Shown here: positions 1 through 33,721 of the stretch, one piece after another | How the letters are laid out: each line of letters starts with the position of its first letter | Position numbering within the stretch: the stretch's first letter is position 1 | Source: a virus | Lineage: Duplodnaviria > Heunggongvirae > Uroviricota > Caudoviricetes | DNA: 33,721 nt | Reading direction: 5' to 3' (one strand) | IMG/VR virus record: IMGVR_UViG_2671180439_000005 | The notes under the pieces: generated by a model | What the model saw: the letters and a program-made list of their open reading frames with translations, nothing else | What the model was told of the DNA's origin: nothing | Databases searched by the model: none | Translations under genes and position numbers: made by a program

Positions 1-219
1 TTACATCCACATAATTTGCTGCCCTGACGGCAACGGGTGCGGCCTCACGGCGTGGACTTCTCCCGGCTTCACGATGTATCTCTGTACCGACTCATAAGTG
101 ATGAACGTGGCGCTGCAATTCACGTTCTGGCACTGGTGATAACGCTCTTTTGTCGTGTCAGTGATATAGCGGCTTGTACGCGCATGTGCGGCATGCTGGC
201 ATAAAGGACAATGAAACAT
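1..219 (-). CDS. ogr: Ogr, zinc-finger late-gene transcription activator (72 aa)
   Basis: Track ORF 1..282; internal ATG at 217-219 gives MFHCPLCQHAAHARTSRYITDTTKERYHQCQNVNCSATF..., which matches P2 Ogr as I recall it (Cys4 finger CPLC...CQNVNC). Confidence 0.85.
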   Translation of the reverse strand: MFHCPLCQHAAHARTSRYITDTTKERYHQCQNVNCSATFITYESVQRYIVKPGEVHAVRPHPLPSGQQIMWM

Positions 220-300
220 CGCGAGCACCTCTTCCGGTTTTGTTGATGGTGCCATTTTAGTTAATTTATCCTTATAAAACAAATAGATAAAATAAAAACA

Positions 301-1464
301 TCACTCATCATCTTCTGTTTCGTACTCCACATCAGAAAGCCTGACCTCAAGCTCCAAGGACGTCGTGAAGCCGCTATTATTCAGAAAATGTGTCACCTTA
401 GTGATTGTCCAGTCCTGCTCGTCTATGACGCGCTTAAAGCCTGACACTTTAACCGGTGTTTCCGTGTAAATATCTGCCCGACCGGTAGCCAGGCTGATGG
501 AGAACTCCGCAACGCCCCGTTGCAGTTTATCCCACTTCGCCTGAGCGGCGCGCATGGCCTGCGCTTTCGTGGCATATACCGTGGTCAGGGCAAAAACATT
601 GTCAGCCTCACCGGCCATATATTCACCTTCGCGCGCTTCCGGTACTTTTGGCGCTTTCTTCTGCCTGACCGGTTTCGCTTTTGGGTGCTCCAGTGCGCGC
701 AGGTGTTTTTCTTTCTTTTTGCGTTTCAGTTTTACCTTCTGCTTTTGCGGCTTCGGGTCTTTGGTGTGAAGCCACTTTGCCGTTACGCCGGTATAGGCTC
801 CACGGTCAGCAATCGCAAAATGATGACGGTCGCCGTCGCTGCGGGTGATGGTAATCTGCGGGATTTTTTTACCGCTGGCCGTCACCCCCTGCCCCGCTTT
901 GAGAAACAACAGTTTTCCCATTTTTACCGACACCTCACCGCCGTTGCGTTCTGCAAGACGGGTCAGGAATTTCGCATCAGACTCCTGCGACTGGTCGATG
1001 TGCGGGATTTTAATTCCGGCCAGTGACGGAGCGACACTGGCTTCCAGCTTGTTACGGGAGGCTATCGCCTCAACAATCGCACCGAGCGTGGTGTCATGCC
1101 AGGAGCCTTCACGGCGGGAATTGAGCGTCCCGCGGAAATCTGCACTCCGGGCGCGGATGGTAACCACATCCGGCGCGCCCCGGTGTTCAACCTCATCAAC
1201 GGTGAATTTCCCTTTGCATACCAGGGCAAAACCTTTCCAGCCGATATACACCGTCAGGACAGCGCCACGAATCGGTAGCCCGACCTGCCCGTCGGCGTCG
1301 TTCAGTTCAATATCAAGCTGGTCAGCCTCAAAGCCCCGGTTATCCGTCAGGGTCATGCTCATCAGACGGTCGCTGATATTGCCGGTAATATCCCTGCTGT
1401 CGAGCATCAGCATGTAATCCGGCGTCAGCGTACTGCCTGCATCAAATGTCAGCGCATCCAGCAT
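301..1464 (-). CDS. D: Tail protein gpD (387 aa)
   Basis: Track ORF; sequence recognisable as P2 gpD including the lysine-rich KPQKQKVKLKRKKKEK segment; start overlaps U stop (TAATG). Confidence 0.85.
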   Translation of the reverse strand: MLDALTFDAGSTLTPDYMLMLDSRDITGNISDRLMSMTLTDNRGFEADQLDIELNDADGQVGLPIRGAVLTVYIGWKGFALVCKGKFTVDEVEHRGAPDVVTIRARSADFRGTLNSRREGSWHDTTLGAIVEAIASRNKLEASVAPSLAGIKIPHIDQSQESDAKFLTRLAERNGGEVSVKMGKLLFLKAGQGVTASGKKIPQITITRSDGDRHHFAIADRGAYTGVTAKWLHTKDPKPQKQKVKLKRKKKEKHLRALEHPKAKPVRQKKAPKVPEAREGEYMAGEADNVFALTTVYATKAQAMRAAQAKWDKLQRGVAEFSISLATGRADIYTETPVKVSGFKRVIDEQDWTITKVTHFLNNSGFTTSLELEVRLSDVEYETEDDE

Positions 1465-1943
1465 TATCCCGCCTCCGTCATACCCGTGAATTTAGTCGCC
1501 ATACTGCCAGCCTTACCGATGAGCGATTCCGCCTGTTTACCGATATCGCCATAAAGCGCGGCCAGTGATTCATCAACGCGGGTGAGCGACAGCGTAAAAT
1601 CAATTTTTCGGGGTGTGCCGTCTGCAAAGAAAATACTCCCTGTTTCACTCACCTTACTGATGACATACATGCCGTAAATCATGCCGGTGCCATCCAGCAA
1701 CGGCCACGCCCGACCTTCCTCTGCCATCAGCCTGAGCGTGGTCATCGTCAGCTTGCCGCCGGTCAGTTCGGGATAAAGCACACCGGCCAGCGTGATGTTT
1801 TCCTCACCCACACCGAGAAACTGAAAGGCATCCCGTTTGCCGATACGGGAATTTGACGGCCAGCGATAATCTGATTCACGCTGCATGGTCTGGTGTGGCA
1901 GCGTCTGGCGCATAAAAACAAACATACCTAACGCGAGCATCAT
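1464..1943 (-). CDS. U: Tail protein gpU (159 aa)
   Basis: Track ORF; near-identical to P2 gpU as recalled (MMLALGMFVFMRQTLPHQTMQRESDYRWPSNSRIGKRDAFQFLGVGEE...). Confidence 0.85.
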   Translation of the reverse strand: MMLALGMFVFMRQTLPHQTMQRESDYRWPSNSRIGKRDAFQFLGVGEENITLAGVLYPELTGGKLTMTTLRLMAEEGRAWPLLDGTGMIYGMYVISKVSETGSIFFADGTPRKIDFTLSLTRVDESLAALYGDIGKQAESLIGKAGSMATKFTGMTEAG

Positions 1944-1957
1944 TTTTCGTCACCTCC

Positions 1958-4405
1958 TTAACCGTCATGCATCATGCTGGCACGGGCGCGCGCACGTTTA
2001 TCCCGCTCGTATTTTTCGAGCGCATCCTGTAACTGGCGGTCGAGCTGTGTCCCCGGCGCAGTACCACCCGTCAGGCTGATGTGATATTCGTTTTTACTCT
2101 GGTCCACATAAGAGCGGCCAGCCGGTGCCGTGACCGGCTGATAAGCCTGATAGCCTGCATAAGAGCTGGTCGCCGGAATATAACCACCGCTGCCATACGT
2201 GGCGGCTTGAGTTCTGGCGGCGGTCTGGTCAAGTGTGTCTGACTCTTTGTTGATAACACCGAGTTTTTCCAGTACCCAGTCAATACCGCTGCGCAGTTTG
2301 TTGAACGCATTAAGCGGCAGCATCAGCGCGTCAGCCAGTGCCTGCCCGAACATGACCCCCGTGTCACGGCAACTGTTCAGGGTGTCCTGAGTGGCTTTGA
2401 CCGGGGCAATCAGGTTTTTAAACCACTGCCACGCGGCCTGTAACTTTTCGCCCAGCCAGTCGAACACCGGCTTAAGTGGCGTGAACAGTTCCCCCACCGG
2501 CGCAAATGCCGCTTTCAGCCCTTCCACCACACCGCCAAAGAATGCGCTGACAGGCTCCCAGTATTTACGGATAAGCAACGCCCCGGCGACAATGGCGGCC
2601 ACCACGGCCACAACCGGCCAGCTAATCGCCCCGATGGCGGTCATAACAGCACTGCCAACCGTCGTGAAGACTGCCCCCATTGCGCCTGCTGCCGCGATGA
2701 TGGCATTGATGCCAGTGATAACCGGCCAGGCTACAAGACCAATGGCACCGATGATGCCAATAAGCGCCAGCGCGCCACCGACAATGAGGCCGATGGTTGA
2801 CGCCAGTGATTTGTTTTTCTGGATCCAGCCGTCGAGTTTTAACACATACTTTGTGGCCGTCTGCGTGAGCTTACGCAGTGCGCCTTCCTGCTGGTCAAAC
2901 AGGTCTGTCCCCACCGCCTCATAAGCGGACTGAAACTCCTTAAAGTCACCGCCGAGGTTGTCCTGCATGATATTTACCAGCTCGGCAGTCTTCCCGTCTG
3001 AGGCTTTAAACGCAGCGGTCAGTTTGTCCAGCTTTCCGGTTGAGGCGGCAGTCATCAGCACGGCGGCGGCTGAGCTGGCCTCCTCCCCGAAAATAGTTTT
3101 CATGTATTCAGCCTGCTGGGCAGTACCGAGCCGGTTTTTCTCAAAACTGGCCTGCATTTCTTTCAGAATGGTAAATATTGGCCGGGTGTTTCCCTTGCTG
3201 TCTGAGGTTTTCACGCCAAGCTCTTTGAGTGCATCCCATGCTTTTCCCGTCGGTGCCTGCAGGCGGCTTAACACGGCACGGCTTCCCGTCCCCGCCATTG
3301 AGCCTGTGATTTTTGCATCATGCAGCGCCCCGACCATTGCGGCGGTTTCTTCAATGCTGACACCGGCATTTTTTGCCACAGGTGCGGCATAGGTCAGCGC
3401 ATCGCTCATGCCGTCAAAATCGGCGGCGGTTTTGTTCATCGTCATGGAGAGAACATCCCCGATATGAGCGACCTTATCGTTTGAAAGCTGAAAGGCGGAT
3501 TTCATCCCCATCAGCAGGGCGGCGTTTTCTTCCATCGTGCGGCGGTTCGCCAGCGCCATATTCAGCGTGACCGGCGTTGCCGCCTGAATGGCATCAACAT
3601 CCCCACCCGCTTTCGCGATGATTATCTGTGCACCGGCCGCATCATCCGCCGAGGCGGCGGTATTGTCGCCGAGCTGGCGCGCCTGTTTGCGTAGTACGGT
3701 CATTTCGGCGGAGTCTTTTGCCACTCCGAGCACGGCCTGCAATTCTGAGTTTTTCTGCGCAAACTCATAACCGGGCATCAGCAGCTTAACTCCGGCCATC
3801 GTTCCCGCCGCCGCAATCCCCACACCGGCAGCGCCCACTGAGGCCATATTTCCGGCCAGTTCCTTGCCGGCCTGATAACGCTGTTTGACTGCGTTAAGTT
3901 TTGCCTGTTGTGCACTGACACGCGCCAGTGCATCGCGCTGACGGTTAAGCTGTGCGGTGGTTTCACTGATACGGTTTTTCAGCCCCTGCTCATCATGTGC
4001 AAGATTGCGGGTATTAATTCCCACAGCGGCCAGTTCCCGCTGCTGGCGCTTAACGGAATCCGTCAGGCGGTTATATTTCGCCTGTAAGTCCTCCGCCGCA
4101 CGCTTCGCGGATTCCAGCACTTTCGCCTGAGCACGTGTCGGACGTTCAGTGTTTTTAAACTGTGTGGCAAGGGCTTCGGCCTCCTGCCGTGCCTTTTCAA
4201 GTGCATGACCAGTCACGGCGAGCTGTGCGCTGGTCTTGCGAAATCCCTCAATACGGGATGCGTGACCGTTCAGCTCGCGCAGTGATTTTTGTGTTTCCCG
4301 GATATCCCCCGACAGCGACTTGCTCGCTGTGCGGATGGATTTAAACGGGCGGGATGCCTGGTCAACAGCCCTGAGCAATACCTGTAATTTTACATTGTTA
4401 CTCAT
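1958..4405 (-). CDS. T: Tail tape measure protein gpT (815 aa)
   Basis: Track ORF; long coiled-coil N-terminal half, Gly/Ala-rich hydrophobic centre; position between E/E' and U as in P2. Confidence 0.85.
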   Translation of the reverse strand: MSNNVKLQVLLRAVDQASRPFKSIRTASKSLSGDIRETQKSLRELNGHASRIEGFRKTSAQLAVTGHALEKARQEAEALATQFKNTERPTRAQAKVLESAKRAAEDLQAKYNRLTDSVKRQQRELAAVGINTRNLAHDEQGLKNRISETTAQLNRQRDALARVSAQQAKLNAVKQRYQAGKELAGNMASVGAAGVGIAAAGTMAGVKLLMPGYEFAQKNSELQAVLGVAKDSAEMTVLRKQARQLGDNTAASADDAAGAQIIIAKAGGDVDAIQAATPVTLNMALANRRTMEENAALLMGMKSAFQLSNDKVAHIGDVLSMTMNKTAADFDGMSDALTYAAPVAKNAGVSIEETAAMVGALHDAKITGSMAGTGSRAVLSRLQAPTGKAWDALKELGVKTSDSKGNTRPIFTILKEMQASFEKNRLGTAQQAEYMKTIFGEEASSAAAVLMTAASTGKLDKLTAAFKASDGKTAELVNIMQDNLGGDFKEFQSAYEAVGTDLFDQQEGALRKLTQTATKYVLKLDGWIQKNKSLASTIGLIVGGALALIGIIGAIGLVAWPVITGINAIIAAAGAMGAVFTTVGSAVMTAIGAISWPVVAVVAAIVAGALLIRKYWEPVSAFFGGVVEGLKAAFAPVGELFTPLKPVFDWLGEKLQAAWQWFKNLIAPVKATQDTLNSCRDTGVMFGQALADALMLPLNAFNKLRSGIDWVLEKLGVINKESDTLDQTAARTQAATYGSGGYIPATSSYAGYQAYQPVTAPAGRSYVDQSKNEYHISLTGGTAPGTQLDRQLQDALEKYERDKRARARASMMHDG

Positions 4406-4825
4406 TCGTGTTTCCGCTTCGCCGGAGCGCCTTTTCGCGCCATGTGATAAGTTCGGTCAGGCTCATGGGATACAGTTCTGATGGCGGCCAGTGAAATATC
4501 ACTGCCACATCCGCCATCAGGTCATCGACCGAGAGATTTTTCGGAAACGTCACTGCACCGAGTTCGGCGACAAAAAACCGACCACCTTACCGGCCAGCGC
4601 CACAAGGTCAGGCAGTTCCAGCGCGGCGACCTCCTGCTCGGTCAGCATCGGTGCCGTCATGCGCGGCAGCACTTTAATCAGTGCATCGACTTCGGAGTTT
4701 GCGACCGCAGCCAGACTGACACCGCGCAGCGTCCCGGCATTGGGTTTCATCAGCGTGACCTGTTCGATAACCTGCTCACCACGCTTGACCGGATTGTCCA
4801 GGGTAATCACATTTTCTTTGTTCAT
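4398..4825 (-). CDS. E+E': Tail assembly chaperone E+E' made by programmed -1 ribosomal frameshift (about 142 aa)
   Basis: Slippery T_TTT_TTG on the minus strand (plus 4571-4577) in the GFL codons of E; -1 frame continues FVAELGAVTFPKNLSVDDLMADVAVIFHWPPSELYPMSLTELITWREKALRRSGNTNE to TAA at 4398-4400, overlapping the T start at 4405; same architecture as P2 E/E+E'. Confidence 0.7.
4550..4825 (-). CDS. E: Tail assembly chaperone gpE (91 aa)
   Basis: Track ORF; matches P2 gpE; contains slippery heptamer near its 3' end. Confidence 0.8.
   Translation of the reverse strand: MNKENVITLDNPVKRGEQVIEQVTLMKPNAGTLRGVSLAAVANSEVDALIKVLPRMTAPMLTEQEVAALELPDLVALAGKVVGFLSPNSVQ
4571..4577 (-). promoter_or_regulatory. 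-1 frameshift slippery site for E+E'
   Basis: Plus-strand caaaaaa = minus-strand TTTTTTG in the X_XXY_YYZ register of the E reading frame. Confidence 0.65.
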
Positions 4826-4881
4826 GGTTTTCTCACTTCTGAATCAGGGTTAACCGGTCAGCCTGGCTGACCGGATGAAAA

Positions 4882-5400
4882 TCACAGGCCGATATTGCGG
4901 CGGTGTTGCTCCAGCCGGTCGGCGCCGTTCACCTTCTCAATCATGTTGATGGTGTCGATTTCGACCAGCTCCTTACCGTCCATCGTCAGCCGGAAATAGG
5001 TGCAGACCACGGAAATTTTCGACTCGGTGTCTTCTCCCTGTTTACCCTCGCCGGTGTCGATTTCTTTCTGACGTCCACGCATGACCACCTCGACGGCTAC
5101 CGTTTCGCCGGTATCGTCGCGCTGGTAAGAGCCTGCAAAACGAATCGGCACAGCATCCACACCGGTTGCGGCGTAAAGCTCCCAGATAACCGAATCCGGG
5201 AAGCCCCCGAGCGACCACTCCATTGACAGCGCATCGTCATCAAGGCCGAGGTCTACCGGTGCGCTTCCGTTCATCCCCGCACCGCGATAGTTTTCGAGTT
5301 TACGGGTCAGTTTTGGCAGCGTGACGGACTTTGCAACGCCCTGATAGCTGTAGCCGTTCAGAAAGACGTTCATTAACTTGAGTTTGCGCGGCATTGCCAT
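4882..5400 (-). CDS. FII: Tail tube protein gpFII (172 aa)
   Basis: Track ORF; sequence recognisable as P2 FII; same length as P2. Confidence 0.85.
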   Translation of the reverse strand: MAMPRKLKLMNVFLNGYSYQGVAKSVTLPKLTRKLENYRGAGMNGSAPVDLGLDDDALSMEWSLGGFPDSVIWELYAATGVDAVPIRFAGSYQRDDTGETVAVEVVMRGRQKEIDTGEGKQGEDTESKISVVCTYFRLTMDGKELVEIDTINMIEKVNGADRLEQHRRNIGL

Positions 5401-5412
5401 CGGTCAGGCTCC

Positions 5413-6603
5413 TTAATTGCTGTTAACCGAAGTGACCAGATTTGCCAGGTATTTATCGGTAATACGCTGGCGCAGGGTCAGGTTTTCGAGAGGAGGCACC
5501 GGTGTATAGTCGTAGTCGATATACAGTTTTCCGGCCTTGAGGGTTTCCGCATCATTGGATTCTTCGCTGAACCAGCAGGTCGCATCCACGATATAGCCGT
5601 TTGTTTTCAGCTCACGGAATTTGGCATTGATGCCGTCAACGATGTCGCGAATCAGCGTTGCGGTGATGGGCTTGTCCACCGCCCACATGTGCGCCTCAGC
5701 CATCGTGTCGGCCAGCACCTGCGCGGTGCGGGTGTAGTTTTCAAAGAGGAACAGCGGGTCATCAGAGCAGGTACGGTTACCCCAGAAGCGGAAACCGTCG
5801 CGGCGAATCAGCGTTGTGACGCCTGACTCGTTAAGCAGGTCAGCATCGGTGCCGGACTCCTGCAAATCCCAGAATACAGAGGCGCTGATGCCGGTAACAC
5901 CGTTCACCCCGACGTTGGACAGCGTTTTATGCCAGCCCTGCTCCTGGTCGATTTTAGCGCGCAGACCCAGCGCACGGGCGGTGGCATACGCGGTGGCGGT
6001 GGTACTGGTGACCGTATCCCATGCGAGGAAATCCGGCCAGATGACCATCAGCTCACGCTGGCTGAAATTCTGGCGGTAGGCTTTCACCTCGGAAATGGTC
6101 TTACATCCCCATGCGCTGATATACCCGAAAGCACGCAGCTTCTGACAGACTGATGCCAGTGCAACAGCCACCTCTTTGGTATCCAGTCCCGGCACGCCGA
6201 GAATACGCGGTTTTACACCGGTTACCGACTCCGCCGCCAGCAGGGCTTTCAGTCCGGTGTACTGACCGTTTTCGTCGGTGGTGCCGATGATATTGGAAAC
6301 GGTCTGCGCGAGTTTCGTTTCTTCGTCTTCGCCGGTGCCGTCTTCCACACGCACGACAACGGTGACCGGTTTTGACTGGTCGGCGATGGCCTGTAACGAT
6401 GCCGCCAGCGTGCCTTTTTTACCGGCCTTCGCAATTGCGCTCTGCACATTGGTAATCAGCACCGGTTTATTGAGGGGGAAGGTTTCCGCATCTGCATCGC
6501 TGGCCGTGCAGACCATGCCGACAATGGCCGTGGATACGGTGGAAATGACGCGGGTGCCGTCGTTAATCTCCAGCACCTGCACGCCATGATGATAGTCACT
6601 CAT
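5413..6603 (-). CDS. FI: Contractile tail sheath protein gpFI (396 aa)
   Basis: Track ORF; sequence recognisable as P2 FI; same length as P2. Confidence 0.85.
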   Translation of the reverse strand: MSDYHHGVQVLEINDGTRVISTVSTAIVGMVCTASDADAETFPLNKPVLITNVQSAIAKAGKKGTLAASLQAIADQSKPVTVVVRVEDGTGEDEETKLAQTVSNIIGTTDENGQYTGLKALLAAESVTGVKPRILGVPGLDTKEVAVALASVCQKLRAFGYISAWGCKTISEVKAYRQNFSQRELMVIWPDFLAWDTVTSTTATAYATARALGLRAKIDQEQGWHKTLSNVGVNGVTGISASVFWDLQESGTDADLLNESGVTTLIRRDGFRFWGNRTCSDDPLFLFENYTRTAQVLADTMAEAHMWAVDKPITATLIRDIVDGINAKFRELKTNGYIVDATCWFSEESNDAETLKAGKLYIDYDYTPVPPLENLTLRQRITDKYLANLVTSVNSN

Positions 6604-6863
6604 CCGTTTAACTCCGTGGTTAATGGGTGCAACTATTTTCTGTTGGGCAGTGCATGAGACGCTATTTGACCTGGCTGGTCAGTGGATGAAACAACAGATA
6701 AAGAAAAGGCGGGCAATCAGCTTGCCTGCCTTGATTTGTACTCTCTCTGTTTCCAACTGACAAATTACGTAACCAAAATTCTGTCAAATCTGACAGCCTG
6801 TTTTGAGCGAAGAGCGGACCTGAGATTGTGGTATGCTAATTTATGGGGAGCAGGTCAATTGTA

Positions 6864-7556
6864 TTAGTTATCTTTTTGCTTTTCTTTATCCCATTTCTTT
6901 GCAGTGGTCTGATACCACTCTTCACGTGCTCGTTGTTCCTCGGCTCTGTCACTTGAATTATAGTTGTCTGTTTTAATTTTTTTGCTTCCCTGGGAAATCG
7001 GCCTCCAGTCTTCTCTAATCTTTTTCATCTGCTCAGCTATCTGTGTCATTGGACTCCTTGCACCTAAGTAGCTAACCCCCTCGAAAGAAGCCATATCATA
7101 AGAATACTCATTCCGCTCTCTTTCAGTTGAGCCCGGCTGTTTAGACCAGCTAATACTAACAGAATAAACTTGATCTTTAATCTGGTCATACTTACAAAGA
7201 CTGCTGTTAAGGGAATGGCCGTTTTTCAATACGCTAACCTTGCTAAATGGTATACCTTCATTTTTTCTATGTTCTGCATTAACCAGTGGGGGATTAAATC
7301 CGACTTCAATATCATAGGCTGGGGCATTTCCGGTATTAGCAATATTGATATCAAAATAAAAAGCAGCCCAAGAATTTGGTTCAAGAGTCACAACGACATG
7401 AGGTTGAACTGATGCGTCAACCATCCTTTTTGTCTCGTCTGCTAATAGCCTTGTTACTCTCCACAAGAAAAATGTAGCAACTGCTGTTAGCAATGCTGCC
7501 AAAGCTGAGATAAGTGTACTTACTGTGTTTATATGCTCTGCGATAAATTCGATCAT
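6864..7556 (-). CDS. Hypothetical protein, 230 aa, single N-terminal TM anchor, Lys/Glu-rich C-terminus (cargo)
   Basis: Track ORF with ATG start and AGGA RBS 6 nt upstream; hydrophobic segment INTVSTLISALAALLTAVATFFLW; AT-rich; no P2 counterpart known to me. Confidence 0.55.
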   Translation of the reverse strand: MIEFIAEHINTVSTLISALAALLTAVATFFLWRVTRLLADETKRMVDASVQPHVVVTLEPNSWAAFYFDINIANTGNAPAYDIEVGFNPPLVNAEHRKNEGIPFSKVSVLKNGHSLNSSLCKYDQIKDQVYSVSISWSKQPGSTERERNEYSYDMASFEGVSYLGARSPMTQIAEQMKKIREDWRPISQGSKKIKTDNYNSSDRAEEQRAREEWYQTTAKKWDKEKQKDN

Positions 7557-8047
7557 AAGTTGTCCTTGGGGGCGTACTAATTGTTTTCAATACTAAAATA
7601 ACGCCGGGCTTGAAAAATTGCACACTTATGGTTCGATTTACCTCAACAGTTAAGGCTTCAACTTCCCCCATGCACCTCACCCAGCCCAAGACTGTATGAG
7701 GTCTGACAAAGAACTTCCTGACACTTGAAAACGAGGCAACGGCTAGGGTTTCTCGTAGGGCAAGGATTGAATACGAAGCCTGTATATTGCTCCGCGAACG
7801 CTGCTGAGGGCAGTTTAAATGTTGGGCGTTTATGTAGCCTTTCACTCACCAGCATGAGTTCAATGTCTGTGAGTTACCGACAACAATATAAAGGGGGTGA
7901 CATCATCATATATCCAAGCTAGAGTCAAATCCTATAACTGGTTTTATGATCAGTGTCAATTGTTTGATTATTGAACGTTTACGAAGCAGCACGGGAGCCA
8001 TATAACTAATGGGCAGGTATAAGCCTGTATCACGAGGAATCAGTAAA

Positions 8048-8227
8048 ATGGCTGATGATAAGACCAAAATCGGTACCCCTGACAATGATTTAATAAGTAT
8101 CAAACAGGATTACGAGAGACGTGATTGGGCTGAAAAGTTTGGAGTTAGCGAGGCCAAACTTGTTCAAGCCGTACAGGCTGTAGGTCATTCGGCTAAGAAA
8201 GTACAGGCATGGCTTAAAGACCATTAA
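8048..8227 (+). CDS. DUF3606-like small protein (59 aa from MADDK; track ORF begins at 8009) (cargo)
   Basis: Pattern MADDKTKIG..DYERRDWAEKFGVSEAKLVQAVQAVGHSAKKVQAWL resembles DUF3606 members as I recall them; GAGGA 9 nt upstream of ATG 8048; hairpin plus T-run directly downstream. Confidence 0.5.
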   Translation: MADDKTKIGTPDNDLISIKQDYERRDWAEKFGVSEAKLVQAVQAVGHSAKKVQAWLKDH

Positions 8228-8233
8228 TATATG

Positions 8234-8260
8234 AGCGCCTTTCTAGGCGCTTTTTTCTTT
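8234..8260 (+). terminator. Rho-independent terminator or attenuator after the DUF3606 gene
   Basis: agcgcc-tttcta-ggcgct stem-loop followed by ttttttcttt. Confidence 0.55.
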
Positions 8261-8279
8261 GTCCTTTGGGAGATGATTT

Positions 8280-8558
8280 ATGGCTAATAATTTATTTATT
8301 ACTTACGACCTCATTAAAACGAAAGATTATGCGGCTGTGTATGATGCAATTAAATCTTTAGGAAATTGGGCTTTAACAACTGAATCGAACTGGTATGTTA
8401 ACTGTAGTTACTCTGCCGAGGATGCAGCCAAAATTGTGAGGGCGGTCATGGATAGTGATGATAAGCTTATTGTTGTAGACGCAACCAATAACTCAGCTTA
8501 TTGGTACAATCTCTCAGATGAAGTTAGTAACCAAATTCTGACTGAGTGGAACAAGTAA
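8280..8558 (+). CDS. Hypothetical protein, 92 aa (cargo)
   Basis: Track ORF with ATG and GGGAG RBS 7 nt upstream; followed by a strong GC-stem terminator; no family recognised. Confidence 0.5.
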   Translation: MANNLFITYDLIKTKDYAAVYDAIKSLGNWALTTESNWYVNCSYSAEDAAKIVRAVMDSDDKLIVVDATNNSAYWYNLSDEVSNQILTEWNK

Positions 8559-8587
8559 TTAAAGGGGGTGGGTACCCCCCTTTAATT
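8557..8587. terminator. Bidirectional rho-independent terminator between convergent cargo genes
   Basis: aattaaaggggg-tgggtac-ccccctttaatt inverted repeat with U-rich flank on both strands. Confidence 0.6.
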
Positions 8588-9032
8588 CAGAAACTATCAT
8601 GATTGAAACATTAAATATACTGGGTTAATTCTTTCATCCTTGCTCCCTTGCTATATGTCCTGAAAGCGTCCTTTTTAGCCTTCTGCTCAGTATGTCCGGT
8701 AATGGCACGCAGCGGACATTGCTGGCTGAGTTGAGGGTCCGCTGTGAGCGAGGAGCGGAAGTTCAAAATTTTTCATAACGACTGATGAGAACAACACTAA
8801 TTTTCGAACTTACTGGTACAAAAAATTTCCATAATCTTATAAAAAGTGGGGGAGTCAGTATGGTTCAATATTTGAAATACTACTTGTTTATGTTGAGAAA
8901 ATTTTAAGCTTGACCTGGTTACCAGATTACAGCCGATCAACACCTAGACATCGAAACTTAGAGGTACCTCTGCTTTCAGGCATACTTAGAGGTCTATGTC
9001 TAAACCACCCGCTATGCAGGTGGTTGATTTAC

Positions 9033-10568
9033 CTAATTCGGCCTTGCTTGAATAGCAGACTCTATAGCTGCTCGGAATTCCGGGGCATCAGCTCTTAATC
9101 GATAATCATCAAGGGTATTGAATATTTCTAGAAGTTCTCTACGATAATGCGGCGGTGCTGAATTACCTTCGCCTCTAGTGGTGAAAATTAATAATGAGTC
9201 AGCGACGTCTTTTAATTTTTTATTCCTTTTCAATCTAATATAACAAGATACAACTATATCAAGAATATGTTTTCTAGATTTCAAGGTGAGTTTTTTATTA
9301 GGCATAACCAACTGCAGCATAGCACCAAGTAATTTGGTAGCCTCTTTTGAAATATAATGAAGATCGAAATTATCTATTTCTTTATTTTCTTGAGGAATCT
9401 CCTTTTCATCTATCCATTCGCATTGTTCTGCCCAATCTGTAGCGACGCTAAATAAATGACAGAGAAGGAAGTGAAAAGGTGTTTCCCATTCACCACTATA
9501 TTCATCCGATTGCCTATTCATATTCTTTATAATTTTCCTTGCAAAATATGAATAGTAATGCAACCATAAATGATACTGAAGACCCTGGTGAATACCTTCA
9601 TGAACCATAATTTCAAACAGCGTGACACCTGAGTAAATAGGACATTTATATTTTGAAGCATCGTAATAGGAACCTAAAGACTTATTAAGTGCAGCAATAA
9701 TTTTTTCATCTTCATCTAACCTCCAGTAGAGATAGTCACCGATATCACGGTATATTGCTAAATCAGCTGCAAACTTAGCATTGGAAAAGAAAAAATGTAA
9801 TATACGGTTGTTTTTTGGAATCAATAAACGATGTCCTCGACTAACGTTAAGATTATTTTTAAGCTCAACATATAGACGACTGTTAGGTGAACCAAGTAAT
9901 GCACTGATAAAATTAGAAGTAAAGTCAGAACGAACTATTGGCTCGATCTTGATTAACTCAAGGCAGAGGGATGGGTGCGCAAGTGCAAAGTGATTGGTAA
10001 GTTCAGGTGATGAGACAATATTTAACAATGCTTCATGTGCATGTTCAGCAGCTGTCTCGCGATTAGAGATGCGGAGATTGTTAGCTATCTTATCACAAAG
10101 TCGATTCTTCACAGGTCTATCAATTATTGATATTAATTTTTCTAGTTGAGGTGCCAACAATTGTGCCAGATCGTCGTATCGTTTAGTAAGGTGCAAATTT
10201 TCCACTAACTCTAGAAATATCCCTGTTCTTCCAATTGAGAGTTTAGGGTTTTTTAAGCGAAATAAAATGTAAATAGCAACTGCGAGTGATATCAGGTATA
10301 CGGCACTTGAACTATCTAATCCCCATTTCCAGGGGCCAAAGCTAAAATATAAGTCTAGTGATTTTAAAGCCGGTGCAAACACCAAATAATTGCTTAGTAA
10401 GAATGCAAACCCAACAATTACCCAATCCCACCACGCTAGGCAGAACCTTAAACGTAGTCGAGCGTTTGGCGTAATAAGGGCCCATACAGCAGCAATAACG
10501 CCCAATATGGTAAGTAGACTTGATGTATCAATTTTGGTTGGCGGTGTCATAATTTCTCTTGTAATCAT
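9033..10568 (-). CDS. Hypothetical membrane protein, 511 aa, three N-terminal TM helices plus large helical soluble domain (cargo)
   Basis: Track ORF with ATG start; hydrophobic segments at about aa 17-32, 42-64 and 86-103; about 35% GC; alternative start at Met7; no family recognised. Confidence 0.6.
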   Translation of the reverse strand: MITREIMTPPTKIDTSSLLTILGVIAAVWALITPNARLRLRFCLAWWDWVIVGFAFLLSNYLVFAPALKSLDLYFSFGPWKWGLDSSSAVYLISLAVAIYILFRLKNPKLSIGRTGIFLELVENLHLTKRYDDLAQLLAPQLEKLISIIDRPVKNRLCDKIANNLRISNRETAAEHAHEALLNIVSSPELTNHFALAHPSLCLELIKIEPIVRSDFTSNFISALLGSPNSRLYVELKNNLNVSRGHRLLIPKNNRILHFFFSNAKFAADLAIYRDIGDYLYWRLDEDEKIIAALNKSLGSYYDASKYKCPIYSGVTLFEIMVHEGIHQGLQYHLWLHYYSYFARKIIKNMNRQSDEYSGEWETPFHFLLCHLFSVATDWAEQCEWIDEKEIPQENKEIDNFDLHYISKEATKLLGAMLQLVMPNKKLTLKSRKHILDIVVSCYIRLKRNKKLKDVADSLLIFTTRGEGNSAPPHYRRELLEIFNTLDDYRLRADAPEFRAAIESAIQARPN

Positions 10569-10925
10569 TGTTTGATGTACATCGGAATGGTTTCAAATGA
10601 TAAGGCTCTGTGTATGATAAATCAGAACGTTATGCACGTTTAAGAATACCCTCAAAATGGCACATTTTAATCTAAAAATGGCATTAAATGGACACTACTT
10701 GTCCACACAAGTTTTTTTTCAGTCGGCTTTTCCCGACTAACGTTTGGGGTGTCCTATTGAAACTACGCTCCTTATAAAAGCAATACTGTAGCTGTATGTT
10801 TATCAAAGGGGTTGTGCTAACCAAATTACTGAAGCCTAAGGTCCGCTCTTGGCACAGAGCGGACTGTCAGATTAGGCTTTACTCTGTGCCATAGATATGT
10901 AATCTCACACCAGAGCTTATACAAC

Positions 10926-11453
10926 TTATTGCGGCATTTCCGGCCATTCAGGATTTGCAGGATCCACACGACTGACCAGAACGCTGTAGCGTTCCCAGAT
11001 CTCCAGCCGTGTGCGCTCCTCATCTGTTGCCATGTTCAGTCTGACCGCGCGCTCCAGCGGCAAAATCACGGATTCAGCATCTGCTAGAAGTCTGGCTTTC
11101 CGATTTTCTGCCTGCTGCTGCAATTCCTCCGCCGTATAAATTCGTTTAATCACTGTGCCGTCCTTAAACATCCAGTTCCCTGAAATGTCCGCCCGTCGGT
11201 TAGCGGTAATATCCGGCACTTCAACAACACTTAATCCATCTGGTCTGATAGCTGTCACATCCTTTTCCACATAGCGGATAATATTATCTTTGTCGTACGC
11301 TATTTTTATCGTGTCATCAGCAAAATACTTTTGTTCTTCGTACCAGTTCTTACCATCTTCTGAAAAAAACCAGACAACATCAAAACCCTTTGTCAATTGA
11401 TATTGTTCAACCGTTTTTGGATTACCCGCCGTAATATTTTTTAAATGCTGCAT
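10926..11453 (-). CDS. G: Tail fibre assembly protein gpG (175 aa)
   Basis: Track ORF; recognisable as P2 gpG; directly downstream of H. Confidence 0.8.
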
Positions 11454-11456
11454 AAA

Positions 11457-13586
11457 TTATACCTGTGCCACGTTATACCATGTCCCGTTAATGTATTTCT
11501 GAACCGGTCTGTAATATACGCCACCAATGTTATCGGCAGAGTTTGAGCCGGTATCCTGAACAATAATGCCGGAATATATACACCCGGACGGTGCCTGATG
11601 TGTCCATGTCATGCCATTGTTCGCAGGTTTGTATGTGGCAGCACCACCAAGCCGGATATCCCGGACATAGCGGGAATCAAAGTTACCGTAATCTGTGGGA
11701 TTAACACGCCCCGTAATATTTATGGTTTTATTACTTTGAATGCTACCGGAGACAAAGCGCATAACATGGACGTTATTAGCATAAACATCCAGATTACCGT
11801 CGCCATTTTGTTTAAAGCCCGTGTCATTATCACCCAAAACAATCGAGTTACCGCCAAGAGCACTGGATGTACCGATGCCCAGTGCACCATTCAATTGACC
11901 TCCAGATAATGATAACGCCCCAACATCAGCAGCAGTCGGTTTAATGTGCGAACTGTAAATTACATATACAGTTCCATCTGTCAGGCCTGTTGGTTTATTC
12001 GCTGTATAAGTTGGTGATGTATGAATCGTTACGCTGGCGTTACTGGTATAATCCCACTGAATATTAACACCTGTGGCGTAATTACCTATTTCAACATAAA
12101 CATCATAGGTATCACCGGATGTATTCACCCATGCAAAATTAGTAAATCCAACCGATGTCCGTCGCCATAACGCACCAGTAAGACCTTTTGGATTTCTATT
12201 CCCCGCACGAAGAACAAGTTCAGATATACCAGCCTGCATAGGGGAGTTAACATTATATCCGGCACCACCAATCAGACTTATGTAAACCACGGAACTGGCC
12301 TGTGGCATGGTTACAGTTGCCAGCCTGAACCATCCTGTACCACCACTAAAAGACATGGTTGTTGAATTTGTTGCTCCAATATTGCGCAGGAATAATCTTT
12401 TATCAGGAATATCCGCGCCATTTTGATCTTTCTGAAGACGTTTTTCAGCATTGTCATAGGCAGACTTCACCGCTTTTGGTGTTGCGGCCAGCGTTTCCGA
12501 ATCACTGTTGGTGGCGCTACTGAGCTGAACAAGCCCTTTTCGCGCTGTGGTGGCATCCTGTGCAGTGTATTTCCCGTTAGCAAGGTCATACGCGACCTTT
12601 ACCGCCTTTGGCGTTGCCGCAAGCGTTTCAGAATCACTGTTGGTGGCGCTACTGAGCTGGACAAGGCCTTTTCTCGCTGTGGTGGCGTCCTGTGCAGTGT
12701 ATTTCCCGTTAGCAAGGTCATACGCGACCTTTACCGCCTTTGGCGTTGCGGCCAGCGTTTCAGAATCGCTGTTGGTGGCGCTACTGAGCTGAACAAGGCC
12801 TTTTCGCGCTGTGGTGGCGTCCTGTGCGGTATATTTCCCGTTAGCAAGGTCATATGCTGCTTTTACCGCTTTTGGTGTTGCAGCGAGCGTTTCAGACGTG
12901 CTGTTGGTGGCGCTACTGAGCTGGACAAGGCCTTTTCGTGCTGTGGTGGCGTCCTGTGCGGTATATTTCCCGTTAGCAAGGTCATATGCGGCCTTTACCG
13001 CCTTTGGCGTTGCAGCCAGTGTTTCAGACGTGCTGTTGGTCGCACTGCTTAACTGAGTAAAACCTTTTGCGGTCAGCGAGGCGTCCGGGTGACGTCGTGA
13101 CTGTTCATGTTCTGCAATTTTGTCATCAACGTAATCCTGCGTCGCCATCACCGTTGTGGTGTCAATGGTCAGCGCCACTGAGGTCACACTGCTGACGATG
13201 ATGACCATACGGCAGGTCTGCGAACGCCCTGAGCCTTCGGCAAGAGCTGGCTTATAACTTTCGGCCATGTTCGCCACAGCAATTAACGTTCCCGCATCAT
13301 CGTACAGGCCAAGCTCACGCATCCAGAAACCGCCCACCTCCGGCGGAATAACCAGCTCTGCGATAATATAATTACTGTTTCGTTTGTCCTGGCTGATTTT
13401 GTTCAGCGCATGTCGCCAGACTTCGTGGATAAGCCCGGTCTGTCCGGCATCCGGGACAGGCAATTTACCACCGCCATCCCCGACGGCCATCGTGGTAATG
13501 TTGACCTTCCGCCCTCCCGGTGCGGTTGCCGCTGCCAGCTTTGCTGCACCGGCAGTGGTGATAACGGTTCTGAATTTTGTGCTCAT
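11457..13586 (-). CDS. H: Tail fibre protein gpH (709 aa) with internal tandem fibre repeats
   Basis: Track ORF; N-terminus matches P2 H; five copies of a 44-aa repeat KGLVQLSSATNS(T/D)SETLAATPKAVKxAYDLANGKYTAQDATTAR. Confidence 0.85.
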   Translation of the reverse strand: MSTKFRTVITTAGAAKLAAATAPGGRKVNITTMAVGDGGGKLPVPDAGQTGLIHEVWRHALNKISQDKRNSNYIIAELVIPPEVGGFWMRELGLYDDAGTLIAVANMAESYKPALAEGSGRSQTCRMVIIVSSVTSVALTIDTTTVMATQDYVDDKIAEHEQSRRHPDASLTAKGFTQLSSATNSTSETLAATPKAVKAAYDLANGKYTAQDATTARKGLVQLSSATNSTSETLAATPKAVKAAYDLANGKYTAQDATTARKGLVQLSSATNSDSETLAATPKAVKVAYDLANGKYTAQDATTARKGLVQLSSATNSDSETLAATPKAVKVAYDLANGKYTAQDATTARKGLVQLSSATNSDSETLAATPKAVKSAYDNAEKRLQKDQNGADIPDKRLFLRNIGATNSTTMSFSGGTGWFRLATVTMPQASSVVYISLIGGAGYNVNSPMQAGISELVLRAGNRNPKGLTGALWRRTSVGFTNFAWVNTSGDTYDVYVEIGNYATGVNIQWDYTSNASVTIHTSPTYTANKPTGLTDGTVYVIYSSHIKPTAADVGALSLSGGQLNGALGIGTSSALGGNSIVLGDNDTGFKQNGDGNLDVYANNVHVMRFVSGSIQSNKTINITGRVNPTDYGNFDSRYVRDIRLGGAATYKPANNGMTWTHQAPSGCIYSGIIVQDTGSNSADNIGGVYYRPVQKYINGTWYNVAQV
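12456..13067 (-). repeat. In-frame tandem repeat, 132-bp unit, about 4.6 copies, inside tail fibre gene H
   Basis: Near-identical 132-nt units visible in the DNA; plus-strand track ORFs 12547..12792 and 12811..13056 are mirror artefacts of the repeat. Confidence 0.8.
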
Positions 13587-13596
13587 TATTCCTCAC

Positions 13597-14127
13597 TTAT
13601 CCGGGGTAAACCGTAATTACATCGCCGTCGTAAGCCACACCACCGGCGAACAGGTAGCCGGGAATGTCCCGGGTAATGTTCAGGCCAATAAGGTGGCGGC
13701 TTGCAGGTTTGGCATCAGCAATCAGCCGTTCCATTTCCTGATACATTGCCTCTGTGATGCCGCTTTCCAGTACACCAATATCAAGCCGGAAGGTGCCGGG
13801 CGGGTCACTGTTTTCCCACCACTCAGTCACGTTGATGAGATAGCCGAGCGGCTCCACCACACGCCGGATTGCACCTATTGTGCCTTTATGACAGTGGATG
13901 AAATACGCATCGCGGATAACGGCGCGTTTTGTCGCTTCCGGCCACTTTTCATCCCACCTGTCGACCGAAAACGCCCACGCCAGCCACGGCAGCAGATTTG
14001 CCGGACAGGTGTCCGGGTTCCACAGCTCACGAATACTGACCGGCGTTTTTTCAATTTCCGCACAGGCTTTTGCGGCGGCGACCTCAAGCGGTGATGAGCC
14101 GGTCGGCAGCAGTCGCGAATCACTCAT
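13597..14127 (-). CDS. I: Baseplate assembly protein gpI (176 aa)
   Basis: Track ORF; position and length as in P2. Confidence 0.8.
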   Translation of the reverse strand: MSDSRLLPTGSSPLEVAAAKACAEIEKTPVSIRELWNPDTCPANLLPWLAWAFSVDRWDEKWPEATKRAVIRDAYFIHCHKGTIGAIRRVVEPLGYLINVTEWWENSDPPGTFRLDIGVLESGITEAMYQEMERLIADAKPASRHLIGLNITRDIPGYLFAGGVAYDGDVITVYPG

Positions 14128-15028
14128 CCGAGCCTCCGGTCACGACGCGGTATTCGGTACAGAAAGACGCCTGCGTACTGTTAAGTACAATGTCGGCCAG
14201 CGGTGCAGCCAGCTCGACACGCTGCACGCCTTCCACATGCAAAGCGGCATAAATGGCAGACAGACGGATGTCGCGCCCCAGCCGGTGCTGTGCCGTGATA
14301 TACGCTTCCAGTTTTTTCACGGCGGCAGCGCGGATGGGTTCGCTTTCGGGACCAGGGTAAAGGTAAAGCGTGGCGTTTATCTGGTATTCAACGATGGCGG
14401 CAGACTGCACGGTCACGCGGTCGGCCACCGGCCTGACGTCCTCGCCATTAAGGGCGTTACGCACCACAGCCAGCAGGTCTTCGGATGCGACGCCGTTATT
14501 TTCACGTGACAGCACAGAGATAGTGACGCAGGCCGGAGACGGACTGGTGACAGAGATATCCGCGACACGCCCGTCGGCACTGCGGCCATGATACTGATAG
14601 GCACCCACCGACCCGGCGACGCTTAAACCTTCAAACGCCTGCTGAATACGCAGCCGATAATCGGTGTCAGATTCCATCACTGCCGGTGTCGGCGGAATGG
14701 TCGAATCATCTGCCGGGGTGATAGTCAGGCGCGTGGTGTTGTAATTGGCACCAATCACATCAAGGTCATTACCGGCGGCACAGGCCAGCATCACCGCCCG
14801 TGCGGCCTCATTCACACGCTGACGCCAGATAAGCTCACGATAAGCATTTTCCTCCAGCAGTTTGACGAGAGGCTCAGATTCCAGCGTCAGGGTACGGGCG
14901 ACCGCCTCCTGCTGGTCTTCCGGGTAAAGGGAAATCAGTGTCGCCTTGCGTTCAGCGAGAATGGTTTCAAAGTCCAGCTCCTCGACCACATCCGGTGCGG
15001 GTAGCTGGTTCAGGTCGATAATCGGCAT
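14120..15028 (-). CDS. J: Baseplate protein gpJ (302 aa)
   Basis: Track ORF; position and length as in P2. Confidence 0.85.
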   Translation of the reverse strand: MPIIDLNQLPAPDVVEELDFETILAERKATLISLYPEDQQEAVARTLTLESEPLVKLLEENAYRELIWRQRVNEAARAVMLACAAGNDLDVIGANYNTTRLTITPADDSTIPPTPAVMESDTDYRLRIQQAFEGLSVAGSVGAYQYHGRSADGRVADISVTSPSPACVTISVLSRENNGVASEDLLAVVRNALNGEDVRPVADRVTVQSAAIVEYQINATLYLYPGPESEPIRAAAVKKLEAYITAQHRLGRDIRLSAIYAALHVEGVQRVELAAPLADIVLNSTQASFCTEYRVVTGGSDE

Positions 15029-15032
15029 GGTT

Positions 15033-15380
15033 TCAACTCACAGGGATGGTTAACGAAAGTGGCTGGCCGGTGTCGTTGTGCTGGCCGGTTAACGTGACCG
15101 TCATTCGCCCGTCAAAACTGCGCGCCGTAGTGACGGATGACAGGGTGACGCGGGGTTCCCATTTCAGCACCGCCATGTAACAGGCGACCTTAATCTGCAA
15201 CTCAAGCGCCTGGGTCTGCGGCTGGTCAATCATTGATGCCAGCAACGAGCCGTAATCACGACGCATCACCCGTGAGCCGACCGGTGTGCGCAGGATATCG
15301 CCGATACTCTGGCTGATATGCTCAAGGTCAGTGACAGTCAGGCCATCACTGCGATTCATTCCGAGATAACGTGCTGTCAT
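15033..15380 (-). CDS. W: Baseplate wedge protein gpW (115 aa)
   Basis: Track ORF; start overlaps V stop (ATGA). Confidence 0.8.
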   Translation of the reverse strand: MTARYLGMNRSDGLTVTDLEHISQSIGDILRTPVGSRVMRRDYGSLLASMIDQPQTQALELQIKVACYMAVLKWEPRVTLSSVTTARSFDGRMTVTLTGQHNDTGQPLSLTIPVS

Positions 15381-16012
15381 AGAGGACTCCCGGTTGTGCC
15401 GCCGCTGTCTCCTGGGTGTTTGTGGGTATGCAGTACCTTACCGTTTGATGAGAGTTCACCGCCGGTGTGTTCAATGTTGCCGCGCATCGTCCCGCCCTTC
15501 TGCACTTCCAGCGTGCCGGTAATCAGCCTGTTGGTGCAGACCACCTCCGGTGTGTCCAGGGTGACGCGGGTTGATGCTTTCACCATGACCACCGGCACCG
15601 TGGCAGTAACAGAATCAGAAGCCGTCACGCTGACCGTTTTAATTCCGCTTACCGTGAGTGCACTGGTTTCGGGTTCATATTCAATCACCGCCCCGTCAGG
15701 GAAACGGATATGCAGGGCATCCGCCGACGCAGACGGCGCGGGGTTATCGCCGGAATAAATCCCCGGCAGAACGAACGCCGTGTCGAGTTCACCGCCCACG
15801 GCCAGAATCAGCACCTGTTCCCCCACGGAAGGTGCCCACCATGTGCGCGAACGTCCTGCGCGATGGGTCAGCCACTGAAGCCAGTCGGTGCACATGCCGC
15901 CGGTCTGCACACGGCAGCGACCGGCGTTAAGGTCGGTTTCGACGATAATGCCGGTGCGGATCATGTTGCGCAGTGCGCGCGCGAGTTCCTGGATATTTGC
16001 GAGTGTTTTCAT
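15377..16012 (-). CDS. V: Baseplate spike/hub protein gpV (211 aa from internal ATG)
   Basis: Track ORF 15377..16048 starts at TTG; Met13 (MKTLANIQELARALRNMIRTG...) gives the P2 gpV length of 211 aa. Confidence 0.8.
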   Translation of the reverse strand: MKTLANIQELARALRNMIRTGIIVETDLNAGRCRVQTGGMCTDWLQWLTHRAGRSRTWWAPSVGEQVLILAVGGELDTAFVLPGIYSGDNPAPSASADALHIRFPDGAVIEYEPETSALTVSGIKTVSVTASDSVTATVPVVMVKASTRVTLDTPEVVCTNRLITGTLEVQKGGTMRGNIEHTGGELSSNGKVLHTHKHPGDSGGTTGSPL

Positions 16013-16069
16013 AAGATCTAGCATGCTGCTGAGAACTGATGAGAACAATAAAAGAGTGTTTTTCTAAGG

Positions 16070-16102
16070 TTGACACAACACTCCATTTGAAGTGAATATA
16101 AT
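16070..16102 (+). promoter_or_regulatory. Candidate sigma70-type promoter for the RelA/SpoT cargo gene
   Basis: Perfect TTGACA (16070-16075) and TATAAT (16097-16102) hexamers, but with a 21-nt spacer, so the real -35 may be different. Confidence 0.3.
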
Positions 16103-16145
16103 GATTACTTAACTGGCAAAAAAACATCCTCACTAATTGGAGCCA

Positions 16146-17237
16146 ATGGATACACGCATGTCAGACATTCTAATTACTTATGATGAACGGAAAGATAAAT
16201 TTGAGTCCTATGCCCTTACTCTTAAATCGTTATTAACCACGTTAATTCGCAATGAAAAAATTTCAATTCACTCACTTGAATCAAGAGTTAAAACAAAAAA
16301 AAGCCTTGAAGGTAAGATTAATAAAAAGGGAAAATACAAGTCTATAGATGATATTACTGATATCGTTGGTATCAGGATCATCACACATTATGCTGATGAT
16401 GTTGATAAGATAGCTGCTATAGTTGAAAAGGAGTTCACCATTGACCAAGAGAACTCTATTGATAAAAGAACCTCAATTGCGCCTGATAAATTTGGTTACC
16501 TATCACTTCATTATATAGTAACTTTAAACTCAACCAGAACAAACTTAAAAGAATATGAAGTATATAAAAACATCAAAGCCGAATTACAAATACGATCAAT
16601 CCTTCAGCATGCCTGGGCGGAGATTGAACACGACATTGGTTATAAGTCGGCCACAGGACTGCCTAATGAAATAAGAAGATACTTTTCACGCTTAGCTGGT
16701 CTTTTAGAAATGGCCGATGATGAATTTATTAAAATCAGAAAAAAGATTTCTGAACGGCAGAAAGAGGTTGCAAAAGAACTAGAGCAAGGAACTAGTGATT
16801 CAGTTTTAGATATTTTCACTTTGGATGAATTCTTAAACACAAGTCGAGTTATGAGTGAACTTTCAGAAGAGATAAAAGAAAAAACAGGAATCACAGTACA
16901 TGGCCGATACAAGGATAAAGATTTGGGATACCTACTAAATGGTTTAAACCTAGCCAACATAACTACAATAGAACAACTCAATCAAAAACTCTCACAAATG
17001 AAAAAGCAGATAGTAGATAGAATATTCTGCTTCGGAGAACCATTTATTAATTATTACAGAGAAACCACCATGCCAAAAGAAGCTCTTTTGAGTTATTTAT
17101 GTCAAATTATCGTTGCGTTTCAAAACTCACCTTCGTTAGAATCTGAATTTAATAACAAAGCAGGTTTAAATCTGAAAAACAGAGATATCTCCGATTTTTT
17201 CTCGAATATAAGAGAAAACATAAGCACACAACCTTAG
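16146..17237 (+). CDS. Fused toxic small alarmone synthetase-like protein (RelA/SpoT nucleotidyltransferase N-domain plus C-terminal regulatory domain), CapRel-like (cargo)
   Basis: Synthetase motifs SRVKTKKSLEGK, DITDIVGIRIITHY, YLSLHYIV, ELQIRSILQHAWAEIEHDIGYK; about 363 aa from ATG 16146 (track ORF starts at TTG 16137); AT-rich, opposite strand to flanking late genes. Confidence 0.7.
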   Translation: MDTRMSDILITYDERKDKFESYALTLKSLLTTLIRNEKISIHSLESRVKTKKSLEGKINKKGKYKSIDDITDIVGIRIITHYADDVDKIAAIVEKEFTIDQENSIDKRTSIAPDKFGYLSLHYIVTLNSTRTNLKEYEVYKNIKAELQIRSILQHAWAEIEHDIGYKSATGLPNEIRRYFSRLAGLLEMADDEFIKIRKKISERQKEVAKELEQGTSDSVLDIFTLDEFLNTSRVMSELSEEIKEKTGITVHGRYKDKDLGYLLNGLNLANITTIEQLNQKLSQMKKQIVDRIFCFGEPFINYYRETTMPKEALLSYLCQIIVAFQNSPSLESEFNNKAGLNLKNRDISDFFSNIRENISTQP

Positions 17238-17266
17238 CTTTAGTTTTAACGTATTCTAACAGAAGA

Positions 17267-17292
17267 CTGCTGCCGGTAAGCACCGGCAGCAG
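17267..17292. terminator. Perfect 11-bp stem hairpin between convergent cargo gene and S; probable terminator of the late O...S operon
   Basis: ctgctgccggt-aagc-accggcagcag; on the minus strand followed by TCTTCTGTT. Confidence 0.5.
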
Positions 17293-17317
17293 CAATGAGG
17301 TGTCGGGAATGACACAA

Positions 17318-17770
17318 CTAACGCTCAAGGTGAGCCAGGATAATCTCTTCAATCATCTGCACATCCTCACCGGTAAAGCCGAGCAGAGGACGCGCCGGAT
17401 AATCAATTTTCTTACCGTCTTTCCGGTTTTCTTCCGACAGACCGAACTGATGCACACTGGCGATTTTCGGTGACTTCCCGCCGTAAAATTCCATTGATGC
17501 CTGTTCCGGGCTGGCGCGGATATGCAAAAAACGACTGGTGATAAGTTTCGCAAACATTTTTCGCTTAACGCGACCGGTCTTTTTTCTGGCGCTCTGCTGC
17601 TGGCGTGGCGCGTAGGGGGTGCCGTCCGGGGCTTTCTGTGCCATCACACGATGCTGCTGACTCTGCCGCAGACGTTTCGCCAGTTCGGCACTCAGTCGCC
17701 GACGCCCTGATGGTGACAGCGACTCAATCAGTCCGGTCAGCCGGTCTTCAAAACGCTTAAACTCATTCAT
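17318..17770 (-). CDS. S: Tail completion protein gpS (150 aa)
   Basis: Track ORF; recognisable as P2 gpS. Confidence 0.8.
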   Translation of the reverse strand: MNEFKRFEDRLTGLIESLSPSGRRRLSAELAKRLRQSQQHRVMAQKAPDGTPYAPRQQQSARKKTGRVKRKMFAKLITSRFLHIRASPEQASMEFYGGKSPKIASVHQFGLSEENRKDGKKIDYPARPLLGFTGEDVQMIEEIILAHLER

Positions 17771-18230
17771 CCCACTTACTCACCAGTTCACCATTGATAT
17801 AAAGCTCCATCGGGCGGGTGACCGGCTCCGGCGGCGGTGGTTCCGGGATATTCTTCACATGCAGCGCGCCGTCAACCTCACTGACCAGCGTGCGCTCGGT
17901 CAGCATCAGGCTGATGCTGATATCAAAGCTGCTGTCATTGTTGATGTCCGCATAAAACGTGAAGCCCTTTTTCTGGCCTTCGTCGGTGGTCATGATGTCG
18001 GGCTGATTTTCCCGCAGCCACGCCAGTACCGGCACGATGAGCAGGTCAAAATCACCGGTAAAGTCGGTCACAATCACATTGAGCGTGTAACGCTTTTCGA
18101 ATGACAGCGACGTCGCCAGTGTGGAGGCAATACTCCCGTTATCCACGAATATCCGCAGCATCTCTGGACTGGTTTTCAGCACCGTGACGGCATCAGTCAG
18201 CGCCCTGCGCAGGCTGTCGGGTTTGAGCAT
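17763..18230 (-). CDS. R: Tail completion protein gpR (155 aa)
   Basis: Track ORF; position and length as in P2. Confidence 0.8.
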   Translation of the reverse strand: MLKPDSLRRALTDAVTVLKTSPEMLRIFVDNGSIASTLATSLSFEKRYTLNVIVTDFTGDFDLLIVPVLAWLRENQPDIMTTDEGQKKGFTFYADINNDSSFDISISLMLTERTLVSEVDGALHVKNIPEPPPPEPVTRPMELYINGELVSKWDE

Positions 18231-18483
18231 CGTTTTCGTCCTGACAGTGTTTAATCATTTTTACCTGGCTGGCACAGCGTGCCAGCGCGTTCTCAAGCTG
18301 CCGGATATCGGCACTTAAATCGCCGTTCGTCTCCGGGTCACTGCCCGGCATCGGGCAAAGACTCACTTTCGGGCAGGCGTTGGCGACAATCACTGGCGTC
18401 AGTGCAGGCGGGGCGCTGGTGCAACCGGCGCACAGCATCAGGCAGGTCAGCACCGTACCAGCGGCGAAAATCTTCGTTTTCAT
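18193..18483 (-). CDS. lysC: LysC, Rz1-like outer-membrane lipoprotein spanin (96 aa), embedded out of frame in lysB
   Basis: Internal ATG at 18481-18483 of track ORF 18193..18600; signal peptide with lipobox LMLCAGC; extends past the lysB stop into the R start, as in P2. Confidence 0.65.
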   Translation of the reverse strand: MKTKIFAAGTVLTCLMLCAGCTSAPPALTPVIVANACPKVSLCPMPGSDPETNGDLSADIRQLENALARCASQVKMIKHCQDENDAQTRQPAQGAD

Positions 18484-18763
18484 TGAGTAATCTCGTGATG
18501 GTTTTCTCGCGCTGTGCTTCACGCTTCGCGGCGTTCTCCAGTTCCTGACGCAGAGCCACCTGCGCCAGCTCGTTTTTGTCTGCCCTGGTGATGGCAACAT
18601 GAAGCTGATTTTTCAGCATGGTGATGGTCGTCTGCTGTTCACTGGCGACGTTGTTCGCCCTGTCCAGCAAGGCGCGCAGGCTGGCGTTTTCATGCTTCGC
18701 CAGAAACAGACCGGCCACCGCCAGTGATAACAACACAACCAGCACAATCATCAGCTTTGACAT
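18338..18763 (-). CDS. lysB: LysB, Rz-like inner-membrane spanin (141 aa)
   Basis: Track ORF; N-terminal TM helix then coiled-coil; matches P2 LysB. Confidence 0.75.
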   Translation of the reverse strand: MSKLMIVLVVLLSLAVAGLFLAKHENASLRALLDRANNVASEQQTTITMLKNQLHVAITRADKNELAQVALRQELENAAKREAQREKTITRLLNENEDFRRWYGADLPDAVRRLHQRPACTDASDCRQRLPESESLPDAGQ

Positions 18764-19176
18764 GGTTCCCGCCCCTCAAAACGCTGACGACAGGCCGTGC
18801 GTATCAACCGGAAGAACACCGACGCCACGAGGTAAATCAGCGCGGTAAAAATCCACCCGGCAGCGACCAGCGAGATAAACGTCGCCACCATCACCACCAG
18901 AGCCGCCGCCCGTCTGCGCCACGGCACCGGCTGCAAAAACAGCGACGCGACAATCTTCACGGCCAGCGATTCCGGCGGCAGCTCCCGCCCGTAGCGTTCC
19001 AGCACATACTCAGTGGCATACACGCCGACACCACCGGCAACCACACAGATAACCGTCGCCAGAATCGCCCAGGTGGCGACAAAACTGACGGCCACGCTCT
19101 GCGGGTAAATCAGGGACAGTGCCGGCATCAGCGCCAGCGACACGTTCAGCATCAGTGAAAGGGATAATTTCTTCAT
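18751..19176 (-). CDS. lysA: LysA, membrane protein affecting lysis timing (141 aa)
   Basis: Track ORF; multi-TM hydrophobic protein between K and lysB as in P2. Confidence 0.7.
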   Translation of the reverse strand: MKKLSLSLMLNVSLALMPALSLIYPQSVAVSFVATWAILATVICVVAGGVGVYATEYVLERYGRELPPESLAVKIVASLFLQPVPWRRRAAALVVMVATFISLVAAGWIFTALIYLVASVFFRLIRTACRQRFEGREPCQS

Positions 19177-19190
19177 GGTGTTTACTCCGT

Positions 19191-19688
19191 TTAAGCCGGT
19201 ACGCCGCCAGCGGTACGCCAGACGGTGACCAGTTTTTCCAGTGAATGCTCACGCTGACCGTAACCGGCTCCCGGCAGGGACGCCCAGATATTGCGACAGC
19301 GTGAAATGGCGCGCTCAATGCGTCCCGCCCGGATGTCATCCAGTGCACCGCGTTCGCGGATCAACTGAATGGCGAGTCTGTCCTGTGACAACGGACTGAA
19401 ATCCGGCAGGGCAAGCTGTTTGCGGTAGTGCGGCCAGAACAGGTAAAGCTGCTGATAGCGACCGGAGGCCGTGGATTTTTCACCGCGACGGTTAAACACC
19501 TTCGCCGGTCGGCCATGCGCGAACGGGTGGTCACTGTAGTCGGTGAAAATTTCCGGCTTCCCGTCCAGTCCGGTGACTATCACGTCATAGCCCCGGTTTT
19601 TCGTCAGCGGATGATTCGCCGTCCCTTCGGACACGGCCAGCATGTCGAGAAAGGCAGCGATATTCTGATGCGTGTTAATTACCGGCAT
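19191..19688 (-). CDS. K: Endolysin gpK (lysozyme, 165 aa)
   Basis: Track ORF; same length and position as P2 K. Confidence 0.85.
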   Translation of the reverse strand: MPVINTHQNIAAFLDMLAVSEGTANHPLTKNRGYDVIVTGLDGKPEIFTDYSDHPFAHGRPAKVFNRRGEKSTASGRYQQLYLFWPHYRKQLALPDFSPLSQDRLAIQLIRERGALDDIRAGRIERAISRCRNIWASLPGAGYGQREHSLEKLVTVWRTAGGVPA

Positions 19689-19969
19689 TACTGTTTCCCC
19701 CTGCCCTTAAAACGGCGCTGAATGGCAATCTCAATCACCTGATAACCGGCGATACCCAGCATGGAGCCGATGCCGCACACCGCAGGCAGTGACAGGTCAG
19801 GGAACTGCACCAGAACAACACCGGCAACCATCGAGACAAAACCACCGAGCAACATGCGCCCGATAAACAGACGCGGGGTGATGGGTTCACCACCGGCAAG
19901 CACCTTGCCGACAACAATCAGCACTCCAATCATAAAAAGCGACAGGACGCTTTTTTCTTCTGCTGTCAT
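19688..19969 (-). CDS. Y: Holin gpY (93 aa)
   Basis: Track ORF; two or three TM helices; directly upstream of endolysin. Confidence 0.8.
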   Translation of the reverse strand: MTAEEKSVLSLFMIGVLIVVGKVLAGGEPITPRLFIGRMLLGGFVSMVAGVVLVQFPDLSLPAVCGIGSMLGIAGYQVIEIAIQRRFKGRGKQ

Positions 19970-19972
19970 GCG

Positions 19973-20176
19973 TTACTCCCACAGATTGACAGTTTCAGCC
20001 ACGGGCGCGGTCTGAACGTCGGGCAGTTCGACGGCGGTGCCGTGCGGCAGCACCGCGCCCAGTTCAGCCAGTCCCGGATTTGCGGCGAGCACGGTCTCAA
20101 CCACGCCCTCAGTGCGCCCGTAATACCGGACACAAATGGCGTCGAGCGTGTCGCCCTGTAGCGCAAAGGTCTTCAT
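19973..20176 (-). CDS. X: Tail protein gpX (67 aa)
   Basis: Internal ATG (Met24 of track ORF 19973..20245) gives MKTFALQGDTLDAICVRYYGRTEGVVETVLAANPGLAELG..., the P2 gpX sequence as recalled; overlaps the L stop (ATGA). Confidence 0.75.
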   Translation of the reverse strand: MKTFALQGDTLDAICVRYYGRTEGVVETVLAANPGLAELGAVLPHGTAVELPDVQTAPVAETVNLWE

Positions 20177-20685
20177 CAGATTTGACTCACGATGCAGCGC
20201 GGCTTGTCCTGGATACGCGCCACTGCCCAGCGCATATCCCGCCACAGCTCATCAATGGTGCTGTCAATGCTGTCGGCCTTCTTGTCGCCTTTCGCACTGG
20301 CATCCACACCGCGATAACGTTCATAAAGCGACGCGGTCGCCATCGCACACACGGCGCGCTCGTAGTAAAAAACTTTGATGCTTTCACCGTCGATGTCGTC
20401 CGCCGGGACGTCCGCCAGACGCGTAAAACCGGCGGCAATTTTCTGTTCGCGGTACTCGTACAGCTCCGCATTCGTCTCCGCCATGCCTGACTTGATGGCC
20501 TCACGCAGACGGGCGGGGGCGACGGTCTGCTCAAGGCGCATACGTTCCCGGACGCGCTTCGGGTCGATATCGGGAAAAAAGAACGTGTTTTTAATCACCG
20601 GCTCGTCGCCTGCCGGTTGCGGGATGACCACCGTACCCTCACCGGACACGGGAGCCTCCTTTCGCGGAATAATCAGCGTCATCAT
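20176..20685 (-). CDS. L: Head completion protein gpL (169 aa)
   Basis: Start MMTLIIPRKEAP at Met21 of the track ORF, with GAGG RBS; matches P2 gpL. Confidence 0.8.
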   Translation of the reverse strand: MMTLIIPRKEAPVSGEGTVVIPQPAGDEPVIKNTFFFPDIDPKRVRERMRLEQTVAPARLREAIKSGMAETNAELYEYREQKIAAGFTRLADVPADDIDGESIKVFYYERAVCAMATASLYERYRGVDASAKGDKKADSIDSTIDELWRDMRWAVARIQDKPRCIVSQI

Positions 20686-20784
20686 GACTACCTCTGAAAA
20701 GTCGGGCGGTGGACGCCGGTGCAGTGTCAGGTGATTCACCCTCACTGACCGGCGTGCCGCCCTGGCGCGGGGCGCATTCGGTTG

Positions 20785-21528
20785 TTAACTGGCTTTCTTT
20801 TTCGGGCGTCCACGTTTTGCCGGTGTCACGCTCCGGATCTTACGCGGGGCGCGGGTGGCCGCTTTGGGCTGCGGCTCCGGCTTCGGTTTCAGCTCCCGCT
20901 CCAGTCGTTCAATCTCTTTTTTGACGCCTGCCTGACAGTCGAGCTGTGTCGCACGTTGCAGGTGAGCCAGCGCACCGGCGGCATCACCACCGTCACGCAG
21001 AAACAGACCGGTGATTTTGTGCAGCTTTGCGCGCACTTCATCAGGCATGTCAGCCGTGGCGGTCAGTTCAAGGGTCTCCGTCAGCAGGCGGGTATCCACA
21101 GACTCACCGGCAGCGTGGGCACGCATGGCCGCAAGCGCTACCTCCTCGGTGAACATGTACGGCGGGGTACGGCGGTGTTTACCCGGCATGGTCAGACCGT
21201 ACTTCAGGGCATAACGGGCAATCTCCAGCGCACCGGCAATATCGCCGGTATCCAGACGCCACAGCATGACCGTCATCAGAATGTCATCCTGTGCACCTTT
21301 GCCCTGCTCCAGCACGCCGTTCACCCACGGCAACCAGAACGGCAGCAGTTCGCGTTTTTTCGCGGCCTTCAGCTCTTTTGAATAAATCGCTTTCAGTGTG
21401 CGCTGGTCTGCGGCGAGCTTAACCAGCATCTGCTCATAGACAGTTGCATGTCGCAGCGGGGCGGCTTCCCGCTGCGCGGTCATCGCTGCCGAGACCCGCA
21501 TCATGTGGCGCTGTGCGGGACTCGTCAT
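20785..21528 (-). CDS. M: Terminase small (endonuclease) subunit gpM (247 aa)
   Basis: Track ORF; same length and position as P2 M. Confidence 0.8.
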   Translation of the reverse strand: MTSPAQRHMMRVSAAMTAQREAAPLRHATVYEQMLVKLAADQRTLKAIYSKELKAAKKRELLPFWLPWVNGVLEQGKGAQDDILMTVMLWRLDTGDIAGALEIARYALKYGLTMPGKHRRTPPYMFTEEVALAAMRAHAAGESVDTRLLTETLELTATADMPDEVRAKLHKITGLFLRDGGDAAGALAHLQRATQLDCQAGVKKEIERLERELKPKPEPQPKAATRAPRKIRSVTPAKRGRPKKKAS

Positions 21529-21531
21529 CGG

Positions 21532-22605
21532 TTACGCTCCCGGCTCTGCGGTCGCTTTAGCCAGTGTGGAGAAATCACCGACCTTAATTTTTTCCACCAG
21601 ACAACCGGCGGCGTAGTCTTCCACCACGTAATCAATGTTCATTGACTCGTAGTTCTCCACGCGGTCGAGTTTCGGGTTTTCCTCAATCACGCGGCGATGG
21701 CTGTCATCCATGTAGTAGATGGACAGGTTTTCCAGCTTTGTGATGAGCATCGCATCCGCCGGGAAGTACGGGACGCGTACCGCCGGCAGGTTACCGATGC
21801 GTTTCTGGCTGATGATGACGTCAGCGGCCAGCATTTCGCTGTTGTCCTGCTCCTTGTTGACGATGGGAAAATACTTGTCCGCCAGTAGCTGACGTCCCAC
21901 AATCACCACAAGGTCAGGGTCTTCCTGATACCACGGCTCAATCAGGTTGTTGGTCGCATCCATCACCAGTGCGTCAAGGCTGGCATAATCACCGCCCTTA
22001 CCCACGCGGATAACCTCAGAGGTGGTGTGCCCTTCCTCGTCAGTGACCTTGCTCATCACGCGCGCCGGGGCTTCATTGCGGTATTTCTGCAGCCAGCCGA
22101 CCGCCACATCCTGCAGCATCGGATTGCTGCTGCGGTCAGAGGTTTCGGCACGCCTCACGCCGTTAAAACCGGCCATGATTAAATCAAGGGACTGGCGTTT
22201 GATAATGGCGTTACGGACACGGAGCTGGAAATCCTGATAACGCGCCCACAGGTCCAGCGTTTTGTAGCGGATATAAAAATCGAAGTTAATCTGGTCGCAT
22301 TCGTACTTGTTTGACGCCAGCTTCGAGAAGTCCTTCGGCTGACGCTCGGTGCCACCGGCGGTGTCGGTGGTGCTGGCGATGGAGCCGGTGACACCGATGC
22401 CAATTTTTTCCCCTTTCATTTCGCTGACCGGCACAATGTTGATGCGGGTCAGAAAGTCAGAGGACTCCTGCATGGTGTTCATCAGGGTCTGGGTGACCGA
22501 CGGTTCAACGGTGAATTTTTTCGACACATCACCGGCGTCGATGCCGTTCAGTTCGGCAACACGGGACAGGTAGGCATTAAATTTAAAGCGGGTTTCCTGG
22601 CGCAT
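21532..22605 (-). CDS. N: Major capsid protein gpN (357 aa)
   Basis: Track ORF; same length and position as P2 N. Confidence 0.9.
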   Translation of the reverse strand: MRQETRFKFNAYLSRVAELNGIDAGDVSKKFTVEPSVTQTLMNTMQESSDFLTRINIVPVSEMKGEKIGIGVTGSIASTTDTAGGTERQPKDFSKLASNKYECDQINFDFYIRYKTLDLWARYQDFQLRVRNAIIKRQSLDLIMAGFNGVRRAETSDRSSNPMLQDVAVGWLQKYRNEAPARVMSKVTDEEGHTTSEVIRVGKGGDYASLDALVMDATNNLIEPWYQEDPDLVVIVGRQLLADKYFPIVNKEQDNSEMLAADVIISQKRIGNLPAVRVPYFPADAMLITKLENLSIYYMDDSHRRVIEENPKLDRVENYESMNIDYVVEDYAAGCLVEKIKVGDFSTLAKATAEPGA

Positions 22606-22663
22606 AGTTTTTCCTGAAATTAAGGGTTAATCGTGAAGGTTTTCCCGGACTGACTGACGCCGG

Positions 22664-23518
22664 TCAGCAGTTCGTCATCAGGGCGTCACCGCCACCACCG
22701 GTGGCCTTGCTGCGGCGCTGCTGGGTCAGACTTTCGGTGTGGTCGAGACTGTTTTTCAGGCGGGTGAATGCCTGGCTGGTTTCATCCGCCCTGTCAGTCA
22801 CATCCTGCTTAAGTGCGGAAAAAGCGGTTTCCATCTCAGCGAGGCGCTGCTCAGTGGCGCTCAGTTTTTCCTGCACATGTTCAGCAACAGCGGTCACCGC
22901 TTCATGCACGTCATTCAGACGGGCGTCATCGCTGGCCTGTTTGCGGCCAAAAATGGACTTCACCTTTTCGGTCAGGGCGGTGAACACGGTTTCAGGCAGG
23001 TCTTCAAATTCCAGCTCAACGGGCGTTGCCACTGAAATCAGGTTTTCAGGGCTTAATTTGAAGCGGTTCAGGGGGTTGTGTTTTGCCGTGCGGCAGAATT
23101 CCAGGTATTCCGTGCCGAGGCTTGCCGGGTCATCGGTGACGGCCAGACCCACCAGATAACATTTGCCGGTGTTGGCAAAGTTCGGCTGAATTTCCATTGA
23201 GGTGTAGACCTTCTGCGCGGCCTTGTTCATCGCGATAAGGTCATCGGTCGGGGTGATTTTCGCAAACAGCGCCCATTTGCCTTTCAGCGCCGAATCATCG
23301 TCAATCTTTTCGGCCTTCAGTTCGACCACATCGCCATAACGCTTAAAAATACCGTCAGGCAGGATGCCGCGCAGATGTTCCAGGTTAATGCGGCAACCAT
23401 AGACTCGCGGGTCAAAGGTTTCGGCCATTTCCTGAATATCCTGCGCACTGATGACACGCCCGTCACAGGTGTCACCCTCAACGCCGATACGAAAGAATTT
23501 TGAGACTTTTTTTGCCAT
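22664..23518 (-). CDS. O: Capsid scaffolding protein/protease gpO (284 aa)
   Basis: Start MAKKVSKFFRIGVEGDTCDGR at Met23 of the track ORF, matching P2 gpO. Confidence 0.85.
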   Translation of the reverse strand: MAKKVSKFFRIGVEGDTCDGRVISAQDIQEMAETFDPRVYGCRINLEHLRGILPDGIFKRYGDVVELKAEKIDDDSALKGKWALFAKITPTDDLIAMNKAAQKVYTSMEIQPNFANTGKCYLVGLAVTDDPASLGTEYLEFCRTAKHNPLNRFKLSPENLISVATPVELEFEDLPETVFTALTEKVKSIFGRKQASDDARLNDVHEAVTAVAEHVQEKLSATEQRLAEMETAFSALKQDVTDRADETSQAFTRLKNSLDHTESLTQQRRSKATGGGGDALMTNC

Positions 23519-23691
23519 TGTCAGGAGTCCTGAATAGTGATTAGAGGAGTCACATGTCGGCATCAGTTTCCCGACGATGCGCATCCTCCGCCATCAGTCC
23601 CGGATGGCTTATCACTGACACAACAGCACCTTAGCGAATCGCGGGGCGCGACTCAGTAGCCTTGCCGTGTATTCATCACGGCGAGGTATTC

Positions 23692-25464
23692 ATGACCATC
23701 ACCACAGACACCACTCTTTTGCACGACCCGCGTCGTCAGGCGGCGCTGCTGTACTGGCAGGGGTTTTCCGTGCCGCAGATTGCCGCCATGTTGCAGATGA
23801 AACGCCCGACGGTGCAGAGCTGGAAACAGCGCGACGGCTGGGACAGCGTTGCCCCCATCAGCCGTGTCGAAATGAGTCTGGAAGCGCGGCTGACCCAGCT
23901 CATCATCAAACCGCAGAAAACCGGCGGTGACTTCAAGGAAATTGACCTGCTCGGACGCCAGATTGAACGACTGGCACGGGTAAACCGCTACAGCCAGACC
24001 GGCAACGAGGCAGACCTTAATCCGAACATCGCTAACCGCAACAAAGGCGGGCGGCGCAAACCGAAAAAGAATTTTTTCAGTGACGAGGCTATCGAAAAGC
24101 TGGAGCAGATTTTCTTTGAGCAGTCTTTCGAATATCAGTTGCACTGGTATCGCGCCGGGCTTGAGCACCGCATCCGCGATATCCTGAAATCCCGCCAGAT
24201 TGGCGCGACGTTTTATTTTTCCCGCGAGGCGCTGCTGCGCGCCCTGAAAACCGGTCATAACCAGATTTTTCTGTCGGCCAGTAAAACGCAGGCGTATGTG
24301 TTCCGCGAATACATCATCGCCTTTGCCCGGCTGGTTGACGTTGACCTGACCGGTGACCCGATTGTCCTGGGCAATAACGGCGCAAAACTGATTTTTCTCG
24401 GCACCAACTCCAACACCGCGCAGAGCCATAACGGCGACCTGTACGTCGACGAGATTTTCTGGATACCGAATTTTCAGGTACTGCGTAAGGTGGCATCAGG
24501 TATGGCCTCACAGAGTCACCTGCGCTCGACCTATTTCTCCACCCCGTCCACGCTGGCGCACGACGCCTACCCGTTCTGGTCGGGTGAACTGTTCAACCGG
24601 GGACGCGCCAGCGCCGCCGAACGCGTGGAAATCGACGTCAGTCATAACGCTCTTGCCGGTGGGCTTCTCTGTGCGGACGGTCAGTGGCGGCAGATTGTCA
24701 CCATTGAGGACGCCCTGAAAGGTGGCTGCACGCTGTTCGACATTGAGCAGCTTAAACGCGAAAACAGCGCCGACGATTTTAAAAACCTGTTCATGTGTGA
24801 ATTTGTTGACGACAAGGCGTCGGTGTTCCCGTTCGAGGAGCTGCAACGCTGCATGGTCGACACGCTGGAAGAATGGGAAGACTATGCGCCGTTTGCCGCG
24901 AATCCGTTCGGCTCCCGCCCGGTCTGGATTGGTTACGACCCGTCACACCGTGGCGACAGTGCCGGATGCGTGGTGCTGGCACCGCCGGTGGTGGCCGGTG
25001 GCAAATTCAGAATACTTGAGCGTCACCAGTGGAAAGGCATGGACTTTGCCACCCAGGCTGAATCCATCCGCAAACTCACCGAAAAATACAACGTCGAATA
25101 CATCGGAATTGATGCCACCGGCCTCGGTGTCGGCGTGTTCCAGCTCGTTCGCTCGTTCTATCCCGCCGCACGCGATATCCGCTACACGCCGGAAATGAAA
25201 ACCGCAATGGTGCTCAAGGCAAAAGACGTTATTCGCCGTGGCTGTCTGGAATATGACGTCAGCGCCACCGACATCACCAGCTCGTTTATGGCTATCCGCA
25301 AGACCATGACCAGCAGCGGACGCAGCGCCACCTATGAGGCCAGCCGCAGCGAGGAAGCCAGCCACGCCGACCTCGCCTGGGCGACCATGCACGCCCTGTT
25401 AAATGAGCCACTCACCGCCGGTATCAGCACCCCGCTGACATCCACCATTCTGGAGTTTTACTGA
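23692..25464 (+). CDS. P: Terminase large (ATPase) subunit gpP (590 aa)
   Basis: Start MTITTDTTLLHDPRRQAALLYWQGFSVPQIAAML at Met11 of the track ORF, matching P2 gpP; divergent from O. Confidence 0.85.
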   Translation: MTITTDTTLLHDPRRQAALLYWQGFSVPQIAAMLQMKRPTVQSWKQRDGWDSVAPISRVEMSLEARLTQLIIKPQKTGGDFKEIDLLGRQIERLARVNRYSQTGNEADLNPNIANRNKGGRRKPKKNFFSDEAIEKLEQIFFEQSFEYQLHWYRAGLEHRIRDILKSRQIGATFYFSREALLRALKTGHNQIFLSASKTQAYVFREYIIAFARLVDVDLTGDPIVLGNNGAKLIFLGTNSNTAQSHNGDLYVDEIFWIPNFQVLRKVASGMASQSHLRSTYFSTPSTLAHDAYPFWSGELFNRGRASAAERVEIDVSHNALAGGLLCADGQWRQIVTIEDALKGGCTLFDIEQLKRENSADDFKNLFMCEFVDDKASVFPFEELQRCMVDTLEEWEDYAPFAANPFGSRPVWIGYDPSHRGDSAGCVVLAPPVVAGGKFRILERHQWKGMDFATQAESIRKLTEKYNVEYIGIDATGLGVGVFQLVRSFYPAARDIRYTPEMKTAMVLKAKDVIRRGCLEYDVSATDITSSFMAIRKTMTSSGRSATYEASRSEEASHADLAWATMHALLNEPLTAGISTPLTSTILEFY

Positions 25465-26498
25465 TGAGTAAGAAAAAAGGGAAAACACCGCAGCCAGCGG
25501 TGAAAACAATGACTGCCAGCGCCCCGAAAATGGAGGCATTCACCTTTGGTGAGCCGGTGCCGGTACTCGACCGCCGTGATATTCTGGATTACGTCGAGTG
25601 CATCAGTAACGGCAGATGGTATGAGCCACCGGTCAGCTTTACCGGTCTGGCAAAAAGCCTGCGTGCTGCCGTGCATCACAGCTCACCGATTTACGTCAAA
25701 CGTAATATTCTGGCCTCAACGTTTATCCCGCACCCGTGGCTTTCCCAGCAGGATTTCAGCCGCTTTGTGCTGGATTTTCTGGTGTTCGGTAATGCGTTTC
25801 TGGAAAAGCGCTACAGCACTACCGGTAAGGTCATCAGACTGGAAACCTCACCGGCAAAATATACCCGCCGTGGCGTGGAGGAGGATGTTTACTGGTGGGT
25901 GCCATCCTTCAACGAGCCGACACCTTTCGCGCCCGGCTCCGTGTTTCACCTGCTGGAGCCGGATATCAATCAGGAGCTGTACGGCCTGCCGGAATATCTC
26001 AGCGCCCTTAACTCTGCCTGGCTGAATGAGTCGGCCACGCTGTTCCGCCGCAAGTATTACGAAAACGGCGCACATGCCGGATACATCATGTACGTCACCG
26101 ATGCCGTGCAGGATCGCAACGATATCGAAATGCTTCGCGAAAACATGGTGAAGTCGAAAGGCCGCAACAACTTTAAAAACCTGTTTCTCTACGCCCCACA
26201 GGGAAAAGCCGACGGTATTAAAATTATCCCGCTCAGTGAAGTGGCAACGAAGGACGATTTTTTTAATATCAAAAAAGCCAGCGCCGCAGACCTGCTGGAC
26301 GCGCACCGCATCCCTTTTCAGTTGATGGGCGGCAAGCCGGAGAACGTCGGGTCGCTGGGTGATATTGAGAAAGTGGCAAAGGTCTTTGTCCGCAATGAGC
26401 TTATCCCGTTACAGGACAGGATCCGCGAGATAAACGGCTGGCTCGGTCAGGAGGTCATCCGCTTTAAAAACTACTCACTGGACACTGACAACGGCTGA
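25464..26498 (+). CDS. Q: Portal protein gpQ (344 aa)
   Basis: Track ORF; ATG overlaps the P stop (TGATG); same length as P2 Q. Confidence 0.85.
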   Translation: MSKKKGKTPQPAVKTMTASAPKMEAFTFGEPVPVLDRRDILDYVECISNGRWYEPPVSFTGLAKSLRAAVHHSSPIYVKRNILASTFIPHPWLSQQDFSRFVLDFLVFGNAFLEKRYSTTGKVIRLETSPAKYTRRGVEEDVYWWVPSFNEPTPFAPGSVFHLLEPDINQELYGLPEYLSALNSAWLNESATLFRRKYYENGAHAGYIMYVTDAVQDRNDIEMLRENMVKSKGRNNFKNLFLYAPQGKADGIKIIPLSEVATKDDFFNIKKASAADLLDAHRIPFQLMGGKPENVGSLGDIEKVAKVFVRNELIPLQDRIREINGWLGQEVIRFKNYSLDTDNG

Positions 26499-26503
26499 AC
26501 ATC

Positions 26504-26527
26504 GCCGCCTGCGGGCGGCTTTTTTAC
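26504..26527 (+). terminator. Rho-independent terminator after Q
   Basis: gccgcc-tgcg-ggcggc hairpin followed by tttttta. Confidence 0.6.
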
Positions 26528-26667
26528 ACCCCGTCATCACGCCCTCACACGCTCACCACCGCACAAAACACCCCGCAGACACACCAACGCCTCAACGGGC
26601 AGACTAAGCGCCTTCACGACGCGCTCAGACGCTGAAAAAATAAAATCAGCACCACCGCCAGCGCGCA

Positions 26668-26686
26668 GTGCTATCCCCGCCTCGCC
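26668..26686 (-). other. cos cohesive-end site
   Basis: Reverse complement GGCGAGGCGGGGATAGCAC differs at one position from the 19-nt P2 cohesive end GGCGAGGCGGGGAAAGCAC as I recall it; located between Q and the A-side cargo, as cos is in a P2 prophage. Confidence 0.55.
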
Positions 26687-26901
26687 TGCCCGCTTTATGG
26701 GTCGGTTTTAATGCAGGTGCACGAATACACCGGAGGCGCGCCGGCACTGGTGGCGCTCAGACGCAACAGGGGAGGAAAACGCATGCAATTGAATGCATTT
26801 CTAGGCACACCTAAAAATGAAAAAATGTTATGACAATTAATCATTTTAAACACACTGATTAAGGGTAGAATTCTCCTAGTAAAATCATAGAAAAACCGCT
26901 A

Positions 26902-27831
26902 TCAAACCAGGCTTTTGCCTTGCTTCATTTTTTTAGATGAGTCTAAAAATTTGAAATTATCATTAGATGAAAATATTCTTTCTGCGGTATGCCGAATGAC
27001 TGAAGTATTGAAGACCGCAGCCTGCTCCTCATTACAACTGAATACACCCTCATGACCATCAAACTCGCCCGCCAAAAGAAGGTTTTTTGATACTGGGAAC
27101 AAAACTAAAGTGTCTTTTACACCAAACCCGGGGGAATAAGGGCCTCGTGCTAATTCAGGATTAGTCCACATTAAGCAAACTGGGTTATCTGAAGTTATAA
27201 ATGACCCTTGCCCATCAGATATGGTCATAAGTGACCAGTTGCGTTGATGCAACAACTTGGTGATAACAGGTACACATTTCATTTCCATATCTATCATGAA
27301 CTCTCTGATTACATTGATTTCGAAATTATCCCCATCCACAAAATTTTTAATTTTTTCGTAAGCGAGATCATATGGCAAAGACTCACCCATTTCTTTCTCA
27401 TAAGCTAATTTGCAATCGTCCCAACGCTCAGCCGAACTAACTGAGGATTTCATGATAAACTTTGCTATTTGTTTCAATGGAGATGATAAATGTTCTCGCT
27501 GAGCAGGCGTACGTATTGCCAATAAGGAAATAAACTCCAGAATAACATCTTTGGTTTCGCCTGAAAACTCGCCCCCCTCCTCAAGTTTTCTTAAATGAGT
27601 AGCGACACTGCCTTCAAACTCTGCAAGAGAACTCTCGAGATAGTTTGGGTCAACTCCATCCAATTCTAATCGGTTGAAATCTCTAACCCCCCCGACATTG
27701 CGAGTATTACTCTCAAAGGTTTTGCGCTCCTTTAAATCTATTACAGTTAATTTTGATTTTTTCCCCCCATTACTTGTAAACCCTTTCAAATAACATTGGG
27801 ATAAAAAATGATGATGCCTTGCAACACTCAT
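26902..27831 (-). CDS. DUF4238-family protein (309 aa from ATG; cargo at the tin/old slot)
   Basis: N-terminal HHHFLSQCYLKGF signature typical of DUF4238 as I recall it; ATG at Met15 of the track ORF with GGAG RBS (the track start is GTG); AT-rich. Confidence 0.6.
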   Translation of the reverse strand: MSVARHHHFLSQCYLKGFTSNGGKKSKLTVIDLKERKTFESNTRNVGGVRDFNRLELDGVDPNYLESSLAEFEGSVATHLRKLEEGGEFSGETKDVILEFISLLAIRTPAQREHLSSPLKQIAKFIMKSSVSSAERWDDCKLAYEKEMGESLPYDLAYEKIKNFVDGDNFEINVIREFMIDMEMKCVPVITKLLHQRNWSLMTISDGQGSFITSDNPVCLMWTNPELARGPYSPGFGVKDTLVLFPVSKNLLLAGEFDGHEGVFSCNEEQAAVFNTSVIRHTAERIFSSNDNFKFLDSSKKMKQGKSLV

Positions 27832-27934
27832 ACTCAGCTCCGTTATGGCTATAATCGCATAAATAATAAGCACTTATATTGCAATCATCTAGTTAAATAC
27901 ACAATATTTATGACTCCGAAATTTCATTAAATCA

Positions 27935-30106
27935 CTATTGATAGGTTTTACCAATTGGTGCCAGCTCGAAATGGATGCGTGGAATCTGCGAACGTTCAGC
28001 CTTTGTCATCCGCCCTGATGGCGCTATCTGGTACGGTTTTAATGGTTCGCAGTTTCTTTGTTGCCAATTCGGTCTCGGTGCACCATGTTTTAATGCACTC
28101 CTGAGCACCGTCACAACTTCCGGGTCATCCCATCCGATAACACCACTATCAACCAGATTTAACACCGCTGCGGCATGCTCAGACGGTGTAGGGTGCATAA
28201 CCGGAACGTCACCGCCGGTGAACTTTCCACAGTTATTGACAGGACTCCGAGGCGCGGCGATGCCGCTTTTTAAAGTCAAAGGCTCAACGACCGGCACTTT
28301 CGGAACAATGCGCCAGTCCGTCGTTCTGGTGATATGAATATGACGCGCGCCGAGATGCGGCGCGTAAATGCCGACCACTCTCTCGACTTCTTCCTCGTAC
28401 TCGTTAACTTCATCCGACGGACTACGGGCAACCCTGACAGTCTGACAATCGCGCGGAACATTTGCCCCACCCTGCGCGCTGATATACAACGCAAAATCAC
28501 CACTGTCTGCGGCAGCGCGTGCAGCCTCGACGCGTTCGTCAAACTCATCAGCAATGCTGACGCCGCGAGGCAATTTGCGTAGTTCACGGTAAGCCCCCAT
28601 TGTCGGCAGGCCAACCGTTTTAAATTGCGGAATGCGCCACGTTGACGCCCATGCGGTAACAGCCGCGGCAGTGTCTTTCAGCGGCCTGCCGGTATCGTTA
28701 TCGAGCTGACCATCCAGTGCATAGCCATCGATGTTTTTTGAGATGTATTTCGCGATATATCCCGCAGCACCGCCCCGGTTAAGGTGTTTTGCCTGAAAAC
28801 GGTTTCGCGCGGCTCCTCTTTCGTCACCATCCTCTTTGAGCGCATAGCGACGCATGATTTCGATAATCTGGTTACGCTGGCGTGGATTACAAAAAAGCAT
28901 CATATGCCAGTGCGGCGTTCCGTCGTGGTGTGGCTCGACGACTCGCAAACCGTAGACCTGTAAATCATTATCCTTGAATGCCGTGCGCATCAGGCTCCAG
29001 ATGCGGCAGAGATAACGCTGCGCATCCTTTGGATTAAATGCCTCATCATTCCAGCCGTGATTTAGCTGGACGGTTTTACTTTCGCCTTTTCCGACCTGAC
29101 GTGTCGGGTGATACTTTGACGGCGCGGTCAGAGTGATAAACATCCCCACATCACCCTCTGCGGCGGCGTAACGCTCAATACCGGCGATGGTGTTCATCAG
29201 CTCCATCCGGCGAATTTCAGGATTAGAAATACTGCCCATCACCTTACTGATAAGGTCGATGCGCTCGCCGGTTTCCCTGTTTTCGAGGTCACACGATTTA
29301 AGAAATTCCAGATTTGCCTGGCGGCGTGCACACACATCACGAATGGCATGTTTACTGGCATAAGGAGAACGGTCTTTATTGACCTCCCCGACAGCAATCA
29401 GTAACGCCTCATGCCAGCGCATACGCTGGCCTTTAAGCTGATGAGTCCACCACTCATCGTTAAACAGACGGGCAATGGCAGAATATGCCTGCCTCGTGGT
29501 CATCTGTCCTTTACGGTATTTTTTCCAGTAGAGAGGGGAAATATTGAAAGCACGTGCAGCGCCAGCAACATGACCATACAGATGCGCCTGCGCCTCATCT
29601 GTAAACAGCGATTCTTTCTCGCCATGTGCATCAACCCATGCATCGCAGAGTTCCTCATACATCATGAAAAGCTGCGATGAGATACGGGCGGCAAACTTTT
29701 TCAGCTCCTTGTCATTCATCCCCGGCAGACGCGCATAATGGTCACGCTCTGCCAGAAACAGCAACGACGCGTCGGTGTTCATTTCATGGCGCTGATTCAC
29801 GCGCTCAATACGCGGCCATAAACGGCGCTGAAAAGTGGATGTGAGGAAATAAAACCCGTGCACCGGGCTTTTATTGCGCCGGATGTAGTCATAGCGTGAA
29901 GTAAACAGCGAGCGCAAAAAGTAAGGCAGGCGATTAATCGTGGATAAAACACCTTGCACCTGACGCATCTCGTCACGTGTAAGGGGTCTTTCGCGCCCGA
30001 CGGCCTCGCGTGGCGCGTTCCATGCATAAGCACCGGTAAACGTCTCACCGGTGCCTGAGGCAAATGCTGACGGAGGGACAAAACGCCCGGAGGCTTTAAC
30101 GGCCAT
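27935..30106 (-). CDS. A: Replication initiation protein gpA (rolling-circle nickase, 723 aa from ATG)
   Basis: From Met15 of the track ORF (MAVKASGRFVPPSAFA...) the sequence tracks P2 gpA; the last roughly 80 residues differ from P2 A as recalled. Confidence 0.85.
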   Translation of the reverse strand: MAVKASGRFVPPSAFASGTGETFTGAYAWNAPREAVGRERPLTRDEMRQVQGVLSTINRLPYFLRSLFTSRYDYIRRNKSPVHGFYFLTSTFQRRLWPRIERVNQRHEMNTDASLLFLAERDHYARLPGMNDKELKKFAARISSQLFMMYEELCDAWVDAHGEKESLFTDEAQAHLYGHVAGAARAFNISPLYWKKYRKGQMTTRQAYSAIARLFNDEWWTHQLKGQRMRWHEALLIAVGEVNKDRSPYASKHAIRDVCARRQANLEFLKSCDLENRETGERIDLISKVMGSISNPEIRRMELMNTIAGIERYAAAEGDVGMFITLTAPSKYHPTRQVGKGESKTVQLNHGWNDEAFNPKDAQRYLCRIWSLMRTAFKDNDLQVYGLRVVEPHHDGTPHWHMMLFCNPRQRNQIIEIMRRYALKEDGDERGAARNRFQAKHLNRGGAAGYIAKYISKNIDGYALDGQLDNDTGRPLKDTAAAVTAWASTWRIPQFKTVGLPTMGAYRELRKLPRGVSIADEFDERVEAARAAADSGDFALYISAQGGANVPRDCQTVRVARSPSDEVNEYEEEVERVVGIYAPHLGARHIHITRTTDWRIVPKVPVVEPLTLKSGIAAPRSPVNNCGKFTGGDVPVMHPTPSEHAAAVLNLVDSGVIGWDDPEVVTVLRSALKHGAPRPNWQQRNCEPLKPYQIAPSGRMTKAERSQIPRIHFELAPIGKTYQ

Positions 30107-30371
30107 ATGAGCCAAAAGCCTCTGAACAACGCTTGCTGAGTTGCTCAACCTGCGCGTTTAAATCAGCAAAAGACTTTGCGCTTCCGGTCAGAATATCGTG
30201 ATGCATCAGGCCGGAAACAAGCTGGCTTAATTTCGGGTAATAACCAACCACCGCCAGCCATTCCTGACCGGCGTTTTTACCGCTTTCAGCTCTCTTTTTC
30301 TCGTGGAGAATAAACTGAAAGCTGTCACTGGTAACGACATAACGTTCGCCAATTTCAATACGAATACTCAT
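30096..30371 (-). CDS. Hypothetical early-operon protein (91 aa)
   Basis: Track ORF with ATG start; translationally coupled to neighbours; in the block of small ORFs P2 carries between B and A. Confidence 0.55.
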   Translation of the reverse strand: MSIRIEIGERYVVTSDSFQFILHEKKRAESGKNAGQEWLAVVGYYPKLSQLVSGLMHHDILTGSAKSFADLNAQVEQLSKRCSEAFGSYGR

Positions 30372-30592
30372 GACGTTCTCCGGTAATGTTTGTTTTTTGC
30401 TTCAAAGACTGACTGGCAGGAAACACAACGCGTGGCTGACGGATAAGCCGCACGACGGGCAGCAGGTATTGGCGCGTCACACTCTTCGCAAACCAGCGCA
30501 GAAACACCGCAATGCTTTACCCTTGCCGCGTTAATCTGGCGCTCCAGTAATTCAGCCTGTTGTTCCTGAATAAAATCTACGTTGTCCGGCAT
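30368..30592 (-). CDS. TraR/DksA-type C4 zinc-finger protein (74 aa)
   Basis: CGVSALVCEEC...C..C four-Cys motif in a 74-aa protein; ATG overlaps the upstream stop. Confidence 0.6.
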   Translation of the reverse strand: MPDNVDFIQEQQAELLERQINAARVKHCGVSALVCEECDAPIPAARRAAYPSATRCVSCQSVFEAKNKHYRRTS

Positions 30593-30894
30593 TACCAGCT
30601 CCTTTTGTCGTTAAGTTTTTTAAATTCATCAGCGCAATAGCTGGCAATTTCTGTCGTTAATTTCGTCAGTTCATCCACGGAGGAGATTTGCTTGTGAAAT
30701 ACAGCGCGTTTAACAAGCAAATTGACCACATCAGACAGGAGATTTAATTCGTTCTGATAAATCGCGATAACAGACTCAGTTATTTCGCGTTTTTCTTTAT
30801 CAAGACCAAGTTGAATAAGAGATAAATCGCCATTTCTCATAACGGCGATTTTTAAGGCGTTATTCAGTAATACAACTGAACGAGAACAGGACAT
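30592..30894 (-). CDS. Hypothetical early-operon protein (100 aa)
   Basis: Track ORF (first codon TTG, second ATG); TGATG overlap with the upstream gene. Confidence 0.5.
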   Translation of the reverse strand: MSCSRSVVLLNNALKIAVMRNGDLSLIQLGLDKEKREITESVIAIYQNELNLLSDVVNLLVKRAVFHKQISSVDELTKLTTEIASYCADEFKKLNDKRSW

Positions 30895-31118
30895 CAAAGC
30901 ACCTCCCCGCGAGACAATCCGATATTGTGAAATTTTTCCGACTCCTGACTGAGCAGCTCGACTATCTCCACGCGGGATAACTCCGCCTTTGTGATGTGGC
31001 GAATCATGGCGTCAAGATGAGAAGAAAAGCGCGTCGCTGCGTCGGCCTGTGCTTCGGTTCTGGCCTGTTGCAGCAGTAATGCGTATTTACCGCACTGATT
31101 TTCAGAAACTGTATGCAT
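30894..31118 (-). CDS. Hypothetical early-operon protein (74 aa from ATG)
   Basis: Met12 of the track ORF with GGAG RBS 6 nt upstream; the track start is TTG. Confidence 0.5.
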
Positions 31119-31181
31119 GACTTTCTCCAGGCAAAAAGAAGCCCCGCACAATTAAGTGCGTTAAAAACTCTGGTTAATTAC

Positions 31182-31682
31182 TTAATGCAGATATTGCTCT
31201 GGTTTTACCGACGTCAGAATTGTCGGTGCATACTCAAACAGGCTGAATAATTCACGTAATGCACGGAATAAAGCATCACGCCAGTAACATGATTCTTCAT
31301 TAATTCGCCAGTATGGCTGGTTGAATTCTTTTTCAGTCAATCCGGCATGCATAAATAAAGTACGACGCTGACTGACTGTTAAAAAACTAATATATGCATA
31401 CTCACTTGCGCCAACCTGACGGCGTTTTGAGAATGCCCCACGCAATTCATCAATTGCACATACCAGTCGTTCACGTTCGACATCATTCATTTCTTCAAAA
31501 CGCATCGTTGCGTGACGCTGTTTTAACTGCGCATGGAAGCAAACCGTTAGCCGTTCGCGTACCATCATCTGATTATAATAATCGCATGTCTCCTGCCAGC
31601 GAGGGACGGCAAGATGCTTACCAATTATCCGGCGCATAGCTGCTGGCTGTTTTTCGACGAGATTAAGCGTCATCACTGTCAT
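31182..31682 (-). CDS. B: Replication protein gpB (166 aa)
   Basis: Track ORF; near-identical to P2 gpB as recalled (MTVMTLNLVEKQPAAMRRIIGKHLAVPRWQ...). Confidence 0.8.
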   Translation of the reverse strand: MTVMTLNLVEKQPAAMRRIIGKHLAVPRWQETCDYYNQMMVRERLTVCFHAQLKQRHATMRFEEMNDVERERLVCAIDELRGAFSKRRQVGASEYAYISFLTVSQRRTLFMHAGLTEKEFNQPYWRINEESCYWRDALFRALRELFSLFEYAPTILTSVKPEQYLH

Positions 31683-31915
31683 TTCCAGACCCTCCGGCTT
31701 TTCAGAAAGGTCAGAGCCTTTTTTAACGGACTCTGTTTTTTGGTACGGATAATGATTCCCTTGCGCCCCTTCCCGTGGGTGATGGTGAAGTCAATCGCCC
31801 TGGGGCTTTCGTTACGCAATAACTGAGCAATACAACGAGGCTCGTTCATCCTTTCCACCTTAAGCCGCACGGCCATGTCTTGATTTGCTGTAACTAATGC
31901 GATTTTTCCAGTCAT
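31679..31915 (-). CDS. Hypothetical small early protein (78 aa from Met9; start uncertain, alternatives at 31876 and 31939)
   Basis: Track ORF 31679..31939 begins with TTG; lies between cox and B where P2 has orf78; overlaps the cox 3' end. Confidence 0.4.
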   Translation of the reverse strand: MTGKIALVTANQDMAVRLKVERMNEPRCIAQLLRNESPRAIDFTITHGKGRKGIIIRTKKQSPLKKALTFLKSRRVWK

Positions 31916-32216
31916 GCCATTCTGTCGGAGCTTCATCAACTAGCTGGGCTGCGTACTTGTCCCACTCACGACGATTAATCCATAACTCAGCATGACCGCC
32001 CGGCTTTAATGGGTCCGTCATATAAAAGGCTGGTAACTTGCCTGCTTTCGCCATTTCAGCAACAGCACGAGGCGTCTTACCGATGTAAAGAGCAAAACCC
32101 TCTTTCGAGAGCAAATCCGACGGTGCGGCTGCAAGTTTGATGTCACATTTTTTACTTTTTGTGAGATCAGATACTTTTTCTCCAACATCGTTATTCATTT
32201 CTGATCCAATACTCAT
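31860..32216 (-). CDS. cox: Cox-like excisionase/early-lytic regulator (118 aa from ATG with GAGGA RBS)
   Basis: HTH-like segment EGFALYIGKTPRAVAEMAKAGKLPAFYMTDP resembles P2 Cox; divergent from C; longer than P2 Cox (91 aa). Confidence 0.55.
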   Translation of the reverse strand: MSIGSEMNNDVGEKVSDLTKSKKCDIKLAAAPSDLLSKEGFALYIGKTPRAVAEMAKAGKLPAFYMTDPLKPGGHAELWINRREWDKYAAQLVDEAPTEWHDWKNRISYSKSRHGRAA

Positions 32217-32320
32217 TTTGATATCCTCAACTTTGGTGCCATTCAATCAGAGCTATTTGAAGCCGCTCTGCGTTGTTCTGGCGTGTCGCATACAACATAA
32301 ATTACGAGATACGACAATTC

Positions 32321-32632
32321 ATGTCAAATACACAAATCACATCTCAAGCAGAGAAACTCGCACTTATTCGGGAATCAGAAAGAATGACAAGGAAGCAAGT
32401 TGCTGAATTAACTGGAATTAACTACAACACCTATGCTGGATATGAGCAGGGAAAAGTAAAGATGTCTTTTGACGCAGGTATGAAATTTTTCAAGCCAGAA
32501 AGATTTCGCAAGTACCGTGACTGGTTCATGTTTGATGAAACTGATCCCGCTGGCGGACAAATAGCCCCGGCGCTCGCGCACATTGGGCAAGACTCAACAA
32601 CCTTGCACCACTCAGACCAAAAGACTGGCTGA
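32321..32632 (+). CDS. C: Immunity repressor C (103 aa from internal ATG)
   Basis: MSNTQITSQAEKLALIRESERMTRKQVAELTGINYNTYAGYEQGK...GGQIAPALAHIGQDSTTLHHSDQKTG resembles P2 C, including the C-terminal GQIAPALAH...GQKTG. Confidence 0.75.
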   Translation: MSNTQITSQAEKLALIRESERMTRKQVAELTGINYNTYAGYEQGKVKMSFDAGMKFFKPERFRKYRDWFMFDETDPAGGQIAPALAHIGQDSTTLHHSDQKTG

Positions 32633-32725
32633 CGATTTATTCAGCATATGTGTGCAGTAAATGTACGAAAGAAAATTGCATTAATTTTCAAGTAGTAGAA
32701 GTAAACAGCGTCATCGGAGGGCTTT

Positions 32726-33721
32726 ATGTCTATTAAAAAGCTCGATGATGGTCGTTATGAAGTGGACGTCAGACCGCAGGGTGCAGATGGAAAACGTATC
32801 AGGCGGAAATTTAAAACTAAAGGTGAAGCTCAAGCATTCGAACGTCATGTCCTGGTTAACTACCACAACAAAGAGTGGTTGGAGAAGCCGGCCGACCGCC
32901 GAACTCTTACAGAGTTGTTAGGCAGATGGTGGATATATCACGGAAAATCACATGAGCGTGGAGATATTGAACGAGGGCGTTTGACGACAATAATCGCCAA
33001 ATTTGCCGAGATGGGAGTGTCCAGGGCGGACCAGCTAACAAAGAAAACGATAACTGATTATCGCGTTGTAATGATGAACGATGGCCTAAAACCAGCCAGC
33101 GTAAATCGGCATCTGGCAATAATGAGCGGGATGTTCACCAAGTTAATTGACGCCGGTGAGTATCACTCTCACAACCCGTTCCGTGAGGTTAAGCGGTTAC
33201 GTGAAGCTGTTACGGAAATGGCTTTTTTGTCCAGTGAAGAGATTACGCGGCTGTTATCCATGCTTGATGGTGATGAGTTAAATGCAACTCTGGTCTGCCT
33301 TTCTACTGGTGGACGCTGGAGTGAAGTGTCTAATTTGAAAGCTGAACACATCATTAACCAGATGGTTACGTTTATGAAAACTAAAAACGGAAAGCACAGG
33401 ACAATTCCCGTTTCGCAGGACCTGATTAAACGGATCAAGACCAAAAATTCAGGCAGGCTTTTTAATGCCAGTTACTACAAAGTGCGCAACGCTCTCAGGG
33501 AAGTAAAACCCGATTTACCTGACGGACAGGCAGTGCATGTTTTGAGGCATACATTTGCCACACATTTTATAATGAATGGAGGTAACATAATCACATTGCA
33601 GCGCATCCTGGGTCATTCTAACATTCAGCAAACTATGACCTACGCACACTTTGCACCGGATTTCTTACAAGATGCTGTGACTCTTAACCCGGTGTCAGGA
33701 ATGTCCATAATGCGTCCATAA
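32726..33721 (+). CDS. int: Tyrosine integrase (331 aa)
   Basis: Track ORF; MSIKKLDDGRYEVDVRP... with C-terminal HxLRHT...Y catalytic region (HVLRHTFATH, TMTYAHF); matches P2 Int along its length. Confidence 0.9.
   Translation: MSIKKLDDGRYEVDVRPQGADGKRIRRKFKTKGEAQAFERHVLVNYHNKEWLEKPADRRTLTELLGRWWIYHGKSHERGDIERGRLTTIIAKFAEMGVSRADQLTKKTITDYRVVMMNDGLKPASVNRHLAIMSGMFTKLIDAGEYHSHNPFREVKRLREAVTEMAFLSSEEITRLLSMLDGDELNATLVCLSTGGRWSEVSNLKAEHIINQMVTFMKTKNGKHRTIPVSQDLIKRIKTKNSGRLFNASYYKVRNALREVKPDLPDGQAVHVLRHTFATHFIMNGGNIITLQRILGHSNIQQTMTYAHFAPDFLQDAVTLNPVSGMSIMRP

Follow-up and report, generated by a model that had tools for sequence, protein, structure and literature searches.

That P2-like phages have three moron regions is textbook knowledge, as set out in the paper on phage R18C. 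According to the literature, several P2 hotspots carry defence cargo that is quickly swapped, and these hotspots also hold cargo outside defence, for example partition systems or the cytolethal distending toxin. With orf30, fun(Z) and tin plus old, P2 fills all three slots itself; its Fun(Z) protein (528 aa) blocks T5. A DUF4238 protein has been described as a single-gene defence active against T7 in E. coli (Rousset 2022, PMC9122126). Zhang et al. (2022) described CapRel-SJ46, an immune sensor of the fused toxSAS toxin-antitoxin type. Finally, the Z-region of P2-EC53 (AJ512682, Nilsson et al. 2004) contains an ORF1 that was deposited as a 'putative lysogenic conversion protein'.

The window, i.e. 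the whole 33,721-nt stretch of DNA analysed here, was a complete P2-like (Peduovirus) prophage of E. coli of the ordinary P2 type, and its genes ran from ogr to int in the P2 order, reversed. The late-gene activator gene ogr (1-219, minus strand), which aligned to ogrK of the E. coli E6474 prophage, was followed by D, U, T, E, FII and the tail sheath gene FI (5413-6603, minus strand), an ORF annotated as tail sheath in E6474, P2 and LR-71-1. The Z/fun slot (6604-10925) separated FI from the tail fibre assembly gene G (10926-11453, minus strand). Then came H, I, J, W and the baseplate gene V (15377-16012, minus strand), the orf30 slot (16013-17317) and the tail completion gene S (17318-17770, minus strand). 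After R through M, N, O, P and the portal gene Q (25464-26498, plus strand), the tin/old slot (26499-27934) was bordered by the replication endonuclease gene A (27935-30106, minus strand), and the early genes led to the integrase gene int (32726-33721, plus strand).

The backbone was 95-97% identical to Peduovirus genomes. The E6474 prophage (NZ_CP116981.1, between pflA and pflB) was 99.86-99.97% identical over the whole window and carried the same small alarmone synthetase (SAS), DUF4238 and cassette A cargo. It differed in lacking the 2,132-bp cassette B and in having an ISVsa5 insertion, absent from the window, within the cassette A spacer (at 7623-7631). The window shared with P2 and P2-like coliphages the gene order, the three intergenic cargo positions and the inverted repeats and operon terminators flanking the cargo. 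In contrast, its cargo was entirely non-homologous to that of P2, and its Z/fun slot held a stack of two cassettes instead of a single one.

Three AT-rich islands (34-42% GC) fell exactly at the three slots. The GC content was 39.5% in the Z/fun slot (41.0% in cassette A and 37.4% in cassette B), 34.2% in the orf30 slot and 42.1% in the tin/old slot, versus 55.9% in the backbone. A k-mer profile, proposed as a check by an earlier sequence-only reading of this DNA, likewise set the slots apart, with tetranucleotide distances of z = 13.6-23 against 32 backbone chunks. Homology to P2, Wphi, pro147, R18C and LR-71-1 broke at the same two positions in every comparison; these five phages carried different cargo, yet the cargo boundaries were identical. 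Since the composition differed from the backbone and the boundaries coincided in five phages with different cargo, the islands were foreign, horizontally acquired moron cargo and not core genes. Thus composition, breakpoints and backbone identity upheld the earlier view of AT-rich foreign DNA in all three slots of a near-P2 prophage. The cargo sits where P2-like phages tolerate non-essential DNA. All three positions lie between late or early operons, beside operon terminators.

It could be argued that the AT-rich stretches were only compositional variation in conserved core genes of this lineage. In fact, the C-terminus of H together with G (44.6% GC) and the early/int region (45.0% GC) were AT-shifted too, so the compositional anomalies numbered more than three. 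Nevertheless, this explanation was refuted and retains practically no probability. The cargo genes were missing from P2, Wphi and pro147, in which these breakpoints flanked either other, unrelated genes or no cargo, and no homology of the window cargo to P2 Fun(Z) or Orf30 was found. The cargo was therefore neither a set of core genes nor backbone-like in composition, the two outcomes that would have spoken against its foreign origin.

The tin/old slot contained a 309-aa DUF4238 protein (26902-27831, minus strand; PADLOC and Pfam), a known single-gene anti-phage system. It matched the PADLOC model DUF4238-Pers over its full length (1.8e-219) and Pfam DUF4238 (5e-39). The slot DNA was 100% identical to the E6474 locus annotated as WP_001515549, and this accession appears in Rousset Table S5, a table of P2 loci (PMC9122126). 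The experimentally tested insert pFR101 (E. coli TA007; Rousset et al. 2022) came from the same A-Q hotspot as the window gene. It had 87% DNA identity over the 321 nt that were comparable (the upstream region and the first third of the gene), and the first 66 amino acids, the compared stretch of the protein, were the same. We therefore regard the tin/old cargo as a known defence gene with experimental validation.

The orf30 slot carried a 359-aa stand-alone RelA/SpoT-type SAS-like protein (16158-17237, plus strand). Its gene was placed between the V promoter region and a terminator-like hairpin downstream of S (17266-17293, minus strand), at the end of the O operon, where the O-operon terminator is annotated in P2. 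The protein matched Pfam RelA_SpoT (1.9e-21), and its best PDB matches were RelQ/RelP. Like CapRel-SJ46, it was the product of one prophage ORF (about 360-370 aa) with an N-terminal RelA/SpoT synthetase domain, a conserved N-terminus and a variable C-terminus, and it had no separate antitoxin (no antitoxin-sized small ORF adjoined the gene). Identity was 63% in the N-terminal half and 26% in the C-terminal half, the variable part being the C-terminal ~160 aa, and the catalytic columns were invariant in 32 homologues. However, the family profile matched RelQ/RelP at 1e-17 and CapRel-SJ46 (7ZTB) at 0.007, which places it in another SAS lineage, and no YxxY motif was visible in the C-terminal half. 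The protein was CapRel-like in architecture but, judged by its sequence, was not a CapRel.

In P2-like prophages of Klebsiella, the S-V slot was likewise occupied by a SAS homologue, with 55% identity. Bacillus homologues adjoined Abi_C, HsdR, McrB_N and RES genes, and a Pseudomonas homologue adjoined an AAA_15 ATPase gene. We consider the orf30 cargo a probable anti-phage gene. It may act like fused toxSAS proteins and combine sensor and effector in one protein: the fast-evolving C-terminal domain would keep the conserved N-terminal synthetase inactive until a phage protein was recognised, and the freed enzyme would then abort the infection by producing a toxic alarmone or by pyrophosphorylating tRNA. 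The sequence-only reading had compared two of the three cargos with known defence families. This was justified by the validated DUF4238 family, whereas the SAS only resembled such a family through a weak match of its catalytic domain to PDC-S33 (1.1e-16), an unvalidated PADLOC candidate. As a separate observation, its sequence was nearer to that of genuine (p)ppGpp synthetases than to that of CapRel, which modifies tRNA, and the protein could simply alter host physiology.

The Z/fun cargo always started just after a left inverted repeat (6787-6824, ending ...AGAGCGGACC), a member of the inverted-repeat pair annotated in P2-EC53, and the left homology breakpoint to P2, Wphi and LR-71-1 was at 6818/6819. 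A second palindrome, GTCCGGTAATGGCACGCAGCGGAC (8694-8717), marked the junction of cassettes A and B and was a hybrid: its left half was that of the cassette A end in NCTC9008 and its right half that of an internal site of LR-71-1. A palindrome-like element at the left end of cassette B, GTCCGCTGTGAGCGAGGAGCGGAA (8737-8760), was the point where the sequence shared with a non-P2 copy began. The right palindrome, GTCCGCTCTTGGCACAGAGCGGAC (10841-10864), lay inside the right inverted repeat, downstream of gene G. The number of palindromes equalled the number of cassettes. The two cassettes were stacked head to tail, each between related palindromes (GTCCGCT...AGCGGAC), and this stacking would stem from a crossover inside the palindrome loop.

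Cassette A had 97.5-97.9% identity to the Z-region of P2-EC53, whose annotated inverted repeats matched those of the window, and to R18C; both carried this cassette alone. Its first gene (6864-7556, minus strand) corresponded to ORF1 of P2-EC53 and encoded a protein of 230 aa. This protein had a transmembrane helix at its N-terminus, a beta-sandwich of 7 strands (NTGNAPA motif) and, at the C-terminus, a charged helix. A non-coding spacer of ~490 bp (7557-8047) separated this gene from the divergent genes; no Rfam family was detected in the spacer, and a 142-aa ORF there had no family matches. The second gene (8048-8227, plus strand; start as in RefSeq WP_001406733) encoded a 59-aa DUF3606 protein (Pfam PF12244, 4.3e-18) and was followed by a terminator-like hairpin with a T-run (8233-8252, plus strand). 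The third (8280-8558, plus strand) encoded a 92-aa protein of a stand-alone ~93-aa family (phrog_1090; 499 representative clusters), and sub-threshold matches to Cas2 and BPSL1038 suggested that it possibly has a Cas2/VapD-like fold. Overall, cassette A comprised a membrane-tethered beta-sandwich protein and two cytoplasmic proteins of small size, which were encoded in separate transcription units. In the four contexts read, the 230-aa family occurred only as cargo, carried by ICEs, mobilisable elements or integrase islands, with no defence genes beside it, and a defence role is less plausible here than for cassette B.

Cassette B was a 2,132-bp block (8718-10849). Because it was missing from E6474, had a different partner gene in LR-71-1 and was found outside P2 prophages (NDM6, 99.5% DNA identity), and because of the palindrome count and the hybrid junction, it was a discrete unit. 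Its gene (9033-10550, minus strand) encoded a protein of 505 aa (511 aa from an upstream ATG). Three transmembrane helices lay at its N-terminus, and its all-alpha solenoid domain bore a conserved HEGIHQGLQ(D/Y)H (HExxH) motif. The motif was part of a block that was highly conserved along its whole length, and a key residue was lost in 5 of 119 homologues; the predicted fold showed no similarity to zincin proteases. The cassette amounted to a single membrane-anchored helical-repeat protein. This protein resembled P2 Fun(Z) in slot, size and single-gene design but had no detectable sequence similarity to it and differed in its transmembrane helices and HExxH motif. Homologues adjoined a putAbiC gene in Yersinia and a Lamassu-like block (LmuB_C, DUF3800, MC3, CTD7) in Delftia; others were located in a P. 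aeruginosa integrase island and an SSU5-like phage-plasmid. This genomic context suggested that a role of cassette B in defence is plausible.

The sequence-only reading had proposed the Z/fun genes as one candidate new system, reasoning that cargo in these slots is often defensive. Such guilt by association is a reasonable, published discovery strategy for this locus, but it supplies a prior and not evidence. A joint multi-gene anti-phage system would agree with the presence of four genes, none of them with a known function, at a hotspot that often carries defence genes. Against this, cassette B was an insertion missing from a 99.9% identical prophage. Moreover, among 5,426 complete E. coli genomes, cassette A was present in 99-107 and cassette B in 75-81 (each ~1.5-2%), and in none were they adjacent. 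The 230-aa and 505-aa proteins had homologues in other taxa without the other genes, and the window genes were distributed over both strands and had terminator-like hairpins of their own. The proposal was therefore largely refuted and is very improbable. The Z/fun slot consisted of two independent, palindrome-bounded cassettes, whose genes we infer to act as individual lysogenic-conversion genes; most likely, they would serve at the membrane to exclude competing phages or mobile elements or to abort infection by them, although none of the four proteins matched a PADLOC model.

Alternatively, the uncharacterised cargo may serve a kind of lysogenic conversion that has nothing to do with phage defence: by raising (p)ppGpp, the SAS would change the stress tolerance or persistence of the host, whose envelope or interactions would be altered by the membrane proteins, and the small proteins would be regulators. 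The resemblance of the SAS catalytic domain to housekeeping RelQ/RelP agrees with this, as do the SASs of 12 subfamilies known from prophage regions with no defence role shown for them, the toxin and partition genes of P2 hotspots and the absence of defence genes beside the 230-aa family in the contexts read. We nevertheless regard it as unlikely, given the hypervariable C-terminal half and defence-island neighbours of the SAS family and the AbiC-like and Lamassu-like neighbours of the 505-aa family. In addition, the uncharacterised genes were carried by mobile elements of several unrelated types, so inter-element conflict fits better than host adaptation. In our opinion, the window is quite likely a standard P2-like prophage with three horizontally acquired, independently reassorting morons, the Z/fun cassettes being separate conversion genes. 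Its value is that of a useful candidate gene list and not of a new system.

Occupancy of all three slots, which had been put forward as noteworthy, was not unusual because P2, R18C and the E6474 prophage do likewise. The orf30 slot was the least used among the sampled E. coli P2-like prophages, being filled in about one third (19 of 56) of the informative rows when E. coli genomes were sampled at even spacing. The three slots reassorted independently: of the 12 top-scoring genomes listed per cargo, E6474 alone had both the SAS and the DUF4238 gene.

The ORF map of the window followed the gene order of P2 in reverse, from ogr to int: ogr, D, U, T, E, FII, FI, a gap, G, H, I, J, W, V, a second gap, S, R, the lysis genes, X, L, M, N and O, then P and Q on the opposite strand, a third gap, A, the small early genes and int. 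The window was colinear with the P2 annotation and with a prophage located between pflA and pflB in the E. coli strain E6474 (NZ_CP116981.1), to which it was 99.86-99.97% identical over its full length except for two indels. According to a megablast search against phage genomes, the backbone (74-80% of the query) was 95-97% identical to R18C, pro147, P2_AC1 and other Peduovirus members. The P2 gene order and this high nucleotide identity to reference members placed the window in Peduovirus. Its limits coincided exactly with the stop codons of ogr and int, and therefore the att sites lay outside it.

The sequence-only reading had described foreign AT-rich cargo in all three moron slots of a near-P2 backbone, and the GC and tetranucleotide profiles along the window agreed with this. 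Backbone GC was 55.9% by both a sliding profile and direct computation, as opposed to 39.5% in the Z/fun slot between FI and G (6604-10925), 34.2% in the orf30 slot between S and V (16049-17317) and 42.1% in the tin/old slot between A and Q (26499-27934). With 32 backbone chunks as the reference, tetranucleotide usage in the three slots was 13.6 to 23 standard deviations off the backbone. The genes at FI-G, S-V and A-Q were all non-homologous and compositionally foreign, as defines a moron slot. Moreover, the homology breakpoints of the Z/fun slot (6818/6819 and 10837-10850) were identical in comparisons with P2, Wphi, pro147, R18C and LR-71-1, and other P2-like prophages carried different cargo at the same breakpoints. 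Neither Fun(Z) nor Orf30 of P2 had homology to the cargo proteins of the same slots in the window (BLASTP E = 0.43 and 0.94, respectively). Because of the slot GC, the tetranucleotide distance, the absent P2 homology and the shared breakpoints, we concluded that the AT-rich islands are foreign and not core genes. The distal, C-terminal part of tail fibre H together with G (10926-12300) was moderately AT-shifted as well (44.6% GC), as expected of a swapped host-range module, and internal tandem repeats within H (12453-13071) were indicated by BLAST self-matches offset by 132 nt at 87-91% identity. The early region with cox, C, int and small ORFs (30150-33721) was clearly under the late-gene backbone at 45.0% GC and formed a fourth compositional zone that had gone unmentioned.

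The simultaneous filling of three slots had also been considered noteworthy, a view that the comparison with other P2-like elements did not sustain. P2 itself had orf30, fun(Z) and tin with old, and all three slots were filled in the E6474 prophage. The slot that varied was orf30, since the S-V junction was empty in Wphi and pro147. Its occupancy was estimated from 60 evenly spaced rows among 1,672 E. coli records, with the empty Wphi junction as the query. In this sample, 37 of the 56 informative rows had an uninterrupted junction and the other 19 an insertion of about 0.76-1.4 kb, most commonly of the P2 orf30 type (~874 bp). The five complete genomes read, from phages or prophages, all had occupied Z/fun and tin/old slots; this puts the share of E. 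coli P2-like prophages with three filled slots at roughly one third. [quoted passage not shown] Three filled slots are therefore standard architecture, a textbook property of P2-like phages, and not remarkable. This property has already been used systematically for the discovery of defence systems, and by itself its occurrence here changes nothing.

Two of the cargos had been thought to resemble known defence families, and this was correct for the tin/old slot. Its sole gene (26902-27831, minus strand; 309 aa from the RefSeq ATG) encoded a DUF4238 protein that matched the PADLOC model DUF4238-Pers at 1.8e-219 over profile positions 1-309 of 309, and Pfam DUF4238 with 134.8 bits at a cut-off of 27. 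Rousset et al. 2022 (PMC9122126) took a DUF4238 gene of E. coli TA007 from this P2 hotspot, cloned it as pFR101 and observed strong T7 resistance. Over the portion of the pFR101 insert given in their supplement, all 66 N-terminal residues were identical to the protein of the window. Moreover, across the slot the window DNA was 100% identical to that of E6474, where the locus encodes WP_001515549, an accession listed among the P2 loci in Table S5 of the same study (PMC9122126). Judged by sequence, the tin/old cargo is thus an already known defence gene, with T7 protection reported for the tested member of the family. The cargo was found in 14 of 5,426 complete E. coli genomes at a coverage of at least 80%.

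For the orf30 slot the resemblance held only in part. The sole gene there (16158-17237, plus strand, opposite in direction to the late operons) encoded a 359-aa stand-alone small alarmone synthetase-like protein, SAS, and no other ORF of at least 40 aa lay between V and S as an adjacent antitoxin candidate. SAS contained a RelA_SpoT domain (Pfam, 1.9e-21), and its best solved relatives were the small alarmone synthetases RelQ, RelP, YjbM and YwaC, with the RelQ motifs aligning. It matched the PADLOC candidate PDC-S33 at 1.1e-16 over profile positions 48-237 of 349 only, that is, over the catalytic domain. To our knowledge, this candidate is without experimental validation. The SAS family was very large, its more than 5,600 clusters almost all falling at 350-375 aa, and the catalytic columns were invariant in 32 diverse members. 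Mean identity to SAS of the window was 63% for residues 1-205 versus 26% for residues 206-366.

The known system closest to this arrangement in its logic was CapRel-SJ46, which likewise combines a conserved N-terminus with a variable C-terminus in a single ORF without a neighbouring antitoxin. The synthetase (toxSYNTH) domain with intact catalytic residues was a further CapRel feature of SAS. In CapRel-SJ46, recognition of a phage capsid protein by the variable C-terminal pseudo-zinc-finger relieves autoinhibition (Zhang et al. 2022). The capsid protein triggers tRNA pyrophosphorylation, and the C-terminal domain, which carries a YxxY motif, docks on the active site; no such motif was seen by eye in residues 206-366 of the 366-aa translation of SAS. 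We rejected membership of SAS in CapRel, since a profile of 32 homologues matched 7ZTB/9ERV no better than at E = 0.0073 over about 70 residues, compared with 1e-17 for RelQ/RelP, and CapRel was kept as a functional analogy only. A 55%-identical homologue occupied the same S-V slot in the same orientation in P2-like prophages of Klebsiella (K. pneumoniae contigs L022-L024, 5001-6077), and therefore the link between the family and the slot is old and spans genera.

The genomic context of these and other homologues supported a role of SAS in conflict. Besides the Klebsiella copies in the S-V slot, a Bacillus homologue was found among Abi_C, HsdR, McrB_N and RES genes, and a Pseudomonas homologue adjoined an AAA_15 ATPase gene. 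Because of the conserved and variable halves, as in CapRel-SJ46, and of this defence-gene context, SAS might serve as a one-protein sensor-effector that would act like a fused toxSAS. Overall, SAS was a plausible, unvalidated defence gene whose lineage differs from the one it superficially resembles. The literature search returned no mention of its RefSeq accession. SAS cargo was present in 14 of 5,426 complete E. coli genomes, and E6474 was the only genome shared by the SAS and DUF4238 lists of the 12 best-scoring genomes per cargo.

The unrecognised genes of the Z/fun slot had been proposed as one candidate system, and here the comparison with E. coli genomes led to a different conclusion. 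It split the slot into two cassettes. Cassette A (6820-8717) was the Z-region of P2-EC53, R18C and NCTC9008, with a gene for a 230-aa protein (6864-7556, minus strand), a DUF3606 gene (8048-8227, plus strand) and a gene for a 92-aa protein (8280-8558, plus strand). The stretch 8691-10840 matched LR-71-1, where the same large gene followed a different 244-aa gene; this was cassette B, a block at 8718-10849 encoding a 505-aa protein (9033-10550, minus strand). The E6474 prophage lacked 8718-10849 entirely and had instead ISVsa5 inserted at 7623-7631. Among complete E. coli genomes, 99-107 had cassette A and 75-81 had cassette B; none had the two side by side. Moreover, cassette B was found outside any P2 prophage at 99.5% DNA identity in E. 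coli NDM6, near an inovirus-type Gp2 gene and IS66. Thus, the Z/fun genes are two unrelated mobile cassettes and not a single system. No family matched the four Z/fun proteins among 5,027 PADLOC models at E values up to 0.01, and the literature search gave no mention of their RefSeq accessions. Cassette A gave no PADLOC match, and its identification with the system of 'three hypothetical proteins' in Rousset 2022 was rejected on this ground. The NDM6 copy of cassette B (NZ_CP083869.1, 2501-4636) lay between a hypothetical gene near the Gp2 gene and the IS66 element, a setting apparently shared, at the same coordinates, by many related genomes. In LR-71-1 (NZ_AP027599.1), the other cassette (2942-3676) encoded the 244-aa protein on the other strand and was followed by a palindrome and then by cassette B, which made it a second natural two-cassette array.

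Every Z/fun cargo set began directly after ...AGAGCGGACC and ended at GGTCCGCTCT..., the two being reverse complements that sit within inverted repeats annotated in the P2-EC53 record. Related palindromes of the form GTCCGCT...AGCGGAC were present at every cassette boundary of the window (6805-6819, 8694-8717, 8737-8760 and 10841-10864). Single-cassette phages had one copy of the palindrome GTCCG-N5-GGCA-N3-AGCGGAC and the two-cassette ones (the window and LR-71-1) had two, so that the count of full palindromes equalled the count of cassettes in seven phages and prophages. At the junction of cassettes A and B the palindrome was a hybrid, its left half being that of the cassette A end and its right half that of the internal site of LR-71-1, so the crossover had taken place in the hairpin loop. 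The block shared with NDM6 started at the second palindrome-like element (8737-8760) and ended in the right palindrome. These cassette ends fit recombination targeted to, or helped by, hairpins, either site-specific or by short homology. Work by Nilsson et al. in 2004 on the Z/fun inverted repeats of P2-EC53 reportedly invoked site-specific recombination in its title. If the palindromes were recombination sites, they would explain the fast swapping of cargo in P2 hotspots. The window and the E6474 prophage formed a natural before-and-after pair that differed by one cassette and gave a base-pair view of its addition inside the palindrome loop.

The 505-aa protein of cassette B (511 aa from an upstream ATG) had three hydrophobic segments within its first 100 residues. 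Its AlphaFold model was confident (pLDDT 83.5) and all-helical, and it resembled only generic HEAT/ARM-like and designed repeats; the structure search returned no viral relative. No Pfam, NCBIfam or PADLOC family matched the protein, and its family profile had no significant match among PDB sequences. It was similar in size to Fun(Z) and occupied the same slot, but homology with Fun(Z) was rejected because there was no similarity. The family included at least 155 clusters at 40-50% identity from Gamma- and Betaproteobacteria. The motif HEGIHQGLQ(D/Y)H, an HExxH with a third histidine six residues on, was conserved in 114 of 119 full-length homologues, and the remaining five natural variants had each lost one key motif residue. 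The copy in the window was HEGIHQGLQYH (9573-9605, residues 323-333 of the 511-aa ORF translation). An HExxH with a putative downstream third ligand is expected of zincin-type metallopeptidases, but neither the fold of the predicted model nor a match to a peptidase family pointed to one. As the whole block surrounding the motif was conserved and the fold was not zincin-like, a metal-dependent hydrolase can be offered only as a hypothesis.

The idea that the Z/fun genes are likely to be defensive by association retained different force for the two cassettes. Homologues of the 505-aa protein adjoined putAbiC in Yersinia and, in Delftia, a Lamassu-like block, and others were located in a P. aeruginosa integrase island and in an SSU5-like phage-plasmid; the defence prior for this family was moderate. 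It was lower for the 230-aa, DUF3606 and 92-aa genes. The testable single-gene candidates, all of them backed by their context, were the widespread SAS family with its CapRel-like logic in a different lineage, the widespread membrane HExxH family of the 505-aa protein beside AbiC-like and Lamassu-like genes, and the membrane-tethered beta-sandwich family of the 230-aa protein carried by prophages, ICEs and mobilisable elements. If defensive, they would add new single-protein sensors and effectors to the catalogue of bacterial immunity. A broader proposal, which we regard as rather unlikely to hold as a whole, is that at least one uncharacterised cargo family (the best candidates being the 505-aa protein, with its three transmembrane helices, helical repeat and HExxH motif, and the RelQ/RelP-like SAS, whose C-terminal domain is hypervariable) is a new single-protein anti-phage factor, and that the GTCCGCT...AGCGGAC palindromes are the target of a hairpin-loop-directed cassette exchange that stacks cargo and shuttles it between P2 prophages and other islands. 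The one-cassette difference from E6474, with its crossover inside the loop of the palindrome, and the conserved HExxH motif were the most interesting by-products of the analysis.

In cassette A, the 230-aa protein was predicted to span the membrane once with an N-terminal helix, followed by a beta-sandwich of seven strands that bears an invariant NTGNAPA-like motif and by a charged helical tail; the structure search gave no informative match. Its homologues were cargo of integrase islands, of the end of an ICE and of a Mob_Pre/Prim-Pol element, and in the contexts examined the DUF3606 and 92-aa genes were never alongside. Recent RefSeq annotation named it a 'DUF8453 domain-containing protein' (NZ_CM176478.1, 835-1527); the family has therefore newly received a Pfam DUF number, one missing from the Pfam copy searched. 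The approximately 490 bp between the divergent 230-aa and DUF3606 genes (7557-8047) were apparently non-coding and may be a shared regulatory region. A 142-aa ORF (7417-7845) that overlapped this spacer had no family matches and was treated as non-coding. Rfam returned no family for the whole window including the spacer, and a promoter scan was uninformative, with fewer sigma-70-like sites than in shuffled sequence. In E6474, the spacer tolerated the ISVsa5 insertion, with a 9-bp overlap at 7623-7631.

No functional literature was found for DUF3606. A strong terminator-like hairpin (8233-8252) was located between the DUF3606 and 92-aa genes, which were only 52 bp apart, and a bidirectional one (8561-8582) followed the 92-aa gene; therefore the two genes may be expressed separately or through attenuation. 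The 92-aa protein belonged to a stand-alone family of 499 representative clusters, whose profile had no significant match among PDB sequences. Repeated sub-threshold matches were observed to Cas2 and to BPSL1038, a Cas2/VapD-like nuclease: 3 of 43 members matched Cas2 weakly, one fusion homologue matched CRISPR_Cas2 at 1.6e-4 with 22.2 bits, below the cut-off of 23.8, and the family profile matched BPSL1038 at a sub-threshold E of 0.14. The family was also found fused in larger proteins, such as one of 1,507 aa that combined Baseplate_J and CBM_5_12 domains.

Follow-up and report, generated by a model that had tools for sequence, protein, structure and literature searches.

The contents of the FI-G slot

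The stretch of DNA analysed here, referred to as the window, is the 33,721-nucleotide IMG/VR record IMGVR_UViG_2671180439_000005, a P2-like prophage in which a slot between FI and G (6604-10925) holds four predicted ORFs (Table 1). An earlier note on this DNA had described an AT-rich insert with four ORFs, and the base composition bears this out: GC is 0.35-0.46 across 6501-11000 versus 0.54-0.60 in the FI-side backbone (1001-6500), and the G/H region past the slot (11001-12500) is also low, at just 0.43-0.46. Its identification of the slot as the P2 Z/fun accessory locus holds as well, in that the cargo lies between G and FI and the pF promoter sequence is conserved on the FI side. Specifically, 6604-6819 matches approximately 1100 E. 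coli genomes and, going by the pF site and start annotated in P2, lies where that phage has its pF late promoter and activator site; 10841-10925 is likewise conserved. Judged by sequence comparison, the outer parts of the 4.3-kb slot (6604-6819 and 10841-10925), which had been counted as cargo, are conserved backbone, and the cargo proper is the stretch from about 6823 to 10840. The entire arrangement recurs at 100% identity in the public draft assembly GCA_001268805.1 and is therefore no assembly oddity of the window.

Table 1. Features in and around the FI-G slot (window coordinates; cassettes A and B are defined in the text)
Feature	Position	Strand	Basis or remark
FI, tail sheath, slot flank	5413-6603	minus	ORF; 'phage tail sheath protein' in near-identical prophages
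Conserved backbone upstream of FI	6604-6798	minus	Window 6401-6819 kept in other P2-like prophages regardless of cargo
Terminator-like hairpin in FI-side backbone	6706-6732		Would halt minus-strand transcription arriving from the cargo
Left boundary element of cassette A, degenerate 'GAGCG' type	6799-6822		Right arm GAGCGGAC alone intact; inverted repeat with 10836-10873
230-aa protein	6864-7556	minus	ORF; P2-EC53 'ORF1, putative lysogenic conversion protein'
Intergenic region between divergent 230-aa and DUF3606 genes, presumed promoters	7557-8047		No gene called in RefSeq relatives
DUF3606 protein, 59 aa	8048-8227	plus	PF12244; from ATG 8048 as RefSeq annotates
Intrinsic-terminator-like hairpin and T run between DUF3606 and 92-aa genes	8233-8252	plus	
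92-aa protein	8280-8558	plus	Cas2/VapD-type ferredoxin fold (model); invariant Asp10 at end of strand 1
Perfect 12-bp inverted repeat after 92-aa gene	8557-8588		Terminator-like on both strands
'GGCAC'-type palindrome, right end of A and outer left end of B	8694-8717		P2-EC53 matches to 8717 and jumps to 10841; lambdoid copies of B begin at 8695
'GAGCG'-type palindrome, left end of B	8737-8760		CE0032f island copy of B begins at 8736
505-aa protein	9033-10550	minus	ORF runs on to 10568 (511 aa); homologues and RefSeq start at second ATG (10550)
'GGCAC'-type palindrome, right end of B	10841-10864		Alignments and element scans; 62 nt from G stop codon
G, tail fibre assembly, slot flank	10926-11453	minus	ORF; RefSeq naming in relatives

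Pfam and NCBIfam searches with the four proteins returned nothing except DUF3606, which the 59-aa protein matches over the full PF12244 profile (E 4e-18, 65.3 bits versus a gathering cut-off of 24.3, positions 1-54 of 54). None of the four gave a significant match in PADLOC-DB 2.0.0 (best E 0.019 for Cas2_II and 0.027 for PDC-M03B), and nothing whatever was returned there for the 230-aa and 505-aa proteins. DUF3606 excepted, the cargo matches no family in PADLOC, NCBIfam or the annotated PHROGs. The cargo had also been held to be unrelated to P2 Fun(Z), and we agree: hhalign of Fun(Z) (NP_046777, 528 aa) against the 505-aa and 230-aa family profiles gave probabilities of 0.3% and 0.2%, respectively, both below 1% and indicating no detectable relationship. 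The terminator-like hairpins that had been noted after the DUF3606 and 92-aa genes are present, and the slot comprises several transcription units, as was proposed. One promoter-like site lies on the plus strand (7897-7925) between the divergent genes, and Rfam gave no match to this intergenic region. We propose that the cargo would amount to three accessory units that are independent of one another. Each would have a promoter and terminator to itself and is presumably expressed from the prophage.

A probable tandem of two cassettes

The reading we favour is that two gene cassettes, mobile independently of each other, lie in tandem in the slot, a known hotspot, and do not form one system. Cassette A (6804-8718) holds the 230-aa, DUF3606 and 92-aa genes, and cassette B (8695-10862) holds the 505-aa gene alone. 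Each is found by itself in other genetic settings, with its end points unchanged: P2-EC53 corresponds to window 6574-8717 joined to 10841-10955, non-P2 viral contigs to 6804-8718 (96.5% identity), the CE0032f island to 8736-10871 (99.4% identity) and lambdoid prophages to 8695-10862 (99.8% identity). An identical 505-aa gene occurs in lambdoid prophages, integrative islands and phage-plasmids. Within A the units are also separable, the DUF3606/92-aa pair occurring without the 230-aa gene and the 230-aa gene occurring alone.

The earlier note had taken the four genes to cooperate as one undescribed defence or superinfection-exclusion system, a proposal that makes sense of their shared hotspot, of the fact that none has a known function and of the exact arrangement being found in at least one public genome. 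We consider it highly improbable, as the parts are found apart far more often than together. Among 5426 complete E. coli genomes, cassette A is present in 99 and cassette B in 75, whereas the two are adjacent in none, and none holds at least 80% of the whole slot. Cassette B is paired with a different 244-aa gene in other P2 slots and stands alone in lambdoid prophages and islands, and a pair of palindromes divides the two halves in the window. Hotspot islands, moreover, usually combine several transcription units that are unrelated to one another (Egorov et al., bioRxiv 10.1101/2024.10.15.618418).

Palindromic elements at the cassette ends

Each cassette is bounded by copies of one 24-nt palindrome, laid out as 8-nt arms (GTCCGCT..AGCGGAC) around an 8-nt loop. 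Two loop types are seen, with a 'GAGCG' copy on one side of a cassette and a 'GGCAC' copy on the other, and the A/B junction consists of a GGCAC element, 19 nt and a GAGCG element. This junction is present in 818 of the 5426 E. coli genomes and in 125 enterobacterial plasmids; among the matches listed, all but one lie in unannotated intergenic DNA. Copies of these elements also flank unrelated cargo elsewhere: in several further P2 Z slots, a lambdoid prophage, integrative islands, plasmids and a Yersinia chromosome. None was found in 137 kb of control loci or in the 29 kb of the window outside the slot. It counts against element-bounded cassettes that elements were not detected in every P2 slot checked: at up to one mismatch per arm, the P2, SMEK and P22H1 slots have one each and the Wphi and TOE3 slots none. 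The left element of the window is also degenerate. It gave no hairpin on folding, and intact copies lie at the equivalent place in three other slots.

The elements often lie near a gene for a tyrosine recombinase of approximately 200 aa in prophages, islands and plasmids, and a copy 92% identical to the CFT073/Nissle gene is found inside P2 Z-slot cargo. This protein matches Phage_integrase (5e-19), with the Xer and integron-integrase models far below their cut-offs; it is absent from the window. We suggest that cassettes may be swapped by recombination at the elements, which would be an exchange between two non-identical sites, and that the agent could be either short homology or the small recombinase that such cassettes carry elsewhere. 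Alternatively, cargo units may share the elements as terminators or insulators, with short homology as a by-product.

A stronger form of this last idea is that the palindromes are mere terminators or insulators kept with each moron, and that exchange is ordinary homologous recombination in the flanking phage genes, requiring no dedicated sites or recombinase. We view this as a real possibility, although we lean away from it. The classical moron has a promoter and a terminator at its flanks, the P2 record annotates a putative V-operon terminator downstream of G, the right element forms a 9-bp hairpin on folding (-9.8 kcal/mol), and most carriers of the elements, the window included, have no recombinase close by. 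However, the elements are without a T run on either strand, at junctions the two loop types always alternate in one order, and the cassettes recur with identical ends where no flanking genes are shared (P2-like prophages, lambdoid prophages, islands and plasmids). The elements also cluster around the small recombinase in loci chosen independently of them: of four loci picked solely for the recombinase, three have 3-5 elements inside 9 kb, the fourth being without a clear element.

The DUF3606 and 92-aa proteins

A Cas2/VapD-type ferredoxin fold is seen in the structural model of the 92-aa protein. The first strand of the model covers residues 3-10 and Y9-D10-L11 is invariant in 32 homologues, which places a conserved Asp at the C-terminal end of this strand, where it has a role in Cas2, VapD and BPSL1038 (PMC10491678). 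Membership at the level of sequence profiles was not found: the protein scores 12.7 bits against PF09827 (gathering 23.8), 15 of the 32 homologues give sub-threshold matches to that profile (best E 0.013), and a profile search of PDB sequences with the family returned no Cas2 and no PDB relative. We propose that the protein is likely to be a small nuclease or nucleic-acid binder, of which the DUF3606 protein is a frequent, non-obligatory upstream partner.

It has to be asked whether the two form a toxin-antitoxin or addiction pair, with a nuclease toxin and DUF3606 as the antitoxin, or whether the 92-aa protein is an anti-defence factor that resembles Cas2 and thereby disturbs CRISPR adaptation. 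The genes are small and co-directional, with a terminator after the upstream one that would lower expression of the second, and the pair is conserved in one island family and beside integrases in many enterobacterial islands. The fold and the conserved Asp at the Cas2 catalytic position point the same way, as do the precedents of VapD, which is the toxin of a toxin-antitoxin pair, and BPSL1038, the closest structure by identity, which is a DNase (PMC10491678). Nevertheless, we judge this unlikely. Of 39 viral loci with the 92-aa gene, 21 have DUF3606 and 18 do not, having varied or no small neighbours instead; the two are thus not obligatorily inherited together, as a type II toxin-antitoxin pair would be, and such absence should not be tolerated if the toxin had an antitoxin dedicated to it. 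The missing sequence-level membership in Cas2/VapD and the lack of a PDB relative by sequence likewise count against it.

The membrane proteins and a possible role in phage exclusion

The 230-aa protein was correctly described as membrane-anchored: a single hydrophobic segment (residues 9-34) forms an N-terminal anchor, followed by a middle domain that looks beta-rich when the sequence is inspected by eye, and a tail of charged residues at the C terminus. It has no Pfam, PADLOC or NCBIfam match and falls in phrog_11802, a PHROG without an annotated function. We suggest that it would constitute a third, membrane-tethered cargo unit.

The other membrane protein had been given as a 511-aa ORF with three transmembrane helices. 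The three hydrophobic segments are present, but the start used by homologues and RefSeq makes the protein 505 aa long. It is predicted to be N-out, with the three helices followed by a cytoplasmic all-alpha solenoid of about 400 residues, and its family comprises at least 830 clusters in which it is a single gene. The gene or its relatives adjoin an AAA_15/21 ATPase and HNH pair (Septu-like) in lambdoid prophages, putAbiC in Yersinia, a Lamassu-type LmuB_C/DUF3800 cluster in Delftia and a restriction endonuclease gene, and in Pseudomonas the family lies in an integrase island with HNH and Vsr genes. We take this membrane-anchored alpha-solenoid, always encoded singly and repeatedly found beside known defence genes, as the best candidate in the slot for a single-gene phage-exclusion or abortive-infection protein acting at the inner membrane. 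The case for a defence or exclusion role of the cargo comes from context, which strengthens it for the 505-aa gene only.

A motif in this protein (HEGIHQGLQxH) raised the idea of a membrane-bound zinc metalloprotease comparable to the Lit protease, and H323, E324, H327 and H333 are invariant or nearly so in 43 close homologues (at least 40% identity). Wider sampling largely refutes this, with HExxH present in 11 of 136 full-length representatives and just H333 conserved, and the predicted fold is an alpha-solenoid; we give a zincin very little credence.

The cargo might instead have nothing to do with antiviral functions and consist of lysogenic-conversion or host-fitness genes, for instance with the two membrane proteins serving the envelope or the stress response, or of selfish cassette passengers. 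The lysogenic-conversion annotation of P2-EC53 ORF1 is of this kind, hairpin-bounded units elsewhere carry a TonB receptor/ABC iron-uptake operon and a LysE exporter, and none of the loci seen has a defence gene beside the 230-aa gene. We hold this to be rather unlikely for the cargo, given the recurrence of the 505-aa family beside recognised defence genes in unrelated genera. In addition, fun(Z), the type gene of the P2 slot, blocks T5 (note in the P2 record), and tail genes hold 16% of the known defence systems in P2 prophages, in a hotspot placed downstream of GpL (PMC13586616).

Comparison with known systems

The cassettes invite comparison with integron cassettes (attC) and the pdif modules of Acinetobacter. 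The apparent likeness is that cargo units with or without a promoter lie between short imperfect palindromes, are stacked head to tail, move among unrelated replicons and are linked to a tyrosine recombinase. The attC sites are probably longer than the boundary palindromes; the window elements are 24 nt with two loop types, and neither an IntI-type integrase nor a fixed platform accompanies them. The recombinase associated with them is also different: it is about 200 aa long, comprises just a catalytic domain and has a putative action on the elements.

As cargo, the insert resembles that of the P2 Z/fun slot, a recognised hypervariable hotspot that holds nonessential, AT-rich, prophage-expressed genes between G and FI; the window differs in having two cassettes stacked there. 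Its left half has already been sequenced, as the Z region of P2-EC53 (AJ512682; Nilsson et al. 2004, PMID 12949155) and the fun(Z) locus of phage R18C (MN016939; PMC6823313, 2019), which are 97.5-98% identical to 6574-8717 plus 10841-10955 and have the same 230-aa ORF1, DUF3606 and 92-aa genes and flanking 'inverted repeats' but not cassette B. The R18C authors called just the two short ORFs (PMC6823313), and no function was assigned in either phage.

The 92-aa protein differs from the small nucleases Cas2, VapD and BPSL1038 in having no significant sequence match to them. Neither Cas1 nor a CRISPR array lies near its gene, and BPSL1038's D(X20)SST motif has no counterpart in this protein, in which D10 and S36 are conserved. 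Although no described defence protein is related to the 505-aa protein in sequence or fold, the 505-aa gene resembles those of single-gene membrane-anchored exclusion and Abi proteins (transmembrane effectors; Rousset et al. 2022, PMC9122126): it too is prophage- or island-borne, encodes an N-terminal anchor and lies in variable regions beside other defence genes.

The FI-G slot holds two separate cassettes

FI and G are confirmed as the minus-strand flanks of a P2-like prophage slot (6604-10925), and all four ORFs named in the earlier note were found within it, at a GC content of 0.35-0.46 compared with 0.54-0.60 for the FI-side backbone; beyond the slot, in the G/H region (11001-12500), GC is itself only 0.43-0.46. 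The DUF3606-like assignment is borne out by PF12244 (65 bits, cut-off 24), with the RefSeq start at 8048 (59 aa), and terminator-like hairpins do lie 3' of both the DUF3606 gene and the 92-aa gene. The ORF described as 511 aa is present, but most likely begins at its second ATG (10550), the start shared by all homologues, giving 505 aa. Cargo likewise fills the interior of the slot, but its outer 200 bases (pF promoter side) and 85 bases (V operon end side) are conserved backbone. A public draft assembly (GCA_001268805.1) shares the whole arrangement, with 100% identity over 4.8 kb. Rfam gave only chance-level matches to the slot, a PDB sequence search with all four proteins and a profile of the 92-aa protein gave no usable match, and literature searches by protein accession and palindrome sequence found no paper.

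The suggestion that these four genes form one system is rejected on the separate genomic distributions of the slot's parts. Coverage of at least 80% of the slot was found in no phage record and in no complete E. coli genome (megablast, 5426 genomes). The left part (6830-8740; cassette A, with the 230-aa, DUF3606 and 92-aa genes) is complete in 99 of these genomes and the right part (8741-10835; cassette B, with the 505-aa gene) in 75. Cassette A was already on record as the Z region of P2-EC53 (GenBank, 2004; its ORF1 is named a 'putative lysogenic conversion protein') and as the fun(Z) locus of R18C, whose authors saw the DUF3606 annotation and no function. Phage T5 is the target of Fun(Z). 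Its genes also occur apart: the DUF3606/92-aa pair lies without the 230-aa gene beside DUF6538-type integrases on hundreds of enterobacterial contigs, the 92-aa gene lacks DUF3606 in 18 of 39 viral loci, and the 230-aa gene stands alone in, for example, the tRNA-Leu island of EPEC E2348/69, and in Xanthomonas.

Cassette B occupies the same P2 slot elsewhere next to a different, 244-aa gene, and is found in non-P2 islands, in one of which a restriction endonuclease gene is adjacent, and on phage-plasmids. Lambdoid prophages integrated at the gal-bio site encode an identical 505-aa protein; its gene directly follows that for tail fibre assembly and adjoins, in convergent arrangement, a Septu-like pair of AAA_15/21 ATPase (395 aa) and HNH (248 aa) genes; the lambdoid right end is therefore a second home of cassette B. 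The slot is a stack of independent units in a well-known hotspot. The 244-aa protein found elsewhere in place of cassette A (comparison loci L014, 2183-2917, E. coli H9Ecoli, and L002, 3442-4176) has sub-threshold matches to GIY-YIG nucleases (E 0.025 and 0.067) and none in PADLOC.

Coordinates of features in the window and of the lambdoid region with the 505-aa gene
Feature	Position	Strand	Evidence or remark
FI, tail sheath	5413-6603	minus	RefSeq names of relatives
GAGCG-type palindrome	8737-8760; degenerate copy 6799-6822		
GGCAC-type palindromes	8694-8717 and 10841-10864		
G, tail fibre assembly	10926-11453	minus	RefSeq names of relatives
H, tail fibre	11457-13586	minus	
366-aa protein	16137-17237	plus	N-terminal RelA/SpoT domain, Pfam 1.9e-21; PADLOC candidate PDC-S33, 1e-16
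323-aa DUF4238-Pers protein	26902-27873	minus	PADLOC E 1.8e-219, almost end to end; Pfam DUF4238 5e-39
Lambdoid region with 505-aa gene and ATPase/HNH pair	5689-9885 of each locus L194-L201		E. coli, ybhB-bioA side

Proteins of the two cassettes

The 505-aa family comprises at least 155 close homologues and at least 830 representative clusters, spans Gamma- and Betaproteobacteria, and keeps a length of ~500-600 aa throughout; no Pfam domain or name was found among the homologues. Hydrophobicity and charge support the three N-terminal TM helices recognized earlier and predict an outward N-terminus followed, after the helices, by a cytoplasmic domain of ~400 residues. Polar residues invariant across the family are S230, E235, H333, E360 and D487, together with N239, N254 and N295. 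A metalloprotease reading was considered and rejected: HEGIH looks convincing in close homologues, but the motif HEGIHQGLQxH, like H323, E324 and H327, is restricted to that subfamily, and neither the wider family nor the fold search bears the reading out. The defence protein GiPD474 of Gifsy prophages proved on checking to be an unrelated ATPase. The 505-aa gene is a single gene at every locus and frequently has defence-gene neighbours, with Septu-like, AbiC, Lamassu-type and restriction genes recurring, and a defence role is plausible.

Homologues of the 92-aa protein are nearly constant in length and share an invariant N-terminus, MANNLF-x-YDL. Its predicted model (pLDDT 94.6) has a ferredoxin fold, and the sequence-level matches that link it to Cas2/VapD are all sub-threshold. 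This predicted Cas2/VapD-fold protein is common in phages and islands; the 92-aa/DUF3606 unit may or may not act in defence. In the 230-aa protein, the membrane helix and the adjacent stretch are strongly conserved and are followed by a domain with an NTGNA-x-A motif, which reads by eye as beta-rich, and by a charged C-terminal tail. The positive-inside rule suggests that the bulk of the protein is cytoplasmic. A constant partner gene was sought and rejected, the small upstream ORFs in the Xanthomonas and Klebsiella loci being unrelated, the analysis gave no hint of what the protein does, and a defence role for the 230-aa gene is unsupported.

Other accessory genes of the window

The 323-aa gene lies within a low-GC stretch (27000-28000) and adjoins a 737-aa ORF (27935-30148). 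By position, this site may be the classical P2 old/tin hotspot, in which case the prophage would carry a recognised candidate defence gene there. The 366-aa gene (GC 0.34), whose RelA/SpoT domain is a nucleotide pyrophosphokinase domain, adjoins baseplate gene V in an identical public contig, where R18C has the third of its described moron slots (orf30). In size and layout it is reminiscent of toxic small alarmone synthetases of the fused kind, for example CapRel. The translated H protein contains five tandem copies of a ~43-residue segment (…KGxxQLSSATNSxSETLAATPKAVKxAYDLANGKYTAQDATTA…), and matching repeated ORFs occur on the opposite strand at 12423-13056.

Palindromes mark the seams

The most interesting result concerns the seams, where palindromes mark cassette ends across unrelated mobile elements. 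In pairwise blastn, cassette end points recur at the same positions repeatedly: P2-EC53 corresponds to window 6574-8717 joined to 10841-10955, the CE0032f island to 8736-10871, lambdoid prophages to 8695-10862, and non-P2 viral contigs to 6804-8718. A palindrome of 24 nt lies at each end; its arms are GTCCGCT/AGCGGAC, and its loop is of one of two types. A unit runs from GAGCG element through cargo to GGCAC element, and two units join as GGCAC, 19 nt, GAGCG. The same layout surrounds other P2 Z-slot cargo (DUF5677 with a recombinase; an S1 peptidase; 244 aa with 505 aa), a second cassette of the EC974 island, and several chromosomal units of Yersinia enterocolitica, one of which holds putAbiC and a 533-aa homologue of the 505-aa protein; it also occurs in the CFT073/Nissle island, a cryptic prophage of E. 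coli 042, and an NDM plasmid.

A strict element scan returned zero in 137 kb of loci chosen for unrelated purposes and zero in the remaining 29 kb of the window outside the slot. The same scan of the P2, Wphi, TOE3, SMEK and P22H1 slots found no element or a single copy; the elements are therefore either widespread without being universal, or degenerate in many places. The 81-nt junction was matched in 818 of 5426 E. coli genomes and on 125 plasmids of Klebsiella, Pantoea, Enterobacter, Citrobacter and others, and for all but one among the matches listed it lies in unannotated intergenic DNA. The P2-EC53 record carries 'inverted repeat' features. A generic genome-wide pattern, GTCCGCTC-N6-10-GAGCGGAC, was discarded as too unspecific, as it matched unrelated GC-rich hairpins in every phylum.

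Folded as ssDNA, window 8688-8768 pairs the first palindrome's right arm with the second's left arm across the 19-nt spacer (-14.7 kcal/mol, z -2.7), so that the junction can form an alternative, larger hairpin. A 51-aa minus-strand ORF spanning the junction (8611-8766) is annotated in no relative and is probably spurious rather than a gene.

Palindrome-bounded units also occur in series. At the E. coli CFT073 locus (L212, NZ_CP058222.1 4110425-4129027; elements at 1157, 6877, 6919, 7933 and 11145), and likewise in Nissle (L209) and ST131 (L211), they hold a TonB-receptor/ABC iron-uptake operon, an ETEC_3214-family gene, a 200-aa tyrosine recombinase and several hypothetical genes, and adjoin a dynamin-family/RdcB/patatin cluster. 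In Yersinia enterocolitica (L025, GCA_028999045.1, 3841-14272), a chromosomal run of at least five elements separates small groups of genes, among them DUF6500, a LysE exporter and the putAbiC unit with its 533-aa gene; this resembles a cassette array that is not part of a prophage.

A candidate cassette-exchange system

In many cases a small tyrosine recombinase lies close to the palindromes. One P2 Z-slot cargo encodes a 194-aa tyrosine recombinase that is 92% identical to the 200-aa 'site-specific integrase' of the CFT073, Nissle and ST131 islands, whose gene sits inside their hairpin-bounded units. The 200-aa protein (WP_001305361.1), encoded in 863 of 5426 E. coli genomes, is a catalytic domain alone (Pfam Phage_integrase 5e-19) and scores far below cut-off against Xer-type models. 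Three of four loci selected through the recombinase alone have 3-5 elements within 9 kb. A search of this window for the recombinase found none.

In its division into 8-nt arm, 8-nt loop and 8-nt arm, the palindrome is built like a tyrosine-recombinase core site, on which the enzyme may act. Site-specific recombination was reportedly proposed for this region by Nilsson et al. in 2004. We tentatively propose, as a possible though doubtful joint reading, that the palindromes are sites of an undescribed cassette-exchange system and that the 505-aa membrane solenoid is a new single-gene antiviral family. The GGCAC and GAGCG loops on identical 7-8-nt arms would act as heterospecific recombination sites, and the two loop types would permit cassettes to be exchanged without deletion. 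A cassette-borne tyrosine recombinase of ~200 aa would serve the system, by which accessory or defence units would move one at a time between the P2-like prophages, lambdoid prophages, integrative islands and plasmids of Enterobacterales; the window would be a two-cassette array made by such exchange.

The earlier observation of this island stands, but half of it was already in GenBank as P2-EC53 and R18C; with a known hotspot and half of the sequence available for two decades, the island as such is not new. Unrelated cassettes can be stacked within one hotspot island, here with seams visible to the single base, which is a caution for guilt-by-association screens. The 505-aa membrane-anchored solenoid and the 92-aa protein are candidate families without a Pfam entry or known function. 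The same 24-nt palindromes bound cargo in two unrelated prophage types, islands and plasmids, and provide a concrete, bench-testable hypothesis for the route by which P2 and unrelated elements exchange defence genes. A 2026 survey of P2/P4 hotspots states that this route is not known, and makes no mention of such palindromes (PMC13586616). If it is real, the exchange system would be the mechanism that P2/P4 hotspot surveys call missing.

Follow-up and report, generated by a model that had tools for sequence, protein, structure and literature searches.

A small membrane-anchored protein encoded in the fun(Z) variable site of a P2-like prophage, a candidate stand-alone anti-phage factor

The window analyzed here, a stretch of 33,721 nucleotides from a member of the Caudoviricetes (IMG/VR record IMGVR_UViG_2671180439_000005), represents a P2-like prophage in which FII (4882-5400), the tail sheath gene FI (5413-6603), the tail-fibre assembly gene G (10926-11453) and H (11457-13586) are all located on the minus strand. 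Between G and FI resides an island of about 4 kb with a GC content of 32-43%, compared to 53-60% in the flanks. In a blastn comparison, homology to P2 ends at position 6818 and resumes at 10837, which places the island at 6819-10836, and these limits coincide with an imperfect inverted repeat whose 38-nt arms are located at 6787-6824 (right border, annotated as 'right inverted repeat' in the record AJ512682) and 10836-10873 (left border). The border element has a third, degenerate copy at 8725-8765, where two cassettes meet, and its core GGTCCGCT is restricted to three places in the window, 6813-6820, 8736-8743 and 10840-10847. The border element contains a palindrome; the middle and left copies are in direct orientation and the right copy is inverted. 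The first cassette, which carries the gene studied here (ORF230), a DUF3606 gene and a gene for a 92-aa protein, is included in a 99.7% match of window positions 6500-8717 to E. coli NCTC9008. Positions 8691-11081, which cover part of a second cassette with a gene for a 511-aa protein, match strain LR-71-1 at 98.3%. The composite of both cassettes is absent from 5426 complete E. coli genomes and from 50,697 phage records. The arrangement suggests that cassettes are stacked by recombination at copies of the border element.

ORF230 extends from 6864 to 7556, starts with ATG and encodes 230 amino acids, as described in an earlier note on this DNA that was made from the letters alone; the strand, which had been left unstated, is the minus strand. 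The good ribosome-binding site claimed in that note is present as the Shine-Dalgarno sequence AAGGA, 6 nt upstream of the start codon (7563-7567, minus strand), and an RBS is annotated at the equivalent place in the record of P2-EC53. ORF230 is a real gene: a word-indexed search returned 234 homologues and a profile search 1798 cluster representatives, and the exact sequence is present on 413 E. coli contigs. Residues 1-230 align with positions 1-230 of the 230-position profile of PHROG 11802 (E=1.4e-146), a family of unknown function. Another ORF of 142 aa at 7417-7845 was rejected as a gene, being without any family match. The direction of transcription towards FI is as the earlier note had it, since both genes are on the minus strand. 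The same note placed ORF230 immediately upstream of FI; FI does follow 260 bp downstream, but the gap holds a border repeat, a terminator-like hairpin and the P_F activator site.

Hydropathy and an AlphaFold2 model both agree with the previously proposed architecture of a single N-terminal transmembrane anchor, a 'probably beta-rich' middle and a charged C-terminus, and the C-terminal peptide quoted in that proposal, EEQRAREEWYQTTAKKWDKEKQKDN, is correct. ORF230 is a single-pass membrane protein in which residues 12-32 (codons at 7461-7523) form the sole hydrophobic segment (Kyte-Doolittle 19-residue mean 2.05) and no second one occurs. The model, built from 52 homologues with a mean pLDDT of 85.8, starts with a helix that spans residues 2-49, followed by seven strands between residues 54 and 154 and two further helices at 169-188 and 201-229. 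The strands are predicted to form an Ig-like beta-sandwich (codons 54-154; 7095-7397) with the motifs EPNxW, NTGNAxA and FxPPL among its invariant columns. Structure comparison of the modeled sandwich returned generic matches only, all of them to binding modules and none to a catalytic fold, and no solved-structure relative was informative on the function of ORF230. The C-terminal helix (codons 201-230; 6867-6956) is rich in Lys, Glu and Arg in the model and the alignment; it is charged in all homologues, while its sequence is poorly conserved (0.37).

Conservation reaches 0.65 in the transmembrane helix, 0.76 in the juxtamembrane helix (residues 33-50) and 0.64 in the sandwich, and the residues T24, A25, A27, T28, L31, W32, R33, V34, T35, E41, T42 and R44 are near-invariant among the homologues. 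Judged by the alignment, the membrane and juxtamembrane part is at least as conserved as the globular domain, which is unusual for a mere anchor, and the near-invariance of its residues points to specific helix contacts. Over 50 homologues, the mean number of Lys and Arg residues is 0.36 in the N-terminal stub of about 10 residues versus 3.68 in the 15 residues past the helix, and by the positive-inside rule the bulk of ORF230 would be located in the cytoplasm.

Profile and structure searches, which the earlier note had proposed, were informative in part. They assigned ORF230 to phrog_11802 and to a family of 1798 clusters; they returned no relative with a function in Pfam, in PADLOC or among solved structures. 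Pfam and NCBIfam profile searches gave nothing above noise, and for exclusion families in these databases only chance matches were obtained (Phe_tRNA-synt_N, TMEM260-like, SecE and SLATT_4), all far below the cutoffs. Similarly, none of the families in PADLOC-DB 2.0 (5027 component models) matches at E<=1. DUF8453 is the RefSeq product name for some copies, namely a 98.7% identical one (H65) and a paralogue (H88); the name was seen only as a RefSeq product, and no DUF8453 match appeared in the local Pfam and NCBIfam profile searches.

The gap between ORF230 and FI bears on the earlier suggestion that expression of ORF230 could be coupled to, or interfere with, the late promoter P_F. A scan identified a terminator-like hairpin with a U tract at 6706-6732 on the minus strand (AAGGCAGGCAAGCUGAUUGCCCGCCUU followed by UUUCUUUAU; dG -14.5 kcal/mol), which belongs to the P2 backbone and is conserved in P2 (AF063097). 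The site that corresponds to the activator-binding site of P2 P_F, as obtained by aligning the P2 annotation to the window, is located at approximately 6671-6696 (minus strand). The hairpin lies directly upstream of this site, and in the P2 reference genome it is conserved but unannotated. As hairpin and U tract reside between the ORF230 stop codon and the activator site and are conserved in P2, read-through from ORF230 into P_F, and with it coupling or interference, would be unlikely. The hairpin may insulate P_F from transcription leaving the variable region.

On the upstream side, a search of the minus strand up to 340 nt from the ORF230 start codon revealed no consensus sigma-70 promoter. 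The -10 signal annotated in AJ512682 maps to 7885-7890 and would imply a putative leader of about 320 nt. A stretch about 80-140 nt upstream of the ATG is conserved with the Enterobacter and NCTC11023 copies, and the promoter may therefore lie in this stretch. Positions 7697-7774, also upstream of ORF230, share 83% identity with a sequence (L019, 38-115) that lies 7 kb from the homologue in Enterobacter, and have no Rfam match; a scan of 6500-11000 against Rfam at E<=1 yielded chance matches only, none of them in the 450-bp region upstream of ORF230. At the other end of the island, the stretch from G to the 511-aa gene (10569-10925) yielded no terminator-like site, and thus late transcription may read into the island. 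P2 itself has an annotated V-operon terminator after G.

The earlier note knew of no counterpart in P2. However, fun(Z) occupies exactly the same position in P2, and the same gene as ORF230 is present as ORF1 of P2-EC53. P2 Fun(Z) (AAD03288.1) shares with ORF230 the slot between G and P_F, the same backbone repeats and the status of a non-essential prophage accessory gene; according to the P2 annotation, fun(Z) is a lysogenic-conversion gene that blocks T5. The two differ in that Fun(Z) has 528 aa versus 230 aa and is encoded on the opposite strand. A relationship of ORF230 to Fun(Z) was rejected, as the best blastp match has E=1.7 over 25 residues. Within the 'proviral Z-region' of P2-EC53 (AJ512682), ORF1 is annotated as a 'putative lysogenic conversion protein' (CAD54906.1; 97.8% aa identity to ORF230), together with an RBS, a -10 signal and two border repeats. 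The viable phage R18C carries QDP43518.1 with 98.3% aa identity. Both represent the ORF230 gene (97.8-98.3% aa identity) with the same neighbors and the same border repeats, but they lack the second cassette of the window with the 511-aa gene. In the R18C paper, the genes at the fun(Z) location are only noted as morons of unknown function. ORF230 was thus already catalogued in 2004 and is a computationally predicted defence gene as of 2026. In the main-text literature, accessions of ORF230 copies, 'P2-EC53' and 'DUF8453' were found in no paper, and the gene does not occur in the supplements of Rousset 2022, a study devoted to the other P2 hotspot, which is flanked by gpA and gpQ. The locus between G and FI was described by Vassallo 2022 (PMC9519451) as the second defence-enriched site of P2-like phages, which holds fun and three validated systems. 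ORF230 represents a moron that this P2-like prophage has acquired horizontally and carries at its fun(Z) variable site.

Upstream of ORF230, and divergent from it, are located the DUF3606 gene (8009-8227, plus strand; PF12244, E=4e-18) and the gene for the 92-aa protein (phrog_1090; 8280-8558, plus strand). Both proteins are 100% identical to the NCTC9008 copies WP_001406733.1 and WP_000002748.1, and the 92-aa protein has weak Cas2-like matches (E 0.02-0.15). The unit 'RMRT', consisting of WP_001406733.1 and WP_000002748.1, was marked defensive and named DS-46 by DeWeirdt, Mahoney and Laub (2026; PMC13092281, Table S6), the DUF3606 gene and the 92-aa gene being its first and second gene; it was the sole protective unit among 24 low-scoring, homology-selected ones. 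The cloned unit covers 62985-63495 of NZ_RRVG01000021.1 with only 200 bp of upstream sequence, and the ORF230 orthologue on that contig is located at 61801-62493, 492 bp from DS-46, and thus outside the tested unit and its 200-bp margin. The gene is absent from the 118 tested units of Table S6 in this study. It is, however, contained in the predictions of the same study: WP_042002648.1, a protein of 230 aa encoded on the same contig as DS-46 in a strain of the ECOR collection, received a mean DefensePredictor log-odds of 6.99, above the cutoff of 4, and falls into the category 'Predicted novel defense gene' (Table S5, PMC13092281). Among its remote matches, drt1b of type I DRT ranks first, with an HHblits probability of 91 over 16% of the protein (PMC13092281). 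WP_042002648.1 resembles ORF230 in its 230 aa and in its distance of 492 bp to the DS-46 genes; the representative of its DefensePredictor cluster (WP_000227281.1 / WP_042002648.1), WP_000227281.1, is a P4-satellite copy and, unlike ORF230, has no transmembrane helix. By our own count, 12 units of Table S6 that scored 5.5-8.7 were defensive and 11 were non-defensive, and since 12 of these 23 units defended at similar scores, the prediction for ORF230 amounts to about one chance in two. Location, prediction and homologue contexts are not independent lines of evidence, as DefensePredictor may itself use genomic context.

The family is large and spread on mobile elements. An exhaustive profile search returned 1798 cluster representatives (50% identity clusters) at E<=1e-3, and the family spans alpha-, beta- and gamma-Proteobacteria. 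Almost all of the best 150 of the 1798 representatives have 100-250 aa (the longest 344 aa), and domain fusions do not occur among them. ORF230 is also autonomous from its neighbors: all-against-all ORF clustering of 72 loci from different species revealed no recurrent neighbor family. A neighbor cluster from 17 loci was rejected as an artefact of antisense ORFs overlapping the ORF230 homologue itself. Considering the 72 loci without a recurrent partner and the best 150 of 1798 representatives without fusions, the family most likely works alone.

With regard to the individual contexts, homologues adjoin an integrase in Xanthomonas and in Klebsiella, and an ICE of Pectobacterium has one in its cargo end. 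The homologue on a P4-like satellite of E. coli O26 is convergent with an AbiJ-NTD4 gene; in an Enterobacter island it adjoins AbiJ-NTD4 and a 191-aa resolvase; and in a Yersinia island it is located beside P4 cII-beta genes, gop-beta-cII being a validated defence system. In E. coli NCTC11023 the homologue adjoins a DUF3800 gene and a recombinase, and small serine recombinases are found beside several homologues. Small serine recombinases have been proposed as markers of defence genes, and a DUF3800 gene and small serine recombinases have been reported as such markers (PMC13552941). On a conjugative Pseudomonas megaplasmid the homologue is located beside a ParB-like gene, with DUF932 and DUF736 genes in the same region, and this ParB-like neighbor is present in 8 of the 72 species-level loci. 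A homologue in Sphingomonadaceae resides in a core-genome context without marks of mobile elements, and an SPbeta-like Bacillus phage carries a distant relative close to its lysogeny module. Among the E. coli paralogues, the commonest, WP_000227281.1, has 190 aa, occurs in about 460 complete genomes and is without a transmembrane helix; in a P4-like satellite of E. coli O26:H11 (L013, 6918-7490) it lies between an AbiJ-NTD4 gene and a frameshifted IS3. It is probably a decayed copy.

Several known systems have a similar layout. As in ORF230, one or more N-terminal transmembrane helices are followed by a small beta-rich domain in drt1b (type I DRT), in Cap15 of CBASS and in SLATT proteins. However, the drt1b and SLATT matches to ORF230 cover the hydrophobic helix only, the faint SLATT_4 match being restricted to residues 10-30 (E=0.49), and effectors of the drt1b, Cap15 and SLATT types are not among the PDB fold matches listed for ORF230. 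A partner enzyme such as a reverse transcriptase or a cyclase was never adjacent to the homologues in the loci examined. With respect to type I DRT in particular, ORF230 has no PADLOC DRT match, and a reverse transcriptase gene was not adjacent in any locus examined. T4 Imm and Sp, P22 SieA and SieB, lactococcal Sie2009 and HK97 gp15 share with ORF230 that they are small, prophage-encoded, membrane-anchored single-gene products, and they act in the lysogen, as ORF230 would. In contrast to this resemblance, ORF230 matches none of these superinfection-exclusion proteins in Pfam, PHROG function or NCBIfam. Known superinfection-exclusion proteins are usually narrow in range, which is also unlike the wide distribution of the ORF230 family across three classes of Proteobacteria.

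Which role might such a protein fulfill? Its position between the tail genes G and FI, co-directional with both, together with a conceivable late read-through from G into the island, might be taken to indicate a conserved, late-expressed tail or fibre accessory protein of P2-like phages, as which, according to the earlier note, ORF230 might yet turn out. This is extremely improbable: full-length ORF230 is present in 104 of the 5426 complete E. coli genomes, versus 1141 genomes that match this P2 region, and it is absent from P2 and most P2-like phages. The GC content at the gene is 38-43%, versus the distinctly higher values of the flanking tail genes, homologues occur in satellites, ICEs and chromosomal islets without tail genes, and PHROG assigns no structural category. 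Alternatively, ORF230 might be a functional third component of DS-46, acting as regulator, sensor or membrane effector of a three-gene cassette. In accordance with this, DS-46 is present in 102 of the complete E. coli genomes, compared to the 104 with ORF230 (about 99 each at >=95% identity), and the trio also occurs in R18C and P2-EC53 and even outside any P2 prophage in Pantoea leporis (L025, 4685-6684; 93-97% aa identity), where it is flanked by the budABC operon and an integrase remnant of 99 aa. In addition, ORF230 and the DS-46 genes are divergent and have the upstream region of 450 bp as common control region. However, DS-46 defended as two genes with 200 bp of upstream sequence, which excludes ORF230, and DUF3606 or 92-aa neighbors are never present at ORF230 homologues of <=70% identity. 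The co-occurrence is equally explained by a recently spread cassette bounded by border repeats, and we regard a third-component role as quite unlikely.

A function for the mobile element that is unrelated to phage defence has likewise to be considered, such as entry or surface exclusion, anti-defence or establishment, or modification of the host envelope in the sense of lysogenic conversion. The neighborhood to the ParB-like gene known from the conjugative Pseudomonas megaplasmid, the position of one homologue at the cargo end of an ICE and that of the distant relative near the SPbeta-like lysogeny module would be compatible with such a function, as would the predicted sandwich, a generic protein-binding module. 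On the other hand, the strongest recurrent associations of the family are those with defence hotspots and defence genes, and its occurrence on phages, satellites, ICEs and islets alike argues against a single transfer machinery. We consider a role of this kind unlikely.

The reading that we tentatively prefer, although we would place it slightly below an even chance, is that ORF230 is a stand-alone inner-membrane anti-phage protein acting in the lysogen. It is favored by the hotspot location, the DefensePredictor score, the contexts of the homologues, the autonomy, the conservation of the helix, the positive-inside rule and the binding-module character of the modeled sandwich. A lysogen gene possibly affecting heterologous phages had already been considered in the earlier note, and both the location in the fun(Z) defence hotspot and the machine-learning prediction are in line with this idea. 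As a mechanism, it might be hypothesized that the short acidic N-terminus faces the periplasm and that the conserved transmembrane and juxtamembrane helix anchors the protein and probably self-associates or docks on a conserved inner-membrane component. The Ig-like sandwich and the two C-terminal helices would then reside in the cytoplasm and bind a phage or host protein. A superinfecting phage would be blocked either at genome entry, i.e., by superinfection exclusion, or by membrane damage upon sensing of the infection, i.e., by abortive infection; given the wide spread of the family across hosts, the latter might be somewhat likelier.

Some observations argue against a role in defence. ORF230 is PADLOC-negative, and if PADLOC includes the systems of Vassallo 2022, it should have gone unrecovered in that selection. 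Further points are that no consensus promoter was found, that one homologue resides in a core-genome context, and that the commonest E. coli paralogue is without the helix and may be decaying. The Vassallo selection was reportedly carried out with T4, lambda-vir and T7, and the screen is said not to have been saturating.

If ORF230 does defend, it would add a very small, partner-free membrane family to the known anti-phage systems, with members on P2-like phages, P4-like satellites, ICEs and islets of many Proteobacteria. Going further, it might be speculated that the 1798 clusters represent a large, unrecognized family of one-polypeptide membrane immune proteins in Proteobacteria and possibly in SPbeta-like Bacillus phages, in which the cytoplasmic sandwich senses a phage component and the helix then oligomerizes, leading to depolarization or to a shutdown of DNA entry; we regard this wider proposal as rather doubtful. 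If it were true, sensor and effector would be combined within 230 residues, with no enzyme and no partner. As a candidate, ORF230 is short and easy to clone and comes with a published computational prediction; should it not defend, it would provide a calibrated false positive for defence prediction based on context and language models.

A defensive ORF230 would also complete the view of the island as independent defence cassettes stacked next to one another and linked through repeat elements. The second cassette encodes the 511-aa membrane protein (phrog_13820; 9033-10568, minus strand), which is not linked to ORF230 elsewhere and has no Pfam or PADLOC match; a relationship between the two proteins was rejected by sequence comparison. 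In phage vB_EcoM-12474III, a SMEK-domain protein is encoded under the match to the island region, its tie to DS-27, a validated SMEK-domain defence protein (Table S6, PMC13092281), being by domain only. In E. coli, the 511-aa gene has a 244-aa gene as its partner, which the window lacks, and copies of the 511-aa gene with 74-75% nucleotide identity are found on Klebsiella phage records of 110-120 kb.

Follow-up and report, generated by a model that had tools for sequence, protein, structure and literature searches.

The question raised by this locus is what a large membrane protein, encoded in a low-GC segment among phage structural genes, does for the element that carries it. The window, by which we mean the whole stretch of 33,721 nucleotides analysed here, is a complete P2-like prophage. 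Its genes follow the order D-U-T-E-FII-FI, the Z region, G-H-I-J-W-V, lysis, capsid, terminase and portal, and A and int. The gene under study lies between G and FI, and thus in Z/fun, the classical variable region of P2-like phages (PMC3091744; bioRxiv 2024.10.15.618418; P2 reference annotation). An earlier note, made from the letters and open reading frames of the window, had proposed that the product is a three-helix membrane protein of the abortive-infection or superinfection-exclusion type. Here we ask whether the gene is real, how it moves, what its product is predicted to look like and which function fits best.

Results

The open reading frame is a genuine gene of an uncharacterized family

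9033–10568, minus strand: open reading frame of 511 aa; probable true coding sequence 9033–10550, 505 aa, starting at Met7

The 511-aa frame described in the earlier note is present in the list of open reading frames, and translation probably begins at Met7 (ATG at 10550), which gives a protein of 505 aa. Based on the family alignment, homologues all start at the equivalent ‘MTxP’ position, and a length of 505 aa was called by the NCBI pipeline PGAP in four other genomes. Additionally, all 505 of the 505 positions of the phrog_13820 profile HMM align with residues 7–511 (E = 0, 1092.7 bits). This profile, of unknown function, is the sole database label for the protein’s family.

The overall GC content of the gene is 0.37 (GC3 0.29). 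As the earlier note had observed, GC is low throughout, at 0.35–0.40 along the gene compared with approximately 0.55–0.60 in the flanking phage structural genes. Pairwise dN/dS values against copies in other genomes range from 0.19 to 0.39, indicating purifying selection. The family contains at least 155 full-length homologue clusters and at least 833 cluster representatives (50% identity, E ≤ 0.001). Because of this depth of homologues and these dN/dS values, the open reading frame is a genuine gene and not a chance frame. Homologues are 505–540 aa long, are all labelled ‘hypothetical’ and occur in Gamma-, Beta- and Alphaproteobacteria, Bacteroidota and other groups.

Pfam returned no family for the query, and for 58 distant members it returned one stray TetR_C match only; NCBIfam had no match for the query. 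With the 5027 defence-protein HMMs of PADLOC-DB v2.0.0, no family was obtained for the query at E ≤ 1, and the 58 distant members produced just two stray matches (E of about 0.007–0.009). Searches of PDB sequences with the single sequence (phmmer) and with the profile (hmmsearch) gave nothing below E 0.07. The protein had been called uncharacterized at the outset, a description that holds across Pfam, PADLOC, NCBIfam and PDB. Homology to a transporter or to a phage structural protein, named at that stage as evidence that would count against the proposal, was looked for and not found. No mention of the family appeared in the literature and supplements that were searched for accessions and peptide motifs, including the DefensePredictor paper, Vassallo 2022 and the 2026 NAR P2/P4 paper.

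Position in the prophage and expression

10926–11453, minus strand: tail-fibre assembly gene G (Pfam Caudo_TAP, 1e-33; same annotation in R18C, P2 and E. coli prophages), the left border of the Z/fun hotspot
10551–10839, minus strand: upstream region that accompanies the gene, also in non-phage contexts; presumed to hold the gene’s own promoter

The gene lies directly downstream of G, from which it is separated by a spacer of 357 bp (10569–10925), in agreement with the arrangement first described. It belongs to a low-GC block spanning 6600–10900, which also holds three other Z-region genes. The two other cargo sites of the same prophage hold defence-type genes as well. The old/tin site encodes a DUF4238 protein (PADLOC 1.8e-219), and the orf30 site encodes a RelA/SpoT-domain protein (Pfam 1.9e-21; PADLOC candidate PDC-S33, 1e-16).

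A promoter scan found a weak sigma-70-like match at 10596–10567 (TTGAAA-18-AACAAT, 9/12) that overlaps the first ATG and would fit the Met7 start. Matches in the promoter and terminator scans were no more numerous than in shuffled sequence, and the terminator scan found no canonical terminator between the gene and G. Judged from sequence, the gene is likely to have its own promoter, since about 300 bp of upstream DNA goes with it into non-phage islands. Read-through from the late operon may take place during lytic growth.

The gene occupies a mobile cassette with palindromes at its boundaries

8736–10871, unstranded: mobile cassette of 2.1 kb, comprising the gene with about 300 bp upstream and about 297 bp downstream; 92–99.5% identical in other contexts
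10840–10864, unstranded: perfect palindrome of 25 bp, GGTCCGCTCT-N6-AGAGCGGAC, with 0 mismatches, at the upstream cassette boundary; it lies inside a longer hairpin, GCCTAAG...TTAGGC
8736–8760, unstranded: degenerate copy of the palindrome (3 mismatches) that coincides exactly with the downstream end of the cassette

Phages R18C and P2-EC53 otherwise share the Z region at 97.6–97.7% identity, but without the gene. Their alignment with the window covers 6001/6574–8717, is interrupted by a gap and restarts at 10841. The part of the Z region common to both phages holds three genes: one for a 230-aa TM protein, annotated as ‘putative lysogenic conversion protein’, one for a DUF3606 protein and one for a protein of 92 aa. 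The block 8736–10871 itself recurs, with the identity given above, in an E. coli island, a lambdoid prophage, Leclercia and Pectobacterium. E. coli islands with the cassette have inovirus-Gp2-like genes, IS elements and dndB close by, and in a Rac-like prophage the cassette adjoins a restriction endonuclease and hokD. Another P2-like prophage carries it with different companion cargo. Among 5426 complete E. coli genomes, 81 have the gene and 1048 have a P2-type G, and the junction between G and the cassette is found in only 5 of the 81 gene-bearing genomes.

For the GGTCCGCTCT-N6-AGAGCGGAC pattern search, 0.01 chance matches were expected. The hairpin that holds the copy at 10840–10864 has a single-stranded DNA fold of −19.6 kcal/mol (z = −4.06 relative to shuffled sequence), and the homology breakpoints coincide with this palindrome. 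The cassette edge at 8736 is repeated in four independent contexts, and an imperfect related palindrome marks the other end of the Z region (6787–6824). An Rfam scan of 6500–11000 gave no match near gathering scores. Because both ends of the block match copies of the palindrome, the gene apparently travels with its upstream sequence by recombination at palindromic hairpins. The gene is, in this prophage, a stand-alone accessory (‘moron’) cassette of the Z/fun hotspot. Recent work describes the mechanism of cargo exchange at P2 hotspots as yet to be elucidated (PMC13586616), and the hairpin-bounded structure of the cassette bears on this question.

Family members are overwhelmingly cargo of mobile elements

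Members of the family were found in prophages, phage-plasmids, ICEs and islands, and 17 IMG/VR viral contigs carry one. They are present on 115 non-mobilizable Klebsiella plasmids of about 110 kb, where they occur as two divergent alleles (71–75% and about 50% identity). We read these plasmids as SSU5-like phage-plasmids (e.g., pKPHS1 and the Klebsiella phage records of about 110 kb). An unannotated member of 517 aa adjoins, in convergent orientation, the integrase of Stx1a and Stx2c phages, and another member is carried by a P. aeruginosa integrase island. On a Delftia element the member abuts Lamassu, and the same adjacency is seen in Xanthomonas and Stutzerimonas; these Lamassu-adjacent loci may represent one related element.

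The 149 immediate neighbours at about 30 loci include LmuB (four times), GajA (three times, best 1e-176), OLD/AriA-like ATPases (four times), integrases (four times), MADS mad2/mad3, DNA methylases, ResIII and a DpnII restriction endonuclease; these are raw counts, taken without a genome-wide background and from loci some of which are related, and the association with defence islands to which they point is suggestive. An all-versus-all comparison of the neighbours at 32 loci revealed no conserved partner gene, and a conserved operon partner was rejected on this ground.

A predicted membrane anchor with the C-terminal domain inside

10251–10523, minus strand: N-terminal membrane anchor, residues ~16–106, with TM helices 16–33, 46–68 and 86–106 (hydropathy and AlphaFold2)

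Three hydrophobic helices near the N-terminus had been claimed, and both methods place them within the first 106 residues. The Kyte–Doolittle peaks fall at residues ~22–27, 49–60 and 92–98, and the AlphaFold2 helices span 16–31, 46–63/70 and 86–106. The TM anchor is a feature of the whole family, as 130 of 136 full-length representatives have two to four hydrophobic segments in their first 150 aa. Of the anchor’s loops, the one in the cytoplasm is basic (RLRLRF), and the one in the periplasm (residues ~72–83) is conserved as G-x-W-x-W-G, with G72, G78, W80, W82 and G83. One face of TM1 is lined by the small residues G23, A26, A27 and A30, and A27 is nearly invariant family-wide.

Across 52 close and 58 distant homologues, the net charge is +2.6 to +2.9 for loop 1 and +3.1 to +3.5 for the stretch that follows TM3. 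The predicted topology is N-out and C-in, with a cytoplasmic domain of about 400 aa, because the positive-inside rule puts loop 1 and the post-TM3 segment inside, and the N-terminal tail and the GxWxWG loop outside. These family-wide counts agree with the membrane anchor and large cytoplasmic domain of the initial proposal. The three TM helices could also be a simple anchor.

A predicted cytoplasmic solenoid with a conserved polar site

9036–10250, minus strand: predicted cytoplasmic all-alpha solenoid, residues ~107–511

The earlier note had predicted about 400 residues of helical sequence, and an AlphaFold2 model built from a 52-sequence alignment is indeed all-alpha, at high confidence (pLDDT 85.8, pTM 0.79), with approximately 20 helices after the TM helices. 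The modelled solenoid resembles only HEAT/ARM repeats, that is, stacked antiparallel helical repeats forming a superhelix, and no enzyme fold was found in it. As modelled, such a fold would suit binding or sensing better than the role of an effector. On this reading, the effector, if there is one, is more likely to be the three-TM part.

Residues conserved family-wide include the polar S230, E235, N239, N254, H333, E360 and D487 and the aromatic W335, Y338 and W379; E235 and M321 are invariant in the 58 more distant members. The polar set lies in or beside three conserved inter-helix loops (239–254, 328–335 and 350–363), and these persistent residues probably form one putative binding or metal site. 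The constellation of conserved E, H, N and D residues could instead be a catalytic centre. The combination of three TM helices with an alpha-solenoid is absent from current defence catalogues and has not been previously described.

Discussion

Anti-phage cargo is the best fit to these observations, because the gene sits in a hotspot cassette, needs no partner, is spread over temperate phages, ICEs and phage-plasmids, lies beside known defence systems and shows allelic diversity at one phage-plasmid locus. Within this class, an infection-triggered membrane effector is favoured because the joining of a TM module to a large cytoplasmic domain of binding type parallels the TM effectors of CBASS and Pycsar and the RexAB system. 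We therefore put the protein forward, tentatively and with slightly less than an even chance of being right, as a candidate single-protein anti-phage sensor-effector that would abort infection through the membrane. In such a mechanism, the HEAT/ARM-like solenoid would bind a phage-made protein or another infection cue in the cytoplasm, with the contact made at its conserved polar loops around E235, N239, N254, H333, E360 and D487. The three-helix anchor would then oligomerize or rearrange and compromise the inner membrane, and the infection would be stopped. We infer all three elements, namely phage protection, the solenoid as sensor and the TM domain as the module of killing or arrest. The suggestion that a protein of this shape is of a defence or exclusion type stands in part: the context is typical of such prophage cargo (the P2 Z/fun hotspot, the cassette and the defence neighbours elsewhere), and the function itself keeps the status of a candidate.

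An accessory role outside defence is unlikely but carries real weight. The protein would in that case be a membrane-tethered scaffold that alters host physiology (lysogenic conversion), or would provide immunity to bacterial toxins, or would act in competition with mobile elements other than phages. The Z/fun hotspot has been described as being of ‘mixed purpose’, with non-defence cargo as well (bioRxiv 2024.10.15.618418). Many neighbours of family members are plain mobile-element genes (integrases, IS elements and conjugation genes), and an RHS toxin is found near one locus. No defence model of PADLOC matches the protein, even when the 58 distant members are included, so that the defence call is one of guilt by association. 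However, the family appears repeatedly in classic moron positions (next to int, in a nin-like region and in P2 Z) and as the direct neighbour of Lamassu, Gabija and restriction genes, and the 32 loci show no conserved toxin partner, all of which argue against a role of this kind.

Superinfection exclusion, which is indistinguishable from abortive infection by sequence, would have an inner-membrane protein block phage DNA entry or an early membrane step, with survival of the cell; the parts acting where the DNA is injected would be the GxWxWG loop and the TM bundle. The membrane location, the prophage cargo site and the conservation of the periplasmic loop (G72, G78, W80, W82 and G83) are consistent with this possibility, as is the annotation of fun(Z), the P2 gene at the same locus, as a block to T5 growth. 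Nevertheless, only about 30 residues face the periplasm, whereas the well-conserved portion of approximately 400 residues is cytoplasmic. Known Sie proteins are small, and a large cytoplasmic domain is atypical for them. The family is also found in ICEs and in chromosomal islands, next to defence systems that work inside the cell, and we regard exclusion as quite improbable.

The close relatives of the protein have a motif that bears on a third explanation:

9570–9602, minus strand: H323-E-G-I-H327-Q-G-L-Q-Y-H333 motif (HExxH-x5-H), conserved in the close subfamily only

According to this explanation, the protein would be a membrane-anchored zinc metalloprotease that, on infection, uses HEGIH-x5-H to cut a protein of the host or of the phage, as Lit does. 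In an alignment of 52 homologues, down to 41% identity, the motif is almost invariant (H323 in 50/52, E324 in 51/52, and H327 and H333 in 52/52), and the invariant E360 could be a further ligand. The earlier note, which recognized no catalytic motif, is consequently not strictly right, as an HExxH-like motif is conserved in the close subfamily; the wider family does not keep it. Among the 58 distant members, H323 is retained in 7 (most have S or T), E324 in 38, H327 in 24 and H333 in 55. An HExxH metalloprotease was rejected as a property of the family, given the loss of H323 and H327. A Lit-like zincin is also unlikely as the family function because the searches found no peptidase fold and no Pfam peptidase match, and for the protein itself we consider this activity very improbable.

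A multi-gene system with the three other genes of the Z region (encoding ORF1, a TM protein of 230 aa, the DUF3606 protein and the protein of 92 aa), which share the low-GC block with it, is so improbable as to be effectively refuted by the comparative data, since R18C and P2-EC53 have the three genes without this one, the gene occurs without the three in every other context, and no neighbour is kept across the 32 loci.

The candidate sensor-effector may be set in a wider frame. It is conceivable, though we hold it to be doubtful, that the gene is the founding member of a nameless but widely distributed family of single-protein immune modules, with at least 833 clusters (50% identity) from Proteobacteria to Bacteroidota, in which a cytoplasmic HEAT/ARM-like solenoid would directly recognize a phage component and gate a conserved three-helix membrane module. 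On this view, the gene would pass as a hairpin-bounded cassette among P2-like, lambdoid and SSU5-like phages, ICEs and islands, a form of exchange that recalls integron cassettes. New defence candidates are common; this family is large, clinically widespread, composed of single genes and easily tested. Its members are common among hosts of clinical relevance, such as E. coli, Klebsiella (on phage-plasmids), P. aeruginosa and Serratia, as well as in the Stx phages of E. coli O157. If it does not serve in defence, the family still amounts to a large and conserved set of membrane proteins of mobile elements that has escaped annotation altogether.

Comparison with known systems

The closest positional counterpart is Fun(Z) of P2, which occupies the same G–FI hotspot, is a non-essential lysogenic-conversion cargo protein of comparable length (528 aa) and, according to its annotation, blocks the growth of T5. 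Fun(Z) is encoded antiparallel to the late genes, whereas the gene described here is co-directional with G. Homology to Fun(Z) (NP_046777) was rejected, with a BLASTP E-value of 0.43 and an hhalign probability of 0.14%.

Lit, from e14, is a prophage-encoded, membrane-associated protease with an HExxH motif. The present protein is likewise encoded by a prophage and membrane associated, and its close subfamily shares the HExxH motif. It differs from Lit in that the motif is not family-wide and is accompanied by no recognizable peptidase fold or Pfam peptidase match.

The alpha-solenoid sensors (TPR, HEAT and ARM) of Avs and other STAND proteins share no more than their fold class with the modelled solenoid (4–12% identity). 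In contrast to those proteins, this one is without an NTPase or nuclease module and is anchored in the membrane.

In the 2TM and 4TM-SAVED effectors of CBASS (Cap14-type), in Cap15, in PycTM of Pycsar and in RexA/RexB, an N-terminal TM module for membrane disruption is combined with a cytoplasmic ligand sensor, and the outcome is abortive infection. By analogy, the present protein would follow the same design logic, with its TM module coupled to a cytoplasmic module. It differs from the CBASS and Pycsar effectors in having no SAVED, cNMP-binding or other recognized ligand domain; neither a cyclase gene nor a partner gene goes with it, and its cytoplasmic part is instead an alpha-solenoid of 400 aa. 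If it is a defence gene, it would therefore add to the defence catalogues a compact single-gene system with a new domain pairing, that of three TM helices and an alpha-solenoid, and would offer an easy model for the coupling of a helical-repeat sensor to a membrane effector.

Homologues in genomes, plasmids and phages

In several E. coli genomes (H34-H36 and H38), copies of the gene that are 99.5% identical carry a 1-bp deletion, which splits them into two annotated ORFs. A likewise split copy, 99% identical, lies at 2535-4069 of database record L019, a contig of 6.5 kb from a MAG labelled 'Bacillota', where its presence is probably due to binning contamination.

Two divergent alleles of the family, one 71-75% and the other ~50% identical to the query, were found in ~110-kb Klebsiella plasmids that are otherwise alike and are interpreted here as SSU5-like phage-plasmids. 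The family gene of pKPHS1 follows a glutaredoxin gene; a gene for the toxin YafO lies nearby, as does one for a group II intron RT. The pattern suggests allelic replacement at one locus.

A distant member of 517 aa, with 21% identity to the query, is located at 3995-5548 of record L049, the Stx2c phage LC727877, and also in 23 further Stx1a/Stx2c phage records. It is unannotated, adjoins the integrase gene at the prophage end in convergent orientation, and has N in place of H333 of the query.

Other cargo of the prophage

Both of the prophage's other cargo sites are occupied:
26902-27873, -, DUF4238 protein, 323 aa, in the P2 old/tin hotspot (Pfam 5e-39; PADLOC DUF4238-Pers 1.8e-219)
16137-17237, +, RelA/SpoT nucleotidyltransferase-domain protein, 366 aa, at orf30 (Pfam 1.9e-21; PADLOC candidate PDC-S33, 1e-16)

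The validated systems of Rousset et al. 2022 reportedly include the DUF4238-Pers type. The RelA/SpoT-domain gene has a low GC content (0.34) and runs in the direction opposite to the tail genes. It is possibly a defence gene of the toxSAS/CapRel-like kind.

Among the tail genes, the translation of tail fibre protein H (11457-13586, -) contains a ~44-aa unit repeated five times in tandem in near-identical copies, KGLVQLSSATNS[T/D]SETLAATPKAVK.AYDLANGKYTAQDATTAR.

The Z-region cargo at 6864-8558 is common to phages R18C and P2-EC53 and is older cargo, comprising:
within 6864-8558, phrog_11802 protein, 230 aa, with a TM helix at the N-terminus (labelled 'putative lysogenic conversion protein' in AJ512682)
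8009-8227, +, DUF3606 protein, 72 aa
8280-8558, +, phrog_1090 protein, 92 aa, with weak Cas2-like matches (E 0.02-0.15)

Palindromes at cargo boundaries

A GC-rich palindrome, GGTCCGCTCT-N6-AGAGCGGAC, recurs at the borders of both the cassette carrying the gene and the entire Z region:
6787-6824, palindrome copy
8736-8760, palindrome copy
10840-10864, palindrome copy

The homology breakpoints of other genomes fall inside copies of this palindrome, which may be the recombination site for the exchange of cargo (compare Nilsson et al. 2004). The perfect copy is enclosed by GCCTAAG...TTAGGC arms, which bear a loose likeness to the R''/R' boxes of integron attC sites.

Follow-up and report, generated by a model that had tools for sequence, protein, structure and literature searches.

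The gene at 26902-27831 (-) is very probably an Rst_DUF4238 single-gene anti-phage cargo, protecting the lysogen, and with it the prophage, from competitors, T7 in particular. Throughout, the window denotes the whole 33,721-nt stretch of IMG/VR record IMGVR_UViG_2671180439_000005 (Caudoviricetes) that was analyzed. The locus is real and had been interpreted correctly, and it is already known: the exact protein (WP_001515549) is catalogued at the same hotspot, in the Rousset table of P2-hotspot contents (PMC9122126). Nothing is new at the locus level, and the interest lies in the mechanism of DUF4238 as a large one-gene defense family. An annotation of the prophage can list, in its old/tin slot, an anti-T7 defense gene of a validated type.

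Foreign cargo between gene A and cos of a P2-like prophage

The window is a whole P2-like prophage in the orientation opposite to the usual P2 map, as judged by the 96-97% identity of the rest of the window to Peduovirus (P2-like) genomes and by the integrase at its end. The segment singled out in the original prediction, 26687-27934, corresponds to an entire slot, from the edge of the cos core to 27935, where gene A ends with its stop codon. On one side stands the conserved anchor gene of the replication endonuclease gpA, 27935-30148 (-), which matches PF05840 (Phage_GPA, E = 7e-123) and bears the PGAP name "replication endonuclease." The conserved anchor gene of the other side is that of the portal protein gpQ, an ORF at 25464-26498 (+) annotated by PGAP as "phage portal protein" in identical DNA, with the terminase gene P beside it and a terminator-like hairpin after it (26504-26519). 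The 19-nt cohesive-end sequence of the cos core, GGCGAGGCGGGGATAGCAC, gave a single match, at 26668-26686 (-), with 0.00 expected by chance, and the P2 and P4 sequences in Rousset Table S2 show the same cos core (PMC9122126). Base by base, GGCGAGGCGGGGATAGCAC differs at one position from the P2/P4 core (...GGGGAAAGCAC).

These flanks, gpA against the portal and terminase genes, place the slot at the P2 old/tin position; together with the cos core and the published description of the locus (PMC9122126), they bear out the earlier placement of the gene in the tin/old slot between A and cos. The gpA-gpQ locus next to cos is a defense hotspot of P2-like phages, where P2 itself has old and tin, and the same hotspot also houses non-defense cargo such as partition systems and cytolethal distending toxin (PMC9122126). 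In the window, the conserved genes gpA and gpQ of a P2-like element thus enclose a variable insert beside cos.

The expectation of a single AT-rich gene held as well. Only one substantial ORF is present within the slot, both in the ORF list and in the PGAP annotation of identical DNA, and the GC content is 0.37-0.40 over 26800-27999 compared with 0.53-0.58 in both flanks. Downstream of the DUF4238 stop codon, the inserted cassette ends in an AT-rich 3' tail, delimited by composition and sequence at 26790-26901 (-). Homology to other P2-like phages ends ca. 220-300 nt into a query starting at 26500, which sets the start of the cassette at ca. 26720-26800. The DUF4238 gene is horizontally acquired cargo, foreign to the P2-like backbone.

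Gene model and expression

The mechanical ORF list gave 26902-27873 (-), with a GTG start at 27873 and 323 aa. The true start is the ATG at 27831, giving a protein of 309 aa (WP_001515549.1; 26902-27831, -), because a GGAG lies 6 nt upstream of it, because the 309-position PADLOC and PHROG profiles align from the first to the last residue, and because PGAP places the same 930-nt CDS in identical DNA. The gene model is thus backed by Pfam, PADLOC, identity to the pFR101 protein described below, and identical annotated DNA.

Between the gene A stop and the DUF4238 start there is an AT-rich spacer of 103 nt, 27832-27934 (-), that carries the ribosome binding site (RBS; the GGAG 6 nt before the ATG). 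Some 30 nt of this spacer (TCATAAATATTGTGTATTTAACTAGATGATT) and the RBS region are common to the natively expressed pFR101 clone. No sigma-70 site was detected upstream of the gene when promoters were sought by consensus; its own promoter presumably lies within the 27832-27934 spacer. By analogy with pFR101, we assume that the gene would be expressed in the lysogen.

A DUF4238 protein close to an allele with a known phenotype

The protein matches Pfam DUF4238 (PF14022) with an E value of 5e-39 and a score of 134.8 bits (cut-off, 27), over profile positions 2-280 of 281 (279/281), so that the Pfam search proposed as a check returned the family that had been predicted from the sequence. The match to the PADLOC model PDLC03000 (DUF4238-Pers) is stronger still, with an E value of 1.8e-219 and 725 bits over positions 1-309 of 309. 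Residues 7-18, HHFLSQCYLKGF, fit exactly the HHxxxQxYLxxF signature on which the family assignment had been based. All of the family motifs are visible in the alignment, namely, the N-terminal HH[FY]xxxQxYLxxF, the R-D-F-N loop, and the F-I-[ST]-S-D-x-P strand. Neither Old (ATPase plus Toprim) nor Tin was matched, the DUF4238 models being the only ones in Pfam and PADLOC at E values up to 1.

[quoted passage not shown] This gene, from E. coli TA007 and carried by pFR101, was scored as a one-gene system, and its resistance was seen from the native promoter; the phenotype was published for a panel of only eight phages, with protection against T7 alone (PMC9122126). Taking the pFR101 reference protein from Table S2 of the same work (PMC9122126), we found that 284 of the 309 residues (92%) of the window protein are identical and 302 of 309 are similar, in a gap-free alignment. 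The statement in the original prediction that a single-gene DUF4238 defense has been reported from P2-like hotspots was therefore accurate, and so was the name, since Rst_DUF4238 is in use in a 2024 defense-system survey and the PADLOC match is to DUF4238-Pers. T7 protection by the window allele itself would be expected from its sequence and by analogy with the 92%-identical TA007 allele, while the 25 substitutions that separate them could shift the range of phages blocked.

The system known as Rst_DUF4238 in DefenseFinder and DUF4238-Pers in PADLOC, as represented by pFR101, resembles the window gene in family, in length (309 aa), and in its gap-free identity; it is likewise a single gene in the gpA-cos/gpQ slot of a P2-like prophage, with the RBS region and part of the spacer in common. 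It differs in the DNA directly upstream, where gpA abuts the cassette in the window and other sequence is found in the TA007 clone. Several complete E. coli genomes have loci 100% identical to the window DNA, with WP_001515549.1 as the product.

Conserved positions and predicted structure

Conservation within the family was taken from an alignment of 257 homologs that share 27-100% identity (median, 38%) with the window protein; a column counted as conserved at 93% or more. At this threshold there were 26 columns, and all 26 are kept in the window protein. These positions are H7, H8, Y14, L15, F18, R50, D51, F52, N53, E66, E73, P109, R112, E183, R197, W199, F211, D215, P217, L220, P234, G235, T241, P246, G255, and N275. 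The near-invariant polar residues number 13 and comprise two His (H7 and H8), three Arg (R50, R112, and R197), two Asp (D51 and D215), three Glu (E66, E73, and E183), two Asn (N53 and N275), and one Thr (T241). The poorly conserved parts are a helical stretch at ca. residues 113-175 and the last 45 residues at the C terminus. All 25 of the differences from the pFR101 protein lie in variable columns (mean entropy of 2.2 bits versus 1.5 overall), and the first 86 residues show none.

The protein is soluble and consists of a single domain. It has no transmembrane segment, with a highest 19-residue hydropathy of 1.09, and its pI is 6.0. The AlphaFold model, for which 45 homologs were used, is confident, with a pLDDT of 89.5 and a pTM of 0.86, and displays a short N-terminal helix and a beta-hairpin, a six-helix region at 64-195, and a beta-rich C-terminal part that includes one helix. 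A Foldseek search of this model against all PDB chains gave no fold match (best E value, 0.36), and phmmer and profile searches of the PDB sequences returned nothing, or noise at E values of ca. 0.7. The window protein has no match in NCBIfam, and scanning the 45 aligned family members against Pfam at E values up to 5 revealed no recurrent second family. In the literature retrieved for DUF4238, Rst_DUF4238, PF14022, and IPR025332, no mechanism is reported, and the matches to PF14022 are Plasmodium gene names.

Several well-known catalytic families were compared by eye with the conserved positions. The motifs of PD-(D/E)xK nucleases, HNH, histidine phosphatases (RHG), HIT, 2H phosphoesterases, nucleotidyltransferases, and ADP-ribosyltransferases do not fit them, and all of these families were rejected for that reason and because such common folds would surface in the fold searches.

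Possible modes of action

The pattern of conserved polar residues alone leads us to infer, with low confidence, that the protein may be a cytoplasmic enzyme, complete in itself, whose fold has yet to be solved. The 13 near-invariant polar residues (H7 through N275), supplied by the HH[FY] motif at the N terminus, the RDFN loop, and the [ST]-S-D-x-P strand, would then form its active site. The combination of His, Asp, and Glu with Arg is suggestive of metal-assisted chemistry on a phosphate-bearing substrate, for example, a nucleotide or nucleic acid. Phage sensing or specificity would most likely reside in the variable helical lobe (ca. 113-175) and in the C-terminal 45 residues. That DUF4238 represents a new enzyme fold without a solved relative, whose conserved His, Arg, Asp, and Glu residues perform a chemistry novel to phage defense, and that the window allele might differ from the tested one in the phages that it blocks, is a tentative proposal that we regard as possible but doubtful. 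If true, the pair of alleles, differing only in the variable lobes, would be a ready tool to map the phage-sensing part. Combined with the map of the variable regions, the list of 13 polar residues amounts to a concrete mutagenesis plan for the mechanism.

A serious rival to a catalytic role, if a rather unlikely one taken by itself, is a defense protein that acts by stoichiometric binding or blocking of a T7 protein or of the incoming DNA, with the conserved polar residues serving folding, oligomerization, or ligand binding. It agrees with the fact that no search recognized a catalytic fold or motif. The presumed target of P2 Tin is the single-strand-binding protein of T-even phages. Tin is a precedent in the same P2 slot, and the narrow published protection, limited to T7 within the panel, suits a specific protein-protein interaction (PMC9122126). 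Against it, the 13 polar residues persist at 93% or more down to homologs of 27% identity, which is more typical of a catalytic center than of a surface that follows the rapid evolution of phage targets, and the HH[F], D-F-x-R, and S-D-x-P motifs are partly retained in the very distant branch of Smp131 (see below). The family is also very large, with 7,778 clusters at 50% identity spread across phyla, which makes a T7-specific binder unlikely as its general role.

Distribution and integrity of the allele

Among 5,426 complete E. coli genomes, the gene appeared at 99.8-100% identity in 14, always chromosomal and in single copy, while the neighboring cos flank was present in 1,604; these numbers point to a rare and recently spread cargo. 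The complete E. coli genomes carry the window allele and not that of TA007. Phage pro483 also carries a DUF4238 gene, with 99.2% identity. In E. coli 258E (NZ_CP053855.1), an identical DUF4238 cassette belongs to a prophage inserted between pflB and pflA.

This distribution bears on a very unlikely reading of the locus, in which the gene is cargo with a non-defense role, or an inactive allele, and the defense label of TA007 is not transferable to it. The exact allele does differ from the one tested, and the hotspot holds non-defense cargo too (PMC9122126), but the protein is 92% identical, gap-free, to one with a demonstrated phenotype, its frame is intact behind a good RBS, every conserved position is kept, and the 14 genomes in which it is conserved at 99.8-100% come from different hosts and sources.

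A stand-alone gene

DUF4238 in the window is a one-gene system without an obligatory partner. We collected 44 loci of relatives in other species (Vibrio, Pseudomonas, Shewanella, Halomonas relatives, Verrucomicrobiota, and others), 41 of which were analyzed by ORF calling followed by clustering of all the neighbors. In these 41 loci, no family was recurrent beside the DUF4238 gene. The commonest neighbor, a small helix-turn-helix-like ORF, was found in only four of them, at varying distances. Among the best 150 family representatives listed, 147 were single-stretch matches, mostly of ca. 300-340 aa. The stand-alone character follows from the lack of a recurrent neighbor, from these single-stretch relatives, and from the fact that the ORF in the cos flank is not specific.

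Indeed, a two-gene system formed by DUF4238 and a small cos-side ORF, either 26711-26833 (+) or 26695-26853 (-), is scarcely credible: one contig is given as "DUF4238 + hypothetical" (WP_001515549 + WP_053285577) in the Rousset table (PMC9122126) and the phage pro483 annotation has a 40-aa ORF (ORF12) at the site, but WP_053285577 is also found with unrelated cargo and WP_001515549 also alone, the small ORFs lie mostly within the conserved GC-rich cos flank that is common to P2-like phages with other cargo, they have no PHROG match and are not called by PGAP in identical DNA, the TA007 gene was counted as a one-gene system, and the 41 loci lack a conserved neighbor. The small cos-side ORFs were accordingly rejected as partners, on the grounds of PGAP, PHROG, and the association of WP_053285577, which corresponds to a small ORF of the conserved cos flank, with unrelated cargo.

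Matches to defense proteins were found among the 150 nearest neighbors of the loci in other species, including PARIS AriA, Gabija GajA, Thoeris ThsA, DpdF, and PDC-S39, among others. Within E. coli, a paralog with 50% identity is located on an integrative element, with GmrSD and a subunit of a type I restriction system as neighbors, and another, with 47% identity, lies inside a different phage-like element. This genomic context fits a mobile, defense-associated, stand-alone gene.

Comparison with other systems

The old and tin genes of P2 occupy the same slot and follow the same logic as the window gene, as AT-rich cos-side cargo that excludes competing phages (PMC9122126). They are unrelated to it in sequence, and P2 has three genes (old, tin, and orf91) where the window has one. 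The phages excluded also differ, T7 for DUF4238 versus a broad range for old-tin (PMC9122126).

The only match to the model in the viral structure library was gp44 of the Stenotrophomonas phage Smp131, a P2-like member of the Peduoviridae, annotated as DUF4238 (Foldseek E value of 7e-11, probability 1.00). It shares with the window protein the HH[F], D-F-x-R, F-I-x-S-D-x-P, and P-x-S motifs, and its gene follows the integrase, within the accessory region of this P2-like phage. The two proteins have ca. 12% identity, and their neighbors differ, with an SRAP peptidase next to gp44. We consider them homologous because Foldseek matches them and because both are assigned to the same Pfam family. 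A profile-profile alignment with the Smp131 subfamily, which is tiny (six relatives found), recovered the S-D-x-P strand only, with a weak probability of 9.8%. In the Smp131 genome (NC_023588, 30939-32551), gp44 is directly followed by the SOS response-associated peptidase (SRAP), and SRAP-domain proteins were among the nearest DUF4238 neighbors in two of the 41 genome loci. The annotated start of gp44 looks truncated, since longer homologs start upstream with a conserved RKHHF motif.

A 2024 study of TIR-domain defense systems in E. coli mentions a DUF4238 domain among validated anti-phage systems, without naming in its text the system that has it (PMC11350192). These systems need the TIR NADase domain for defense, and the DUF4238 portion was not dissected (PMC11350192). 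The window gene differs from them in having neither a TIR domain nor a TIR neighbor.

Other variable regions of the prophage

Outside the gpA-gpQ locus, a gene at 16137-17237 (+) codes for a RelA_SpoT-domain protein of 366 aa (PF04607, E = 1.9e-21), the N-terminal ca. 210 residues of which resemble the small alarmone synthetases YjbM and YwaC (PDB, E values of ca. 1e-15), while the C-terminal ca. 150 are unassigned. It is located on the opposite strand between the baseplate gene V and gene S, i.e., in the orf30 slot of P2, and its match to PADLOC was weak (PDC-S33 only, 59 bits). We consider it a candidate defense or toxin gene of the toxic alarmone synthetase type. In the 258E prophage, the orf30 slot is filled by an "ATP-binding protein" instead.

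A variable block of ca. 4 kb (ca. 6604-10925) extends from the tail sheath gene (5413-6603, -) to the tail-fiber assembly gene (10926-11453, -), corresponding to the Z/fun slot of P2. It contains ORFs of 230 aa (6864-7556, -), 142 aa (7417-7845, -), 92 aa (8280-8558, +), and 511 aa (9033-10568, -). The last of these matches only an unannotated PHROG (phrog_13820), its product having no sequence match in Pfam, PADLOC, NCBIfam, or the PDB, and the 258E prophage lacks this gene. The late-control gene D of 258E (3377-4540 of the 258E locus) has an internal stop and is given as a pseudogene in the annotation, whereas gene D of the window (301-1464, -) is an intact ORF of 387 aa.
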